From: Gammaproteobacteria bacterium
GTDB taxonomy: Bacteria > Pseudomonadota > Gammaproteobacteria > Eutrophobiales > Eutrophobiaceae
Assembly (NCBI GenBank): GCA_965215365.1
Contig: CBDCDS010000003.1
Coordinates: 64,001 to 128,000, forward strand
Reading direction: 5' to 3'
DNA length: 64,000 bases
Within the stretch, counting starts at the first letter, position 1; each line of letters opens with the position of its first letter. Position numbers and translations under genes: made by a program. Below are positions 1 to 64,000 of the stretch, piece after piece. The notes under the pieces are model-generated. The model was not told the DNA's origin, did no database searches, and saw only the letters and a list, made by a program, of their open reading frames with translations.

Positions 1-1
1 T

Positions 2-1597
2 ATTGGGCTGAATCAGGAGAGGATGAAAGCCTTGCTCGCTGACGGGTTTAGCGTTAAGGATGAGGAAGCCGCCGGTTCTTATGGCAATGGTCATGTTGTA
101 GCTTTTCCCGCCTCCGACCTGCGTTACGTGCTTTATGGTGGTTTATTTTTGGAGAACCAGACATACAAAACGATCTGCTCCGGACATGTCATTCTGGCAA
201 CAAGAGAGGGCAAGAAAGGAAAGCCGCTTGGTAAAGACGGTTACTTCGTAAACAGGTTAAGAGGTAATTTGTCCGATCCTTATGATTTCCCCGAGAATGG
301 ACAAATTCCGCCCTTGATACGGCAACAACTGGAATGGATAAAAAACGAATGGGAAACCGGGAGCGTCGTATCAATTATCGGCTTTAATCAATTTAGAAAT
401 TCGAGTAACGAAAACACCATTCGGGAAGAAATTTTTCGCACCGCCGCCTGTAATTTTTTTGAAGCAATCAATCGTGACCACTTGGTAATTGAGGTCGAAG
501 AAAAAGGAAATGCTGAATCTTTGAATAAAAATACACTGGAGCAGATACTTGAAAAAAATAAAGAGCAGAAACGTAGCTCGGACAGCTTTTTGTCGGGTAA
601 TCGAGCCTATGAAGCATTTCACGTCCTTAAGCATGGCGACAGGGAGATGGTGCCCACCAACTTGGGAGAAGTAGAAATAGTGGTCAAACATCCGGTTGAA
701 AGTGGCCAAACTCGTGTGGATTTATGCAGGAAAGGCATGTGGATTACTAGCCATTTGCCCAGATTCCAGAATCAATTCGGAAATCTCATACCTTTTCATT
801 GTGTTATACCGTTGTTGGAAAATACGAAATTGAATCGCATCGTGCGTAAGGCTGAGGGACCCTTGCACAACAGCATATCTATCAGTTTGCTGCCTCAGGA
901 TGATAAACAGCAATTTACCGACGTGTTGAAGGCTATCCGGGAAAGGCTTGTTCAAATAGTTCCTCAGATGAATAATGAATCATTCAGGCCTGATGATATT
1001 TTTCGGGTACGCACTGAGGGAATGGTTCGAGGCGACGGTAAACCAAGTGTAACCGGGAGTATGACCAAAGTAAGACGTTACCGAAAGCCACAAGAAGCTC
1101 AACAACGGGGCGAGGAGCAGAGTGGCCCCGATGGAACCGGAGTTGGGGGGGGTGGGGGCAGTTACAATGTAAACCGTTCCGGTTCTTTTCGGCGTCAAGG
1201 CAGCCAAATGCAATTTCGGGGCTTGGTTGTACCGACCGGCCCCAGATCTTGCATGGCCAATATTGTATCTGGGGAAAAGACTCAAGAAAGTGAGATTCGT
1301 TTTGTTTTGGATGAAAACATTGATGTTACCTCCGATGGCGCAATCAATGATCTGCTTGTCAGTATCGATCCGGATAGTCTGCGGGTGAATGGTGTACCAG
1401 TTCGAGAAGATCGGTTAAGAAAAGATGATAAAGGTAATGTATTGGGAGTTATGCTTAGCGATTTGCAAAAAAATCAAGAATCCGAGATTGAAATGGACTA
1501 CACCATTCCGGACGATCTGTTGGTGAGAGATGACCAAAAAGTAGTGCTGAAAGTCGAGATGGTGCGGCGCGCATCTACTGACAAAAAGGCCAGATAA
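2..1597 (+). CDS. GHKL (HSP90/MORC-like) ATPase-domain protein, 5'-truncated by the window edge
   Basis: Frame is open from base 2 (IGLNQERMKALL...); 'IGL' fits the end of a DNGxG box and is followed by a 'GSYGNG' G2-like box; Gly-rich linker near the C-terminus. Confidence 0.6.
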   Translation: MGLNQERMKALLADGFSVKDEEAAGSYGNGHVVAFPASDLRYVLYGGLFLENQTYKTICSGHVILATREGKKGKPLGKDGYFVNRLRGNLSDPYDFPENGQIPPLIRQQLEWIKNEWETGSVVSIIGFNQFRNSSNENTIREEIFRTAACNFFEAINRDHLVIEVEEKGNAESLNKNTLEQILEKNKEQKRSSDSFLSGNRAYEAFHVLKHGDREMVPTNLGEVEIVVKHPVESGQTRVDLCRKGMWITSHLPRFQNQFGNLIPFHCVIPLLENTKLNRIVRKAEGPLHNSISISLLPQDDKQQFTDVLKAIRERLVQIVPQMNNESFRPDDIFRVRTEGMVRGDGKPSVTGSMTKVRRYRKPQEAQQRGEEQSGPDGTGVGGGGGSYNVNRSGSFRRQGSQMQFRGLVVPTGPRSCMANIVSGEKTQESEIRFVLDENIDVTSDGAINDLLVSIDPDSLRVNGVPVREDRLRKDDKGNVLGVMLSDLQKNQESEIEMDYTIPDDLLVRDDQKVVLKVEMVRRASTDKKAR

Positions 1598-1602
1598 TAA
1601 AT

Positions 1603-2436
1603 ATGTCGAAATTTTCAGACATGGTTCGCGCCTTCCCGTTCCCGGTTCTGGAAGATGGCAACCTGTCTTTTCCTGAAGGTGAATATTTACCTGATATTAC
1701 GAATAACGGCGACGGTTACTCTGCCAGGATATATCACAAAGTAAACAATGCTCCGTTGATCGAACGTTTTATAAATGAAGGGCTTGCGATTTGCTGTTGT
1801 ACAGTTTCAGTCCCCATAACAGGATACAGGGAGTTGTTCACCGGTAGTGGTTTTAATCAAGACCTGCAATGGGATAAAAATTGGGTAGGCGAACCTCCCG
1901 TGCTTCGCCCTTTGATTGTATGCAAGAACCCGATAAGCCACAAACTATGTACAGAAGACGGTGTCCATAGTATGTGGGTCGGGCAGGAAATATCCTTTGA
2001 CAAAGGAGCGAAAATAGCAATCGGACCCGACTTTCGTCCCGTATCGTCAATACAATCTTTGTTGTCCATCGACAAGGATGAGTCACTGGCTTCGGGGCAG
2101 TTCCGCATAGACGAATGTCCCGATAACGGGTTTTATTTCAAAGTCAAGGTAGCTTCGGACTTATATAAATTCCTCCGGAGCCCGGGCGGAGGTGATCACT
2201 CCAAGCATAGCCAAAGTATATTGATACATGCAGTCAGTTCTTGCTTTGCCTTACTTGCCAAAGATTACAGTGAGGAGCATGGCGATAATGGTTGGCAGTC
2301 TCACCCTAATCTTCGTGCACTGGCTAATGAAATGAAGAACAAAGGGTTAAATGTTTGGGGTGAAGACGATTTTTGTCCGGAATTTGCGGCAACCTCTTTG
2401 CATCCGCATCAACTTCCTGTTCCGGAAGAAGAGTGA
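1603..2436 (+). CDS. Hypothetical protein with an N-terminal 'FPFPVL' motif, second gene of the three-gene operon
   Basis: 277-aa ORF 5 bp after the upstream stop; same AT-richer composition. Confidence 0.75.
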   Translation: MSKFSDMVRAFPFPVLEDGNLSFPEGEYLPDITNNGDGYSARIYHKVNNAPLIERFINEGLAICCCTVSVPITGYRELFTGSGFNQDLQWDKNWVGEPPVLRPLIVCKNPISHKLCTEDGVHSMWVGQEISFDKGAKIAIGPDFRPVSSIQSLLSIDKDESLASGQFRIDECPDNGFYFKVKVASDLYKFLRSPGGGDHSKHSQSILIHAVSSCFALLAKDYSEEHGDNGWQSHPNLRALANEMKNKGLNVWGEDDFCPEFAATSLHPHQLPVPEEE

Positions 2437-3308
2437 TTAATGTGTATAAGCAGTTGAGTCCCGAGCAATATACCAAGTTACGAAAAAGCCTTTTATCCGG
2501 AAAAGGTTCTGACCGGCAACGCGAGTTTCTCCATGCCTGCAAATCAAACGAGGATTTTCTTGAATTTGTGCGTAGGGAAGTTGATTCGGTGGGAAACGAA
2601 GAAATTCCTGTTTTTAATGAAAAATTGACTGAACATGAATACAAGGATCCTCCAGGGGATACCGAAGACAATTTTTATACCCTTTTGAAAACAATACCGC
2701 CAGAGACTGCTTGCCGTGTTTCTTTCTGGGGCGAGGTCACTTTAAGACATATCGAAAACAACAATATTAGCGCTTATTATCTGGCAGCAAACGGGGGAAC
2801 ATTATCCGGTGGAGAAGAGCGCATTGACAAATCATTGTCGTCGCAAGGGAGCGTAAAAGACATCGATGCTTGTGTGCGCACCATCCTTCGCCGAATGAGT
2901 GGGCTTCCAGAGGCGCGAGGCAACAGAAGTCAGTACGTGGACTGCCCATTTGGGCGTGCCTGGTGGCGTTCGCGTTTATCTGAAGAAGTTGCAATAACAT
3001 CAAAGTTTCCGCATAAAAAAATTCGTGAACTGCTGAATTTAAGTCAAACATATTGGGAAAGTCTTGTTATCCTGGTAGTGTCAAGAAACTCAATATTAGG
3101 CGATAAAAAGGTCCGACATGCGTTGATCTGGCGCTTGGCAGAGATACTGGAAACGGAACCAAAGAGTAAATTACTTAAATTGACTTCCCTTAATGATTTT
3201 TGTCGATTATTAGGCGTGAGGTGCGCCTGGCAAGAGTTGGGGATTCTTGATCTTGTTGAGGTAAAGAAATTGATCCAGGATGAAATACTATCGTCAACTT
3301 TGGCTTGA
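2433..3308 (+). CDS. Hypothetical protein, possibly DUF6339-like
   Basis: GTG at 2433 overlaps the upstream TGA (GTGA coupling); 'PFGRAWW' resembles the RxWW motif recalled for DUF6339 (family call tentative). Confidence 0.55.
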   Translation: MINVYKQLSPEQYTKLRKSLLSGKGSDRQREFLHACKSNEDFLEFVRREVDSVGNEEIPVFNEKLTEHEYKDPPGDTEDNFYTLLKTIPPETACRVSFWGEVTLRHIENNNISAYYLAANGGTLSGGEERIDKSLSSQGSVKDIDACVRTILRRMSGLPEARGNRSQYVDCPFGRAWWRSRLSEEVAITSKFPHKKIRELLNLSQTYWESLVILVVSRNSILGDKKVRHALIWRLAEILETEPKSKLLKLTSLNDFCRLLGVRCAWQELGILDLVEVKKLIQDEILSSTLA

Positions 3309-3503
3309 GTTGCATTCAATGCCTCAATGTTGTCACTTCGCTTTTTTGGTTACATTTCGCCTGTCTAAGTGTCACCCCCATCACGAAATATTTCATCAAC
3401 CCGCCAGTCTGGCTGACCACACGGTTTCCTTGGATTGATGTTAGAATCGCGGGTCAAATTGTCAGAAAGCAGGTTAATGTTCAAATGTTAAAGGAAACAC
3501 AAG

Positions 3504-4454
3504 ATGTCAATGGCTGATCGCGACGGTGTCATCTGGTTTGACGGGGAGCTGGTTCCCTGGCGCGAGGCGAATGTGCATGTGCTGACCCACACCCTGCATT
3601 ATGGGGTGGGGGTGTTCGAGGGGATGCGCGCCTACGCAACGCCGCGTGGGGCTGCCATTTTCAGGCTGCATGACCACACGCGGCGCATGTTCTCGTCGGC
3701 GCATATCCTGGGCATGCGCCTGCCCTACACCTTCGACGAGATCAACGAGGCCTGTGTTGCGGTAGTACGGGAGAACGGCCTGTCGGAGGCCTACATCCGG
3801 CCCATCTGCTTTTACGGGTCCGAGGGAATGGGACTGCGCGCGGACAACCTGAAGGTGCATGTGGCGGTTGCCGCCTGGGAATGGGGCGCGTACCTGGGCG
3901 CTGAGGGGCTGGAACAGGGCATTCGTATCAGGACCTCGTCTTTCACCCGGCACCACGTCAACATCTCTATGTGCAAGGCCAAGGCGGTCGGTCACTACAT
4001 CAATTCGATACTTGCCTTACATGAAGCCTTGGACTGCGGCTACGACGAGGCGCTGCTGCTGGACAACGAGGGCTATGTCGCCGAGGGCAGCGGTGAGAAC
4101 ATCTTCATCGTGCGCAACGGCGCGATCCACACCCCGGATCTGACTTCCGCCCTGGAAGGAGTGACCCGCGATACCATCCTGGTATTCGCCCGTGAGCTGG
4201 GGCTGGAAGTAAAGGAGAAACGCCTGACCCGAGATGAGGTGTATATCGCCGATGAGGCTTTTTTTACCGGCTCTGCGGCAGAGGTCACGCCCGTGGTGGA
4301 ACTGGACAACCGCACCATCGGCAACGGCCGCCGCGGGCCCGTCACCAGCAAGCTGCAAACCATGTTTTTCGACCAGGTGCAGGGCCGTAAGGTGCGGCAC
4401 CCGGAGTGGCTGACTTATGTGGCAGAGGCTGTTGAGGTCGCGCAAGCGGTATGA
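3504..4454 (+). CDS. ilvE: Branched-chain amino acid aminotransferase
   Basis: MADRDGVIWFDG start; LHYGVGVFEG, EGSGENIF and LEGVTR class IV aminotransferase motifs. Confidence 0.96.
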   Translation: MSMADRDGVIWFDGELVPWREANVHVLTHTLHYGVGVFEGMRAYATPRGAAIFRLHDHTRRMFSSAHILGMRLPYTFDEINEACVAVVRENGLSEAYIRPICFYGSEGMGLRADNLKVHVAVAAWEWGAYLGAEGLEQGIRIRTSSFTRHHVNISMCKAKAVGHYINSILALHEALDCGYDEALLLDNEGYVAEGSGENIFIVRNGAIHTPDLTSALEGVTRDTILVFARELGLEVKEKRLTRDEVYIADEAFFTGSAAEVTPVVELDNRTIGNGRRGPVTSKLQTMFFDQVQGRKVRHPEWLTYVAEAVEVAQAV

Positions 4455-4648
4455 GTGCGCAAGGGGCCAACATGCCGAACGATCGGCAGCATTACGTCAT
4501 CAGCCGCCGCGACCTGCCCTTGCACTGCCCGCTGCCCGGTATGAGTCTGTGGAATTCCCACCCGCGGGTGTACCTGCCGATAGAGGAAACCGGTACCGCC
4601 AAATGCCCCTACTGCGGCGCCGAATTTACGCTGGAAGACACTGACTGA
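4451..4648 (+). CDS. Small zinc-finger (zf-CHCC) protein
   Basis: LPLHCP...HPRVYLPI...CPYCG; ATGA overlap with ilvE. Confidence 0.88.
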   Translation: MSAQGANMPNDRQHYVISRRDLPLHCPLPGMSLWNSHPRVYLPIEETGTAKCPYCGAEFTLEDTD

Positions 4649-4654
4649 GCCGGA

Positions 4655-5620
4655 TTGAAACCCGCCCCCGCAAGCGTAAACAACTCTGTCATCCTCTGGC
4701 AGATCTGTGATGGAAAACGCGGCCACCTGAGCCAGACTCACGGACTGATCGAAGCCTTGCGCCGGCGGGTAGCGCTACGCGTTTATCAGGTCGACGCGCC
4801 ACCGTTGCGGCAGGCGCTGGCCTCCTGTGTGAGTGGAACCCTGAGTTGGGCCGGCGACCTGCCGGCACCGCAAGTGGCGGTCGGCGCCGGTCATGCGACC
4901 CATCTGCCACTGTTGGCCGTGCGGCGTAGCTATCAGGCCAGGGCAGTGGTGTTGATGCGCCCGAGCCTGCCGGTGAGCTGGTTCGACTACTGCCTGGCGC
5001 CGGCCCATGACAACCCACCCAGGCGGGATAACGTTATCACAACCACCGGCGCCCTCAACCCCATGCGGGCAGGCCAGGAGCAGGACCCGGAGCATGGCTT
5101 GATCCTGATCGGCGGCCGGTCCCGGCATTACGGTATGGATACCGAAGCGCTGCTGGCGCGTATCCGACTGCTACTGGCGCGCACCGCGCCCCGGCGTTGG
5201 ACCTTGTCCAATTCCCCGCGCACGCCGGCGCCACTGACCCGGGCCTTGCCGGCGCTGGCAACGGACGCGGTTGAAGTGGTCCCGTGGCAGCGCTGCCCAC
5301 CCGGCTGGATGGCGGCCAACCTAGGGCGCGCGCGCGATGTCTGGGTCACCGAGGACAGTGTGTCCATGATCTGCGAGGCGCTGACGGCAGGTTGCCGTGT
5401 GGGCCTGCTGCCGTTACCGGGAAAATCTGCCGGTCGCTTGCAGCGAGCTATCAAGCAACTGCTTGAACAAGGCTTCGTACACATGTACGATGAATCTGAT
5501 GCTGATGCAGAACTGCCAGTGCCGCCGCGCCGGCTGGATGAAGCCAACCGTTGCGCCGGGCTGCTGCTGGAGAAGGGTTTGTTGCAGTCCATAACCGGCA
5601 CTCTCTCCATTCCGTATTGA
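4655..5620 (+). CDS. ELM1/GtrOC1-family putative glycosyltransferase
   Basis: DGKRGHLSQ, PAHD, LIGG, SNSPRTP and VWVTEDSVSMICEA motifs. Confidence 0.85.
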   Translation: MKPAPASVNNSVILWQICDGKRGHLSQTHGLIEALRRRVALRVYQVDAPPLRQALASCVSGTLSWAGDLPAPQVAVGAGHATHLPLLAVRRSYQARAVVLMRPSLPVSWFDYCLAPAHDNPPRRDNVITTTGALNPMRAGQEQDPEHGLILIGGRSRHYGMDTEALLARIRLLLARTAPRRWTLSNSPRTPAPLTRALPALATDAVEVVPWQRCPPGWMAANLGRARDVWVTEDSVSMICEALTAGCRVGLLPLPGKSAGRLQRAIKQLLEQGFVHMYDESDADAELPVPPRRLDEANRCAGLLLEKGLLQSITGTLSIPY

Positions 5621-5662
5621 TATGTTCAGAGCCACACCGCGATCTCAAGACAGGGCGACCTC

Positions 5663-6778
5663 ATGCCGTTGACAGTACTACAAACCCTGCCGGCGTTGGA
5701 AACTGGCGGAGTCGAGCGCGGGACTGTGGATGTGGCCGCGGAGTTGGCGCGGCGCGGTCAGCGCGCGCTGGTCATCTCCGGCGGCGGCGCGCTGACAGGT
5801 GAACTCGACCGCACCGGCGCTCGGCACCACACCTGGCCGATAGGGAAGAAATCCCCGTTCACCCTGCTGCTGGCGCGCCGCCTGCGGCGTTTCTTACAGC
5901 AGGAAAAGGTGGATATCCTCCATGCCAGCTCGCGTCTGCCGGCCTGGGTCGCATATCTGGCCTGGAGCAACATGCCGGCCGACCAGCGGCCGGCCTTCAT
6001 CACCAGCGTGCATGGGCCTTACCGCGGCGGCCGTTACAGCGCGATTATGACCCGCGGGCAGCGGGTCATAGCCATCTCTAGGTACATTTATGAGTACATC
6101 CTGGCGCAGTACCCAGAGACCGACCCCGGCAAGATCACCATCATCCCGCGGGGCGTGGATGCCGCGCGTTTCTCTCGCGACTACCAGCCTGAGCCGGAAT
6201 GGCTGGCGCGTTGGCGACAAGAGTATCCGCAGCTGGCGGGCAAGGCGCTTATCACCCTGCCCGGCAGGATTACCCGCTGGAAGGGGCATACGGATTTCAT
6301 CGAGATCATTGCGCGCCTGAAGCAGGTGGGGATAAACATACACGGCCTGATTGCGGGGGACGCCGAGCCGGGCCGTCAGAGGTTCCTGCGCGAGTTAATG
6401 CGCACAACAGCCAAGCGCGGACTGGAGGGCGACATCAGCTTCCTCGGACGACGTAGCGACCTGCGAGAAGTGCTCTGCGTCTCCGCTGTGGCGCTGTCGC
6501 TGGCCAATGCCCCCGAAGCCTTCGGCAGGACCGCACTGGAAGCCCTGTCACTGGGGCGACCGGTTGTTGCCTACGCCCACGGCGGCGCCCGGGAGGTACT
6601 GCAAAAACTGCAACCAGACGGTCTGGTTATGCCCGGCAGTGTGGGCGCGGCGGTTGATAAAATCCGGCAGTTCCTTAAAACCCCGCCGCCCATCGCCCGC
6701 AATCAGACCTTCACCCTGCAACAGATGCTGGACCAGACCTTGGCCTTATACGAGCAGGCATGTAGTGGGAACCTCTGA
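5663..6778 (+). CDS. Glycosyltransferase family 4
   Basis: GGVERG, HASSRLPAW, GRITRWKGH, PEAFGRTALEA. Confidence 0.92.
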   Translation: MPLTVLQTLPALETGGVERGTVDVAAELARRGQRALVISGGGALTGELDRTGARHHTWPIGKKSPFTLLLARRLRRFLQQEKVDILHASSRLPAWVAYLAWSNMPADQRPAFITSVHGPYRGGRYSAIMTRGQRVIAISRYIYEYILAQYPETDPGKITIIPRGVDAARFSRDYQPEPEWLARWRQEYPQLAGKALITLPGRITRWKGHTDFIEIIARLKQVGINIHGLIAGDAEPGRQRFLRELMRTTAKRGLEGDISFLGRRSDLREVLCVSAVALSLANAPEAFGRTALEALSLGRPVVAYAHGGAREVLQKLQPDGLVMPGSVGAAVDKIRQFLKTPPPIARNQTFTLQQMLDQTLALYEQACSGNL

Positions 6779-6812
6779 TTTTTATACACAGCGACAGAAA
6801 CAGCACGGTGTT

Positions 6813-6840
6813 CGTCATTCCCGAGAATGCGGGAATCCAG
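6813..6840. repeat. REP/dRS3-like palindrome (GTCATTCCC-N8-GGGAATCCAG)
   Basis: cgtcattcccgagaatgcgggaatccag; related copy at 8041-8068. Confidence 0.75.
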
Positions 6841-7025
6841 TAGGGAAAAGTCCCGAAGGGACACTTTCAACCTCCCTGTAGTTTGCCCCGTTGGGGCCAG
6901 GGCCTGCCCCGGTATGGAGTTGAGCCGGGGGAAGGACGCAACGAGTGACGGTGAGGAAAGCAGGAATGGCAAACGGGGGGGCGAGTAGTTACTCGCTCTT
7001 TATAGAAGTGGCCTGGTGATTCAAT

Positions 7026-7988
7026 ATGAGCCGGGACATACTGATTATCAAACTTGGTGCGTTGGGCGACGCGGTCATGGCGACCGGGCTGGTGGCGCGC
7101 ATAGTACAGCATCACGCGCCGCAGCGTTGCGTGCTCCTTACCAGTGCCGCCTACAGTGAATTATTTGCTGCCCAACCCGGTCTGGAACTGAAGACTTTTG
7201 ACCGCAGCAGCCTGCGTTCCACGCTGGCGGCAGTGCTGTGGCTACGCCAACAGCGATTTGAGCGGATTTACGACTTGCAGTCGAATGACCGTAGCGGCCT
7301 GATGTGTGCGCTGTCCGGCATCCCGCAGCGGGTCGGCAACCACCCGCGCTTTCCCTACAACCTGCGTCCCGGTAGCCGCTACCTCGGCCAAGGCCATATT
7401 CATACCAGGATGCTGACAGTGCTGGAGGCCGCCGGCATTGCCACAGACGCAGCCGCGCCCTGCCTGCATCCCTCTGCAACAGACCGGGCCACCGTGACAG
7501 AGTGGTTACAGACGCGCCGGCTGGCGTCGCGCCGGCTGGCGCTCATGCATGCCGGTGCCAGCGCCGGTCGCCCGGAAAAACGCTGGCCTTATTTTCACGA
7601 GCTGGCACTGGCGCTGGCGCGGCGCGGGTTGTTGACACTCTGGATTGGCGGCGCGGACGACCGGGATATAACTGCCGAACTGGCCCGGGTCACCGGGGTG
7701 GATGCCGGCGGCGCCTTCTCACTGCTGCAACTGGCCGCCCTTACGGCTCACGCGCGCCTTGCCGTCACCAACGATTCCGGCCCTATGCATGTGCTGGCCT
7801 GTGGTTCCATCCCCATCTACGGCCTGTTCGGCCCCAGCGACTGGCGCCGCAACCATGCCGTCGGCCAACGCGCCCGCGTGCTCTCGTTAAACCGGAATGA
7901 ATCCGTCTTCAGACCCACCCGCCTGGCAGACCTGAAACCCGATCAGGCGCTGCGACAACTGGAACAAGATGGCATCCTGGCAGAGTAA
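7026..7988 (+). CDS. Glycosyltransferase family 9 (heptosyltransferase-like)
   Basis: ILIIKLGALGD, KRWP, NDSGPMH, LFGPS. Confidence 0.92.
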   Translation: MSRDILIIKLGALGDAVMATGLVARIVQHHAPQRCVLLTSAAYSELFAAQPGLELKTFDRSSLRSTLAAVLWLRQQRFERIYDLQSNDRSGLMCALSGIPQRVGNHPRFPYNLRPGSRYLGQGHIHTRMLTVLEAAGIATDAAAPCLHPSATDRATVTEWLQTRRLASRRLALMHAGASAGRPEKRWPYFHELALALARRGLLTLWIGGADDRDITAELARVTGVDAGGAFSLLQLAALTAHARLAVTNDSGPMHVLACGSIPIYGLFGPSDWRRNHAVGQRARVLSLNRNESVFRPTRLADLKPDQALRQLEQDGILAE

Positions 7989-8040
7989 CATCGGCACACA
8001 TCTCCTTACCCGTTAAGTCCTGGCCCGGCTATTCCCCGTT

Positions 8041-8068
8041 CGTCATTCTGGCGCAGGCCGGAATCCAG
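8041..8068. repeat. REP/dRS3-like palindrome, second copy
   Basis: cgtcattctggcgcaggccggaatccag. Confidence 0.7.
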
Positions 8069-8127
8069 CAGGCGCGCGCAGCACACTGGCCGCGCAACAT
8101 GGTAGAATCCCCGCCAACGAGCGCCCC

Positions 8128-8919
8128 ATGCCAACTCAACCCCAGCAACCCGACATCCCCCCGGCAGACCGGCTCATCGTCGCACTGGATTTCGACCACG
8201 CGCATGAAGCCAACCGTCTGGTCGAACAACTGGATGGTGTCGTCAACTTCTATAAGGTCGGCTGGCAACTATTTTTAGGTGCCGGCTGGCCGTTCATCAG
8301 TGCCTTGCTGGACGCCGGCAGAAAAGTCTTCCTGGATTTGAAAATCAATGACATAGACCGCACCGTACAGGCGGCCCTGGCCAACATGCCGAATGAATTT
8401 GCCGGCCAATTGGAACTGCTGACCATCCATGGCAACAGCGCCACCGTCAAGGCGGCCAAACTGGGCCGCGGCGCCAATGAGAAACCCTATCTGCTGATGC
8501 TCACCGTCCTGTCCAGCATGGACGCCGCCGACCTGCAGGAACTGTCCGCCACCGACGCCAAACCGGACACGGACAGTATTGTCCTACACCGCGCCCAACA
8601 AGCCCTGGACGCCGGCTGCGAGGGCCTGATCGCCTCCGGCAGCTCAGTACGCGCCCTGCGCCGGCAATTCCCCAATCGGCAATTCCTCATCGTCACCCCC
8701 GGCATCCGCCCCGCCCAAAGCAGCCACGACGACCACAAACGCACCCTCACCCCCAGTCAGGCCATCACCAGCGGCGCCGACTACCTCGTAGTAGGCCGTC
8801 CCATCAGCCAGTCACCCAACCCCCTGCAAGCGGCACAGCGGGTTATTGCGGATATGCAAACTAAATCCTCAGGAGGTGATAACATTCGTAACACAACATA
8901 CGTAACACAACATACGTAA
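8128..8919 (+). CDS. pyrF: Orotidine-5'-phosphate decarboxylase
   Basis: LIVALD, FYKVG, FLDLKINDI, VTPGIR, GADYLVVGRPI. Confidence 0.95.
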   Translation: MPTQPQQPDIPPADRLIVALDFDHAHEANRLVEQLDGVVNFYKVGWQLFLGAGWPFISALLDAGRKVFLDLKINDIDRTVQAALANMPNEFAGQLELLTIHGNSATVKAAKLGRGANEKPYLLMLTVLSSMDAADLQELSATDAKPDTDSIVLHRAQQALDAGCEGLIASGSSVRALRRQFPNRQFLIVTPGIRPAQSSHDDHKRTLTPSQAITSGADYLVVGRPISQSPNPLQAAQRVIADMQTKSSGGDNIRNTTYVTQHT

Positions 8920-8927
8920 CACAACAT
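8887..8927 (+). repeat. 14-bp tandem repeat, three copies (CGTAACACAACATA)
   Basis: Units at 8887, 8901 and 8915 read directly (third lacks the last base). Confidence 0.9.
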
Positions 8928-9007
8928 GGAAAATTCTACAGTACGATAGCAAACGCTCTGCGCTATAATGGAATTGAATTATTTAACGACAGGCCATACC
9001 TCTTCTC

Positions 9008-9403
9008 ATGTCCAATCTTCCTAGCTGGCTGGAACAGTTACGTAAAACCGAAATTGTACAATGGAATCAGCAGCCATCCTGGCGTCCTGTATTTATCATT
9101 TTATCGTATCTTTTAGCAAGTCCGACGCTAGATATTGAACAGATGATAAAAGCCTTGGAAGAACTACTGATAAAACTTGGGAGAGGCCAGGTTACGGTTC
9201 TATATACAAATTCAGAACGGCCAGAAGCTAATGAACACTATCCCGATCTCCGCACGAGACTGTGCAAGATCGGTTTTGAAATACTTGAAGATAACACTGG
9301 AATCATCGAAGTCGAGAGGATGCGCGGTACTCGTAAGCGTCCTCTCAAATACGCGTTATTTCATCGTCTTGCGCTAGATACCCTAACGCTTGGAGATAAC
9401 TGA
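9008..9403 (+). CDS. Hypothetical protein, possibly the C-terminal remnant of a longer gene
   Basis: 131-aa ORF at the start of an AT-richer island; stop abuts the next ATG. Confidence 0.5.
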   Translation: MSNLPSWLEQLRKTEIVQWNQQPSWRPVFIILSYLLASPTLDIEQMIKALEELLIKLGRGQVTVLYTNSERPEANEHYPDLRTRLCKIGFEILEDNTGIIEVERMRGTRKRPLKYALFHRLALDTLTLGDN

Positions 9404-9706
9404 TATGCGCCTCCCTAGCTGGGATGAAATCAACAAGCAGGAAGACCAGCGCAACGTATTGGAATATCCGCTTGATAAGCCCTTAAAAAATCTGTAAAAG
9501 GCCAAGAATTTGACACAGTGTTCATTCTGGAACTCGAATCTCTTATTCCTTGTGAGACTCCTGCGAATAAACGCGCAATGTACATGATGTGCGCCCGCGC
9601 TCGTGATAACCTTTTCCTCATTTACGGCCCTGATATGCTCTCGGTCGAGGCACAAAAGGCTTTGCCCGGGCCAGATGTGCTAAAGCGCGACTGTGAACTC
9701 CCTTAA
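9404..9706 (+). pseudogene. UvrD/SF1-like helicase remnant with a large internal deletion
   Basis: GGAG RBS, then MRLPSWDEINKQEDQRNVLEYPLDKP (stops before any Walker A) joined out of frame to SVKGQEFDTVFI...YMMCARARDNL (SF1 motifs V/VI). Confidence 0.7.
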
Positions 9707-11178
9707 AGCCCAGCTGCCACTCCTGGAAGATGAATCCGGATCAGTCGGACTCAGGGGTGATCCTGATGTGCCCCATGAGGTCCAGGCACCGCCCTTGGAA
9801 GATGGGGCGTGCTGGTTAGGACTAGCCACTGATAACCGGCGCCTTTTTGATGCGTTACAGGACGGCTGGTTACGACCTCATCCTTCACAAGGACATGTGG
9901 TAGGAATCAGGGCATACACGGTAGATAGTAAGCAGACCAATGCGGGACATCCAATACGTGTCCGAGTTAAGTTCGATCCTGCTAAATTGCCTGAACTTGG
10001 TACCCAAATTCTACACAATAATGGTTGGCGACCCTCTTGCGTTAAAAAGCTTCAGCCAAAAGACGAAGCGTTGTATTGGCCTGGTGCCCTACCAACTTTC
10101 GCTATCTCAGAGTTATCAGTATCGACCGAAGAAGAGCGTGCACGGTTTATTGGAATGACCGAGATCGCCTCGAATCTGGTATTGCCAGAAGTCCCAATCA
10201 TGGTTGGCATCAAACCTGATGAGCTCTTGGAGGTGGGGATTTCCCCTCCTCATGTTGAAGCAGAAATCGGTATCCCAAGCGATATAGACCCCACCCAAGG
10301 AGCTATTGCCATGGCCGTTTGGGGAGTCCCACGAATCGATCCATGGCTGGATATTCTCGCCGCCAGCTTGGACCCGAAACAACCAGATATGATGGACTTG
10401 GCGAGCAAGGTAGATGCCCCATGGTGGCGGTTCCCGCCTTGGATAATGGCCCAAGACGACGTCAACTCAGAAAACTTTCACATTCACCTTTGGCTGGCTG
10501 CCACCAAGGTGTTTCGGTGCCGAACAAGGGGTGAACGTATCAATCCCGAATTGCTCTCACAGCAAATATATAATATGGCTTCACAAGGTGATTCTGCGGA
10601 AGGTTTGAAGCACGAGCTAAGTAAGTGGCTGGAGAAAACCAATGACATTTTACGCGCCGGGTCACTCATTCATCTCCAGAATTGGCGTCATTGTCCCGTT
10701 GGTATAGCCATCCAATTGGTGCTGACGCGTCCAGAACCATCAAACTTCAAGACCTGGTTTAAGGACATACCACAACTCCCTCCGGCGATTGCCTGGTCGG
10801 CAGCGGTCCTGTGTGGTCTCCTGCACGGATACAGGCGTCTGGATTGCCAATTCCGTGGCGACGCGTTGCAAAGCGAACTTCTGTCCATCCATGCGCTACG
10901 TTTGTGCACTGAGGGGGGGCGCGAGATACATTGGCCCTCTGTCACTGATAGAAAACCCGGTTGGCGAAGAACCACCGACGGTATCATACTATCATGGGAT
11001 GGTCATGATTTTTCTACAAAAACTGAACATGCGCGTGGTCACTGGTTCAACGCAAATTTCAAAGATACGACGGTTGAGACGGAGGCAAAGAAACTTGCGA
11101 CAGATTTAAATTGGCCATGCTTTGTACAAGAGCTTATTCTGAAAGATATAGAACTTGCCTATTCCGGTGGAGGGGCTT

Positions 11179-12311
11179 TGTCCAGGTTCAATACATATGA
11201 GACTCAGAGGCAGGCTGTGTGAGTTGTTGATAATACTCCATTGGGGTTAATAAACCAATACCGTCATGCGGGCGGTAGGTATTGTAGTATTGCTGATACT
11301 CTGCCAGTTTGCGGTTGATGGCCGCCACGGTCAGTGGACCCTCGTAGAACGGATAGAACTCATAGCGGCTGGTGGCATTGGCGCGTTCTACACAGCCGTT
11401 GTATTCGGGTTTTTTCGGGGGCAGCACGTACAGGGGGATTCCTAAGTCCTGGCAAGCCTGCTCGAACTCATCTTAAGAACTCCGAGCCGCCATCGACCTG
11501 GATAGAACGGATGGGAAACGGCGCCTCTTGGCACAGCGCCTTTAAGAAGCGCCGGGCATTGCCACTGGTGGCCCGACTGTAGGCTCGCAGCGCACTCCAT
11601 TTGCTCACCGGACAGACGGCCTTGAACTCCTTCACCGTGACGCCGTCCGTGAAGCCGACACTCATGTGGTCTATCTGCATCAACTCCCCTGGCGCCTTAG
11701 CCTTCATCCCGTAGCGCCAGCGCTTGGCATGATGGGTAAACGCCCGGCGGCGCTTAGGCTTCACCCGGCCATAGTAAAACGCCACCGGCTTGACCCGACC
11801 TAGCCGCACCAGCTTCGCCACGATGCGCCCGACCGTACTCTCGCTCAAAGTCCAGCCCTGCTCGCGCACCCCCACCCGCCAGAGCTTACGCTTGCCCCAT
11901 AACGGATAACGTTGGCGAAGGTGCAAGACCTGCTGCTCGTGCTGGCGCGTCCATTGCGGCACACGCCGCCGCCGCGGCGCACGAGAGCCACACCCCAGAC
12001 CCTTCAGCCCATGTTCACGATACCGCTTCAACCAACGGTAGTAGGTCGCCCTCGACCAACCTACTGCTGCCAGTGCCGTCGCCTCACCACACCCATCCTC
12101 GCGTAACGTCGCAACCAATTCCAACTGCTGCAAACGACCGAGCGCGTCAGCATCGGTAGTATCATCCACGCGCCAACTGCGATATGATTTCACCCGCAGG
12201 CTTTTGATCTGCATCGGGTAGTCCTCCTGTGTCAATTAGTTGAGATTAATTCACACACAGACTACCCGATTTCTTTATCTAAAGAGTCTTACTTGTTTCT
12301 GAACCCGGACA
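11179..12311 (-). mobile_element. IS481-family insertion sequence, copy 1 (1133 bp)
   Basis: Imperfect terminal inverted repeats TGTCC(A/G)GGTTCA..., TGT...ACA ends, 5-bp duplication GGCTT at 11174-11178 and 12312-12316. Confidence 0.92.
11188..12214 (-). pseudogene. IS481-family DDE transposase, frameshifted after DGGSEF
   Basis: HTH (SRATYYRW), QIDH, VDGGSEF, then TGA; DEFEQAC...NGCVERAN continues in another frame. Confidence 0.88.
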
Positions 12312-13141
12312 GGCTTTGAGGCAGTGCTCTGAACCGGATGCATTAGTCAAGGTTGATGGAGAAATACGAGTGCAGTTGCCGAAAGGCCTGAAAATTGACG
12401 AAAAGCTTGATATTAAGCAGTTTCTCCACCTCATAGCTACAGAGGCAGGAAAACTACCCGACCCGCCTAAGGTCTCGCCAGTAGTCGAGACACAAACCCC
12501 ACAATTTGATGTCCCTGGCTTGAGGTATATCCCGGATTTTCTGAGCGTGGACAAAGAAGAAGAGCTTGTCAAAATTATCGATAGTCAAAAATGGGGCGTC
12601 GGATTGAAACGACGCGTTCAGCATTACGGCTGGCGTTATGATTACAAAGCTCGCCAAATTGATGAGTCCATGTATCTCGGCGACCTGCCGGACTGGGCAG
12701 ATGAACTCGCCCATCGGCTTGTTTCAAAAAAGCTTGTGCGTCAACTTCCCGACCAAGTTATAGTAAATGAATACATTGACAATCAAGGCATCGCTGGTCA
12801 TACTGATAGTGACAGCTTTGCTGATGATATTGTCACGATCAGCCTATGCGATTCATGGCAGATGATCTTTCGCAAAAAAGGAGTAGAAGGCAAGACAGTA
12901 GTACGTTTACTCGAACAACGTAGCGCTACGGTCCTGAGTGGCGAAGCCCGGTATGACTGGACGCATGAAATACCGAAGAGAAAAACAGAACCCTCTGTCT
13001 CAGGTAAGAAACGTCAATATAGAAAGCGCCGCATTTCGCTGACTTTTCGCAGAGTTAATAGAAAATAAAGCCCTGAAAAACCTGACTTGGCAACAGTGCT
13101 ATTGTATAATACAAGCCCGACAGTCACCCGTTCTTCGCTCA

Positions 13142-14977
13142 ATGCCGACACTCGATTTCAAAGGAAAACAAGTAGTTTATGCACACCATCTGAGTGTGCC
13201 GTATCGGACTCTGGAGCTGAACCGTAAAAAGTCCTGTTTTACGAAGGATGGCTCAGAAGAGGGCAACCTGATTATCCATGGCGATAACCTGCACGCGCTC
13301 AAGGCGCTGCTGCCGCGCTATGCCGGGCGGGTGAACTGCATCTACATCGACCCGCCGTATAACACCGGCAATGAAGGCTGGATGTATAACGATAATGTCA
13401 ATTCAGACATTATGAAGCGCTGGTTACAGGAAAACGGCGAGGTGGACCGGGAGGACCCGGAGCGACATGACAAGTGGCTGTGCATGATGTGGCCGCGCCT
13501 GCAACTGTTGCGCGAACTGCTGGCCGAAGACGGCGTGATCTTTATCTCGATTGATGATAATGAGCAACATCGTTTGCGCTTGTTGATGGATGAGATTTTC
13601 GGCGAGGAGAATTTTGTCACCAACGTCATCTGGCAGAAAAAATATAGCCCGGCGAATGATGCGAAGTACTTATCGGACAACCACGACTTCGTGGTCTGTT
13701 ATGCAAGGAATAAATCGGACAATGGTGATAATGGAGAGCGCGCGAGTGCATGGCAACGTAATCTTCTGCCGCGCACGGAAAAGGCGAACAGTCATTACAG
13801 AGATGATGATAACGATGGCAGGGGGCCCTGGCGGTCAAGTGATTTAAGTGTCAAGACCTACGCCGCAAAGTATGACTATCCGATCGTTAATCCTGATACC
13901 GGACAGGAGTATCTTCCACCGGAAGGGAGGTGCTGGGTAACAAGCAGGGAACAAATGCAAACATGGATTGACGACAACAGGATATTCTTTCCGCCAGGGG
14001 GGAGAAGCGTTCCCAGAATGAAGCGTTACCTGAGCGAAGTACAGCAGGGTATTGTACCGCTGACCATCTGGACCTATGACGAAGTAGGACACACCGATGG
14101 CGCCCGTAAGCTCATTAAGGAGATTTTCAGCGACCGGCAGCAGCCCTTCGACAACCCTAAAGCGTTAGGCTTGTTGCAGCGAATTATTACCATTGCGGCG
14201 GATAAAAACGCCACTATCCTGGACTCCTTTGCCGGTTCCGGCACCACTGCCCACGCAGCGCTGGCCCTGAACAAGCAGGATGGCGGCAAGCGCAGGTTTA
14301 TCCTGGTGGAATGTGAAGACTACGCCGACAGCATCACCGCCGAACGTACCCGTCGGATTATCGAGGGGTATAAATTTACCGGCGCCAAAAAGACAGAATT
14401 AGTGCGGGAAAAGATTACTTGGTCGAAACTCCAAAAAGCGGATAGATTGATTGAACAGGTCGAGGAAGTGGAACAACTGAATGCCCGTTACTATGACACC
14501 ATCAAGAAAGAAGTAAAAAATGGTGAACTCATTGTCACCGGAGGGAAAGCAATCACCGAGAAGGTTTCGGGTCTTGGCGGCGGTTTCGGCTACTACACCC
14601 TGGGCGAAGAACTCAACATCGAAAATCTTATCACGGGCAAAAGCATCCCGGACTACGACTCATTGGCGCGTCACGTCACCTACACTGCAACCGGCGTCAC
14701 ACTGGAAAAAATCAAATCCGGCAAGGATTATCTTTTCGGCGAAACGGAGGACTATTGCCTGTATATGATTTATCGGCCGGACTTAACCTTCCTGCGTTCC
14801 GCTGAATCTGCGTTAACGCTGAGTCTGGCCGAGCGCATCGGTAACACAGCACAGCAAAAACACAAGACTGCGCTGGTGTTTGCGCCGTGGAAATTTGTCT
14901 CCCAGAAAGACCTGAGCAAACAGAAGATCACTTTCTGTCAGTTGCCCTACGCAATACATCGTCTGCTGGGGGACTGA
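13142..14977 (+). CDS. mod: Type III-like R-M modification methyltransferase (Mod)
   Basis: IHGDNL, YIDPPYNTG, ISIDDNE, LDSFAGSGTT (beta-class order). Confidence 0.92.
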   Translation: MPTLDFKGKQVVYAHHLSVPYRTLELNRKKSCFTKDGSEEGNLIIHGDNLHALKALLPRYAGRVNCIYIDPPYNTGNEGWMYNDNVNSDIMKRWLQENGEVDREDPERHDKWLCMMWPRLQLLRELLAEDGVIFISIDDNEQHRLRLLMDEIFGEENFVTNVIWQKKYSPANDAKYLSDNHDFVVCYARNKSDNGDNGERASAWQRNLLPRTEKANSHYRDDDNDGRGPWRSSDLSVKTYAAKYDYPIVNPDTGQEYLPPEGRCWVTSREQMQTWIDDNRIFFPPGGRSVPRMKRYLSEVQQGIVPLTIWTYDEVGHTDGARKLIKEIFSDRQQPFDNPKALGLLQRIITIAADKNATILDSFAGSGTTAHAALALNKQDGGKRRFILVECEDYADSITAERTRRIIEGYKFTGAKKTELVREKITWSKLQKADRLIEQVEEVEQLNARYYDTIKKEVKNGELIVTGGKAITEKVSGLGGGFGYYTLGEELNIENLITGKSIPDYDSLARHVTYTATGVTLEKIKSGKDYLFGETEDYCLYMIYRPDLTFLRSAESALTLSLAERIGNTAQQKHKTALVFAPWKFVSQKDLSKQKITFCQLPYAIHRLLGD

Positions 14978-14980
14978 TTT

Positions 14981-17545
14981 ATGCGTCCCAAGGAGTTTCA
15001 GACGCAGGCATTGGAAACATTTGAACAATGCCTTGCCGAGTTGAAAGTACAGCAGGATGAAACGGCGAAACGCGTCAATGCGCTGCAACAGGCCGGGGTA
15101 TCCGTCAATGAAGACGACCGCGACTATTTCGCCAATACCTGGCAGGAGTTAAGCCGGCGCGGTCTGTTGCCCCGTGTCAAGGATGGGGATGGCGCCTTGT
15201 CAGTTCCGCCCTACGTCAGGCGCCAGGACAGCCAGGGCAGAACCATCCCCCACGTTTGCATGAAGCTGCCTACCGGCGGCGGCAAGACCTTGCTCGGCGC
15301 TGCCGCCATCGAACGACTACGGCCAGCGGCCGGCCTGATACTCTGGATTACGCCATCCCGCGCCATTTTCCGACAAACCTGGCGGGCGTTTGCTCAGCGT
15401 TTGCATCCTTACCGGCAAGCCCTGGAACGCGCCTGCGGCGGCTGCGTGAAGTTGCTGAAGAAAACCGACGCGTTCACCCTTGCCGATGTGCAGAACCACC
15501 TGTGCATCATGCCGCTGATGCTACAGGCCGCGGACCGGCAGGATAGGAACTTCCTCAAAATTTTTCGCGACTCCGGTCATTACCCCTCTTTCTTTCCCGA
15601 ACCGGACGATAAACCGGCCAATGATAATTTGCTGACGGAACATCCCGATCTGGAGACGACTGCAACAGCGGCAGTCAAACACAGTCTGTTTAACGTGATC
15701 AAAACCACCCGTCCTATCATCGTTCTGGACGAGGCACATAATGCGTACACCAGAAAACGGCGTCTGCGTCTGAGCGAGTTCAATCCGCGCTTTGTTCTGG
15801 AACTGTCGGCAACGCCGGAGCTCGGAGTCAGCAACATTCTGGTTGACGTGCCGGGCGCAGCCTTGAAACGTGAGGAGATGATCAAGCTGCCGTTGAATAT
15901 ACACAATATTGAAAATGCGGACTGGAAGTACACACTGGCAAAGGCCAAGGAAAAACTGGATAACCTGGAGCAGGAGGCGCGTGATTTACGCGGCGAAAGC
16001 GGGCGCTACATCCGCCCCATTATGTTAATTCGCGTGGAACGGGTAGGGCGCGACCAGCGCGACAGTCAGCATATTCATGCCGAAGATGTGCGTGACTACC
16101 TGAGCACGCAGCTACGGGTGCCGGAAAATTATATCCGGGCTAAAACCGCAGAAAAAGACGAGATAGCTGACGAAGACCTGCTCTCGCCTTATTCCACGGT
16201 ACGTTATATTCTGACTAAGGATGCCTTGCGCGAAGGCTGGGACTGCCCGTTTGCCTACATATTGACCCTGCTCGATTCCACCAGCACGACTCGAGCCTTG
16301 ACACAGATGACCGGACGGGTGCTGCGTCAACCGGATACCGAACTGACCGGACGCGCGCGTCTGGATGAGTCCTGTATTTATTGCTTTGACCGGGATGTGG
16401 GGGAGGCAATACAGAACGTCAAGCGCGGCCTGGAGCAGGAGGGCATGGGCGATTTGAGTGATCTTATCCGCAGTGGTCAGGGTGAGCAGGAAATCGACAG
16501 GGGCGCCAGGTTGATTACGGTACGAAAACGCGCACAGTTCCAGGATATGCAGCTCTTTCTCCCACAGGTCTTGCATCGCGCCGGGCGGCGTTACCGGCCG
16601 TTGGACTACGAAAACGATGTCCTGGGAGAGCTTGACTGGGACTCGATAACAGCCGCGCCGTTGGATATGGATGATGCGGCCATAGCTGAAGTCCGGGAAC
16701 ATCACTCCCTGGTTGATTTGCCTGGTTTCGACCACACTCCAAACCGGGAAAAACCTCATATTCAAAAAAATCTTTCAACCGAATTTTTCAGCCGCCGTAT
16801 TTTTGAGACGCTGCCGAATCCTTATCTGGCCGGACAGGTGGTTGAAGCAATGCTGGACACCTTGCGCCATCGGGATTACACCGATGAAGATATTTTTGAT
16901 CGTCGTTACGACCTTTCCGAGATTCTGAAACGACGTTTGACTGAACTCATTGAGCATGAGAGCCAAGCCATATTTCAGCGCAAGTTGCAGACTCAGGATA
17001 TTCGTTTTGAACTTATCGCCGATGAAGATGGGTTTGAGTTTACCGAAGCGCTGGAGAGAGTGGTGGAAGATAATCAGCTTCAACTTTTCAATCGGGACGG
17101 TGACCCGGTGCAGAAATCCCTGTATGAAAAGGTCTATGCCCGGGAGTTCAACGGCTTGGAAAGAGACTTTGCGATTTATCTGGATGGCTACAGCGCAGTG
17201 ACCTGGTGGCACCGCTTTGCGGCCCGGCAGAACTACGGCCTGCAAGGCTGGAAACGCAACCGGGTCTATCCTGATTTTGTCGTCTTCGTACAGCCCGGTA
17301 ACGACAAAACCCGGCGGGTACTGGTGATTGAGACCAAAGGGCTGCAACTGGCCGGAAATGTCGATACCAAGTACAAGCAAAAATTATTTGAAGCGCTCGA
17401 AACAGCAGCACCACGGGCGGTTGAGTACGGTTCGGTAAAACTGTCAAAGCCGAGACGAAAAAAACATCCCATGTCCTTGACCATGTTGTTTGAGGAGAAT
17501 TACCGACAGGACTTTGAAAAAATTCTGAAAAATTCTAAATGTTGA
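14981..17545 (+). CDS. res: Type III-like restriction subunit (SF2 helicase plus PD-(D/E)xK nuclease)
   Basis: PTGGGKT, LDEAH, LSATP, LREGWDCP, QMTGRVLR, YPDF...IETKG. Confidence 0.9.
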   Translation: MRPKEFQTQALETFEQCLAELKVQQDETAKRVNALQQAGVSVNEDDRDYFANTWQELSRRGLLPRVKDGDGALSVPPYVRRQDSQGRTIPHVCMKLPTGGGKTLLGAAAIERLRPAAGLILWITPSRAIFRQTWRAFAQRLHPYRQALERACGGCVKLLKKTDAFTLADVQNHLCIMPLMLQAADRQDRNFLKIFRDSGHYPSFFPEPDDKPANDNLLTEHPDLETTATAAVKHSLFNVIKTTRPIIVLDEAHNAYTRKRRLRLSEFNPRFVLELSATPELGVSNILVDVPGAALKREEMIKLPLNIHNIENADWKYTLAKAKEKLDNLEQEARDLRGESGRYIRPIMLIRVERVGRDQRDSQHIHAEDVRDYLSTQLRVPENYIRAKTAEKDEIADEDLLSPYSTVRYILTKDALREGWDCPFAYILTLLDSTSTTRALTQMTGRVLRQPDTELTGRARLDESCIYCFDRDVGEAIQNVKRGLEQEGMGDLSDLIRSGQGEQEIDRGARLITVRKRAQFQDMQLFLPQVLHRAGRRYRPLDYENDVLGELDWDSITAAPLDMDDAAIAEVREHHSLVDLPGFDHTPNREKPHIQKNLSTEFFSRRIFETLPNPYLAGQVVEAMLDTLRHRDYTDEDIFDRRYDLSEILKRRLTELIEHESQAIFQRKLQTQDIRFELIADEDGFEFTEALERVVEDNQLQLFNRDGDPVQKSLYEKVYAREFNGLERDFAIYLDGYSAVTWWHRFAARQNYGLQGWKRNRVYPDFVVFVQPGNDKTRRVLVIETKGLQLAGNVDTKYKQKLFEALETAAPRAVEYGSVKLSKPRRKKHPMSLTMLFEENYRQDFEKILKNSKC

Positions 17546-17579
17546 CTACTTATATAGACCATGTTAGTGTAGTCGGCAT
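17539..17579. promoter_or_regulatory. Imperfect inverted repeat upstream of the antitoxin, probable autoregulatory operator
   Basis: atgttgactac ... gtagtcggcat (9/11 complementary). Confidence 0.45.
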
Positions 17580-17814
17580 GAAGCAGATAAGTGTTTCCCA
17601 ATTCAAAGCCAAGTGCCTTGCAGTCCTGACGCAGGTCTCCAAAACAGGCGCCCCCGTGCTCGTCACCCGCTATGGCAAGCCTGTCGCCCGGGTTGTGCCT
17701 CCTCCCAAACCCGCGGGTGCGGATTGGATTGGCAGTATGAAAGGCACGGGCCGGATTCCAGGCGATATCGTTGGGTCGGTCGGAGATTTGGATGATTGGG
17801 AGGCTCTACGTTGA
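17578..17814 (+). CDS. Phd/YefM-family antitoxin
   Basis: MKQISVSQFKAKCL...VTRYGKPVARVVP. Confidence 0.9.
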   Translation: MKQISVSQFKAKCLAVLTQVSKTGAPVLVTRYGKPVARVVPPPKPAGADWIGSMKGTGRIPGDIVGSVGDLDDWEALR

Positions 17815-17847
17815 CTTCGCAGTGGTGATGGCCATTCCTTGCAAGGC

Positions 17848-18240
17848 ATGAACCTGTTGCTTGATACGCATGTCTGGCTATGGAGCCTGCTGGCACCGGA
17901 TCGTATTCGCGAGGACACGTTGACGCTATTGGCGTCAGAGGCTTCAACCCTCCATCTTTCTTCGATAAGCTGTTGGGAGGTATTGCTACTTGCGGAAAAG
18001 GGCAGGCTCAGGCTTGCGAACAGTGCCGATTCCTGGCTTGTCGAAGCATTGCGCAACAGCCCCGTTGTTGAGGTTCCAATTTCCACGGAAATTGCGATGA
18101 AAAGCAGAAATATCTCCGTGGCAAATCAAGACCCTGCCGACAGATTTATCGCGGCCTCAGCCAGGGTGCTGGATCTTACGTTGGTAACGAGTGACAAAAA
18201 ACTGCTGAGTTGCTCAGAAATCGATGTGTTGAGCGCATAG
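17848..18240 (+). CDS. vapC: PIN-domain (VapC) toxin
   Basis: LLLDTHVWLW, SCWE, DPADRFI, LVTSD. Confidence 0.9.
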   Translation: MNLLLDTHVWLWSLLAPDRIREDTLTLLASEASTLHLSSISCWEVLLLAEKGRLRLANSADSWLVEALRNSPVVEVPISTEIAMKSRNISVANQDPADRFIAASARVLDLTLVTSDKKLLSCSEIDVLSA

Positions 18241-18280
18241 TTCGAGGCGACGACGGACATATTACCACAATAACAAAAAA

Positions 18281-18305
18281 ATACTTGACTAAAATACTCG
18301 GATAT
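18281..18305 (+). promoter_or_regulatory. IscR type-1 operator overlapping a TTGACT -35 element
   Basis: atacttgactaaaatactcggatat resembles the ATAxxxGACT-N5-AxTCxxxxAT type-1 site, 38 bp before iscR. Confidence 0.75.
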
Positions 18306-18343
18306 GTAACAATACACTTCCTTTAACTTGCAGGGCTGTTGCT

Positions 18344-18793
18344 ATGCGTTTGACAACCAAAGGCCGGTATGCGGTGACGGCGATGCTGGACCTGGCTTTG
18401 CATGAGGGTTTCGGGCCGGTCAGTCTGGCGGATATTTCCCGGCGTCAGGGCATTTCGCTGTCGTACCTGGAACAGTTGTTCCTGCGTTTGCGCAAGCGCG
18501 GCCTGATTGCCAGCGCCAGGGGGCCGGGGGGGGGGTATCGGTTGCAACAGGCCGGCACGGATATTTCCGTGGCAGAGGTGATTCGGGCTGTGGATGAACA
18601 GGTGGATGCCACCCGTTGCGGCGGCCATCGGAACTGTCAGGCCGACCAGCCCTGCCTGACCCACGACCTGTGGGAGGAACTGAGTGAGCATATTACCGGC
18701 TTTTTGAGCGATATCAGCCTGTCCGATCTGGTGCAGCGACAGTCGGTGCAACAGGTATCGGCGCGGCAGGACCGCGTAATGCTTCGCAGGTGA
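18344..18793 (+). CDS. iscR: Fe-S cluster transcriptional regulator
   Basis: [28 protein letters not shown], three Cys plus THDLW. Confidence 0.95.
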
Positions 18794-18801
18794 GAAAACA
18801 G

Positions 18802-19161
18802 ATGACTAACAGTGACATTGCATTAACCGAGCGCGCCGCGCAGCACGTGAAGAACTACCTGGCAAAAACTGCCGAGGGAGTCGGGCTGCGGGTCGGGGTG
18901 AAGCCCACCGGCTGCTCCGGCTACCAGTACGTGATCGAGGCCGCCCAAGTTGTGAACGAACACGATCAGGCGTTTGAGAGCCGGGGCGTCACCGTTGTCG
19001 TCGATGAGCAGAGCCTGCGCTATCTGGCCGGTACGGAACTGGATTTTGTCAAGGAGGGCCTGAACGAAGGTTTCAGGTTCCGTAACCCCAACGTCAACGA
19101 CACCTGTGGCTGTGGTGAGAGCTTCAGTATTGATGATAAGGCCGCCAGAGCTTCCCGGTAA
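18802..19161 (+). CDS. sufA: A-type Fe-S carrier (IscA/SufA)
   Basis: TGCSG and CGCGESF. Confidence 0.88.
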
Positions 19162-19184
19162 CCCGAACACAACCCGAGCAGACT

Positions 19185-20633
19185 ATGACAGACGAGACCA
19201 CCCACGTCGAAGAGCTGGTACACAAGGAATATGAACATGGTTTCGTGACGGATATCGATACCGATACCGTCGCGCCCGGCCTCAATGAAGAGGTCATCGC
19301 GCTGATATCCGCCAAGAAGGAAGAACCCGAGTGGTTGCTGGAATGGCGCTTAGCGGCGTTCCGGCGCTGGACGCGCATGGCTGAACCGGAGTGGGCGCAT
19401 GTGCATTACCCGCCCATCGACTATCAGGCCATTTCCTACTACTCGGCCCCGAAAGCCAAGACCGACGGCCCCAAAAGCCTAGACGAGGTGGACCCGAAAT
19501 TGCTGGAAACCTATGAGAAACTGGGCATTCCACTGCACGAGCAGAAAATGCTGGCGGGCGTGGCGGTGGATGCCGTATTCGACAGCGTCTCCGTGGCCAC
19601 TACCTTCAAGGAGAAGCTGGCGGACGCTGGCGTGGTCTTCTGTTCCTTCTCCGAGGCGGTGCAGAACCACCCGGAACTAGTGCGTCAATATCTGGGTAGC
19701 GTGGTGCCGGCGGCGGATAATTACTATGCGGCCCTGAATTCTGCGGTATTCACCGATGGTTCGTTCTGTTTCATCCCGAAGAACACCCGTTGCCCGCTGG
19801 AGCTATCGACTTACTTCCGCATCAACGCGGCCAACACCGGGCAGTTTGAAAGAACCCTGATCGTGGCCGAGGAAGGCAGCTATGTGAGCTATCTGGAAGG
19901 CTGCACCGCGCCCATGCGCGATGAAAATCAGTTGCATGCGGCGGTGGTGGAACTGGTCGCGCTGGATAACGCCGAGATCAAGTACTCGACCGTGCAGAAC
20001 TGGTACCCCGGCGATGAAAATGGCGTCGGCGGCATTTATAACTTCGTCACCAAGCGCGGTGATTGTCGTGGCAGTGGCTCGAAAATTTCCTGGACGCAGA
20101 TAGAAACCGGCTCCGCGATTACCTGGAAATATCCCAGTTGCATCCTGCGCGGGGACGACTCCCGTGGCGAGTTCTATTCCGTCGCAGTCACCAACAACTA
20201 CCAGCAGGCCGATACCGGCACCAAGATGATCCATCTGGGCCGCAACACCCGCAGCACCATCATCTCCAAAGGCATCTCCGCCGGCAAGGCGCAGAATGCC
20301 TACCGTGGCTTAGTCAAGATCAGCAAGGAGGCGGACCACGCCCGCAACTACACCCAGTGCGATTCCCTGCTCATGGGCGATACCTGCGGCGCCCATACCT
20401 TCCCCTACATTGAGACCGGCAATGCCAGCGCCATTGTCGAACACGAGGCCACCACATCGAAAATCAGCGATGACCAGTTATTCTACTGTCTCCAGCGCGG
20501 GATAGCTGAGGAAGACGCGGTGAACATGATCGTCAACGGTTTCTGCAAGGACGTGTTCAAGGAACTGCCCATGGAGTTTGCGGTAGAGGCGCAGAAATTG
20601 CTGAATATCACCCTGGAAGGAGCAGTAGGATAA
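19185..20633 (+). CDS. sufB: Fe-S cluster assembly protein SufB
   Basis: [31 protein letters not shown]. Confidence 0.97.
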
Positions 20634-21388
20634 TGCTGACAATTAAAAATTTACAGGTCAGGGTCGAAAGCAAGCAGATCCTCAAAGGGCTGAACCTGTC
20701 GGTCAACGCCGGCGAGGTACATGCCATCATGGGCCCCAACGGTTCGGGCAAGAGCACCCTAGCCGGCATCCTGGCCGGACGTAGCGGTTATGAGGTCACT
20801 GCCGGTTCCATTGAGTACGACGGGCGCGACCTGTTTGAGCTATCACCGGAAGCACGCGCCCGGGAAGGGATTTTCCTGGCCTTCCAGTATCCGGTGGAAA
20901 TTCCCGGCGTGAACAACATCTACCTGCTCAAGGCGGCGCTGAACGCGATCCGCGCGCACCGGGGCGAGGAACCCTTGGACGCAGTGGAGTTCCTGCAGGT
21001 GGTTAAGCAGAAAATGCAACTGGTGAAGATGGATGAGAGCCTGCTCAACCGCTCCGTGAACGAGGGCTTCTCCGGCGGTGAGAAAAAACGCAACGAGATT
21101 TTCCAGATGGCAGTGCTGGAACCGCGCCTGGCGGTTCTGGATGAAACTGATTCGGGCCTGGATATCGACGCCTTGAAAGTTGTTGCCGAGGGCGTTAATA
21201 CCCTGCATAGCGAGTCCCGCGCCATTGTGCTGGTCACCCACTATCAGCGCTTGCTGGACTATATCGTGCCCGATTATGTGCATGTGCTCTACGACGGCAG
21301 GATCATCAGGTCGGGCCCGCGCGAGTTGGCCCTGGAACTCGAAGAAAAAGGCTACGACTGGGTCAGGCAGGAGGCCAAGGCCGCATGA
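20633..21388 (+). CDS. sufC: Fe-S assembly ATPase SufC
   Basis: GPNGSGKST, LAFQYPVEIPGV, GFSGGEKKRNE. Confidence 0.97.
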   Translation: MLTIKNLQVRVESKQILKGLNLSVNAGEVHAIMGPNGSGKSTLAGILAGRSGYEVTAGSIEYDGRDLFELSPEARAREGIFLAFQYPVEIPGVNNIYLLKAALNAIRAHRGEEPLDAVEFLQVVKQKMQLVKMDESLLNRSVNEGFSGGEKKRNEIFQMAVLEPRLAVLDETDSGLDIDALKVVAEGVNTLHSESRAIVLVTHYQRLLDYIVPDYVHVLYDGRIIRSGPRELALELEEKGYDWVRQEAKAA

Positions 21389-22719
21389 GCGTAGCAGCCG
21401 TCAGTCACTATCTGCAGGAATACGAGCGCTTCCGGGCCTCCCGGTCGGTAGCGGCGGGCAGGCGCCAACGCACGCAGGCGCTGGAATTTCTGCAAACCCA
21501 CGGTTTCCCCACGCGCAGGATGGAGCAGTGGAAATACACCGACGTCACCCCTATTACCAGGAGAAAATTCACGCTTGGGGATGCCACGACCGCCAACCCG
21601 GAGGCCACGCGGGTGGACGACTGGCGCATCAGGCAACTCGATTGCTACGAACTGGTATTTATTAACGGCCACTTTTCCATGCAGTTGTCGCGCGTCCCGG
21701 CACTGCCTGCCGGCGCCACCGTGGGCGCGCTGCAAACGAATGCCGAGCACAACGCCGCCCTGGCGCAACGTTATTTTGGCGATGAGAACATAGAACAGGC
21801 ATTTACCGCCCTGAACACCGCATTTCTGCACGATGGCGTACTGGTGCACCTGTCGGCGGGCACAGAGCTTGCACACCCGCTGCATATCATCTATTTCAGT
21901 ACCGAAGGGTACAACGACGGCGCACCGCACATGTCACACCCTCGCAACCTGATTGTGCTGGAACGTCACGCCGCCGCCAGCATCATCGAAACCTACGCCG
22001 GCATCCCGGACGCGGAATATTTTACCAACACCCACACCAGCATCCGGGCGCAGGCCGGCGCCCGTCTGGACTACTACAAGATCCAGCAGGAAAGCCAGCG
22101 CGCCTACCATGTCGGCAATACTCGCATCCGGCAGGACGCCGACAGCCGGGTTGACTGCCATGCCCTGACCCTGGGCGCCAGGCTGGCGCGCTGGGACATC
22201 GATGTGGACCTGAACGAACCCGGCGCCGAGGTGATGCTCAACGGCTTGTACCTGGGCAATAACAGCCAGCACCTCGACAACCATACCGTGGTGCGGCACA
22301 AACAACCGCACACCACCAGCCGCGAACACTACCGGGGCATCATGGACGGGCGCGCCCGGGCCGTGTTCAACGGCAAGGTCATCGTGCATGAACAGGCGCA
22401 GAAAACCGAAGCGCACCAGTCCAATGCCAACCTGCTGCTGTCCGACGCGGCGGAGGTGGATACCAAGCCGGAGCTGGAGATCTACGCAGACGATGTGAAG
22501 TGCAGTCACGGCGCCACAGTGGGGCAACTGGATGAGAATATGCTGTTCTACCTGCGCTCCCGGGCCGTGAACGAAGACACGGCGCGCAGCCTGCTGACCT
22601 ATGCGTTCGCCGACGAGATCGTGCGCGACATCCGCTTCCCGGAAATACGCGCGCGGCTGGAACAAGGCATTGCCGGCGAGTTGCCCGATACCGACGTCAT
22701 CAAGGAGTTTATGCAATGA
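21385..22719 (+). CDS. sufD: Fe-S cluster assembly protein SufD
   Basis: EQWKYT, VFNGKV, KPELEIYADDVKCSHGAT. Confidence 0.96.
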   Translation: MSVAAVSHYLQEYERFRASRSVAAGRRQRTQALEFLQTHGFPTRRMEQWKYTDVTPITRRKFTLGDATTANPEATRVDDWRIRQLDCYELVFINGHFSMQLSRVPALPAGATVGALQTNAEHNAALAQRYFGDENIEQAFTALNTAFLHDGVLVHLSAGTELAHPLHIIYFSTEGYNDGAPHMSHPRNLIVLERHAAASIIETYAGIPDAEYFTNTHTSIRAQAGARLDYYKIQQESQRAYHVGNTRIRQDADSRVDCHALTLGARLARWDIDVDLNEPGAEVMLNGLYLGNNSQHLDNHTVVRHKQPHTTSREHYRGIMDGRARAVFNGKVIVHEQAQKTEAHQSNANLLLSDAAEVDTKPELEIYADDVKCSHGATVGQLDENMLFYLRSRAVNEDTARSLLTYAFADEIVRDIRFPEIRARLEQGIAGELPDTDVIKEFMQ

Positions 22720-23960
22720 CGACCGCGGCGCCGAACGGCGCAGCTTTCCCGGTGCAGCGCTATCGGGCAGACTTCCCGGTGCTGGCGCGGCGCGTGCATG
22801 ATAAGCCACTGGTCTATCTTGACAACGCCGCCACCGCACAAAAACCGCGCCAGGTCATGGAGACGCTGGATGAATACTACCGGGATTACAATGCCAACAT
22901 CCACCGCGGCGTGCATACCTTGAGCGAACAGGCGACGGCCGCCTACGAGGCGGCTCGCAAGAAGATACAGACCTTCATCAACGCTGCGTCCCACCAGGAA
23001 ATTATCTTCGTGCGCGGCGCCACGGAAGCCATCAATCTGGTTGCGCAAAGCTACGGCAGGAGCCGCCTCGGCGCCGGCGCTGAGATCATCGTCTCCGAGA
23101 TGGAGCACCATTCCAATATTGTCCCCTGGCAATTGCTGTGCGAGCAGACCGGCGCCACGCTGCAAGTCATCCCCATCAATGACGCCGGCGAACTCGACCT
23201 GGACGCATACAAAAATCTGCTCGGTGATAACACCCGCATCGTCGCCATCGGCCATATCTCCAATGCCTTAGGCAGCGTCAACCCGGTGACGGAGCTCACC
23301 GCCCTGGCGCATGCCGCGGGCGCGGTAGTACTGCTCGACGGTGCCCAGGCCGCGCCTCATACCAGCCTGGACATGGCCGCGCTGGATTGTGACTTCTACG
23401 CCTTCTCGGGTCATAAACTGTTCGGGCCTACGGGCATCGGCGTGCTGTACGGGAAACAGGCATTGCTGGAAGCCATGCCGCCCTACCACGGTGGCGGCGA
23501 CATGATCAAGATGGTCTCTTTCAAAAAAACTCTGTACAACGACCTGCCCTACAAGTTTGAAGCGGGCACGCCGTACATCGCCGGCGTCATCGGCCTGGGC
23601 GCGGCGGTGGACTACGTCAGCGCTATCGGCATGGACCGAATCCGGGCTTATGAAGACGAACTGCTGCGCTACGCCACTGCGGCGGCAGCCGCTATTCCGG
23701 GGCTGACCCTGATCGGCACGGCCGCGCACAAAGCCGGCATCCTGTCGTTCGTGCTGGACGGGATCCATCCCCACGACCTCGGCACCATCCTCGATCATGA
23801 CGGCATCGCCATCCGCGCCGGGCACCACTGCGCCATGCCGGTGATGGAGCGCTACCGCGTCCCCGCCACCGCCCGCGCCTCGTTTGCCTTTTACAATACC
23901 CGGGAGGAAGTGGACCAACTCATTGCCGGTATCGACAAAGCCAAAGCTATTTTCAACTAG
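22716..23960 (+). CDS. sufS: Cysteine desulfurase
   Basis: YLDNAATAQKP, SGHKLFGP, RAGHHCA. Confidence 0.96.
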   Translation: MTTAAPNGAAFPVQRYRADFPVLARRVHDKPLVYLDNAATAQKPRQVMETLDEYYRDYNANIHRGVHTLSEQATAAYEAARKKIQTFINAASHQEIIFVRGATEAINLVAQSYGRSRLGAGAEIIVSEMEHHSNIVPWQLLCEQTGATLQVIPINDAGELDLDAYKNLLGDNTRIVAIGHISNALGSVNPVTELTALAHAAGAVVLLDGAQAAPHTSLDMAALDCDFYAFSGHKLFGPTGIGVLYGKQALLEAMPPYHGGGDMIKMVSFKKTLYNDLPYKFEAGTPYIAGVIGLGAAVDYVSAIGMDRIRAYEDELLRYATAAAAAIPGLTLIGTAAHKAGILSFVLDGIHPHDLGTILDHDGIAIRAGHHCAMPVMERYRVPATARASFAFYNTREEVDQLIAGIDKAKAIFN

Positions 23961-23971
23961 TACCGACGCTC

Positions 23972-24421
23972 ATGTTTGATGTCAAAGATTTATACCAGGA
24001 AGTGATCGTCGATCACAATCGCAACCCCAGGAATTTCGGCAAGCTGGACCCGGCTGACAAAACCCTGGAGGGCTTCAACCCGCTCTGCGGCGACCGCCTG
24101 ACACTATACCTGAACATGGATGGAGAGCGCATCTCCGAGGTCGGTTTTGATGGCCACGGCTGCGCCATCTCCATGGCCTCGGCCTCGCTGATGACAGAGG
24201 GCGTCAAGGGTAAATCGATGTCGGAAGCCGAGGCCATTTTCAACAATTTTCACAAGCTGTTGACCGACAGTTCCGCGGCGCTGGAGCTGGAGCGGATGGG
24301 CAAACTGGCGGTCCTGGCAGGGGTGCGCGATTACCCCAGCCGGGTGAAATGCGCGACCTTGTGTTGGCACACCTTGAAAGCCCTGCTCGACGGCGCCGGC
24401 GAACCCGTATCCACGGAATAA
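23972..24421 (+). CDS. sufU: SUF-system NifU-family protein
   Basis: NPLCGD, GCAISMASAS, RVKCATL. Confidence 0.93.
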   Translation: MFDVKDLYQEVIVDHNRNPRNFGKLDPADKTLEGFNPLCGDRLTLYLNMDGERISEVGFDGHGCAISMASASLMTEGVKGKSMSEAEAIFNNFHKLLTDSSAALELERMGKLAVLAGVRDYPSRVKCATLCWHTLKALLDGAGEPVSTE

Positions 24422-24437
24422 GGCCGACGCAGCAGCC

Positions 24438-24989
24438 ATGTACACCAACGACCCGGTTACCGTATTGCGCGAGTGCGATGCCATACTCATTCCCACGGGC
24501 ATGCCCATCACCCTGCCCGAGGGCAGTCTGGTGTTCATTACCCAGGCGCTGGGGGGCAACTACACGGTAAACATCAACGGCAATCTGGCCCAGGTCGGGC
24601 CCAAGGACGCCGACGCTTTGGGATTCGACCCTGCCGACTATCTCAATCTGGACTTAGAACCCAACGCCGATGGCTCTGTGAATGAAGAACATGTATGGGA
24701 ACAGATGCGTACCTGTTACGACCCGGAGATCCCGATCAACATCGTCGAACTCGGCCTGGTGTATGACTGTCGCATCACTCGCACGGATCACGACGAAAAC
24801 CAGGTGGAGGTGCTGATGACCCTGACCGCGCCGGCTTGCGGCATGGGCGATTTCCTGGCCGCCGATGTGCAGAGCAAGGTTGCCATGGCCCCCAACGTTG
24901 ACCAGGTCAAGGTCGAACTGACCTTCGACCCCCCCTGGAGCCCGGAGCTGATGAGTGACGCGGCGCGGCTGGAAACCGGCTTGATGTAA
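24438..24989 (+). CDS. sufT: Fe-S assembly protein SufT (DUF59)
   Basis: ITQALGG, CYDPEIPINIVELGLVY, MTLTAPACGMG. Confidence 0.92.
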   Translation: MYTNDPVTVLRECDAILIPTGMPITLPEGSLVFITQALGGNYTVNINGNLAQVGPKDADALGFDPADYLNLDLEPNADGSVNEEHVWEQMRTCYDPEIPINIVELGLVYDCRITRTDHDENQVEVLMTLTAPACGMGDFLAADVQSKVAMAPNVDQVKVELTFDPPWSPELMSDAARLETGLM

Positions 24990-25044
24990 CGCAACCGCTA
25001 CCTTGCTGTGCTATACTCGTCGCGGTTAAATCGGAGGTAAGGCA

Positions 25045-25227
25045 ATGAAAGATCAAAATGAAACAAAGCTTGGCACTGGAACGCTCGAAGAACAGAGACA
25101 AGAATTTTTGGATCGTATAAATCACCACCTTTCGGATGATTTGAAGCAATCCATCGATATCGCCTTTAAGTTATCAAAAAAGGAAATTCCCGCTCCAAAC
25201 CTGACATTTACAAATGGCAGAGCGTAA
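25045..25227 (+). CDS. Small hypothetical protein upstream of the methyltransferase
   Basis: GGAGG RBS; 60 aa; 9 bp before the MTase. Confidence 0.5.
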   Translation: MKDQNETKLGTGTLEEQRQEFLDRINHHLSDDLKQSIDIAFKLSKKEIPAPNLTFTNGRA

Positions 25228-25236
25228 TTAAAAGTC

Positions 25237-26106
25237 ATGAGTTCCTCACAGAACTTTATGTTGAACTCGCTGCCTCGATCAAATTTAAGCAATTCTCCTT
25301 TCAGGTATCCGGGCGGGAAGTTCTACGCGCGCAAAATTATATTGAATGAAATACCGGAACATAACTTCTATTGCGAACCCTTTGCCGGTGGCGCAAGTAT
25401 CTTTTTTGCAAAAAAGTGTGGATGTCCTGCATGGCTGAATGATTTGGATGACGACGTAATCAATACATTTATCCAGATTAGAGACAGAGTTGAGGATTTA
25501 ATCAGTCATTTAACAGACTTAAACGCAACAAAGGATAACCATAGCTATTACAAAAATATCTACCAGCCTGCTAACGAAATACAACGCGCCTTTCGCTGGT
25601 ATTATCTGAATAGGACCTCCTACTCAGGGATTATGAAGCCAGAGAACTGCTATTGGGGATATGGTGAAAAGTACTCAATGAAACCCGAAAACTGGCCCCC
25701 ACACTTGCGGACTGTATCGGACAAGCTGCAAGGGGTAACACTCACGTCTTGGGACTTCGAGCGCGTTATTGACAGACTGCCTGATGATGCTTTCGCTTTT
25801 ATTGACCCCCCATACTACAACGCGGATCAGAAAAAATTTTATAACTGCAGTTTTGATATTGAAGACCATTTACGATTGAAAAATTGTATTCATAGAAACT
25901 CTGAGAGAGTTAAATTCCTGCTGACTTATGACGATCACTCAGATATACATAAATTTTACAGTTGGGCTGAATCAAGGGAAGCAAAGCAGTGGAACTACAC
26001 AATTAACAGGACGGATGATCAAAAAAGCGGGATGAAACTGGTTAATGGACACAAGGGAACACGGGGACTTGGCAGCGAACTTTTTATAAGAAATTATCAT
26101 GCCTGA
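25237..26106 (+). CDS. Dam-like (alpha-class) adenine DNA methyltransferase
   Basis: RYPGGK, EPFAGG, LND, DPPY. Confidence 0.92.
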   Translation: MSSSQNFMLNSLPRSNLSNSPFRYPGGKFYARKIILNEIPEHNFYCEPFAGGASIFFAKKCGCPAWLNDLDDDVINTFIQIRDRVEDLISHLTDLNATKDNHSYYKNIYQPANEIQRAFRWYYLNRTSYSGIMKPENCYWGYGEKYSMKPENWPPHLRTVSDKLQGVTLTSWDFERVIDRLPDDAFAFIDPPYYNADQKKFYNCSFDIEDHLRLKNCIHRNSERVKFLLTYDDHSDIHKFYSWAESREAKQWNYTINRTDDQKSGMKLVNGHKGTRGLGSELFIRNYHA

Positions 26107-26818
26107 ATTGTCCGAAGAAGCACTTCGCGTATACAACAGCATCACGGAGTACTGCGAAACCTATAACATCCCCAAGGAACATTTGTTGGATATTCTTGAA
26201 GATCAGAAGGTCATTCCCATGATACGCGGCAAAGCAACAGAATATATTGGAGCGCTGGTATTGAGACGTACACTTGATTCAAGGGATTGGCTTGTTGAAA
26301 AGCTGAACCTTAATCCGCAGCCTGGCATATACGATGAGGACATCAGCGTAACATTCAAGCGTACTGGAAAGCGATTAAAAGCAGAAACCAAGTCAGCAGT
26401 GCGCGGATCTTTCCGGGTCAGAACCAAAAAAACGCCACAGCCGCATTTCAAAGTTAAATCACATAAGTCAAGAAGCCATCTGACGAAGGAAACAAATGAC
26501 AGGTATTTTGTCGATGACTTTGACATCATGATCAGCAATGTTTCCAACGCCATATTTCGAGGCAAATCTCTGGACCGGGGGTTGCCGTTAATTGAGGATG
26601 AAAAAATGGTTAAATGGCTTAAAGAGCATTATGGAGTTGGTACTGACTGTGAAGTGCGGCGCTGCGCCTATGATGACTGGCGAATTTGTTTACCGAAATC
26701 CATAGCCTGTGATGACGGCACCATCCCAAGAACACCAATCGTCCTCATGCAAAATGATCCCAACTGGTTCGGGATGGATGAACTGGCGGACAGGCTCAGG
26801 TCATTGATAACCGGATGA
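26099..26818 (+). CDS. Putative type II restriction endonuclease
   Basis: Overlaps the MTase; D...ETK catalytic-like pattern (DEDISV...AETK); AT-rich cassette. Confidence 0.7.
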   Translation: MPELSEEALRVYNSITEYCETYNIPKEHLLDILEDQKVIPMIRGKATEYIGALVLRRTLDSRDWLVEKLNLNPQPGIYDEDISVTFKRTGKRLKAETKSAVRGSFRVRTKKTPQPHFKVKSHKSRSHLTKETNDRYFVDDFDIMISNVSNAIFRGKSLDRGLPLIEDEKMVKWLKEHYGVGTDCEVRRCAYDDWRICLPKSIACDDGTIPRTPIVLMQNDPNWFGMDELADRLRSLITG

Positions 26819-26842
26819 GTTCAAAACCATATTAATATAAAG

Positions 26843-27283
26843 ATGTCTATCGAACAAACCTTGTCTATTATTAAACCCGATGCGGTAGCCGGGAACCTTA
26901 TTGGCGCGATCTACCAGCGTTTTGAGAACGCCGGATTGAAAATCGTTGCAGCCAAAATGCTGCATCTCGACGCCGCGCGCGCCGCGGAATTTTACGCAGT
27001 GCACCAGGAGCGGCCGTTCTTTCGGGAACTGGTGGACTTCATGGTGTCCGGCCCCATCATGGTGCAGGTGCTGGAAGGTGAAGACGCCATTGCCAAAAAC
27101 CGCGCCCTGATGGGAGCAACGTTTCCCAAAGACGCCGAACCCGGCACTGTGCGCGCGGACTTCTGCGCTGGCGACGGCGATCAGGGCGAGAATGCGGTGC
27201 ATGGCTCGGACGGGCCGGATACTGCGCAGCATGAAATCCGGTTCTTTTTCCAGGCCGAGGAAATCTGCCCGCGCACCCGCTGA
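26843..27283 (+). CDS. ndk: Nucleoside diphosphate kinase
   Basis: [16 protein letters not shown]. Confidence 0.97.
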
Positions 27284-27303
27284 ACATGGCAATATCGGGT
27301 TGA

Positions 27304-28404
27304 ATGAGGGCTAGCGTGGCAAGCGTACCGGGTATCAACCTGTTTAACCTCAATCAGGCCGCCATGCGGGATTATTTCACTGGCATGGAGGAACAGGCAT
27401 TTCGCGCAGCGCAGGTGATGAAGTGGGTCTATCACCAGGGGGTGACCGACTTCTCTGATATGACCAACCTGAGCAAAGCCCTGCGCGCGCGCCTTACCGA
27501 TACCGCTTATTCGGCCCTGCCGCACATCCTCTCCGAGCAGGTGTCGGCGGACGGCACGCGTAAATGGCTGCTGCAGGTGGACGGCAACAATGCCATAGAG
27601 ACGGTGTTCATCCCGGAAACCAGCCGTGGCACCTTGTGCATCTCATCGCAGGCAGGTTGCGCGCTGAATTGCACCTTCTGCGCCACCGGCAAACAGGGGT
27701 ATAACCGTAATCTCAGCGTGGCGGAAATTATCGGTCAGGTGTGGCTGGCCAACCAACAACTGGGGCATTTCCCCGGGCGCAAGCGTATCATCACCAATAT
27801 TGTGCTAATGGGTATGGGCGAGCCGTTGCTTAATTTTGACAACGTCGTCAACGCACTAGAACTGATCACCGACGACCTCGGCTTTGGCCTGGCCAATAAG
27901 CGCGTCACGCTGAGCACCGCCGGCATTGTGCCGGGCATTATCAAACTGTCCCGGCGCAGCCGCATCAGTCTGGCGGTATCATTGCATGCGGCCAATGACA
28001 AGCTCCGCGACCAACTGGTTCCCATCAACCGCTGCTACCCGCTCAAGCAACTGCTGGCCGCTTGCCGCCGCTACAGCGAAGCCACGGGCGGGGAGCCGGT
28101 CACGTTCGAATATGTCCTGCTGCGCGGTGTCAACGATGCCGTTGCGGACGCCCGGCAGTTGACGCGCGTGTTGCAAGGATTGCCGGCCAAGGTCAACCTC
28201 CTTATTTTTAATCCGTTCCCCGGTGCCGCGTTTGCGCGCGCCAGTATGGAGACCACAGACAGGTTTCGGGATATTCTGGTACAATCCGGGATCATTACCA
28301 TTACCCGTAAAACCCGCGGTGACGATATTGATGCAGCATGTGGTCAACTGGTCGGGCGCGTACAGGCACGCGCCCGCAACAGGCAACAGCGTCATGCGGG
28401 CTAA
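27304..28404 (+). CDS. rlmN: Dual-specificity rRNA/tRNA methyltransferase
   Basis: [34 protein letters not shown]. Confidence 0.97.
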
Positions 28405-28457
28405 TACTCTTTGGTCCCGCTGAATATGGCAATATCAGAGTGAAAGAGCGCCAACCC

Positions 28458-29408
28458 ATGTCAGATCAAAAAGATACGGAATCAGGGCCTTCCCCCGGCG
28501 CCTTGCTCAGGAGCCTGCGTGAAAAACAAGGACTGTCCATTGCCGACGTGTCAGCACGGATCTACCTGCAAAAAAGCATTATCGAGGCCCTGGAGCAGGA
28601 TGATTATGACAACCTGCCCATCCAGGCCTATATTTACGGCTACTTGCAGAGTTATGCCAAATTTTTGAATGTGCCGCCTGAGCAAGTTCTGTCCCTGTAC
28701 AAGCAGGAAGCCGTGTATGAACAGCCGGAACAACTGCCCGAGGCGCCGGTTGTGCCACCACCGGTAAAGCAGGAGGCAAACTGGTGGTTGCGCGTAATGA
28801 TTTACCTGTTCCTGTTCGTGCTGGTGTTGGGGTCATTGGCCCTGTGGTACAAGCGCGACCTGCTGTTGCCCCTGCAGCCGGAACTCCAATCTGAACTTCA
28901 ACCTGAGTTGCCACCCGAGCCAGCTCCCGGACCGCCTCCGGTCTCAGGCGAATTGGACTACCCCATCACCATTGTCGAACACCCGCAAGACCCGTTCTTC
29001 CGGGCGCCGAACACGGAAAATGCAGAGTCAGAACCGGCGGATGTCGTGGGGCCGCTTGTGCCCCGGCAACGGACGCCGGCGACGAGTGCGGATGAACAGA
29101 ACGAGAATATACTTGGCCCCGGTTCGTTGGCAGTATCAACGATAACCACCGGCAACGGTCCGGACCGGGTCACAATGGTGGTGAGCGTCGATTGCTGGAT
29201 CGAGGTTTTCGATGCCGACAATGAAAAAGTATATTACGATCTGGCGCGCGCCGGTCAAACACTGCAATTAAACGGTGTCGCGCCATTCTCCGTCCTGCTT
29301 GGCAATGCGAACGCGGCGACCATTGCGTTCAATAACGAGCCGTTCGACTTCAGCTCGTACATAACAGGCATCGGTATCGCCCGCTTCGTGCTGGGTGAAG
29401 AGCAATAG
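28458..29408 (+). CDS. rodZ: Cytoskeleton protein RodZ
   Basis: N-terminal HTH (IEALEQDDY...GYLQSYA), one transmembrane helix, C-terminal DCWIEV...LGNA domain; conserved position. Confidence 0.85.
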
Positions 29409-29427
29409 TCCTCGGGTTAACCTCCTC

Positions 29428-30741
29428 ATGGAGAAGCTGCAAGCCGTCCGGGGGATGCACGATACACTGCCCGGCGAGACCCCCAGATGGCAGTTGCTTG
29501 AGCACGCGCTGCAAGCCGTCCTGCACTCATACTGCTACCGGGAAATCCGCCTGCCCATCATTGAAAAAACCGAGTTGTTTGCTCGCAGCATCGGCGCCGG
29601 CACCGACATCGTAAACAAGGAAATGTACACCTTTCAGGATCGTAACGACGAGTTGCTGACCTTGCGCCCGGAAGGCACCGCTGGCTGCGTGCGCGCGCTG
29701 CTGCAACATGGGTTGATTTACGCCGGGCCACAAAGAGTCTGGTACCAGGGCCCCATGTTTCGCCACGAACGGCCGCAGCAGGGACGGCAACGACAGTTCT
29801 ACCAGGTCGGCGCCGAAGCCTTCGGCATGGAAGGCGCCGGGATTGATGCCGAACTCATACTAATCTGCGCCCGCATCTGGGGCGCGCTGGGCCTTGAGGG
29901 TGTCACCCTGCAACTGAATTCACTGGGTTCACAGCGCGCCCGGCACAGCTACCGCAAACTGTTAGTCGATTACCTGAGCGCGCATCGGGACGAGCTAGAC
30001 GAGGACAGCATCCGCCGTCTGGAAACCAACCCGTTGCGTATCCTCGACAGCAAAAATCCCGCCCTGCAGGACTTGCTCGAGGGCGCGCCGTCGCTGCTTG
30101 ACTCCATTGATACGGAGTCGGCCGAACATTTTGCGGTGTTGCGAGACCTGTTGGACGCCAACGGCGTGGAGTATAAAATTAACCCGCGCCTGGTACGCGG
30201 GCTGGATTACTACAACCGCACGGTGTTTGAATGGACTACCGACCGGCTGGGCGCGCAGGGTGCTATATGCGCCGGCGGGCGCTACGATGATCTGGTCGCC
30301 CAAATAGGCGGCCGAGCCACCCCGGCGGCAGGCTTTGCCATGGGGCTGGAACGCATCCTGGCGTTGCTGGAGTGCAACGCAGCAGCAACAGTGGCCGGCG
30401 CGCCCCGGTTTTATCAGGTCATGGTAGGCGCAGACGCCGTCAAGCGCGGGTTCCGGCTGGCAGAACGCCTGCGCGCTGACATCCCGGGCCTGCCGCTGCT
30501 GCTGCACTGCGGTGGCGGCAGCTTCAAGAGCCAGTTCAAAAAAGCAGACAAATCCGGCGCCGAGTACGCACTTATCCTGGGCGCCGACGAAGTGGCAAGC
30601 AACACCGTGCTGATCAAGCCGTTACGCACGGATGCGGAACAATACAAGGTCACCCAGGAGCAGCTGGCAGCGGAGATAAGCCGGCTGTTGCAGGTAACTA
30701 CTCACCCCCCGCCTATGATGGACATCACCCAGCGAATATAA
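29428..30741 (+). CDS. hisS: Histidine-tRNA ligase
   Basis: RGMHD, LRPEGTA, FRHERPQ, VRGLDYY, GGRYD. Confidence 0.97.
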
Positions 30742-31367
30742 AACGGACCGAGGGCCATCAGCAGCACGGTCATCGTGACCATAACGCCGCCCAGCCGGAT
30801 GACAATTCTGTCTTGCAGCGTATCCATTTTGCTATGCAAAGCGCCTATCAGGTGCACCACTTCATCAATCCTGCCGTTGGTAGCCTGTATATCAGCCTTC
30901 AGCTCAGCGCGCAGCTTCTCCATAGCGATATTCGTCTCGGAAATTTTAGCCTCCAGGTCTGTCCTGAGTGCGGCGATCTGTGATTCCAAGTCTGCCCTGA
31001 GTGCGGCGATCTGTGATTCCAGGTCTGCCCTGAGTGCGGCGATCTGTGATTCCAGATCTGCCTTGGTTATGGCGATCTGTGATTCCAGATCTGCCTTGGT
31101 TATGGCGATCTGTGATTCTAGGTCTGTTCTGAGCTGGTTAACATCTTCTCTGCTTGCGCTGATCTGCAGCTGCAAATCCATCTTTGCTGATTGAAGATCC
31201 GTTTTAGTTGTGAGGGTGTCGCTCATCGCCTTGTGGACAGTGGTTACGATTGCCTCGGCTTGGGGTTCATCAAACCCGGTTGCTGTTAACTTTTTCGCTG
31301 CGGCCAGCGTGTCAAAGGTAACCATTACCGGGTTATCGGCGGCTCGCACTTCATTAGTAGCTTTCAT
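30702..31367 (-). CDS. CCDC90/DUF1640-like coiled-coil membrane protein with 11-residue repeats
   Basis: FDTL...[10 protein letters not shown] head, TKTDL neck, C-terminal transmembrane segment; AGGAG RBS. Confidence 0.85.
30950..31127 (-). repeat. 33-bp coding tandem repeat, about 5 copies ([11 protein letters not shown] / [11 protein letters not shown])
   Basis: gcgatctgtgattc recurs every 33 bp. Confidence 0.92.
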
Positions 31368-31644
31368 TTGCTCTTCTCCTTAAAACTTAAGTGGAACATC
31401 GGGTCCTAGCAGCCATGTCATAAACCTGACTGGTTGTGACATGATGAAAGTATATCCTAACACAGGCAAATTGATATTTCAATGCATGTGTTACGAACAT
31501 GCATGCGCTTACACTTATGCACAGCTTACTTGACCCGCTGAATCGGTCAGAATTAAATGGAAAGATTGCCAACCACCGCTGTGCAAGCATGTTTTCGCAT
31601 GGCTGGCGACGGGGATGAGGGTTGGAAATCAGGACGGTGCGCCG

Positions 31645-32628
31645 CTAACCTTGTGAGTTGCCATAGACAGGTTTTGCTTCCTGCCATGACAGGATTGAGT
31701 AGGGCGCTCGGGGGTCGTTATTCAGCGCCAGAACTACATCGAGCTGCAACCTGCTGTTGCCGATGCCACCTGTGCTGCTGATATGAAACACATTGCCGCG
31801 CGCGCCGCCAAAAAAGCCGGGATTGATGCCCGGCGGCGGGTTCGGCGTCTCATTGCCGTCGCCTCGGGCAAGCAGGAATGCGTCAACCGCCTCTTCGTCA
31901 GCGCCGGGCAGCGCCAACAACGTCGCACGGGTGGCGGCCGGGAGATAGAGGGTCGGTTGCCCGGAATAAAGCGTCAGCGCCGGATAAATTCTGGCGAAAA
32001 CCTCATTGCTCATGCCCGCCACCAGGCGCAACTGTTCAATGCTGTTGAAGGGCGCATCCTGTGCGCCATAACCAGCGTGTTCATAGTCTCTGTCCTCGGC
32101 GCCGGGGTTACGCCGCACGCTGTCCGGGTCGCGCCAGTCCAGGATAGCGTTCAGCATCAAATCCACATCGTCGCCGGGTTGAGCAGCCTGTTCCAGCAGT
32201 GCTCGCAAGAGTTCGTCATGCGCTGTATTCAGGTCAACCTTGCCAGCCTCGTTGTGGATGCGCAGGCGAATATGGCCATCGCCAAAGTCCAGTGAATAAG
32301 GTGTGCCATCCTGTAACCATTGCCGCTCGGCCTCGGGTTTCAGCAAATCGGCCAGCGCCAGCCACACCCCGGCTTCCGCCACCGCCCGCGACCGGGCCAG
32401 TTCCAGCGCGTGGCTGGCAAGCCTGGTTTCGGTGCGCGTGGCATAGCCGTAACCAACCGCCAGGATAGTGAGCAGGCTCAGCAGCCACAGCGCTAATACC
32501 AGGGCCGCGCCGTCTTGCCCGCGGCGGCGCGGCCGCCGCTCATGCTTGTCGGCAGCAACACCTGTCCCGAGCGCGCTGCCAGATTCGCAATGAGCGTCGG
32601 TCGACGACATAGCTTGAGGCAGCCGCAT
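31645..32628 (-). CDS. gspK: Type II secretion minor pseudopilin K
   Basis: Basic leader plus G-AALVLALW prepilin site; EAGKVDLN, AILDWRD, FNSIEQL. Confidence 0.9.
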   Translation of the reverse strand: MRLPQAMSSTDAHCESGSALGTGVAADKHERRPRRRGQDGAALVLALWLLSLLTILAVGYGYATRTETRLASHALELARSRAVAEAGVWLALADLLKPEAERQWLQDGTPYSLDFGDGHIRLRIHNEAGKVDLNTAHDELLRALLEQAAQPGDDVDLMLNAILDWRDPDSVRRNPGAEDRDYEHAGYGAQDAPFNSIEQLRLVAGMSNEVFARIYPALTLYSGQPTLYLPAATRATLLALPGADEEAVDAFLLARGDGNETPNPPPGINPGFFGGARGNVFHISSTGGIGNSRLQLDVVLALNNDPRAPYSILSWQEAKPVYGNSQG

Positions 32629-32714
32629 ATCTCCCCTGAAAAATCAAAACTGGCTGTGCAGTATATGGATATGCTGCCATTTTTACCATGCAAAGTTCAT
32701 TTGCAAAGACATTT

Positions 32715-32772
32715 TATGAAATAAAACTACTTAAATTATTGTAAAAATCTAAAAAAGTAGTAATATTTCATA
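32715..32772. promoter_or_regulatory. Pair of inverted RpiR/HexR-like operator sites
   Basis: tatgaaataaaactactt and aagtagtaatatttcata are 16/18 complementary, in the AT-rich region before the catabolic operon. Confidence 0.6.
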
Positions 32773-32801
32773 TTGTCTATTATCACACGGGGGTGGATTG
32801 C

Positions 32802-33194
32802 ATGAGTTTTCAGCGTATCGGCGGCGTTAAAACGGGTAGTGGCGGGCAGCGATTGCCATTCTGTCAGGCGGTCAGGGCGGGAGATTATGTGTATGTCTCA
32901 GGCCAGGTAGCCATGGATGGGCGCGGTGAGATTATTGAGGGAGGGATCGTGCCGCAAGCCCACCAGACCATTGACAATGTCGTTGCCATCCTGAAGCAGG
33001 CCGAGTGTACTCTCGCAGACGTGGTAAAAGTCAATGTCTGGCTGGATGATACCAGGGATTTTCAAGCATTTAATCGCGTCTATGCCGACTATTTCGGTGA
33101 CCACCCGCCCGCCCGTTCCTGTGTACAATCCCGGCTCATGGTCGATGCAAAAGTAGAGCTGGATGTTATTGCCTACAAGCCCATGACAAAGTAG
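32802..33194 (+). CDS. RidA/YjgF-family enamine/imine deaminase
   Basis: VYVSGQV, VVKVNVWL, FNRVY, PARS, KVELD. Confidence 0.93.
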   Translation: MSFQRIGGVKTGSGGQRLPFCQAVRAGDYVYVSGQVAMDGRGEIIEGGIVPQAHQTIDNVVAILKQAECTLADVVKVNVWLDDTRDFQAFNRVYADYFGDHPPARSCVQSRLMVDAKVELDVIAYKPMTK

Positions 33195-33198
33195 CTCA

Positions 33199-34374
33199 AT
33201 GAGTTACTCGGTCTATACGTACCCCTGGAATTTTACTGCGGATAATTACCGGCGCCGGCTGGATGACATTCAAGCCCTGGGCTTGCAGGGCATCAATCTG
33301 GCTGCGAGTTACCATGCTGGCAAGTTTATTCACCCCGGCGGCGTGCGCGGTCGTGTTTATTTCCCCGAGGACGGTGTGCTTTATTTCAAGCCACGCGCGG
33401 ATTATGGGCGCATCCGACCGGTCGCCAGCAGCCTGCTCGAAGATATTGACATTTTCGCACTGCTAGGTGGCGTTGACGGCTTGCCACTGAATGCCTGGAC
33501 GGTTTTGTTGCACAACACCCGGCTGGGTCTGCAATACCCGCAGGCAACGGTCAGGAATGCTTTTGGGGACGCCTACGTCTATAGCTTGTGTCCGGCCCAT
33601 CCCGAGGTGCGCGCGTATGCCGTGGCCCTGTGCCAAGACCTTGCCGCGCATTATCCGGTCAATAGCCTGCTGCTCGAGACCCCGGGTTACATGGCCTATC
33701 ACCATGGCTACCACCATGAATTTGCACAGGTATCCCCCAACACCTGGCTGGAGGCGCAGCTGGCGTTGTGTTTTTGCGAGCACTGTCTGGTTGGGGCCGA
33801 CCGAGTCGGCATCGACGGCGCGCGCTTGCGGGGAATGATCGCAGCGGCTATTGACGACTACCTGGACGGCAGTCAGGTCAACGGCCGCAGCAGCGCGTTG
33901 ACCTGGTTGGAAAATGATGTCCCTGAGCAGGCCGAGCTCGAGGCCTTTCTGGCTTGGCGCTGTGAGGTGGTGACGTCCTTGATCAGGGAAATTCGCGCAC
34001 GAGTGCGCCCGGAAGTGAACGTCAAGGTTATCACGACCACACAACCGTCGCATGCTACCAGCGTGCTGGAGGGCCATGACCTGCCGGCGTTGCAAGCCGC
34101 CGCTGACGGCCTGGAGGCGCCGTTGTATCAGTCATCGCCGGTAGCCTGCAAAGCAGAGGCTGAACAGGTGCTGAAGCAGGTCGGCACAGCAGCCTCCCTC
34201 AGCGTTATACTGCGGCCAGGCTGGCCGGATATGCATAGTGAACAGCAGCTTGTCGAAACACTGGCCGGCGCTGAGGCGCTGGGACTTCGGGATATCAATT
34301 TTTATAACTACGACATGCTGCGACCGCGGTACTTGCAGTGGTTGGAAAATGCGCTGAAGGGTGCCTCTAATTAA
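33199..34374 (+). CDS. Uncharacterised protein, probably a glycoside-hydrolase-like TIM barrel
   Basis: YTYPW, AASYHAG, LCPAHPEVRAY, CFCEHC, FYNY; fold is inferred. Confidence 0.6.
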   Translation: MSYSVYTYPWNFTADNYRRRLDDIQALGLQGINLAASYHAGKFIHPGGVRGRVYFPEDGVLYFKPRADYGRIRPVASSLLEDIDIFALLGGVDGLPLNAWTVLLHNTRLGLQYPQATVRNAFGDAYVYSLCPAHPEVRAYAVALCQDLAAHYPVNSLLLETPGYMAYHHGYHHEFAQVSPNTWLEAQLALCFCEHCLVGADRVGIDGARLRGMIAAAIDDYLDGSQVNGRSSALTWLENDVPEQAELEAFLAWRCEVVTSLIREIRARVRPEVNVKVITTTQPSHATSVLEGHDLPALQAAADGLEAPLYQSSPVACKAEAEQVLKQVGTAASLSVILRPGWPDMHSEQQLVETLAGAEALGLRDINFYNYDMLRPRYLQWLENALKGASN

Positions 34375-34404
34375 TAGAGGTGACCATAAATCGGAGGCAA
34401 ACTG

Positions 34405-35193
34405 ATGGAGGGTTATCGTTTTGACGACAAAATCGTGCTGGTTACCGGTGCCGCCGGGGGGGTAGGCCAGGGCTTGTGCCGATATTTTTGCGAGCGTGGC
34501 GCCAGCGTACTGGCGCAGGATAGAAACCACGCGTTATTGCAGCAGTTGGTTGACGAGTTGGGGGAAAATTGTACCTCGGTAGCTGCCGACGTGACCGATC
34601 TGCCGGCATTAAGGAAGGCCGTCGCGGCTGCGACGGACCGGGTCGGCGCGGTTGACATTCTGTTGAACAATGCCGGGGGCGCCTCTGCGACCGCCCTTGC
34701 CAACCTGACTCCGGAAGCATGGCAGCATGACCTGAATCTCAACCTGACCGGCGCTTACCACTGTGTCGAGACGGTCAAAGAGGCCATGTTTGCGCGCGCT
34801 CGGGGAGTGATTATCAATATCGGCTCCGTCAATTCACTCTCCACCCTCGGGCACCCTGCCTACAGCGCCGCCAAGGCGGGCCTGAGCAGCTACACCAAAG
34901 CGCTCGCCGTCGAGTATGGCAGCAAGGGAATCCGGGCAAACCTGCTGAATCTGGGCACCGTCAAAACCCAGGCATGGAACGAGCGATTGGCCAGGAACCC
35001 TAGAATCTTTGAAGAATTGAAGAAATGGTATCCCTTGAGAAACTTCGCAGAGCCGCAGGATGTGGCTGCCGTTTGCGGCTTCCTGGCCTCGCCGGATGCG
35101 CGCTACATCACCGGCGCCATCATTCCTGTCGATGCCGGTCTGACTGCCGGCAATACCGTGCTGGCCGCGGCGCTGACGCTTGAGGAATTTTAG
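34405..35193 (+). CDS. Short-chain dehydrogenase/reductase
   Basis: TGAAGGVG, NNAG, YSAAK. Confidence 0.93.
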   Translation: MEGYRFDDKIVLVTGAAGGVGQGLCRYFCERGASVLAQDRNHALLQQLVDELGENCTSVAADVTDLPALRKAVAAATDRVGAVDILLNNAGGASATALANLTPEAWQHDLNLNLTGAYHCVETVKEAMFARARGVIINIGSVNSLSTLGHPAYSAAKAGLSSYTKALAVEYGSKGIRANLLNLGTVKTQAWNERLARNPRIFEELKKWYPLRNFAEPQDVAAVCGFLASPDARYITGAIIPVDAGLTAGNTVLAAALTLEEF

Positions 35194-35331
35194 CCCGCAG
35201 ATCTCACCAAGACCAGCGCGGGCGCATCAAGCGCAGTGGGTTAGGTGGAAAGAGCAGCAGTATTACCATAACTTATTGATAGCAATTATGTTTCACAAAG
35301 CAACAAGCGACTTGGTGGGATCTGCGGGCCA
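35191..35331. mobile_element. Internally deleted copy of the 243-bp palindromic MITE-like element
   Basis: tagcccgcagatctcacc ... ggtgggatctgcgggcca; central hairpin missing. Confidence 0.85.
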
Positions 35332-35332
35332 G

Positions 35333-36634
35333 GTGACGCTGACTCTGGAGCCGCTGCTGTCAGCCCCCTTGGAGGCAGGCACCAAAGGGCTTCCGTGCGC
35401 TGCCTCCGGGATAATGTTAGCGGAGGTCCCGGAACGTAACTGGAACCTGCTGCAAGGCTGCATCCCACTGCCTAGCGCCGTGCTCAAACAGCGGGTGCTG
35501 GAGCATAACGCCAAGTGGATGCAGGATTTTCAGGCACGCGCCGGCTTGTTGCTGGCGCCACATGGAAAAACCACCATGGCACCACAGTTGTTTGACTTAC
35601 AGCTGCGCCATGGCGCCTGGGGCATTACGGTGGCAACGGTGCAGCAGCTGCAGGTTTGTCGCCGGTTCGGTGTGCAACGCGTACTGATGGCGAATCAGTT
35701 GCTATCGAGCAACGATATTGCCTATGTGGCCGCGGAGCTGCGCCGGGATCAGGCGTTTGAATTTTATTGTCTGGTCGATTCTGTCGCCGGTGCAGAGCGC
35801 CTGCAACGGCATTTGGAATACGCCGGCGCCGCGCCGCCATTGCGTACATTGGTGGAGGTGGGCATGGTCGGTGGGCGCACGGGATGCCGCACGGCGCACG
35901 CGGCAATCCGGGTCGCGCAGCGTATCGCCACGCTGTCCCGGCTCTCCCTGCACGGGGTGGAGTGTTATGAGGGTATCATCGCCACCGGCGACCCGGCGCA
36001 AGACGAACAAGCGATTACGGCCTTGCTCGAACGCGCGCTGGATGTTTACCATGCCTGCAAAACGCAGCAGTTATTTGCCGATCAACACTGTGTGCTGCTC
36101 AGTGCCGGCGGCTCAGCCTGGTTTGATGTGGTGGCTGCTACATTTGGCCGTGTGCGCGACGAGACAGTCCGGGTCATTGTCCGTAGCGGTTGCTATCTGC
36201 CGCATGATTCATTGTTCTACCAGCGCCATTTCCAGGGCTTGCGGGCGCGGCGCCAGACACAGGCCGAGCCGGAAGATGCTCTCAAGCCGGCTCTGGAGGT
36301 CTGGGCCAGTGTGCAGTCGGTGCCGGAGCCGCAGCTGGCGGTGCTCAGTGTGGGCAAACGCGATGTGTCCCACGACCTGGAACTTCCCGTGGTGGAAAAG
36401 TGGTTCCGTCCCGGGGTGTCCGCAGCGCCGGCGCCGCTGACGGGGAGCGCAACCATCCGGGCGCTGCATGATCAGCACGCCTGTCTGCATTTTTCCGGGG
36501 GAACCGATCTGGCTGTAGGTGACATGCTCGCCCTGGGTGTGTCTCATCCCTGTACGACCTTCGATAAATGGCAGTTGCTGTGGCTGGTGGATGACGACTA
36601 TAACGTTACCGGCGGCATACGCACGTTCTTCTGA
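35333..36634 (+). CDS. PLP-dependent D-threonine aldolase / D-serine dehydratase family enzyme (amino-sugar acid dehydratase candidate)
   Basis: APHGKTTMAP, GGRTG, YEG, SAGGS, RSGCY, DQHA, SHPCTTFDKW; alternative ATG at 35288 lies in the MITE. Confidence 0.88.
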   Translation: MTLTLEPLLSAPLEAGTKGLPCAASGIMLAEVPERNWNLLQGCIPLPSAVLKQRVLEHNAKWMQDFQARAGLLLAPHGKTTMAPQLFDLQLRHGAWGITVATVQQLQVCRRFGVQRVLMANQLLSSNDIAYVAAELRRDQAFEFYCLVDSVAGAERLQRHLEYAGAAPPLRTLVEVGMVGGRTGCRTAHAAIRVAQRIATLSRLSLHGVECYEGIIATGDPAQDEQAITALLERALDVYHACKTQQLFADQHCVLLSAGGSAWFDVVAATFGRVRDETVRVIVRSGCYLPHDSLFYQRHFQGLRARRQTQAEPEDALKPALEVWASVQSVPEPQLAVLSVGKRDVSHDLELPVVEKWFRPGVSAAPAPLTGSATIRALHDQHACLHFSGGTDLAVGDMLALGVSHPCTTFDKWQLLWLVDDDYNVTGGIRTFF

Positions 36635-36643
36635 GTCACTGAC

Positions 36644-38146
36644 ATGTCTCAGTGCCATGATGTTACTATGCCGCAACGCTATGATCTGGTATTGCGTGGC
36701 GGCGAGCTCATAGACGGCAGTGGTGCCGCCCGCTCCCGTGCCGATGTCGCGGTGTGCGATGATCGAATCGCACATGTCGGCCGGCTGCACCGGCCGGATG
36801 CCGCGCGGATACTTGATATCAGCGGCAAGATTATCTGCCCGGGTTTTATTGATGTGCACACCCATGACGACCGGGCCTGTATCGACACCCCAGCCATGCG
36901 CCCCAAAACTAGCCAGGGGGTGACCACGGTGGTGGTTGGTAATTGCGGCCTCAGTCTGGCGCCGTTGATGGGCGCGGGCCGCCTGCCGGAGCCGTTGAAT
37001 CTGCTGGGCGAGGAGTCGGCATTTGAATTTGGCAATTTTCAAGACTATGTCGATGCCGTGAAACAAGCAAAACCAGCAGTCAACGTGCGGGCGCTGACAG
37101 GGCATTCGACCTTGCGCGTGGCGGTCATGCGCGAACTTGATAAAAAGGCCACCGCGCGCGAGCTTGACTCCATGTTGAAACTTCTTGATGACGCCCTAGA
37201 TGCCGGCGCCGCCGGCCTTAGCAGCGGCGTATTCTATCCGCCAGGCAGCGCCGCCGACCTAGAAGAGCTGGCAGCCCTGGCAGGACTCGTAGGGGAGAAA
37301 CAAGGAGTCTATGCGGTGCATCTGCGTGATGAATATGATCGGGTGCTCGAAGCTATGCAGGAGGCGGTGGACACCGCGCGCACGGGTCGGGTTCCCATGG
37401 TCATTTCCCATCACAAATGCGCTGGCGTGCAGAACTGGGGCAGAACGGCTGAGACCCTGGCGCTGCTTGATACGGCATCGCAGCAACAGGCCATCAACAT
37501 CGACTGCTACCCCTATACCGCCGGTTCCAGCGTGCTTGCTCCCGAACTGGTGGACGGCAGGATAAAAATTCTGGTCACCTGGTCGGCCGCCCAGCCTGAG
37601 CTGGGCGGGCGCTATCTTGATGATATTGCGGCACACTGGCGATGCAGCCAACAGCAGGCTGCCGAACGCCTGATGCCCGGTGGCGCCTGCTATTTTCAGA
37701 TGCACGAAGATGATGTGCGCAGAGTACTGCAACACCCGTCCTGCATGGTCGGCTCGGATGGTTTGCCGAACGATCCGCGCCCCCATCCCCGGTTGTGGGG
37801 AACGTTTCCCCGGGTGTTGGGACATTACGTGCGTGATGAAGGGTTGCTGCCGTTGGAGACGGCCATCCACAAGATGAGCGGTTTGTCGGCCTCGGTATTC
37901 AACATTTCGGCGCGGGGTCTGGTGCGGCCGGGTGCCTATGCTGACCTGGTAGTGTTTGATGCGGAAAAAATCCGTGACAACGCAACCTACGAAGCGCCAT
38001 GCGTAGCGGCCAGTGGAATCGACCATGTTCTGGTGAATGGCGAATTCGTACTGGACCAGGGAGAGGCAACCGGCCGCCGCGCCGGCCGATTTATCTCGCA
38101 TAAAGAAGGCGCGCATGCGGGTTTAGAGATTTCTGAAAGTTCTTGA
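36644..38146 (+). CDS. N-acyl-D-amino-acid deacylase family amidohydrolase
   Basis: PGFIDVHTHDD, GNCG, SHHK, GSDG, HPRLWGTFPRVLG. Confidence 0.93.
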   Translation: MSQCHDVTMPQRYDLVLRGGELIDGSGAARSRADVAVCDDRIAHVGRLHRPDAARILDISGKIICPGFIDVHTHDDRACIDTPAMRPKTSQGVTTVVVGNCGLSLAPLMGAGRLPEPLNLLGEESAFEFGNFQDYVDAVKQAKPAVNVRALTGHSTLRVAVMRELDKKATARELDSMLKLLDDALDAGAAGLSSGVFYPPGSAADLEELAALAGLVGEKQGVYAVHLRDEYDRVLEAMQEAVDTARTGRVPMVISHHKCAGVQNWGRTAETLALLDTASQQQAINIDCYPYTAGSSVLAPELVDGRIKILVTWSAAQPELGGRYLDDIAAHWRCSQQQAAERLMPGGACYFQMHEDDVRRVLQHPSCMVGSDGLPNDPRPHPRLWGTFPRVLGHYVRDEGLLPLETAIHKMSGLSASVFNISARGLVRPGAYADLVVFDAEKIRDNATYEAPCVAASGIDHVLVNGEFVLDQGEATGRRAGRFISHKEGAHAGLEISESS

Positions 38147-38156
38147 GGAGAATACT

Positions 38157-39782
38157 ATGATGATGAAAAAACTGTTCCAATGCTGCATCGGCCTGGTGTT
38201 ATTATCGGCGCTGTCGGAGGTGGCGCCGGCCGCGCAGCCTGAGCTTACAGTGATTCCACAACCACTGTCCTGGCAACCGACTCCGGCTGCGTTCACAATC
38301 GATGCCGGCACCACCGTAATTGCCACTGAAGACGCAGCGGCGTCGGCTTCCTGGCTTGCCCGACAGCTGCGTCAAGTCACCGGTTTTGAATTGCCCGTCC
38401 GGCGCGCCAAGGCTGCGGGTGATTCCGGCGCGCTCAGTTTGCGGCTGTTAGCGCCGCCGTCACAGCAGCCGGAGCTGGGCAAGGAGGGTTACCGCCTGCT
38501 GGTGGAAAATGGCCGGATAGAGATCTCCGCCAACGCGCCGGCAGGTCTGTTTTACGGTGTGCAGACACTGCTGCAGATGCTGCCTCCGGCCATTTACGCG
38601 CGGCAAGCCCGTTCCTTCAGCCCGGACGAACTTGCTATTGCCGGCATTGCGATAACGGACCGCCCCAGGTTCGGTTGGAGGGGGCTGATGATCGATGTCT
38701 CCCGTCACTTTTTCTCCAAGGAACAATTATTCAAAACCCTTGACGCCATGGCCATGCACAAACTCAATGTGCTCCATCTGCATCTGACAGATGACCCGGG
38801 TTGGCGTCTGGAAATTGATCAGTATCCGAAACTTGTCGATGTGGGTGCGGTCGGCGATATGTCCAATCCCGAGGGTCCGGCCCGGTGGTATTTTTCAAAA
38901 GATGAAATGCGCGAGATTATCGAGTATGCCAGACAGCGCCATATCAGGGTGGTGCCCGAGATCGATATGCCGGGTCACGCCTTGGCCGCGGCCAAGGCGT
39001 ATCCGCAATTTTTCGACGGCTACAAAACCTTCAATCCCGGCAACAAGGATACCTACGAATTTGTCAGAAACATTTTAACCGAAGTGATGGAGCTGTTTCC
39101 CTCCGGCTACCTCCACTTCGGCGGCGATGAGGTCAGAGACCATCGCTGGGCCGAACTGCCCGAGATTGCCGCCCTCATGCAGGAACATGGTTTTACCGAC
39201 CTGCATGAAGTAGAAGGGTATTTTGACCGTTTTGTCGCGGACTTCATCGTCGAGCAGGGCTACACGCCCATCGGTTGGGACGAAGTGGTTAATTTTGACG
39301 TCAATCCGGCGACGGTGGTGCAATGGTGGTTGCATCTTCGGCCCGAGACGCTGGACCTTGCTATCAAGAAGGGTCATCAGGTCATCATCTCGCCCACCAA
39401 CTACCTGTATTTCGACTATCCCAACTACGTGGGAGAGCCGGGCGCCCCCTGGGAAGGGAACGAAAACGGCCCCAATTCGGTGGAGCTGATTTACCAGTGG
39501 GAACCGGTCCCCGATACCTGGACGTCCGCGCAGGAAGCGCAAGTCCTGGGGCTGCAAGCCAACCTGTGGACGGAGTTGATCAAAACCAACGAGTATTATG
39601 AATACATGATCTTTCCCAGGTTATCTTCTTTGGCAGAAATAGCCTGGAGCCCAAAAGGGGACAAAGATCTGGAGGGTTTCCAGCGCCGCATCGAAATTCA
39701 GTGTCAACGCTATGAGGCAATGGGGCTCAACTACCGCAAGTACGAACAATGGCCCAGTGACTTCAGGTACATGAGACACTGA
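38157..39782 (+). CDS. GH20 beta-N-acetylhexosaminidase, secreted
   Basis: Signal peptide; DRPRFGWRGLMIDVSRHF, HLHLTDD, PEIDMPGH, HFGGDE. Confidence 0.95.
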   Translation: MMMKKLFQCCIGLVLLSALSEVAPAAQPELTVIPQPLSWQPTPAAFTIDAGTTVIATEDAAASASWLARQLRQVTGFELPVRRAKAAGDSGALSLRLLAPPSQQPELGKEGYRLLVENGRIEISANAPAGLFYGVQTLLQMLPPAIYARQARSFSPDELAIAGIAITDRPRFGWRGLMIDVSRHFFSKEQLFKTLDAMAMHKLNVLHLHLTDDPGWRLEIDQYPKLVDVGAVGDMSNPEGPARWYFSKDEMREIIEYARQRHIRVVPEIDMPGHALAAAKAYPQFFDGYKTFNPGNKDTYEFVRNILTEVMELFPSGYLHFGGDEVRDHRWAELPEIAALMQEHGFTDLHEVEGYFDRFVADFIVEQGYTPIGWDEVVNFDVNPATVVQWWLHLRPETLDLAIKKGHQVIISPTNYLYFDYPNYVGEPGAPWEGNENGPNSVELIYQWEPVPDTWTSAQEAQVLGLQANLWTELIKTNEYYEYMIFPRLSSLAEIAWSPKGDKDLEGFQRRIEIQCQRYEAMGLNYRKYEQWPSDFRYMRH

Positions 39783-39816
39783 TAGGCGCCTGCCTGATAA
39801 CGCGGCCACACATTAC

Positions 39817-40443
39817 TCAAGCAGTCAGGCTGTCGCGGCAGGCGGCGACTAGCGTGGCCGCCGCCGCGCTGAGCTCAGCTAAGGATTTACCTGGCTTGTA
39901 GAGTGCCGAGCCGATACCAAATCCGTTGGTGCCGTGGCGCACATACTCCTTCATGTTGGCGCTGTTGATACCGCCCACCGCACACAAGGGAAACTGCGCC
40001 GGCAGCACGGCGCGCACAGCCTTAACGGCAGCCGGCGGCAGCAGCTCGGCCGGGAACAGTTTTGCTGCATCAGCGCCCGTTGCGAGGGCCGTCAGGAGCT
40101 CCGATGGCGTCAGGCTGCCCGGCATGGAGACCATGTTCAAGCGTTTTGTTGCGGCAATGACTGCCGGATTGGTATTGGGAGAGACTACCAGCTGCGCGCC
40201 GGCCTGATGCACGGCGCTGACCTCAGTGGCACTCAGTACCGTGCCGGCGCCAATCAGCGCCTTGTTGGCATAGTTTTTTGCCAACAGCTGAATTGAGGCG
40301 CAGGCGTCAGGGGAGTTCAACGGCACTTCCATCATTACTATGCCCACTTCCAGCAGCGTCTCAGCGACAGGTAGCGCCTCAGCCGGCGTGATGCCGCGCA
40401 AGATGGCAATTAACGGCAGAGTTTTCATATAATCATTGAGCAT
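39817..40443 (-). CDS. dgoA: 2-dehydro-3-deoxy-6-phosphogalactonate aldolase
   Basis: LPLIAILRGITP, EVPLNSP, GAGTV, KLFPAE, GIGSALYKPG. Confidence 0.92.
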   Translation of the reverse strand: MLNDYMKTLPLIAILRGITPAEALPVAETLLEVGIVMMEVPLNSPDACASIQLLAKNYANKALIGAGTVLSATEVSAVHQAGAQLVVSPNTNPAVIAATKRLNMVSMPGSLTPSELLTALATGADAAKLFPAELLPPAAVKAVRAVLPAQFPLCAVGGINSANMKEYVRHGTNGFGIGSALYKPGKSLAELSAAAATLVAACRDSLTA

Positions 40444-40493
40444 TTTTTATAACCTGCTTACATGTGGTGACCTGAGCGGCGCGCCAGTTTCCA

Positions 40494-41224
40494 TAGCCCG
40501 CAGATCTCACCGAGTGATGCGAAGATCGCGCCGGATTGGTTCTGCCTGCGGGTGCCTGCGCCCGAAAGCATAGCGGTAGCTATGGTTGAGGAAGCACGTG
40601 CCCGCAGGCAGAACCAAGACCAGCGAGGGCGCATCAAGCGCAGTGTGTCAGGTGGAAAGAGTAGCAGTATTACCATCACTTATTGAGAGCAATTATGTTT
40701 CACAAGGCAACAAGCGACTGGGTGAGATCTGCGGGTTAGCCCGCAGATCTCACCGAGTGATGCGAAGATCGCGCCGGATTGGTTCTGCCTGCGGGTGCCT
40801 GCGCCCGAAAGCATAGCGGTAGCTATGGTTGAACAAGCACGTGCCCGCAGGCAGAACCAAGACCAGCGAGGGCGCATCAAGCGCAGTGTGTCAGGTGGAA
40901 AGAGTAGCAGTATGATCATCACTTATTGAGAACCATCATGTTTCATAAGACGACAAGCGACTGGGTGAGATCTGCGGGTTAGCCCGCAGATCTCACCGAG
41001 TGATGCGAAGATCGCGCCGGATTGGTTCTGCCTGCGGGTGCCTGCGCCCGAAAGCATAGCGGTAGCTATGGTTGAGGAAGCACGTGCCCGCAGGCAGAAC
41101 CAAGACCAGCGAGGGCGCATCAAGCGCAGTGGGTTATGCGGAAAGAGCAGCAGTATGATCATCACTTATTGAGAACCATCATGTTTCATAAGACGACAAG
41201 CGACTGGGTGAGATATGCGGGTTA
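40494..41224. mobile_element. Three head-to-tail copies of a 243-bp palindromic MITE-like element
   Basis: Units start at 40494, 40737 and 40980; 18-bp TIRs TAGCCCGCAGATCTCACC / GGTGAGATCTGCGGGTTA share TA at the junctions; internal perfect 17-bp inverted repeat. Confidence 0.93.
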
Positions 41225-42110
41225 GCCCTTGTATCGACGCCTGCTCCGACGTGACGGACCAGGTGGGAATGTCAAATAAGGCAAACGCCTGCTCATACTG
41301 GCGCAACAGCGACCGGCTGCCAACCAGTGTGACGCCCTGCTTAACCGGGCAAAGCTCTAAGCCGGCGCCGATTTCCGCGCCGATTAACAAGCCGGACAGG
41401 TAGCTGGCATGGGTGCCGCAAAGTGATTCTTGCGTCAGCAGGCGCGACCGGATGGAGAACACATGGTGGGCAAATCCCCCCGGTTTTTTGCTGACGCGAA
41501 TCCCTTCTTCAAAGGCATCCGCAGCAAAATCCTCGTGCCGGATTATTGCTCGCACGGAGGCCGCGCGTCTGATTGAGGCAAACAGTTCGCCGGTCAGGAA
41601 CGTGGCAAAGTCGCGGATCGTAGCGCCGTCGTAACGCACCCACTTGCTGTGGGTGCCGGGCAAACACACTATGTCGCCACCGGCCGTTGCTGCCGTTCCC
41701 AGAACCTGGGTTTCCTCGCCGCGCATCACGTCCGTAAACGCCAGACTACCACAGCTCAGGCCGGGGACAATGAACGTCGGGTGGTCCTGCATATCGGGAA
41801 CCCGCACCAGATGTTTACCCAGATCGTCAACCGTAGCCGGACACTTCAGGTAGTTGGTCTCAACCCAGCCCTCGCGGCTGCCGACCATGCCGGACATAAA
41901 CACCGGCAGGCCCGGCGCATGTTCAAGCCAGCTACCGCAGGCATCGTATAAAACACTGGCAAAGCCACCTTGCTGTACCTTGAATATACCGTGGTCGTTG
42001 TCCGTTTGCGCGCGCACCGCTCCATCCGCAGCGAGCAGGTACGCCCGGAAGTGGCTTGAGCCCCAATCTACCGCCACCATGGCTGCATCCCCCGACATAA
42101 TTGCTGCCAT
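41166..42110 (-). CDS. dgoK: 2-dehydro-3-deoxygalactonokinase
   Basis: VDWGSSHFRA, SGMVGSREGW, DVMRGEETQ, LPGTHSKW, TGELF, YLSGLLIGAE; last ~18 aa come from the MITE. Confidence 0.93.
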   Translation of the reverse strand: MAAIMSGDAAMVAVDWGSSHFRAYLLAADGAVRAQTDNDHGIFKVQQGGFASVLYDACGSWLEHAPGLPVFMSGMVGSREGWVETNYLKCPATVDDLGKHLVRVPDMQDHPTFIVPGLSCGSLAFTDVMRGEETQVLGTAATAGGDIVCLPGTHSKWVRYDGATIRDFATFLTGELFASIRRAASVRAIIRHEDFAADAFEEGIRVSKKPGGFAHHVFSIRSRLLTQESLCGTHASYLSGLLIGAEIGAGLELCPVKQGVTLVGSRSLLRQYEQAFALFDIPTWSVTSEQASIQGLTRISHPVACRLMKHDGSQ

Positions 42111-42448
42111 TATTCCTCCCGGTGTAACAGCAATGGCAGTAGCGCTGGCGCTTGCCCGGCGCGCACTGCAACCACCAGCGGCGCCCAAGCGCCGGCGTTG
42201 GCGGTGATACGCAAGCGAATCAGGGTCGGCAGGCGCGCGGCATCGCCCCATTCATCATGCCAGGCAGGTTCGGTATTCGGGGCATTGTGGCCGAAATAAT
42301 CCAGCGCAATCCCCTCTATATCTTCCAGCAGGGTGACTTTTTCCGCATCATCAAAGATGTCTTCCTCAAGCATGTCCTGGTCTCTGGTTAACGGCGTGTA
42401 GTCGAGCAACAAGGTCTCCCGTCCGCTTCTGAGTCTCAGAAAATACAC
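42110..42448 (-). pseudogene. gspJ: C-terminal fragment of type II secretion pseudopilin J
   Basis: LLEDIEGIALDYFG...WHDEW...LPTLIRL...WAPLVV; no prepilin N-terminus upstream. Confidence 0.65.
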
Positions 42449-42822
42449 GCCGCCGCCGGCTCAGCCTCAACGCGCCCTTGAACCTGCGGCGGCGCCTGGG
42501 TTGACAGCCGACTGCAAGCCCCCGCCGACAGGAGCAACAACCCCACCGCACCTGCTGTCACAAAGCTCTGAGTAGATATAATCCGCAAACTGAATGACCC
42601 AATGCCATACATTACAAAACCATTTCCCACGGCCGGCACTCCGCTTGCGTTGCATGAAAAGAATGTAAAGAATTGTAATAATTATAACACAATTACAGAC
42701 AGCCCCCCCCTAATATCAACAAGAAAGTTAAGCTGTTTTATTTTTCAAATAACGTAGCAGGACTACAAACAGCGGCAACAACCTGTTGTGCTATTTCGAC
42801 GGCACTGGCGGCGCGCGACACT

Positions 42823-42837
42823 TGTAGTTTATTTACA
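42823..42837. promoter_or_regulatory. HexR/RpiR-like palindrome
   Basis: tgtagtttatttaca in an AT-rich divergent intergenic region; neighbouring TGTAAT/ATTACA half-sites. Confidence 0.55.
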
Positions 42838-42928
42838 TTGATTTTTAAGTGCAATAATAAATTACATTTTTGGACAGCGCTCTGCTATGCTTGCTGCCGT
42901 GCAGGGTCAAGCTCTGGGGGATTGCGCC

Positions 42929-45157
42929 ATGTTCAGATACATATTCGGCTGTGTGGGCCGTTGCTTGGGGGCGCGCCTGCCGGCGCCTGTGCGATGGGTT
43001 CTGCCACTACTGTTTCTGGTGGCGCCGCCAGCCTTTGCACAAACCGAACGCGCGCCGTCTTTTCCCCCTGGCACCGAAATCGGTGAGCTGGTTTTCAAAA
43101 AAGGTGTGCCCACAGGCGACATTGTCCTGCCGTCAGCCAGGGGGGGTGATGTTGATCCTGCAATCAATAACGGTGAACTCAGCGATTACAGCTTCGATCC
43201 GGCAAAATTACCGCCCGGCCTGGACTTTAACCGATTTACCCGCATCCTCAGCGGCACACCGAAATATACCATGCAGAAGCGAACCTATCATTTGTGGGTG
43301 CACGACGATGACGAGAACTGGTCGAGGTCTGATGCAGATTCCCTGCATTTCAGTATTGAAGTCATGGATGACAAGCAACAAACCGCCGTAAACAGCGTTG
43401 AACAGGCCGCTAAAGAAGAGGTCGCAAGTGCGCCGGCCAGGTTTGCCGCCGATTGACGATTACATCTACTATCAGCAGCAGGACTTGAAGAGGTCGCAAG
43501 TGCGCCGGCCAGGTTTGCCGCCTCCTTCGAATCCGAATTCCAATGGTTCAATAAGGATAAAAGACCCGGACTGTCAGGGGCAACTACATGGAACAGTACC
43601 GTTTGGCGCGGAGAACGCATACAGAAGCACATCCTGGTGACGCGCGCATCATCACGCGACAGGATTTCCATCAGCGCCGGTGATTTTGAAAGCCCGGCGG
43701 GCGTTATCCCGGCTGAGGCGTTGACGTTTCGCTATCCGCAATTTGTCAAGGGCGATATTGAGGCGCGTGATTGTGAAGGCTACCCGCAGCGCGCCGAAGC
43801 CGTATTTCTGTCCGACGCGTTGTTTCCACAACAGCCGCGACGGCAGGCGGGTTCCTATCCGGTCATGATCTGGGCGTCAATCGATATACCGGCGGACTCC
43901 CGACCCGGCGAGTATGTCGGCAATATTACCGTGAGTGCAACGTCAGGAGAGCAGCAAACCCTGCAGGTGGCATTGCGTGTGACACTATGGGCTATGCCCT
44001 CTCAACGACCGTTCCATTTGGACCTCTGGCAATTTCCCGTATCCGTGCTGGACCGTTACAACGATGCCAACGCAAGAAAGATAAAAGTCTGGTCTGAGCA
44101 ACACTATGCATTGTTGGAACCCACCTACCGCTATCTCGCAGAATTAGGCCAGCGCACTGTTACCACCTATATCAAGGAAGGCGCGTTTGCCGCGCCGTCA
44201 ATGATCCGCTGGATTGCCTTAGAGGGCGGCACGCGCTGGGATTATGACTACGCTGTGTTTGATGCACATGTCGAGCGTCTTGCCGAATGGGGTATTGATG
44301 ACCAAATCAGCGCGTTCTCCCCGATAGGGTGGAACAAGGATGAGCTGCCCTTTTGGGATGCAGCCACCGGCGCCAGTAAAGTATTCAAGTACAGTATAGG
44401 CTCAAAAGAATATAACGCCTTGTGGAACCACTTTCTCACCGATTTCAGAAAACATCTGGTTGAAAAAGGCTGGTTTGAAAAAACCGTGCTGTATATGGAT
44501 GAGGTGCCCAAAGAAGAAATGGAGTCGGTCATCGGTCTGATTCGCTTCAATGACAAGGATTGGAAAATCGGTCTGACCTACGGCCATGCCCCGGGAGTTA
44601 ACGTCATCGCCAGTCTGTATGACGTATCCGGATACTACGAAAGCGAAATTGAAGTACAGACGTACCCGGGGCAGGTCACCACGTTTTACACCAGTTGCTC
44701 GCTCCAACGCCCGAACAACTACGTGGCCGCCGATGCCAATCCGGCGGACATGACGGCCATGCCCTAGTATGCCATGTACCGGGGACACGACGGTTATTTA
44801 CGCTGGGCCTTCGACAACTGGAAGTCTTATGAGCCGCTGGACTTGCAGGAGGGCTCGTTTACAGCAGGCGATTTTTCCTTCGTTTACCGAAGCAGCAACG
44901 ACAAGGATATGACCATGATACCCAGCGTCAGGTCGGAACTGCTGCGGGACGGCATTGAGGATTATGAAAAGGCGCTGACACTGTACAAGACGATGCTGAA
45001 ATGCAAAAAAGAGGATTTACTGAGCGGTCTGGAGGAGACGATCAACACTTTTTCAACCGAGCGGTTGCTGGCCGGACAGGCGAGTGAGCTGATCATCCAG
45101 GCGCGTAGGCAACTGCATGAACTATCACAATCGACAACGCCTGACCTGTGTCAATAG
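42929..45157 (+). pseudogene. Secreted Ig-like (He_PIG) plus GH123/DUF4091 beta-N-acetylgalactosaminidase-like gene with two in-frame stops
   Basis: Three ORF pieces in one frame; LPPGLDF...LSGTP; WRGER, HLDLWQ, YMDE, TFYTSC, GYLRWAF, LRDGIEDYEK; TGA at 43454 and TAG at 44765 (the paralog has TGG). Confidence 0.85.
43415..43522 (+). repeat. Perfect 36-bp direct repeat flanking a 36-bp unrelated insert
   Basis: gaagaggtcgcaagtgcgccggccaggtttgccgcc at 43415-43450 and 43487-43522. Confidence 0.95.
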
Positions 45158-45162
45158 CCTCA

Positions 45163-46311
45163 TCAGGGCCACAGACTGTGCGTCTGCAATGCTTCAAGCA
45201 ACCGCGCGACCGTCCATATCTCAATACCGTCCTCGGTTCGGAAGGTACGAGCACCGTCATAAACCAGCACGCGGCGCGCCAGTCCCGGCAGTTTTTCGAT
45301 TGCGCGTAATCCTTTCAGCAAACCGGTGTTATAGCGACTTGCCGCCTTCGTCTCAATAGCGAGATATTCGTTGTCACGGGTCAGCAGAAAATCGACTTCT
45401 GTCCGGGATTCGAGCGGCGCCCAATAATAAATGTCATCAAACACCGGCTGTTCCGCCGCGTGCGCGCGCAGGAGGCCTAGTATCCAACCCTCGAACAAAG
45501 CGCCTCGTTCCTCCATTGATACGGGCCCGAACTGGCGTTTCACGGCTCGCACCAAACCCGGGTCCACCCAGTAGAGTTTCGGGCGCCGCCGTTCCCGCAC
45601 CCGCAGTTTTGCTTCATAAGCGGGCAACCTCCAGGTGAGTAGTGTGTCTTCCAACACATCCAGGTAGCCGCTAACGGTCGTACGCGCCACGCCGGCGTCC
45701 CGGGCAATGCCGGTTACATTCAGGGTCTGTCCATGCAACAGCGCGGCAACCGGCAGGAAACGCACGAAACCGGGCAGGTTGCGAACAGCCGCCTGCGCAC
45801 GAATCTCTTCCCGCAGGTACAGTTGTGTATAGCTTTCCAGCACTTCACGGCGGTCCTCGGCCGCCCATACCAGGGGAATGCTGCCGTGCCTGAGCACATC
45901 GTCCAGCTTGAAATCGGCGCCGAGTTCCTGTGGAACCAGCGGATACATGGCTTTGCGGCTTGCGCGCCCGGCCAGCAGGTTCGTCCCCGCGGTCTTGAGT
46001 TTGCGGGCGCTGGAACCCAGTAGCGCAAAACGCAGCCCGCGCCCCTCAATCAGCCGGTGCACTTCATTCAGGAGAGAGGGTATGCGCTGCACCTCGTCGA
46101 TAACAATCCACTCGTCACTTGCGACATTGGTGGTCAGCTGCCGGAACAGCGATGGGGCTGCCAGCAGATCATGGAACAACGCTTCATCCAGCAAGTCGAT
46201 GTGCAGAGCGCCGGGCAGGATGTCTCGCGCCCATGAGCTTTTGCCAACGCCGCGCACACCGAACAGAAAAAAGCTGCGCGCAGGTAACCGAGTGATCCTT
46301 TGGTATAGCAT
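45163..46311 (-). CDS. AAA+ ATPase with DUF4143-type C-terminus
   Basis: GVRGVGKS, IDEVQR, LGSS, KLYWVDPG, EVDF...IETK. Confidence 0.9.
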   Translation of the reverse strand: MLYQRITRLPARSFFLFGVRGVGKSSWARDILPGALHIDLLDEALFHDLLAAPSLFRQLTTNVASDEWIVIDEVQRIPSLLNEVHRLIEGRGLRFALLGSSARKLKTAGTNLLAGRASRKAMYPLVPQELGADFKLDDVLRHGSIPLVWAAEDRREVLESYTQLYLREEIRAQAAVRNLPGFVRFLPVAALLHGQTLNVTGIARDAGVARTTVSGYLDVLEDTLLTWRLPAYEAKLRVRERRRPKLYWVDPGLVRAVKRQFGPVSMEERGALFEGWILGLLRAHAAEQPVFDDIYYWAPLESRTEVDFLLTRDNEYLAIETKAASRYNTGLLKGLRAIEKLPGLARRVLVYDGARTFRTEDGIEIWTVARLLEALQTHSLWP

Positions 46312-46543
46312 AAAGTCAAAAATAGCCGAAAAAAGACGATATAGCAAGCAATATTTGAAAAACTATGGATACAGTGGGTGCTCCCAAGACACCGACAGTC
46401 CTTGGCCGTTGTGTCGAGGTTGAGTTTCATCAAAATGTAGCAATATTACTTTCTGAAAAACATTTTGAAAACTTATTGCATTTTTATGGCGGCTGGTTTA
46501 GCATCGGCATAGAAGATTTGATTTAGCGTTGGGGGACGTGGTT

Positions 46544-48973
46544 ATGAGCAAATTTTTGACGAGGGGTGATCTGCATCATCGGCGAGTCCGGGGGCGGATA
46601 TCATCTGCGTTATTATTGTTAAGCTGTTGTCCGAACCTGATACTCAAAAATCTAGGCGTGAGCTTGCCGTGGGTTTTTCTGCTGCTGTTCCTTGTTGTCC
46701 CGCAAGCTTTTGCGCAAACCATCACACTCACGGCAACGGCCGGGCAGGGCCGGGTGGAGTTATCCTGGACACGAATAACCGGGGCAGGAGGGTACGATCT
46801 GTATTTTTGCGAGGGTGCCACCTGTACCGTCCCCACCTCCTCATTCCGCTACCCCCGGTTTGTCGCCGGTCATACCGAGGCGCGCAGTTGCAGCGTGGAT
46901 TACCAGCAAGAGAATACAACCGCTTACCTGTCCGATGCGCTGTTTGCCAAGCCGCCCCGGGCATTGCCGCCGCGGTGGCCCGAGCTGGTGTGGATGGCGG
47001 TGGATATCCCTGCCGACACTCCCGCCGGAGACTACTCCGGTACGGTGACTGTCAGCGCAGTCTCGGCAGAGACTACCACTGCCATGACCACGCTTGAGGT
47101 CTCGATTCAGGTTGTCCCGTGGACTCTGCCCGATGCAGAAAACCGGCAGTTCCACTTGGACTTGTGGCAGTTCCCCGTGTCCGTGCTGGATCGGTATAAC
47201 GATGCCAATCCGGATGACCTCATAGAGCTCTGGTCTGAGGCGCATTACGCCTTGCTGGAGCCCACCTACCGTTATCTGGCCGGCCTCGGCCAGCGCACCG
47301 TGACCACCTACATCAAAGAAGGCGCGCTGGGCGCGCCGTCCATGATTCAGTGGACGCTCAAGAGAGACGGCAGTTGGGAATACGATTATTCAGTATTTGA
47401 TACCTATGTGGAACGTCTTGCCGGCTGGGGGATCGATCGGCAGATCAGTGCATTCTCTCCGTTAGGCTGGAACAAAGGTGAGGTCCCCTATTGGGACGAG
47501 GCCAGTCAAAGCAAGATAACCTTCAGCGCCGAGGTAGGGTCCGCTGACTGGAATGAGCGCTGGGAGCATTTTCTGACGGATTTCCGGGCGCACCTGTTGG
47601 AAGAAGGATGGCTCGATAGAACGGTCATCTATTTGGACGAATCTTCCGCGGCAGAGGTGCAGGCCGTGCTCGATCTGGTAGGGAGTATTGATGATAACTG
47701 GAAAGTCGGGTCGGCTTATATCGGTTCCGGGCAGGACGGCCCCGGCGCAAGCATTCTCAGCAAGCTGTATGACGCTTCGGGTTCATTGGAGTACCGGTCT
47801 GCCATCGGCAGAACTTATGTGGACACCGGGCTGGTAACGGGCGAAACCTACCGCTATGCAGTGGATGCTGCCGCAGGTCCCGGCAACGCCAGCGCTCTTT
47901 CTTCCCCCGTTACGCTGGTGGCGCAGGTCCCCGCCGTGCCGGGACCACCCACCGACTTGACGGCGCTGAACATGTCGGGCGGAATTCAGTTGAACTGGAC
48001 CGAGCCCGCAGCAACCGGCAGCAGCGCTCTGACTGGCCATAACATTTATCGCTGCATCGATGTTGGCACTTCCTGTGCGCCGGCCTGGTTTGACAGTGTG
48101 ATCTCCGGCGCCACCTACACCGACTCCGATGTAACGGCGAGTACGAGCTATCGTTATACGGTGGAAGCCTGTAACGCCACCGGGGGCGGGAACCATTCCG
48201 GCGAGATAGCGGCGACGAGTGAGGTTACGGTCAATGTGCAGCCGAGTGACTCCCGTGATACAGCCGGAACCGGCGCAACGCCGCAAGCTCAGTCAGCGCC
48301 GACTGTGCCGACCGGTGTGACGGCGTTTGCCGCAAGCGCCACGGCAATTCAACTCGGCTGGGAGGGGAGCGCCGCCGCCGGCTTTGACGTGTACCGTTGC
48401 GTCGGGTCGCAGACCTGCACGCCTGACATCTATCTGGGCTGGGCTTATGCGGATAACCATGTCCCCGACCCGGCGCGGATAAGCACGTTCTACACAAGTT
48501 GCGCGCAACCGCGCCCGAACAGCTTCGTCGCTGCCAACGCAGATCCGACAGACCTGTCCGCGCTGCCCTGGCATGCGCTGCAAAGACGCCGGGACGGCTA
48601 CCTGCGTTGGGCGTTTGACAACTGGAGAGTTCCTGAGCCGCTGGACCTGCGTGAAGGGGCCTTTACCGCCGGGGATTACTCACTGGTTTACCGGAGCAGC
48701 AATGACAGGAGCATGACAGTCGTGCCCAGTATTCGTGCGGAGCTGTTGCGCGCCGGCATTGAAGACTTTGAGAAGGTGCAGGTATTACGTAACAGCTTGT
48801 CGGACTGCGCGGCGGACGAACTCGCCGGCAGGTGGCTGGAGCGGCTGGAGATGACGGTGGATACCTTCTCTGCCGCGCCGCTGGTGGCCGGCCGGGCCGC
48901 TGACCTCATCCGTCAGGCGCATAACCGGCTTGATGAAATCTCCTTGCAACTGACGCCGGACCGGTGTCGGTAG
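46544..48973 (+). CDS. Secreted GH123/DUF4091-like hydrolase interleaved with FN3 segments
   Basis: Signal ending AFA-Q; paralog of 42929-45157; FN3 motifs (LSW, YxC-xn-C, TYxDT, YRY) at the N-terminus and at about 47795-48475. Confidence 0.82.
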   Translation: MSKFLTRGDLHHRRVRGRISSALLLLSCCPNLILKNLGVSLPWVFLLLFLVVPQAFAQTITLTATAGQGRVELSWTRITGAGGYDLYFCEGATCTVPTSSFRYPRFVAGHTEARSCSVDYQQENTTAYLSDALFAKPPRALPPRWPELVWMAVDIPADTPAGDYSGTVTVSAVSAETTTAMTTLEVSIQVVPWTLPDAENRQFHLDLWQFPVSVLDRYNDANPDDLIELWSEAHYALLEPTYRYLAGLGQRTVTTYIKEGALGAPSMIQWTLKRDGSWEYDYSVFDTYVERLAGWGIDRQISAFSPLGWNKGEVPYWDEASQSKITFSAEVGSADWNERWEHFLTDFRAHLLEEGWLDRTVIYLDESSAAEVQAVLDLVGSIDDNWKVGSAYIGSGQDGPGASILSKLYDASGSLEYRSAIGRTYVDTGLVTGETYRYAVDAAAGPGNASALSSPVTLVAQVPAVPGPPTDLTALNMSGGIQLNWTEPAATGSSALTGHNIYRCIDVGTSCAPAWFDSVISGATYTDSDVTASTSYRYTVEACNATGGGNHSGEIAATSEVTVNVQPSDSRDTAGTGATPQAQSAPTVPTGVTAFAASATAIQLGWEGSAAAGFDVYRCVGSQTCTPDIYLGWAYADNHVPDPARISTFYTSCAQPRPNSFVAANADPTDLSALPWHALQRRRDGYLRWAFDNWRVPEPLDLREGAFTAGDYSLVYRSSNDRSMTVVPSIRAELLRAGIEDFEKVQVLRNSLSDCAADELAGRWLERLEMTVDTFSAAPLVAGRAADLIRQAHNRLDEISLQLTPDRCR

Positions 48974-48991
48974 GGAACCAGAGGGTTATTC

Positions 48992-51900
48992 ATGAAAAAT
49001 ACTTTGTCCGTACTGTCACTGTTTCTGCTCTTTTTAAGCGCACAACAAGCTCATACTCACATGCCCCAGGCACCGTCGGATTTGACTGCAACGTCGGTCG
49101 ACAATGGTATCCGGCTGAGCTGGACGGCGCCGCCCAATCCCGGCGAAATAGCGGGTTACACCATCTATCGTTGTGAGGAAGGTGAGACGCCCTGCACGCC
49201 GACATTGATTAAATGGGTGGCGCATCCCGGAGATACGCCCCCACCGCCAACTTCATACACCGATGGCGGTGTTGCGGTCGTGGATGGCGTTATGATTGGG
49301 CTGGTCGCAGGCACAACCTACCGCTATCAGGTCACTGCAAGTTACACTATGGATTATCATGAAAGTTTCAGATCCAACGCAGTCACAGTACTGGCAGAGG
49401 GTGGCGCCGACCCGGCGCCTGAGCCTGAGCCCGAGTCTTCGATGTACCCCCCGGCGCCACCAACCGGGCTTACGGCAACACCCGGTGTGGACAGTATCGA
49501 CCTGAGCTGGAATGCCCCGTCCGATGATATAGCAGGCTACAGTATCTACCGCTGTGAGGAAGGCGAGACACCCTGCCAGCCAGAGTGGATTGCCTGGGTC
49601 GCGAACGAGGGTGATGTTCCCCCGGCGCCAACCTCATACACCGATGGCGGCGCGGCGGTCGTGGACGGCGTTATGGTCGGGCTGGTTGCAGGCACAACCT
49701 ACCGCTATGCCGTGACCTCAAACAATGTTGACAGCGCTGGCGACTATTATGAAAGTGACGACCGGTCTGAGGAAGTCACGGCGCTGGCAGCAGGTGATAC
49801 CGAACCGGAACCAGAACCCGAGCCCAAACCGGAACCAGAACCAGAACCAGAACCAGAACCGGCGAAGCCGGCAGTGACTCCCGAAGAAAAACAGGCGGCC
49901 CTGGAAGATGTCTCCGCCACTATGGGTCGTAATATGTTATCCGGCATTGTTACCACCATCGGTAACCGTTTTACCGCAGCGCCGGATGCTTCAAAATTTT
50001 CCTTGGCCGGCCGGCAGATGACCCTTGATGACTTGGCCGCGCGCGGGCGCGTGCTGGTACTGCACTCGGAAGATGACGATTACGAAGAGCAGGGTTTCAG
50101 CCTGTCGGCCGGCTTGCAACCGTATCGCGACGGCACCGGGTTGTCCCTGTCGGTAGCCCCGCGCTGGGGCGGCTCGGCCGCAGGCACAGCCGCCATGCTG
50201 TCCCCCGAGGGGTCCGGATTGTACAGCCGGAGCATTGCAGCACAGCGGCGCCGAGGCTCACTGCACACGGCGCTGAGCTACGGTTTTGCGAAACCGGAGA
50301 CAGGCGGCGTCACCACCCCGTTTGCGGAATTTGATGTGACCGATGGCGCCGGTTACAGGGCGAGACTGGGTACTCGCTACCAGTTGTCAGCCGCCGGTAA
50401 TACGTTAAAGCTGGAACTCTCGTCCGACCTCACGACAATGCCCACCCATGCGGCTGCGGCTGCCGACGACAGCCCGGCGCACGAGGTATGGCTGACGGCT
50501 GCCTTGCAGGGGCGCCCCTTTACATCCTCAGACGGGCGCCGCCGACGCGCGGGCCGGATCCTGGCGCAGGCGGATAGCGTCGATAGCACGACCACTAACC
50601 CGCAGCCGGACGAAGCCGCTGAGGACACAGTGGAAATAGAGGAAATCCGCGTCATCGGCAGCAGGTTTCAACGCAGCCTCAGCGATGCGCTGGATGAAAA
50701 ACGCCGGGCTGATGAGATTATCGAAGCGCTGTCGGCTGAGGATATCGGCGCGCTGCCGGATACCAGCGTGGCGGAATCCCTGGCCAAACTGCCCGGTGTT
50801 TCATATACACGCAATGCTTTCGGCGCCAATAACCTTTCCATTCGCGGCCTGGGCGCGGTATTAACCAACGGCACTTTGAATGGCCGCGACCTTGCCAGCG
50901 AATGGGGCGACAGAAGTGTATCCTTCAACATGTTTCCCGCCGAGTTGATAGCCCGCGCCAGTTTATACAAGGCGCCAGCTGCGAGTCACGTGGAGGGTGG
51001 TATCGGTGGCACCTTGAACCTGCGCACGGCCCGCGCCCTGGAGTGGGGCGAACGCTATGTCGTAGCCAATGTGCGCGGCCGCTACAACGACCTGGCTGGC
51101 GACCTCCCGGACAGCGAGGAGTTCGGTTATCGCGGCAGCGTTGCCTACCTTGATCAGTTTGCCAATGATACCGTTGGCATTGCCATCGGCTATGCCGGGC
51201 AATACGCCCCGCTGGTCGGCGCTGACTCGCAGATCTACGAATCGAGAACAGTCGGGTTTGGTGGCGCCATTGATGGCATCCCGGCAGGCGTCGGCGCCAC
51301 CAACGATTTCAATATCCCTTATGGAGCCGAATACAGCTTTTTCAGCGGTGCCAGTGAGCGCCATTCGGTTCTGGGCGCCATTCAATGGCAGCCCGTTGAG
51401 AATTTCGAGATTAACATCGACGCGTTCTTTTCCGCATTCGAGCAGAGTAACAGCGGCGCTGGTCTGCGGCTGGCCGGCGGCCTGGGTTCATTTGGTAACA
51501 GGTGGAGCAACGTGCAGACGGACGGTTTTAATGTTGCCGGAGCAACTGTAGCCTGTCTGCATGATGAGCAGCCCAACAACTGCGCCGATCGAGGTTGGGG
51601 GCAGGACCTCGGCGCATTTAACGCGCGTGATGACGGTGACAGTACATTGCACAGCTATGGCATCGAAGGTCAATGGTCTGCCGGCGCGCTGACACTGGTG
51701 TATGATTTTTCCTGGTCCAAAGCGGAGGGTGAAGATGCCTATACCACCGTTGGTTATCGGCCCTATAACGGCATGCCGGATGCACTCGAACTGGTGCGGC
51801 CGGTTGCAACTTTCGGAGAAAATGATGCAGGTGCTGCCTTTCTGACCTCGCCGCTGGATTTTACCGATCTGGCCACCAACCGGATCGATGCTTTGCGTCT

Positions 51901-53227
51901 TATTGAAAACGAGCGGGAGGATGAGATATTCACCTATAAATTCGACGCTGAATATGCGGTTGATTATCCATTCCTTACCGCTTTCAAGGCGGGTATCCGG
52001 CTGGTTAATCGCGACAACCTGCTGGTTCGGCGTGATGCTCGTCTTGACCCTTCGCCGGCGACTATCGCCGCGGCGGTGGCCATCAATCCCGACTTTGTTT
52101 TCGGCGTTTATGACCAGTCGCAGGCGGCCTCCGCCTTTGACGCCAATCCGGTCCTCGTGCTGGATACCCGGGCGGTACAGAATACCGTATTCGCCGGCAT
52201 TGAAGGTGAAGAGCAAGCCAGTGGCGGCCATTTTATTGAAGAAGACATCAAGGCTTACTACCTGCAGGCGGATTTCGAGACACAGACCGTATTCGGCATT
52301 CCCGCTTCGGGCAATTTCGGCGTGCGCGTGGTTACCACCGACGTTGACACGCAGGGAACCACCAACGTCGATGATGTCCTGATGCCCGTCTCCACCAGTG
52401 ACAAATATACCGAAGTATTACCCTCGGCCAATATCAACTTCTTTCCCACCGATGATATCGTCGTCAGGCTGGCCGGCGCCCGGGTATTGGCGCGTCCGGC
52501 AATCACCTTTTTGAGCCCCGGCACCGATAAATATGGCGATGAGATTTACAGTGGCGCCAACGGTGGCGGCAATCCGTTGCTCAGACCCTATATTGCCAAC
52601 CAGTTCGACCTGAGTGTCGAGAGGTATTTTGACGAAGATACGGCGCTGGCACTGGCATTTTTTTACAAGGACATGGACACCTTCATCACCCAGGCCAGGG
52701 TTGTCTCAGGGCCACCGGACGAAAGAGTCACGTCATTTATTGCCGCAAACGGCGCTGGTGGTCATATTCTGGGTGTTGAAGCAACCGCACAACATACGTT
52801 CACCGGCTTGCTGCCGGAAGGTTATGGAGACATCGGAATATACGCTACCTATACCTGGACTGATTCCAATGTGGAATTATCCGAGACCTTCAATTCCGGC
52901 ACCTTCGGCTTGGATGGGCAATCAGAACATCTGGGCAATTTAACCTTGCACTACCATCGCCACAAGCTCGGCGCCCGCATCTCATACCGATACCGGTCTG
53001 AGTTTACCCGACCGCAGCGGCCGGCGCGCGCCTTCACGATAAATCGCGCCGAGGGTGATTTGTCGTTCCAGGTCAGTTACGATATGAATACGCAACTGCG
53101 CCTGTTCGTGGAAGGCTGGAACCTGTTGGATGAGCCTCGGGACAACTACCACGGTCTGAAAAGCCTGCAAGGGCAATACACACAATTTGGCCGCAACATA
53201 CAGCTAGGCGTCAGTTACCGGTTTTGA
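48992..53227 (+). CDS. Fusion protein: signal, 2x FN3, PE-rich linker, autotransporter-like remnant, TonB-dependent receptor
   Basis: EEIRVIG TonB-box-like segment, DIGALPD..VAESL..LPGV plug, GGIGG, GNPLLRPY, C-terminal GVSYRF; duplicated FN3 modules. Confidence 0.85.
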   Translation: MKNTLSVLSLFLLFLSAQQAHTHMPQAPSDLTATSVDNGIRLSWTAPPNPGEIAGYTIYRCEEGETPCTPTLIKWVAHPGDTPPPPTSYTDGGVAVVDGVMIGLVAGTTYRYQVTASYTMDYHESFRSNAVTVLAEGGADPAPEPEPESSMYPPAPPTGLTATPGVDSIDLSWNAPSDDIAGYSIYRCEEGETPCQPEWIAWVANEGDVPPAPTSYTDGGAAVVDGVMVGLVAGTTYRYAVTSNNVDSAGDYYESDDRSEEVTALAAGDTEPEPEPEPKPEPEPEPEPEPAKPAVTPEEKQAALEDVSATMGRNMLSGIVTTIGNRFTAAPDASKFSLAGRQMTLDDLAARGRVLVLHSEDDDYEEQGFSLSAGLQPYRDGTGLSLSVAPRWGGSAAGTAAMLSPEGSGLYSRSIAAQRRRGSLHTALSYGFAKPETGGVTTPFAEFDVTDGAGYRARLGTRYQLSAAGNTLKLELSSDLTTMPTHAAAAADDSPAHEVWLTAALQGRPFTSSDGRRRRAGRILAQADSVDSTTTNPQPDEAAEDTVEIEEIRVIGSRFQRSLSDALDEKRRADEIIEALSAEDIGALPDTSVAESLAKLPGVSYTRNAFGANNLSIRGLGAVLTNGTLNGRDLASEWGDRSVSFNMFPAELIARASLYKAPAASHVEGGIGGTLNLRTARALEWGERYVVANVRGRYNDLAGDLPDSEEFGYRGSVAYLDQFANDTVGIAIGYAGQYAPLVGADSQIYESRTVGFGGAIDGIPAGVGATNDFNIPYGAEYSFFSGASERHSVLGAIQWQPVENFEINIDAFFSAFEQSNSGAGLRLAGGLGSFGNRWSNVQTDGFNVAGATVACLHDEQPNNCADRGWGQDLGAFNARDDGDSTLHSYGIEGQWSAGALTLVYDFSWSKAEGEDAYTTVGYRPYNGMPDALELVRPVATFGENDAGAAFLTSPLDFTDLATNRIDALRLIENEREDEIFTYKFDAEYAVDYPFLTAFKAGIRLVNRDNLLVRRDARLDPSPATIAAAVAINPDFVFGVYDQSQAASAFDANPVLVLDTRAVQNTVFAGIEGEEQASGGHFIEEDIKAYYLQADFETQTVFGIPASGNFGVRVVTTDVDTQGTTNVDDVLMPVSTSDKYTEVLPSANINFFPTDDIVVRLAGARVLARPAITFLSPGTDKYGDEIYSGANGGGNPLLRPYIANQFDLSVERYFDEDTALALAFFYKDMDTFITQARVVSGPPDERVTSFIAANGAGGHILGVEATAQHTFTGLLPEGYGDIGIYATYTWTDSNVELSETFNSGTFGLDGQSEHLGNLTLHYHRHKLGARISYRYRSEFTRPQRPARAFTINRAEGDLSFQVSYDMNTQLRLFVEGWNLLDEPRDNYHGLKSLQGQYTQFGRNIQLGVSYRF

Positions 53228-53349
53228 TGTCATCGATTCGCTCAGGCGCGCGCCGGATTATGCTGGTATAATCCACCTTCGCAGCGCGGTGGTGTTTTGG
53301 CTGCACAGGGCGTCAGTTTCTCTTTCCATCAGCGCGGAGCGGCACTGCA

Positions 53350-54264
53350 GTGAAACCTCCCGTCAACAAGGCCTTAACAGTCAATAACATCACCGACTTT
53401 ATTTCCATCGTCAGGCAGTCCTACCCGGAGTTAAGCAAATCCGGCCGCAAGATCGCCAATTTGCTGATGGAAAAACCCGAGCAGTTTATCAGAGCCAGTG
53501 TCAAGGAGGTGTCTGTTCTCACCGGCGTCAGCGATGCCACCGTAGTCCGCTTCGGCAGGAATCTGGGCTGTAACGGGTTCAAAGACCTGAAGCTGTTACT
53601 GGCCCAACATCTGGCCGTGGAACAGGCCCACAAAGATGCCGCGTCGGGTCAGACCCGGCCGCCGGCCGGTACGTTTGAAGAGCAGATTCATCATTCCGCG
53701 CTGGAGGCGTTAAATCGTGCCAGCCTTGATATCAAGCCGGATATCATTGACAAGGCTGCTATTGCGATTTCACAGTCCAGACGGGTATTCGTCTATGGCA
53801 TCGGCGGCAGTTCCGGGATACTGGCAGCCGAGATACATAACAGGCTGTTTCGTCTGAACGTTATGACGACCGCATTTACCGATGATTATCTGCAAAGAAT
53901 GTCCGCATCAACAGTAACCTCTGAGGACCTGATACTGGTTATTTCTGCCACCGGGCGCCCTCGTCCGCTGCTGGAAAGCGTGGAAATGGCACAGCACTAC
54001 GGGGCAAAATGCGTGGCCATTACGGACAAGAACAGCGCCTTGGCGGACCTGGCAGATAGCTGTATTCACGTGGAACTTTCGCAATCGGGCGTGCTGCATA
54101 ACCAGCCTAACCCCATGCGTTTTGCACAGCTGTTTGCTATTGATTGCCTCTCTCATCGGGTCGCTCAGCTGCTTGGCAAGACCGCGGAGGAAACATTGCA
54201 ACGAGTGCGGGCCAGCATCGCTTCCATTCAGGGCATCGCGCCGCAACAACCTATCGGCGATTGA
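53350..54264 (+). CDS. RpiR/MurR/HexR-family transcriptional regulator
   Basis: GVSDATVVRFGR..GFKDLK HTH; SIS domain YGIGGSS, ISATG. Confidence 0.93.
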   Translation: MKPPVNKALTVNNITDFISIVRQSYPELSKSGRKIANLLMEKPEQFIRASVKEVSVLTGVSDATVVRFGRNLGCNGFKDLKLLLAQHLAVEQAHKDAASGQTRPPAGTFEEQIHHSALEALNRASLDIKPDIIDKAAIAISQSRRVFVYGIGGSSGILAAEIHNRLFRLNVMTTAFTDDYLQRMSASTVTSEDLILVISATGRPRPLLESVEMAQHYGAKCVAITDKNSALADLADSCIHVELSQSGVLHNQPNPMRFAQLFAIDCLSHRVAQLLGKTAEETLQRVRASIASIQGIAPQQPIGD

Positions 54265-54284
54265 TCGAGCTTTGTCCCGGCGCC

Positions 54285-56372
54285 GCCGGCACGACTTGGA
54301 CCGACACCGATGTGACCGCCGGTACGATCTACCGCTATGCGTTAGGGTCAATGCGTTACCTGTGGGGCGGGTCGGGAGAGAAGAGCGTCTGGTCGAATCA
54401 GGTCACGGCTACCCCCGGAGTTGCGGGCAAGCGGACCGGCGCGCCTGCGCGCGGCACCTGCAGTGGCAGCACAAGCAGCTCGGGCGCGGCCGGGAATTTA
54501 CTGACCAATGGCGGATTTGAACAGGGCAATGCCGGCTGGGGCGTGTGGGGTGGGGCTTACGTGGCCAGCGCTGGGCAAGGGCGTTCCGCGTTGCAGGTGA
54601 GCGAACACAACGGCGCCGAGCAGACGCTGACCGGCTTGCAACCCAATACCCGCTACATCCTTACCGGCTCAGGAAGAGCAGCCGGCGTAAACGCAATGAC
54701 TATCGGAGTGAAAGAGCATGGCGGTAACGAGGAATACATGGAATTTACCAACAGCCATTACACCACCCAAGCACTGGTCTTTACCACCGGGTTTGTCAGC
54801 ACCAGCGCCAAGATTTACGTATATAAATATGCTGGAACAGAGGCCGGCTGCGCCGATAATATCATTGTGACTCAGGGCTCAGGGTCCGAATTCTCCCTGG
54901 AGTGGTCTGATGAATTCAACGGCAGCGGCGCCGTGGACTCATCGGTATGGCGGTTTGAACGCGGCTTCGTGCGCAATACAGATACGCGCTGGAGTCCTGT
55001 ATGGGATAGTTCAAAACGTTCTGTCGAAAGTCTGGGCGCCGGTTGGGCCGATGCTTACCATGTCTGGGAATTTGACTGGGATGACAAGCGCATGAGTATC
55101 TATGTCGATGGGGTGTTGATGAATGACTTGCCCTTGGCCAATAGCGTGAACGGGTCAGCCGCATGTGCCGGTCAAAACCCGTTTCAACAGCCTCATCAAC
55201 TGTTATTGAACCTGGCTCTCGGTGGCTCCCACGGCGGCGCTGTGGGTAATTTAATATTTCCCACGCGCTATTTGATTGATTACGTGCGGGTCTATTCGAA
55301 GCAGGAAGACAGTGACGATCAGGTAGCGCCCGGCAAGGAGTCGATAGTGTCTCCGGAGGTGCCACCAAGCGGGCATCCGCTGGGCGAGGATATGGCGTCA
55401 GGGCTTGATTTCTGGCGTGGCGCTGATATGTCCTACGTCAATGAGATGGAAGACTGCGGGGCGGTGTATCGCGACGGCGGGGAGGTGCGCGATCCTTTTG
55501 AGATACTGGCGGACAAAGGGGCGAATCTGGCCCGGTTTCGTCTCTGGCATAACCCGCGCTGGACCGACTACAGCACCCTGCCGGACGTTATAAAAAGCAT
55601 CCGCAGAGCCAGGGCTAACGGCATGAAGGTGTTGCTGAACTTTCATTATTCGGATGACTGGGCCGACCCGCAGCATCAGCGGATTTCCGCAGCGTGGCGG
55701 TCGGCCGGCTCAGTCGAGGCAGTGGCCGAACTGCTGTATGATTACACGTTTACCACCCTGATGACACTGCATGAACAGGGCCTGTTGCCGGACTACGTAC
55801 AAGTGGGCAATGAAGTCAACAACGGCGTTGCGCGAGCACACCCGCAACGTGACTCCTGGTGGGTCAATCCGAGCCGCAATGTGCGGCTGCTGAATGCTGG
55901 CATCAAGGCGGTCAGGGACGTCGGCGCCAAGGTGGAGGGACGCCAACCGCAACTTGTACTGCATCTTGCCGAACCGGAAGCGGTTGAACATTGGCTGAAT
56001 ACTGCCAAGCGGGTGGGACTGGCGGAGGTCGATATCATCGGCCTCAGTTATTACTCGTTATGGTCGCGTGTTCCGCTGGAACGCCTGGATAATCTGATAC
56101 GCCGGCTACGCAGTAAATTCGACCAGGAGGTCGTCATCGTTGAGACGGCCTACCCCTGGACGCTGGCAAATTATGACCGCGCCAACAATATCCTGGGCGC
56201 CGATGCAGTAGTTGCAGGATATGGCGCCACCCGAGACGGCCAACGCCGTTACCTGATTGACCTGATGCAAACAGTATTGAATGGCGGCGGGCTTGGCATA
56301 GTCTATTGGGAGCCAGCCGAGGGCGCATCAAGCGCAGTGTGTTATGTGGAAAGAGCAGCAGTATTATCATAA
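54285..56372 (+). pseudogene. Mosaic remnant: half FN3, CBM4/9-like module, internally deleted GH16, C-truncated GH53 endo-galactanase
   Basis: TWTDT..YRY; NLLTNGGFE; WSDEFNG...YHVW..W...NLALGG without ExDxxE; GADMSY, FHYSDDWADP, QVGNE, VETAYP, YWEPA, then MITE sequence; no convincing start or signal peptide. Confidence 0.75.
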
Positions 56373-56493
56373 CTTATTGAGAGCAATTATGTTTCACAAG
56401 GCAACAAGCGACCTGGTGAGATCTGCGGGTTAACCCGCATATCTCACCAGGTGATGCGAAGATCGCGCCGGATTGGTTCTGCCTGTGGGCGCC
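56312..56493. mobile_element. Remnant of a tandem dimer of the 243-bp element (3' half, junction, 5' part)
   Basis: gagggcgcatcaagcgcagt...ggtgagatctgcgggttaacccgcatatctcacc...gattggttctgcctg. Confidence 0.88.
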
Positions 56494-56496
56494 TGA

Positions 56497-59661
<3,165 letters not shown>

Positions 59662-59762
59662 GCCCGGCGCCGAACCTGCCCGATTCACATTCCCCGGATC
59701 GAAATGGCCACCTATATCAGAGTGCTGTACACCCCGCCGGTATGTAAATTCCTACCCCACGC

Positions 59763-60233
59763 TTATTGATTTTCTGTTTCAGGATTGATGAGCAGTCTGC
59801 GAAGATTTTCTGCATCATCAATATCCCGCGGGCGCCCTGTCGCCAGTTTGTTCCTGAGCAAGTGTTCAGCGGACAGTATTTTGATGGTCACACCGTCAAT
59901 TTCCACGCTGTTTGCCGCCGCGGATGCTTCAAGGTAATCCACGCCTGAAATCCGGGTAATGATGTCTATTCGTCTTGGCGCAACGCCGATTTGGAAGATA
60001 ACGCCTTCTTCTGAAAAATCGGAGACCGAAACCGCGTCCATAGGGGCGCCAAACTCTGATAACGCACGGCATACCCTTTCCGCGTTATCCGGGTCTGCCC
60101 TGACCCAGATATCGATATCCATCGTCGCCCGGGGATAGCCATGAGAAGCAAGCGCATAAGCGCCTACCAGGATAAAATCAACGCCTTGGCCTGATAAGGA
60201 CTGCAATATGTCTCTGTAATCTTCGTTCCACAT
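59763..60233 (-). CDS. Nucleotidyltransferase-like protein
   Basis: LVGAYA...HGYPRATMDID, NKLATGRPRD. Confidence 0.8.
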   Translation of the reverse strand: MWNEDYRDILQSLSGQGVDFILVGAYALASHGYPRATMDIDIWVRADPDNAERVCRALSEFGAPMDAVSVSDFSEEGVIFQIGVAPRRIDIITRISGVDYLEASAAANSVEIDGVTIKILSAEHLLRNKLATGRPRDIDDAENLRRLLINPETENQ

Positions 60234-60375
60234 CGTGCCTCGGACTGAAAGAAGCAATTTCTTTTGTCAACGGCCAGACTATGCCGATACGTTCTGCTGC
60301 TGACGCACCCACATAATTGTCGTCCCGGTGGCCGGCCAGACTTGCTTTACAGACGATGTTGCGATCGAGTTGCAT
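60178..60375 (-). CDS. Small hypothetical protein overlapping the nucleotidyltransferase gene, possible TA-like partner
   Basis: 65 aa, ERIGIVWPLT...RLQRH; overlap arrangement. Confidence 0.55.
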   Translation of the reverse strand: MQLDRNIVCKASLAGHRDDNYVGASAAERIGIVWPLTKEIASFSPRHDVERRLQRHIAVLIRPRR

Positions 60376-60415
60376 CAGGTTACCTTAACATACGGCAGGA
60401 AATACTACCACATCT

Positions 60416-61550
60416 TGTCCAGGTTCAATACATATGAGACTCAGAGGCAGGCTGTGTGAGTTGTTGATAATACTCCATTGGGGTTAATAAACCCATACCG
60501 TCATGCGGGCGGTAGGTATTGTAGTATTGCTGATACTCTGCCAGTTTGCGGTTGATGGCCGCCACGGTCAGTGGACCCTCGTAGAACGGATAGAACTCAT
60601 AGCGGCTGGTGGCATTGGCGCGTTCTACACAGCCGTTGTATTCGGGTTTTTTCGGGGGCAGCACGTACAGGGGGATTCCTAAGTCCTGGCAAGCCTGCTC
60701 GAACTCATCTTAAGAACTCCGAGCCGCCATCGACCTGGATAGAACGGATGGGAAACGGCGCCTCTTGGCACAGCGCTTTTAAGAAGCGCCGGGCATTGCC
60801 ACTGGTGGCCCGACTGTAGGCTCGCAGCGCACTCCATTTGCTCACCGGACAGACGGCCTTGAACTCCTTCACCGTGATGCCGTCCGTGAAGCCGACACTC
60901 ATGTGGTCTATCTGCATCAACTCCCCTGGCGCCTTAGCCTTCATCCCGTAGCGCCAGCGCTTGGCATGATGGGTAAACGCCCGGCGGCGCTTAGGCTTCA
61001 CCCGGCCATAGTAAAACGCCACCGGCTTGACCCGACCCAGCCGCACCAGCTTCGCCACGATGCGCCCGACCGTACTCTCGCTCAAAGTCCAGCCCTGCTC
61101 GCGCACCCCCACCCGCCAGAGCTTACGCTTACCCCATAACGGATAACGTTGGCGAAGGTGCAAGACCTGCTGCTCGTGCTGGCGCGTCCATTGCGGCACA
61201 CGCCGCCGCCGCGGCGCACGAGAGCCACACCCCAGACCCTTCAGCCCATGTTCACGATACCGCTTCAACCAACGGTAGTAGGTCGCCCTCGACCAACCTA
61301 CTGCTGCCAGTGCCGTCGCCTCACCACACCCATCCTCGCGTAACGTCGCAACTAATTCCAACTGCTTCAAACGACCGCGCGCGTCAGCATCGGTAGTATC
61401 ATCGACGCGCCAACTGCGATATGATTTCACCCGCTTACCTTTTGATCTGCATCGGGTAGTCCTCCTGTGTAAGTTAATCGAAATCACTTTACACACTTAA
61501 CTACCCGATTTCTTTATCTAAAGAGTCTCACTTGTTTCTGAACCCGGACA
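60416..61550 (-). mobile_element. IS481-family insertion sequence, copy 2 (1135 bp), transposase broken at two sites
   Basis: Near-identical to copy 1; 5-bp duplication CATCT at 60411-60415 and 61551-61555; same DGGSEF frameshift plus an early stop (MQIKR*). Confidence 0.92.
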
Positions 61551-62240
61551 CATCTTCCAGCTGACACCGAGGAACCAGGTACGGCCGTAGCGGTCAAACC
61601 GGCGCAAGTCACGTTTATCGTTATTGCGGGTGATACGCGCCGGCTCATCGGTCAGATTATAGCCTTGAAGACGGACGGTGATATTGTCGTTGACGATATA
61701 GGCCAGGCCGGCGCTGACACTCAGCTCCGCACCCAGGGTGCTTAACTCAGAACCATCCCAGCCGAAGCCTGTGGTGAAGGCCGAATGATATTTTAAGCCG
61801 AAACGCAGGTCGAACTGGCGCCACCAGAACCACAAATCCATGGACGCCGTGTGGCTGGCCAGCCCGGCCAGACTGTAGGGATTCTCCACCGGATACAGTT
61901 CCTTGATGTTCGAGTCCGCATAAGCGTAGTTGGAATAAATGCCGGCGGAGACGCCATCCAGGGCTTTGGGCAGTAACGAGGTAAACGGCGCCTGGAACGT
62001 CAATTCGATACCACGCAGACTGCCCGATGGTTCGTTCTTCGGGCCATAGATGTAAAACACACGCCCGTCCCGGACCTCAAAATCGAGGTAGGTATAACCG
62101 ATGTAGTCCTCAATCCGCTTATAGTAAAGGGTCGCTGCCGCCAGCGACTCCGGTGCAAAATACCACTCGTAGGACAAATCTATCTGCAGGGTCGGGCTTG
62201 AAGTAGCGCACATCGGCCTGTTGCGCGGCAAAACTGATAC
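61551..62240 (-). pseudogene. C-terminal fragment of a TonB-dependent receptor
   Basis: QIDLSYEWYF, LYYKRIEDYI, GIEL, NYAYADS, NLTDEP, YGRTWFLGVSWKM. Confidence 0.8.
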
Positions 62241-62777
62241 CGATGGATTCGGCCTGGTAGGTTTTGAAGGTTCCGCTGAGAGTGGTTTCAAATATCTTGT
62301 TGTGGTCCAGGTCGAGTTTTAAGGTGTAGCGATGTGCATGGCGTTCTATACCGCGTCCGTTATTTTGTTCGGAATTATCCCCGCTCGAATAATCTTTCCA
62401 GGTGCCGGCCAGCGTGATACTGAGTTCCCAGACTACCGTGGATGACCTGCGCGTGGCAGCGGAAGGCACATCGCGCCGCCCCCCGGCATCAATGACTTTA
62501 ATCGGCGCCCGGTTGCCGTTTCCACCAGCCCCACCCAAAGGCGCAATGGAGACCGCCAGCGCATACACCTTGTCGTTCCCCCCCGAGTAACCGAAGCTAT
62601 TGGCGTAAGGATGGTTTTGAAAAGCGGGGCCATTGCCTGTGCCCACGGCCAGCACCAGCCGGTCATCCCAGAAGTCCCGGTGATTGGTGCCCTTGAGCGC
62701 CATGCTGCCGGACAGTGTGATGACGCTGCCAGCACTGAGTGAACCCAGTCCTGCGTTATCATCGATGGTAAAAACAG

Positions 62778-63350
62778 GTGCGGCAGACCCGTAGCGCCAC
62801 AGGTAACCGGGGCGCGCCAGCGGACAGAGATGAAATACCATCGACCGCCCGCCCGGCGCCGGCAATCATGGAGCGCAGCGTGGCCCCCGTTTCAGCATTT
62901 TCGGAGCTCGTCGAACGGCCGTTATTCAGGGAAGACCGGCGGCCTTATATGCCGGTGGGCCCGGTTAACCCGGGGGCGCAACATGACGCCGGGCCGGATA
63001 TTTCAGATCAAATCTCCTTGTCTGGGGTCGTTATCAGTGAGGATGACAAAATTGCATTGATAGAACACCGGCAGAATAAAAAGTTGCAGCAGCTCAGACA
63101 AGGTGACAGCGTCAACGGTTGGACCCTGGCGAATATACAAGCCAACAGTGTTTTTATGACTCAACAGGGCAGAACTAGTCAGATAATACTCACTGTCAGA
63201 CCATCACAACCGGTCTTGAGAGAGCCGCAAGGAATACCGGAAAGACTGCCCGCCAATAGCGAAGAAGCAGTTGGCACCAACCCTGCACAGCCTGAGCCGA
63301 CCCGTAGAAAAACAACCAGGACAAAACCGGCTCCCAGGCAGTCAGGATAA
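62778..63350 (+). CDS. Type II secretion GspN/GspC-like protein, probably 5'-truncated
   Basis: ERPLFREDRRP, LSGVVIS...ALI, GDSVNGWTL; no N-terminal transmembrane segment. Confidence 0.6.
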   Translation: MRQTRSATGNRGAPADRDEIPSTARPAPAIMERSVAPVSAFSELVERPLFREDRRPYMPVGPVNPGAQHDAGPDISDQISLSGVVISEDDKIALIEHRQNKKLQQLRQGDSVNGWTLANIQANSVFMTQQGRTSQIILTVRPSQPVLREPQGIPERLPANSEEAVGTNPAQPEPTRRKTTRTKPAPRQSG

Positions 63351-63520
63351 CCCGAACGAATCAGGGTGTTGATCATGAGGGTTCCCATTACTTGATTCTG
63401 AAAACTTGTAAGGCTACCATCGAATGATGATCCAACATTTACGGGAACCGGAAATGCTCGATGCCGATGCCGTTGTCATTGAACACACCATCATCTTCTC
63501 TGGTAAAGGGTTAACTCGGA

Positions 63521-63799
63521 ATGGATTTTGAATGGGACCCAAGGAAAGAACAATCGAACCAGAGGAAGCATGGTGTTTCTTTCCTGGAGGCAACCAGTGT
63601 TTTTGGCGATCCGATGGAGTTGACGATTTACAATCCGGACCACTCAAGAGATGAACATCGTTTCTTGAGCATCGGACGAGCATCAAGCGGACAATTGCTC
63701 GTGATTTCCTACACTGAGCGCGAGCCTGATCGGATAAGACTCATTAACGCAAGACCGGCTACTCCGGCAGAGATAAAACGCTATGAAACAGACAATTAA
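63521..63799 (+). CDS. brnT: BrnT-family toxin
   Basis: FEWDPRK...N.RKHGVSF.EA..VF.DP, IRLINAR.AT..E. Confidence 0.92.
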   Translation: MDFEWDPRKEQSNQRKHGVSFLEATSVFGDPMELTIYNPDHSRDEHRFLSIGRASSGQLLVISYTEREPDRIRLINARPATPAEIKRYETDN

Positions 63800-64000
63800 C
63801 ACTGATGATATGAGACCGGACTATGATTTTTCCGGCGGTGTGCGTGGGAAACATTACAAGGCCTACCAAAAAGGTACAAATCTGGTTCTGTTGGAACCCG
63901 AGGTGGCCAAAGTCTTTCGCGACTCCAACGCTGTCAACCGGGCCCTGCGTATGCTGATTGAGCTGGCAAACGGAGCAACGCACAGAGCCCTGAACGATGA
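63783..64000 (+). CDS. BrnA-like antitoxin, 3'-truncated by the window edge
   Basis: MKQTINTDDMRPDYDFSGGVRGKHY...VAKVFRDSNAVNRALR overlapping the brnT end. Confidence 0.8.
   Translation, partial: MKQTINTDDMRPDYDFSGGVRGKHYKAYQKGTNLVLLEPEVAKVFRDSNAVNRALRMLIELANGATHRALND

Follow-up and report, generated by a model that had tools for sequence, protein, structure and literature searches.

Gene content and organization of the locus

The window analysed here is a stretch of 64,000 nucleotides of a gammaproteobacterial genome, and its ORF-by-ORF scan covered everything beyond bases 1-27300. Six plus-strand genes at 32793-39782, encoding a RidA protein, an unnamed protein, an SDR, a PLP enzyme, a deacylase and a GH20 enzyme, form a tightly packed operon that converges on dgoA and dgoK, as the first-pass annotation had described. 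From ridA to the GH20 gene, successive genes are separated by 4 nt, 30 nt, an overlap, 9 nt and 10 nt. A shared operator was looked for upstream of ridA and none was found.

The first gene (32793-33194, +) encodes a RidA-family enamine/imine deaminase (PF01042, 106.8 bits; TIGR00004, 111.8 bits against a cut-off of 106.25), the counterpart of OngD in the ong cluster discussed below, and its likely start is an in-frame ATG at 32802, as previously annotated. It is followed by a gene (33199-34374, +) for a 391-residue protein, here called Unk391, which a sub-threshold GHL10 match and an AF2 model suggest to be a cytoplasmic, GH-like (beta/alpha)8 barrel, and by one (34405-35193, +) for a classical SDR without a signal peptide (PF13561, 189.5 bits), which scores 337.5 bits with NF005474 (cut-off 361) and 195 bits with the glucose 1-dehydrogenase subfamily (cut-off 215). 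The PLP gene lies within an ORF (35180-36634, +) that is too long at its 5' end, and a repeat dispersed throughout the genome is present as a partial copy (35193-35328; blastn matches, C3:99193-99328) after the SDR stop and ahead of the true PLP gene start. Its product is a fold-type III enzyme of the OngC/D-serine dehydratase kind (PF14031, D-ser_dehydrat; PF01168, Ala_racemase_N), whose alignment with 3gwq (332 bits) begins at residue 63 and includes the HGKT lysine motif. By family matches and this alignment, the locus holds the pair expected of an ong-type cluster, a fold-type III PLP enzyme like OngC and a RidA protein like OngD. The operon continues with a subtype-V amidohydrolase of the D-aminoacylase/OngB kind (Amidohydro_3; 36644-38146, +; 500 bits to 1m7j and 436 bits to PpOngB, 9kb1) and ends with a GH20 beta-N-acetylhexosaminidase that carries a signal peptide and occupies the OngA position (38157-39782, +; PF00728, 365 bits; PF02838; up to 302 bits to PDB hexosaminidases).

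On the opposite strand, DgoA, the 2-dehydro-3-deoxy-6-phosphogalactonate aldolase (39817-40443, -), scores 254.5 bits with NF006600 (cut-off 207) and 140 with the eda model TIGR01182, under its cut-off of 156. DgoK, the 2-keto-3-deoxygalactonate kinase (41166-42251, -), matches PF05035 with 291 bits (cut-off 25) over profile positions 1-281 of 281. Both enzymes of the lower De Ley-Doudoroff pathway are thus above the curated cut-offs of their families, and each is the sole member of its family in the genome, where PF01081 has one match and DGOK one gene. The spacer between dgoK and dgoA is occupied by a dispersed 243-bp repeat in three tandem copies (40494-41228; TRF period 243, 3.0 copies, 96% matches; more than 240 blastn matches in the genome), from which the last 20 or so codons of dgoK are derived.

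Beyond dgoK, two GH123-like genes had been annotated, of which one is intact. The gene at 46529-48973 (+) encodes a beta-N-acetylgalactosaminidase-like protein with a signal peptide and an fn3 insert, whose catalytic domain exceeds the Pfam cut-off by sequence score in an uninterrupted frame (PF13320, 175.7 bits) and whose best matches among solved structures are beta-N-acetylgalactosaminidases (5l7v, 200 bits; 5fqe, 128 bits). The other, at 42887-45157 (+), also has a signal peptide, but its He_PIG, GH123 N-terminal and GH123_cat domains extend across three ORFs of one frame; because of the two in-frame stops, a TGA at 43454 and a TAG at 44765, it is considered broken or mis-sequenced. A TonB-dependent receptor of the TonB-Xanth-Caul type (48992-53227, +; TIGR01782, 525 bits against a cut-off of 310, residues 550-1411; Plug, 570-674) with an fn3-rich N-terminal extension of about 550 aa, and an RpiR/MurR-family regulator at the OngR position (53350-54264, +; PF01418 and PF01380; HexR subfamily, 165 bits, below the cut-off of 296), are both present as annotated, although they lie beyond 48973, where the cluster had been taken to end. 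No inner-membrane carrier, and no SSS gene, was found in the cluster.

Active site of the amidohydrolase and fold of Unk391

The amidohydrolase retains the Cys/His/His metal site and the catalytic Asp (C101, H226, H256, D372) as well as all of the acetamido and carboxylate anchors (L120, Y198, K258, Y289, S295, L374, R383), and these eleven residues, as expected of an ong-type amidohydrolase, are invariant in all 13 relatives encoded by the conserved gene block described below. Its pocket is polar (F197, A260, G294, S296, D304, Q352) and differs from both characterized types. At the seven pocket positions named for PpOngB (Ala193, Ala256, Ser290, Ser291, Ser292, Gln298, Gly348), which were mapped by hand through the A. 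faecalis enzyme alignment and published equivalences, it has F197, A260, G294, S295, S296, D304 and Q352, so that three of seven are kept and F, G, D and Q stand in for the OngB-specific Ala193, Ser290, Gln298 and Gly348, the placement of D304, in an indel loop, being approximate. The hydrophobic pocket of the A. faecalis D-aminoacylase (Phe191, Met254, Leu298, Met346 and a conserved Thr) is not reproduced either: F197 is kept, M254, L298 and M346 give way to A260, D304 and Q352, and the Thr to S296. Since Burkholderiales loci without SDR and Unk391 carry the same pocket residues, they are not a marker of a galacto form. For none of the enzymes of the locus is specificity readable from sequence, which weakens a galacto-configured reading.

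In Pfam, Unk391 matches GHL10 alone, at 21.8 bits, below the gathering cut-off of 27.9. Invariant in the alignment are C131, E160, H169, H172, H173, E174, the motif C191xC193xxC196 and E291. The AF2 model (pLDDT 92) most closely resembles Cwp19 (Z 26.6), PgaB GH153 (Z 24) and GH42 (Z 21), and each of the 50 fold matches listed, at Z 17-27, is either a glycosidase or a GH-like protein; in the spacing of the CxCxxC motif, a Glu and one further Cys, the protein resembles the GH42 zinc site. The family has 534 matches in about 185,000 species genomes, and an SDR homologue lies within 10 kb of Unk391, mostly directly downstream, in 76 of 80 related loci, which often contain oligosaccharide-type ABC transporters and GFO/IDH/MocA oxidoreductases as well. 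Unk391 is proposed to act together with the SDR, as a lactonase or a glycosidase.

Genome-wide gene content

In the genome, which is 97.6% complete, no LPMO_10 (PF03067, AA10), no enolase-type DgoD, no KdgK-like PfkB kinase and no Eda were found. The five PfkB matches are ribokinase-like, HldE, two nucleoside-kinase-like proteins and an HMP-P kinase, and hence none is a KdgK; the single PF01081 match is of the DgoA type. Compared with an ong-type cluster, then, a PfkB-type KdgK and the SSS carrier OngIT are missing from the cluster and an AA10 LPMO from the genome. The absence of dgoD claimed previously holds for the enolase type, but an IlvD/EDD-type sugar-acid dehydratase is encoded just past the window end, where it is accompanied, at 2.4-10.7 kb, by an SDR, an SGL-like lactonase homologue, an SSS transporter and a GH2 gene. 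The dehydratase, SDR and lactonase homologue, at 5.5-10.7 kb, constitute a De Ley-Doudoroff upper set, and GH53 and GH2 genes are found within the window. Because this galactose set sits just outside the window, dgoK and dgoA may be shared and need not be fed by the operon.

Genome-wide family searches placed no nagA, agaS, nagB, PfkB or MR_MLE gene in the window, in agreement with the annotated lack of an aga/nag kinase, deacetylase or deaminase there. Genes for a BadF/G-type kinase, a PIG-L deacetylase, NagB and a NagP-like MFS protein are located elsewhere, at C3:1.400-1.405 Mb, and this set could account for GlcNAc use. The only SSS match in the genome to the in-operon SSS carrier of related loci is 26-27% identical and outside the window.

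Conservation of the gene block

The order RidA-Unk391-SDR-PLP-amidohydrolase is conserved in 13 other genomes, and the block is therefore not a chance arrangement. The amidohydrolases of its carriers form a single group (SH-aLRT 97) spanning Gamma- and Alphaproteobacteria. Two of the carriers are cultured, Alteromonadaceae bacterium XY-R5 and Sphingomonas flavalba ZLT-5.

A co-occurrence of the cluster with dgoKA had been suggested as a check, and it was borne out in part. At 4 of the 13 other block loci dgoKA adjoins the block: directly after it in L002, where a De Ley-Doudoroff-type set is likewise adjacent, in L003 and L005 after an SSS gene of the operon, and within 5 kb in Sphingomonas (L006). 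In an Acidobacteriota variant, Solibacteraceae L107, dgoK-dgoA stands between Unk391-SDR and RpiR-amidohydrolase. Among block-less loci, dgoKA is found within 10 kb in 1 of 75. It was not seen in the fetched flanks, some on short contigs, of the other nine block loci (five of Asticcacaulis, L004, L102, L103, L157). However, the presence of DGOK anywhere in the genome (14/14 block genomes versus 42/50 block-less comparison genomes) does not discriminate between the two. Linkage of homologous clusters to GH123, also expected, failed to appear: no GH123 homologue occurs at any of 165 other loci, and the linkage is seen only in the window, where one of the two GH123 genes is broken. Both the wide spread of DGOK and the isolated GH123 linkage weaken the galacto reading. 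Relatives of the block carry SSS or MFS carriers in addition to dgoKA, and those of Burkholderiales sit with Dpp-type ABC transporters.

A proposed oxidative route for N-acetylgalactosamine

Mucins, glycolipids and chondroitin contain N-acetylgalactosamine (GalNAc) as a major sugar, and to our knowledge the phosphorylative tagatose route is the only one established for its use by bacteria. This route, through tagatose 6-phosphate (AgaK/AgaA/AgaS), was reportedly described by Leyn in 2012. The pathway proposed here would share with it the presumed substrate and the glycan-foraging context, whereas no kinase would act first, neither AgaS nor a NagA-type deacetylase was found by the family searches, and the end products would be pyruvate and glyceraldehyde 3-phosphate, formed through KDPGal.

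In the proposed route, the GH123 and GH20 enzymes, both with signal peptides, would release beta-linked GalNAc from glycans entering via the TonB receptor, and GalNAc would reach the cytoplasm through a carrier. The SDR, a putative NAD+-dependent N-acetylgalactosamine 1-dehydrogenase, would oxidise C1 to give the lactone, which Unk391 might open, unless its role is to provide the free sugar; of all the steps, this one is the least secure. The OngB-like amidohydrolase, as candidate N-acetylgalactosaminate deacetylase, would then remove acetate, and the OngC-like PLP enzyme, as candidate galactosaminate ammonia-lyase, would eliminate ammonia, RidA clearing the enamine/imine, to yield 2-keto-3-deoxygalactonate (KDGal), which DgoK and DgoA would convert to pyruvate and glyceraldehyde 3-phosphate. 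Which sugar is used, what the SDR and Unk391 do and how uptake proceeds are inferred, whereas gene content and order, their conservation, family membership, catalytic residues and the absence of gluco-route enzymes are observed here.

The core of the pathway has a precedent in the ong cluster of Pseudoalteromonas prydzensis, which acts on oxidised chitin and comprises RidA, a deacetylase, a PLP deaminase, GH20, a TonB receptor and RpiR, converting N-acetylglucosaminate (GlcNAc1A) to glucosaminate and KDG (PMC9537276, PMC12017989). According to PMC9537276, the ong enzymes were assayed, with the homologous deacetylase and PLP enzyme performing both steps on the gluco substrate, and RidA was genetically required. 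The annotated chemical logic, from deacetylation through deamination to a 2-keto-3-deoxy acid, thus has a direct precedent, and as a kind the pathway is already known; no galacto version was found in the literature searched, so that the claimed lack of a genetic description stands for that version but not for the core. Both clusters have a TonB receptor, RpiR, a periplasmic GH20, RidA, a subtype-V amidohydrolase and a fold-III PLP deaminase, and both would deacetylate, deaminate and phosphorylate a 2-keto-3-deoxy acid. They differ in that DgoK/DgoA stand in the window where ong has a PfkB KdgK, that the deacetylase pocket departs at four of the seven PpOngB positions, that LPMO and SSS carrier are lacking and GH123 genes present, and that there is an additional cytoplasmic SDR together with a GH-like barrel, which implies oxidation of the sugar by the cell itself. 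With the De Ley-Doudoroff galactose/galactonate pathway the lower part, DgoK and DgoA, is shared, whereas KDGal would here be made by deaminating an amino acid sugar with a PLP enzyme instead of by dehydrating galactonate.

With slightly better than even confidence, the cluster is read as an ong-type amino-sugar-acid pathway in a galacto-configured form that also oxidises the sugar; it probably oxidises GalNAc and delivers the product to the galactonate kinase and aldolase, a route for which no earlier description was found. A more extensive and tentative proposal is that a complete non-phosphorylative GalNAc route (SDR, Unk391 as a new GH-derived lactonase family, deacetylase, ammonia-lyase with RidA, DgoK/DgoA) exists in several phyla, with Unk391-SDR as a general N-acetylhexosamine-oxidising entry module. 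If true, the oxidative route would change the prediction of GalNAc use from genomes without aga genes, give functions to a widespread unnamed family almost always paired with an SDR, and carry the ong logic beyond acids derived from chitin, to sugars oxidised by the cell itself.

Alternative explanations

A conventional ong-type role for the operon, using N-acetylglucosaminate derived from oxidised chitin or GlcNAc that the cell has oxidised, with dgoKA serving galactose catabolism only, is unlikely. The core families and the regulator and receptor types do match the published cluster, GH20 holds the OngA position, and a nearby De Ley-Doudoroff set could feed dgoKA; however, without a KdgK-like kinase or Eda in this 97.6% complete genome, KDG would have no outlet, LPMO_10 is missing, dgoKA lie within the operon in L002, L003 and L005, the OngB-specific pocket residues are replaced, and a phosphorylative nag set is already present for GlcNAc. 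Catabolism of N-acyl-D-amino acids (N-acetyl-D-serine or N-acetyl-D-threonine, for example) by D-aminoacylase, D-serine dehydratase and RidA with the sugar genes as mere neighbours, is very unlikely. It would fit the closest solved relatives (A. faecalis D-aminoacylase and the 'D-serine deaminase' 3gwq), the catalytic residues, the need for RidA, the Dpp-type transporters of Burkholderiales relatives and the deamination of D-Ser and D-Thr by OngC stated in PMC9537276, but not the conserved, tight operon with SDR, GH-like barrel and GH20, the carriers and dgoKA added in relatives, or the polar pocket, in which three of the four hydrophobic D-aminoacylase residues and the conserved Thr are substituted.

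A small but appreciable probability is given to the pathway logic being right with a disaccharide or another hexosamine as entry substrate, Unk391 being a cytoplasmic glycosidase that frees a reducing amino sugar for the SDR and not a lactonase. The uniformly glycosidase or GH-like fold matches listed, the presumed GH42-like zinc site, and the ABC transporters and GFO/IDH/MocA oxidoreductases of related loci would all accord with a glycosidase. On the other hand, periplasmic GH20 and GH123 would already yield the monosaccharide, the operon has no other lactonase candidate, and in oxidative sugar routes the dehydrogenase and lactonase genes are usually adjacent, as those of the SDR and Unk391 are here.

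Gene Organization of the Cluster

The window carries a cluster that is real, conserved and a member of the same kind of pathway as the ong cluster, the published route for oxidised chitin, and that has most probably been adapted to a galacto sugar oxidised by the cell itself. In the ORF listing and the Pfam and NCBIfam scans, a tight plus-strand operon runs from RidA (32793-33194) through Unk391, an unnamed protein of 391 aa (33199-34374), a classical SDR (34405-35193), a fold-type III PLP enzyme lying inside the ORF 35180-36634 and an Amidohydro_3 protein (36644-38146) to a GH20 hexosaminidase (38157-39782). As the first-pass annotation had described, it converges with dgoA (39817-40443) and dgoK (41166-42251), both on the minus strand. 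The dgoA product clears the KDPGal-aldolase model with 254.5 bits (cut-off 207), whereas its 140 bits on the eda model stay below the cut-off of 156. Part of a dispersed repeat (35193-35328) pads the 5' end of the PLP ORF and makes up its first ~60 codons; the alignment of the enzyme with a solved "D-serine deaminase" begins at residue 63 and keeps the HGKT lysine motif.

Only one of the two GH123-like genes noted earlier is intact, that with an fn3 insert at 46529-48973. The other, with a signal-peptide-like N-terminus and a single frame (42887-45157), is interrupted by an in-frame TGA at 43454 and a TAG at 44765, and is either a pseudogene or a sequencing error. Between the two, on the opposite (minus) strand, lies an AAA_14/DUF4143 ATPase (45163-46347) that looks like an interloper. 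A TonB-dependent receptor (48992-53227, an ORF of 1411 aa) and an RpiR regulator (53350-54264) follow, with GH53 and GH2 genes further downstream inside the window. In the receptor, about 550 N-terminal residues ahead of the Plug domain contain a pair of fn3 domains as well as a proline-rich stretch; this is either an atypical extension or the result of reading two genes as a single one. Signal-peptide-like N-termini were found on the GH20, both GH123 proteins and the receptor, and on none of RidA, Unk391, the SDR, the PLP enzyme and the amidohydrolase.

Relation to the Known ong Pathway

The ong cluster was described in Pseudoalteromonas prydzensis (PMC9537276), where the deacetylase OngB removes the acetyl group from N-acetylglucosaminate (GlcNAc1A), deamination by OngC yields KDG, which KdgK then phosphorylates, and the requirement for RidA was shown genetically. 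The chemistry proposed in the first-pass annotation therefore has a direct precedent in the gluco series, which makes the pathway less new in kind. In line with its statement that no genetic description of the galacto-configured pathway was known to it, full-text searches of openly available articles found neither such a version, nor galactosaminate catabolism, nor a GalNAc 1-dehydrogenase gene. In the galacto version, GalNAc would be oxidised in the cell, deacetylated and deaminated to KDGal, the substrate of DgoK and DgoA; we infer here the identity of the sugar, the reaction of the SDR, the role of Unk391 and the uptake step. Elimination by PLP enzymes of this type involves C2 and C3, so that by analogy the C4 configuration would pass unchanged from the sugar to the keto-acid.

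The amidohydrolase scored 500 bits against the A. faecalis D-aminoacylase, 499 against an unnamed amidohydrolase (9g5m) and 436 against P. prydzensis OngB (PpOngB). Since PpOngB ranked only 7th among the matches, residues were mapped via the A. faecalis enzyme, pocket residues being counted by hand along ungapped blocks and the register checked against Phe191, Met254, Leu298, Met346 and the metal ligands; the structure and specificity residues of OngB are presented in PMC12017989. The window enzyme retains the metal ligands and the catalytic Asp, together with every acetamido and carboxylate anchor. Its specificity positions are F197, A260, G294, S295, S296, D304 and Q352, against A, A, S, S, S, Q and G in PpOngB and F, M, G, S, T, L and M in the D-aminoacylase; its pocket is polar and of a third type. 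These residues were considered as a galacto marker and rejected, because the amidohydrolases of L007-L081, a group of loci from Burkholderiales and others that lack the RidA-Unk391-SDR-PLP-amidohydrolase block, have a pocket of the same type (F-A-G-T-D-Q).

Conservation of the Block and Linkage to dgoKA

An amidohydrolase scan with one genome per species, followed by tblastn with the proteins of the window, gave 80 loci, five of which keep the block in the same order: three Gammaproteobacteria MAGs, Alteromonadaceae bacterium XY-R5 and Sphingomonas flavalba. The remaining 75, mostly from Burkholderiales and at ~50% identity, combine PLP-RpiR-amidohydrolase with RidA and lack both Unk391 and the SDR. 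In four of the five block loci dgoK and dgoA lie within 10 kb, versus one of the 75 others. Pfam scans of the neighbours showed that in L002 dgoK and the end of the amidohydrolase gene overlap, and that in L003 and L005 dgoK-dgoA come after an SSS carrier; L003 also has GH88 and DUF4861 upstream. Genome-wide, DGOK was found in 14/14 block genomes, 10/14 with Unk391, SDR and amidohydrolase and 11/22 other Unk391 genomes (G019, flagged unpublished, being among these 50), and in 42/50 block-less ong-like comparison genomes. Genome-wide co-occurrence was rejected as a test because 14/14 against 42/50 does not discriminate, and gene adjacency alone was used.

The Burkholderiales loci carry Dpp-type ABC transporters, with a PfkB kinase in addition in L010. 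Across L007-L081, RidA, a Dpp-type ABC transporter, the fold-III PLP enzyme, RpiR and the amidohydrolase recur with neither SDR nor Unk391, and their substrate may be other than GlcNAc1A. When 400 genomes of the class were sampled for true ong clusters, seven other genomes had a homologue and neither of two from the same family did; L189 and L191 have PLP enzyme, RpiR, amidohydrolase and RidA. The loci of this sample showed no Unk391, co-located SDR homologue or dgoKA, L190 having a weak 28% SDR match 2.7 kb away.

A further scan, based on aligned Unk391 relatives, gave 534 stretches, the best 80 of which were kept (among them L140, from a genome flagged unpublished). In these best 80, an SDR homologue occurred in 76, directly downstream in most, along with the amidohydrolase in 28, RpiR in 27, RidA in 23, the PLP enzyme in 21, DgoA in 6 and DgoK in 5. 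Neighbours were identified by clustering the ORFs and running one representative per cluster against Pfam, and their counts are floors, since ORF picking missed genes: GFO/IDH/MocA oxidoreductases in at least 37 of the best 80, with ABC transporters and non-orthologous deacetylase-like (Amidohydro_1) and D-ser_dehydrat proteins also frequent. Among 49 loci of at least 20 kb, a deacetylase-like gene was present in at least 30 and a fold-III PLP gene in at least 16, and neither was found in 16. In all, the block occurs in 13 other genomes, including five Asticcacaulis, Rhodanobacter and Niveispirillum, and a Solibacteraceae locus (L107) has the variant Unk391-SDR-DgoK-DgoA-RpiR-amidohydrolase. 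The 14 block amidohydrolases form one group (SH-aLRT 97) in a quick maximum-likelihood tree of 53 of 108 sequences, in which Burkholderiales were thinned to every fourth.

Outlets for the Keto-Acid and a Probable Competing Use of dgoKA

Family searches of the 2.73-Mb genome (97.6% complete) found one DGOK gene and one member of the KDPG/KDPGal-aldolase family, the DgoA of the window, while the five PfkB matches are ribokinase-like, HldE, two nucleoside-kinase-like and HMP-P kinase. With this inventory KDG would lack an outlet, whereas KDGal has one. The same searches found no LPMO_10 and no AgaS. GlcNAc can be accounted for by a separate nag-like set (contig positions 1400082-1405428) that encodes a BadF/G-type kinase, a deacetylase of the PIG-L family, NagB (298 bits against a cut-off of 237) and two MFS carriers resembling NagP. 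Its deacetylase is non-orthologous, the NagA model having no match in the genome, and a kinase and PIG-L pair of this type also follows the block in L004.

The dgoKA pair probably also serves galactose. At contig positions 130410-138693, 2.4-10.7 kb past the window end, a GH2 gene is followed from 4.8 kb by five pathway genes encoding a GntR/FCD regulator, an SGL-lactonase homologue with 61% identity to the lactonase of that family in L002, an SSS carrier, an SDR and an IlvD/EDD-type sugar-acid dehydratase that reaches 954 bits on NF009560. Because family searches found no GalK in the genome, this set is, by homology, probably a De Ley-Doudoroff galactose route needing the same DgoK and DgoA as the block. 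Given also the GH53 and GH2 genes of the window, galactan and galactose appear to be used by this route, with the IlvD-type dehydratase in place of DgoD; the single MR_MLE protein is muconate-cycloisomerase-like and reaches 97.8 bits on the galactonate dehydratase model (cut-off 311). The same galactose set adjoins the block in L002, and both sets count against the galacto link. So do three further results: DGOK is also present in 42/50 block-less comparison genomes, no GH123 homologue occurs in any of the other 165 loci searched, and the cluster of the window has no inner-membrane carrier. In favour of the galacto sugar stand the adjacency of dgoKA to the block and the lack of an outlet for KDG.

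For Unk391, a first guess is that it would act as the lactonase partner of the SDR, given their near-obligate pairing and no other lactonase in the operon. The main alternative, a cytoplasmic glycosidase, is consistent with its predicted fold. Pfam and NCBIfam scans gave no family above threshold, relatives are annotated as "hypothetical protein" only, and the nearest named ESM Atlas clusters are GHL10-like. The confident model (pLDDT 92, pTM 0.92) predicts a GH-like barrel, with the best match to Cwp19 (Z 26.6, rmsd 2.9, 288 aligned), followed by the GH153 domain of PgaB (Z 24) and GH family alpha-L-fucosidase and GH42 enzymes (Z ~21). Among the residues invariant in the alignment are E160, an HxxHHE loop, C131 and a CxCxxC motif; the Cys pattern presumably recalls the structural zinc site of GH42.

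Regulatory Sites and Repeats

Operators were sought as 9-mers shared among upstream regions, as the motif GTAGYAATATT and as HexR-like TGTAAT..ATTACA palindromes, and these searches favour neither one regulon nor several. The motif had three matches, a number reached in 5/100 shuffles. The only cluster of HexR-type near-palindromes, four with 1-2 mismatches, sits at 42674-42866 between the divergent dgoK and GH123 genes, and the region upstream of ridA has none; per spacer class, matches in the whole window are about equal to those in shuffled sequence, the clustering alone being notable.

Between dgoA and dgoK, three copies of a 243-bp unit (40494-41228) belong to a dispersed repeat family with more than 240 blastn matches (E <= 1e-5) in the 2.7-Mb genome, often as tandem pairs and also as separate modules of ~60 bp and ~185 bp. 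The unit has a long GC-rich hairpin, and dgoK takes its final ~20 codons and its stop from it.

Follow-up and report, generated by a model that had tools for sequence, protein, structure and literature searches.

An exact 36-bp duplication around a self-derived 36-bp insert in a bacterial glycoside hydrolase gene: a probable natural off-target CRISPR spacer integration

Introduction

A 64,000-nucleotide stretch of the genome of a Gammaproteobacteria bacterium (family Eutrophobiaceae), which we call the window, contains a gene in which one 36-bp segment occurs twice, on either side of an unrelated segment of the same length. This locus raises the questions of where the inserted segment came from and what process placed it in the gene and doubled the sequence around it. 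A preliminary description of the window offered two readings: a natural neo-CRISPR scar that inactivated the gene, or a reversible switch operated by recombination between the repeats. Demonstrations of off-target spacer integration have mostly relied on over-produced E. coli Cas1-Cas2, and the passages of bioRxiv 10.1101/148544 that deal with natural cases describe these only as circumstantial.

Results

A repeat search of the window found a 36-nt sequence (GAAGAGG...GCCGCC) present twice at 100% identity with a start-to-start spacing of 72. These are the same copies, at the same coordinates, as in the preliminary description, which had reported a perfect 36-bp duplication around an unrelated 36-mer. 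Chance cannot produce a perfect 36-mer duplicate at this distance. Immediately outside the two copies the bases differ at each end (A/T in front, G/T behind), which fixes the lengths of duplication and insert at exactly 36 bp each; the junctions are sharp, with no extra bases. We refer to this structure as n1 and to its parts as neo-repeats and neo-spacer (Table 1). In the frame of the gene it reads ...EEVASAPARFAA D*RLHLLSAAGL EEVASAPARFAA SFESEFQWF.... The 72-bp addition keeps the frame but brings in a TGA, in agreement with the earlier account. The peptide IDDYIYYQQQD, which had been taken to suggest that the insert was foreign coding DNA, belongs to the +1-shifted frame of the insert and not to the frame of the gene.

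Table 1. Features of n1 and its host gene in the window, and positions of the two similar structures elsewhere in the genome (contig C3).
Feature	Position	Strand	Remarks
Neo-repeat copy 1 (duplicated 36-bp target)	43415..43450	+	100% identical to 43487-43522
Neo-spacer (36-bp insert)	43451..43486	+	only other 36/36 genome match is a C3 TonB-dependent receptor gene
Neo-repeat copy 2 (duplicated 36-bp target)	43487..43522	+	100% identical to 43415-43450
In-frame TGA from insert	43454..43456	+	from translation; ORF 42887..43456; first inactivating lesion of GH123 gene
Secreted He_PIG + GH123 glycoside hydrolase pseudogene	42887..45157	+	three open pieces in a single frame, two stops
TAG, second lesion	44765..44767	+	Trp in ortholog (..AAMPWYAM..), from ortholog comparison; no differing letters in contigs of X1, X2, X4 and X5
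n2	C3:1190469-1190580		insert 36/37 to DUF547 gene at C3:2503717-2503753
n3	C3:2240836-2240941		exact sequence 34+38; 36+36 only with one mismatch allowed

Profile searches matched the 189-aa piece upstream of the insert TGA to He_PIG and the 436-aa piece downstream of it to the GH123 N-terminal and catalytic domains. Across the pseudogene the domains are He_PIG, Glyco_hydro_123_N_2 and GH123_cat, the last in two parts (profile positions 8-246 and 258-320). The insert TGA is predicted to truncate the glycosidase after the Ig-like domain. There is a paralogous GH123 gene 3 kb downstream of the disrupted one. The GH123 ortholog of a relative (G001) is intact, encodes 750 aa, has 76% DNA identity, and carries the duplicated segment once (...TADTFAASFESEFQWF...). 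The single-copy, unoccupied target is thus observed in a relative; no empty allele was seen in the same species, where the k=31 contigs described below could not have displayed one, the repeat being 36 nt long. A search for related loci with the GH123 protein yielded 13 loci, the best with 52% identity and too distant to act as an empty site. Exact 36-mer scans returned 0 matches in metagenome_contigs and 0 in genome_contigs, with the window's own genome records possibly excluded from these scans.

In two respects this arrangement would suit a programmed switch that turns the GH123 gene on and off reversibly: recombination or slippage between perfect 36-bp direct repeats with 36 bp between them could remove exactly 72 bp, and the addition is in frame. 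It had been stated that removing the 72 bp reopens the frame, and locally this is so. However, the TAG downstream of the insert would still truncate the protein, so that excision would not restore the gene; this second nonsense codon is present in the sequencing runs X1, X2, X4 and X5. Also against a switch are the nearby GH123 paralog and the spacer itself, a random fragment of a different gene, as described below. With a second nonsense codon downstream of the insert, the switch proposed in the preliminary description found no support, and we regard it as highly improbable.

Short repeats can be mis-assembled, a general reason to consider an assembly or sequencing artefact. Against this, five sequencing runs, covering three samples in two studies, have the structure in their contigs (Logan contigs, k=31). 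In X1, X2, and X4, both junctions are contained in run contigs, with one unitig joining copy 1 and the insert (43421-43480) and a separate one joining the insert and copy 2 (43457-43516). The depths of these junction unitigs were 39.8/41.5, 156.3/157.5, and 95.1/106.7, respectively, which is about single-copy and close to or somewhat below the flank depths of 43.9/41.8, 143.4/143.5, and 150.8/123.1. Repeat and insert unitigs were deeper than the junctions, the 36-nt repeat unitig having depths of 80, 310, and 189. The X4 junction unitigs are shallower than the flanks, a difference in contig depth that cannot establish a mixed population. In X5, from the other study, the contigs extend from the upstream sequence across copy 1 and reach the insert, and 43481-43508 is uncovered. 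The probability of an artefact is negligible given this recurrence and bridging unitigs at about flank depth.

The host genome itself contains the source of the insert, contrary to the idea that it was foreign. The insert matches the minus strand at G000:C3:2360856-2360891, 2.25 Mb away, at every position (36/36), and this is the only other such match in the genome. Plug and TonB_dep_Rec_b-barrel domains in the source ORF identify it as a TonB-dependent receptor gene. The insert is identical to the host's own receptor gene and has 2-3 mismatches to the orthologs of three relatives. Identity between insert and source ends at both borders, with no flanking identity and no microhomology between target and source at the junctions. 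Insertion of an IS or transposon was rejected as an explanation: the insert is an internal 36-bp fragment of the receptor gene, with no inverted repeat reported.

In the reverse-complement orientation the 5' flank of the source is ...GTTT, placing TTT immediately 5' of the protospacer. This would fit the upstream TTN PAM reported for the type I-G (formerly I-U) system of G. sulfurreducens in the relevant passages of PMC6547450; among solved structures, the Cas4/Cas1 of that system is the nearest relative of the host enzyme. TTN at one of two ends has a chance expectation of about 12% by arithmetic. When the spacers of the host's I-G array (array A, below) were compared with phages, plasmids, and 41 family genomes, the matches were to related arrays and pentapeptide-repeat look-alikes, with no protospacers and hence no PAM for the host's own system.

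We scanned the 2.73-Mb genome for sequences present in two copies with a spacing of 60-85 nt and unrelated sequence in between. Three clean structures were present, n1 in the window and n2 and n3 outside it, all with a period of exactly 72 (Table 1). A candidate with a spacing of 63 belongs to a larger repeat family and was set aside as not comparable. The n2 structure is compatible with 36+36 and has a TTT flank in one register, and its near-exact match to the DUF547 gene makes its insert a second self-derived spacer. The insert of n3 had no source in the host genome and no match in phages, and the sequences of the closest relatives part from it shortly ahead of n3, which leaves this structure with no donor and no empty site. 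One of the three structures breaks the glycosidase gene, one adds 24 in-frame residues to a Ser/Thr kinase, and one adjoins the rpsL promoter.

Templated filler insertions are a known outcome of DNA repair, and on these general grounds an accident of repair or replication without Cas proteins (template switching, or repair of a break that captured a filler fragment) might have duplicated 36 bp around a 36-bp ectopic copy. Such an accident predicts no target duplication, still less one of repeat length, and it left no microhomology at either target-source junction. Nor would it readily give three independent structures at period 72, two with spacer-length self copies, and no comparable clean structure at the other spacings from 60 to 85 nt. 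We consider it very unlikely.

The target sites of n1, n2, and n3 showed no convincing similarity to either leader-repeat junction when 45 nt of leader-side flank was compared. Both leaders have TGAA at about -25, and n1 and n2 have TGAACC some 23-29 nt upstream; as a shared target motif this was discarded as too weak after multiple looks. The GC skew was too scrambled to place ori or ter and gave no view of a donor bias to the replication terminus. The host genome is reduced and IS-rich, and it has next to no Neisseria-type uptake sequences.

There are two CRISPR-Cas loci in the genome outside the window, one of type I-G and one of type III-A, each with cas1 and cas2, which from their sequences are apparently intact. 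The I-G locus encodes a 572-aa Cas4g/Cas1g fusion, Cas2, Cas3g, Csb2, and Cas7g. Its array A has 37 repeats of 37 nt with spacers of 35-39 nt, of which 36 nt is among the commonest lengths (11/36). The III-A locus encodes Csm1-5, Csm6, Cas1, and Cas2 (Cas1-Cas2 at C3:1079686-1081615) and no Cas4. Its array B has about 32 repeats of 37 nt with spacers of 31-38 nt, most commonly 36 nt (10/31). Alignment of the host Cas4/Cas1 with the fusion protein of G. sulfurreducens (PDB 7mi4, E 2.4e-216) runs over the full length, and the catalytic residues, aligned to D87, K102, and E380, are conserved. Array A holds one self-derived spacer among 36, a perfect match flanked by GAT and not TTN; array B holds none among 31. 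A third locus, considered as a source of 36-nt repeats, retains a 90-aa N-terminal remnant of Cas1 beside IS and toxin-antitoxin genes and has no array. All three DNABII genes are intact and there is thus no sign of a lost fidelity factor (IHF/HU).

The n1 duplication therefore agrees with the repeats of both arrays to within 1 nt in length (36 versus 37), and the 36-bp insert falls within the spacer ranges of both. The agreement with the repeats is in length and not in sequence, as the neo-repeats have no similarity to either repeat or leader. They also have no hairpin potential (z -0.12) in comparison with the folding repeat A (z -2.97), and there is a single spacer.

Discussion

With a probability that we put at roughly 0.88, n1 is an ectopic, full-site off-target spacer integration by the host's CRISPR integrase, a natural single-spacer neo-CRISPR. 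The exact anatomy, the resident Cas1-Cas2 genes, and the recurrence in the genome agree with the neo-CRISPR scar first proposed, to which the TAG adds a second lesion in the inactivated gene. Under this explanation, a 36-bp prespacer would have been cut out of the host's TonB-dependent receptor gene, and its two 3' ends would each have attacked one strand of the GH123 gene, at points separated by 36 bp. Gap repair would then have doubled the intervening 36 bp and left target-spacer-target with no extra bases. The shortfall of 36 against 37 nt may reflect slack of the ruler at a non-cognate site. The choice of the second integration site relies on a ruler element within the repeat (PMC6895254), and in type I-G only 60-70% of spacer-side integration events are correct (PMC10504553). 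As the neo-repeats lack both hairpin and leader, n1 is better seen as a mutational scar than as a working array.

We infer from sequence both that Cas1-Cas2 was the agent and which of the two complexes it was. The I-G Cas4/Cas1-Cas2 is the likelier agent because the source flank is TTT, and somewhat more than half of the total probability falls on it. An unlikely though serious alternative is that the III-A Cas1-Cas2 catalyzed the same event. Its array has 37-nt repeats and 36 nt as its commonest spacer length just as well, and the G...C borders of the n1 neo-repeat match repeat B at both ends, where repeat A has A...C (crRNA orientation). Extensive off-target integration in vitro without HU is described for the T. 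profunda III-A Cas1-Cas2 in the pertinent part of PMC13769266. However, the TTT 5' of the n1 protospacer, and of that of n2 in one register, fits a TTN selected by Cas4, which the III-A module lacks. The sole self-derived spacer of the canonical arrays sits in the I-G array, and the intact DNABII genes do not point to the loss of a fidelity factor.

More tentatively, and at somewhat less than even odds, the I-G Cas4/Cas1-Cas2 may be a recurrent endogenous insertional mutagen that pastes PAM-selected pieces of self genes into at least three non-CRISPR sites. If so, the constant 36-bp duplication would show the intrinsic ruler of the integrase uncoupled from the anchor motif of the repeat, and the three scars would be natural snapshots of the birth of a CRISPR array.

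The genome offers three sequence-exact natural events, two of them with identifiable donor sites, and resident integrases that can be cloned. These make it possible to test with what frequency genes of the host are damaged or remodeled by CRISPR adaptation, what determines the length of the duplication where there is no cognate repeat, whether Cas4-dependent PAM choice still works off-target, and whether new arrays can arise by off-target integration. Annotators could look for such scars elsewhere by their signature of repeat length, spacer length, and repeat length with a period near that of the array.

Comparison with known systems

At IS elements, transposons, and casposons the target-site duplications measure about 2-15 bp, and between them lies an element that has terminal repeats and a transposase. 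In these systems, as proposed for n1, staggered cuts and gap repair produce direct repeats around inserted DNA. The n1 duplication differs in being 36 bp long and in surrounding a 36-bp gene fragment without inverted repeats.

Canonical I-G adaptation, as treated in the pertinent parts of the work on G. sulfurreducens (PMC6547450; PDB 7mi4) and M. barkeri (PMC10504553), shares with n1 a 36-bp spacer, a 5'-TTN flank, and a closely related host enzyme; the G. sulfurreducens Cas4/Cas1 takes up mostly 36-bp spacers. In contrast, n1 is not at a leader-repeat junction, its duplication is 36 and not 37 nt, and it does not resemble a repeat. Self-targeting array spacers, in the sections of a review that concern them (PMC6990116), resemble n1 in deriving from the host chromosome, and the I-G array of this host holds one too. 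Unlike these, the self spacer of n1 is not part of an array, and the repeats on either side of it are not CRISPR repeats and should not be recognized by any Cas6-type enzyme, so autoimmunity would not be expected.

The closest precedent is the neo-CRISPR of Nivala, Shipman & Church (Nat Microbiol 2018), as presented in passages that cite it (bioRxiv 10.1101/148544, PMC6698737, PMC7054753, PMC11788318): over-produced Cas1-Cas2 of the E. coli type I-E system placed a spacer-length fragment at a non-CRISPR site and duplicated a repeat-length target, as in n1, an event that may seed an array or damage a gene. For two other species the citing passages mention circumstantial evidence only (bioRxiv 10.1101/148544). 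This kind of structure has thus already been described, and n1 would be a new natural example of it. It differs from the case of Nivala and colleagues, as those passages describe it, in having arisen naturally, three times in one genome, in a host that carries I-G and III-A systems with 37-nt repeats. Here two of the spacers can be traced to the cell's own genes, and one event knocks out a gene while another lengthens a kinase in frame.

A chromosomal copy lies between two 36-bp repeats in a GH123 gene

A repeat search found two identical 36-mers in the GH123 gene, starting 72 nt apart, a structure we call n1. The bases next to the two copies differ from each other on both the left and the right, so the duplication is exactly 36 bp and the segment between the copies is also exactly 36 bp. 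Translation in the gene frame gave ...AAKEEVASAPARFAA-D*RLHLLSAAGL-EEVASAPARFAA-SFESEFQWF..., showing that the 72-bp addition keeps the frame and introduces a TGA. These observations bear out the preliminary description of a perfect duplication around an unrelated 36-mer, in frame and carrying TGA. The peptide IDDYIYYQQQD that it reported can be read in the insert, but in a neighbouring frame and not that of the gene.

The insert had been said to read like foreign coding DNA. Instead, it has exactly one other copy in the host assembly (2.73 Mb, three contigs, 58% G+C), identical at 36/36 positions and lying in an ORF of 825 aa that has the Plug and barrel domains of TonB-dependent receptors, where it encodes ...NRIDDYIYYQQQDLNGDG.... 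The receptor orthologs of three congeners have 2-3 mismatches to this stretch, whereas the host's own gene has none. We infer from this comparison that the receptor gene is the donor and that the event occurred in the host lineage. There is no junction microhomology between target and donor, identity stopping sharply at both borders. This speaks against an accident independent of Cas proteins, which would also leave the repeat-length duplication and its three occurrences in this genome unexplained; we consider such an origin very improbable.

Table. Positions of the features in the window or in its parent contig (C3); sub-region coordinates in brackets.
Feature	Position	Description
n1, copy 1	window 43415-43450	
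n1, insert	window 43451-43486	
n1, copy 2	window 43487-43522	
TGA	window 43454-43456	in n1 insert
TAG	window 44765-44767	in GH123 catalytic domain
n1 donor	C3:2360856-2360891	minus strand
n2	C3:1190469-1190580 (L026:2970-3081)	outside window; period 72, apparent 40+32
n2 donor	C3:2503717-2503753	DUF547 gene
n3	C3:2240836-2240941 (L027:2837-2942)	outside window; period 72, 34-nt perfect repeat, 38-nt gap
Locus A, type I-G	C3:474889-492000	572-aa Cas4g/Cas1g fusion, Cas2, Cas3g and its extension protein, Csb2, Cas7g
Array A	C3:474889-477620	37 repeats of 37 nt
Spacer 18 of array A	C3:476178-476213	
Spacer 18 match	C3:645672-645707	just upstream of dnaN
Locus B, type III-A	C3:1068000-1084250	Csm1-5, Csm6, CARF protein, Cas1, Cas2
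Array B	C3:1081905-1084250	about 32 repeats of 37 nt
Toxin-antitoxin and adaptation region of locus B	C3:1077000-1081720 (L010:13141-17718)	MntA/HepT pair between csm5 and CARF gene
Cas1 fragment	C3:1530969-1531196 (L011:3961-4233)	90 aa, N-terminal
~110-nt element	C3:1190790-1190899 (L026:3291-3400)	from kinase ORF stop
72-nt tandem arrays	C3:2120406-2120841; C3:2323419-2324214	6 and 11 units plus 4 nt

The GH123 gene carries two lesions and n1 is supported by reads

The 189 aa before the TGA begin like a signal peptide and include an Ig-like domain (He_PIG) according to domain searches, which placed the GH123 N-terminal and catalytic domains after the TGA. The catalytic-domain match is broken into profile positions 8-246 and 258-320 at a TAG codon. 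In a congener (G001; 76% DNA identity), the intact 750-aa ortholog has Trp at this codon (...AAMPWYAM...) and the duplicated segment in single copy (...AKVTADTFAASFESEFQWF...). Judged from this ortholog, the GH123 gene is thus a pseudogene with exactly two lesions and an otherwise open frame, the TAG being the second, independent one, and the single copy is the ancestral state. The second nonsense codon also makes it most unlikely that n1 is a programmed switch, as the suggestion of reversal by repeat recombination would have it. The gene lies in a glycan-use cluster with GH20, KDPG aldolase, 2-keto-3-deoxy-galactonokinase, a second GH123 paralog and a TonB-dependent receptor. A 127-aa ORF on the opposite strand had no family match in the domain search.

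Logan contigs of five sequencing runs (two studies, three samples) contain the n1 stretch. In run X1, depth was 39.8 from copy 1 into the insert (43421-43480), 41.5 from the insert into copy 2 (43457-43516), 43.9 and 41.8 in the left and right flanks and 80 for the 36-nt repeat unitig. The corresponding values were 156.3, 157.5, 143.4, 143.5 and 310 in X2 and 95.1, 106.7, 150.8, 123.1 and 189 in X4. In X5, which comes from the other study and carries another organism label, a single contig spans 42800-43480, passing through copy 1 into the insert, and 43481-43508 is uncovered. For none of the run contigs did the comparison list a differing letter across the stretch; the TAG is hence shared by the runs that cover it. 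That n1 is an artefact has a negligible probability. We saw no empty allele in the same species; with a 36-nt repeat and k=31, such an allele would contain only words already present, and the contigs are uninformative about it.

The host has two CRISPR-Cas systems of matching dimensions

A profile search of the genome found Cas1 and Cas2 at two loci, of types I-G and III-A, both with 37-nt repeats and with 36-nt spacers common. Array A (transcribed-sense repeat end ...ATTGAAGC) has 36 spacers of 35-39 nt, including 12 of 37 nt and 11 of 36 nt, and array B has 31 of 31-38 nt, including 10 of 36 nt. Neither repeat has orphan copies outside the arrays in this genome. The alignment of the I-G Cas4/Cas1 fusion to that of G. 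sulfurreducens (PDB 7mi4, E 2.4e-216) spans the entire protein, and the host residues aligned to D87, K102 and E380, positions mutated in a study of the latter (PMC6547450), are conserved. The G. sulfurreducens module is reported to acquire mostly 36-bp spacers, with an upstream TTN for 50% of unique and >80% of all spacers (PMC6547450). One I-G repeat of T. sulfidiphilus is 36 nt (PMC9638904).

In reverse complement, the n1 donor reads ...CCGTTT/AAGTCC...CAATC/CGG... (slashes, borders), giving a 5' flank of TTT. This flank is PAM-like, TTN being the PAM of a relative; by our own arithmetic, chance alone would put TTN at one of the two ends in ~12% of cases. The flank is thus modest evidence, favouring the Cas4-containing I-G module over the III-A integrase. 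The latter is a possible, though less likely, author of n1; its system has the same repeat and spacer lengths, and a III-A integrase is described as promiscuous in vitro (PMC13769266).

Spacer 18 of array A matches the chromosome at 36/36 positions, showing that the host adaptation machinery takes up chromosomal DNA. The 5' flank of this match is GAT, not TTN, which may be why the self match is tolerated. In arrays A and B alike, several spacers are similar to genes for pentapeptide-repeat proteins, on opposite strands, and genes of this kind from Ralstonia phages and plasmids match weakly. A target family that is hit repeatedly could be behind this, or else an artefact of composition. The III-A adaptation block is unusual, comprising a Cas2-like protein, Cas1, a 254-aa protein with a Cas1 N-terminal match only, and Cas2. 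A CRISPR-Cas locus since lost has probably left the solitary Cas1 fragment found elsewhere, which has no array in its vicinity and whose neighbours are genes for an IS transposase, DUF2442 and an AbiEii toxin.

Similar structures occur at two other sites

We scanned the host genome for exact repeats of 20 nt or more (seeds of k=14, spacing 40-120) and under relaxed settings (at least 30/34 matches, spacing 60-85, unrelated gap). Once both arrays, tandems of coiled-coil or low-complexity type and a single member of a larger repeat family had been excluded, the clean two-copy structures left were three: n1 and two more (n2 and n3), all with period 72. The gap of n2 and its shared edge bases match a DUF547 gene at 36/37 positions, which is compatible with 36+36, and the 5' flank is TTT in one register. 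The lone mismatch arose in the insert, or neo-spacer, because the ortholog in a congener agrees with the donor. The site of n2 is the linker of a Ser/Thr kinase ORF; the addition, of 24 residues, is in frame and does not close the ORF. n3 is 36+36 if one mismatch is allowed. It is intergenic and precedes by ~15 nt the -35 box of a promoter predicted ahead of the S12 gene (rpsL). No donor was found in the host genome or phage records, and relatives diverge here, leaving no empty site; the case for n3 is weaker than for n1 and n2.

Two inverted copies of an identical 72-nt tandem array were rejected despite their period as full tandems and not repeat-spacer-repeat; every unit has a pair of 22-nt hairpins and a common 24-mer, and the flanks are hairpin-rich too. 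A ~110-nt sequence starting at the kinase ORF stop has 17 further copies in the genome (97-100% identity), and a second, beside n3, recurs in the host and in genome G006. These elements suggest a reduced genome rich in IS elements or MITEs (2.7 Mb vs 2.6-5 Mb for most congeners).

Proposed mechanism and relation to known neo-CRISPR arrays

n1 has the anatomy expected of full-site Cas1-Cas2 integration, in which two staggered strand transfers one repeat length apart are followed by gap filling. Spacer-side accuracy of I-G systems is reported as just 60-70% even at the cognate repeat (PMC10504553), and the second integration site as set by a ruler element within the repeat (PMC6895254). A target without this element could plausibly give the 1-nt departure (36 vs 37). 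The duplicated targets, or neo-repeats, have no hairpins (folding z scores -0.12, 0.62 and -0.54 for n1-n3 vs -2.97 for repeat A) and resemble neither CRISPR repeat nor leader of arrays A and B, so they should escape processing into crRNA. This would account for the tolerance of a self spacer flanked by TTT.

No natural ectopic integration in an I-G or III-A host was described in the limited collection of literature searched. Nivala et al. (2018) are reported to have over-produced Cas1-Cas2 in E. coli and to have observed off-target integration that yielded 'neo-CRISPR' arrays; for two other species their evidence was circumstantial. We rate n1 as a natural member of this already known kind. 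What is noteworthy here is that one genome holds three events, that the self donor can be traced for two of them and that coding sequences are visibly affected.
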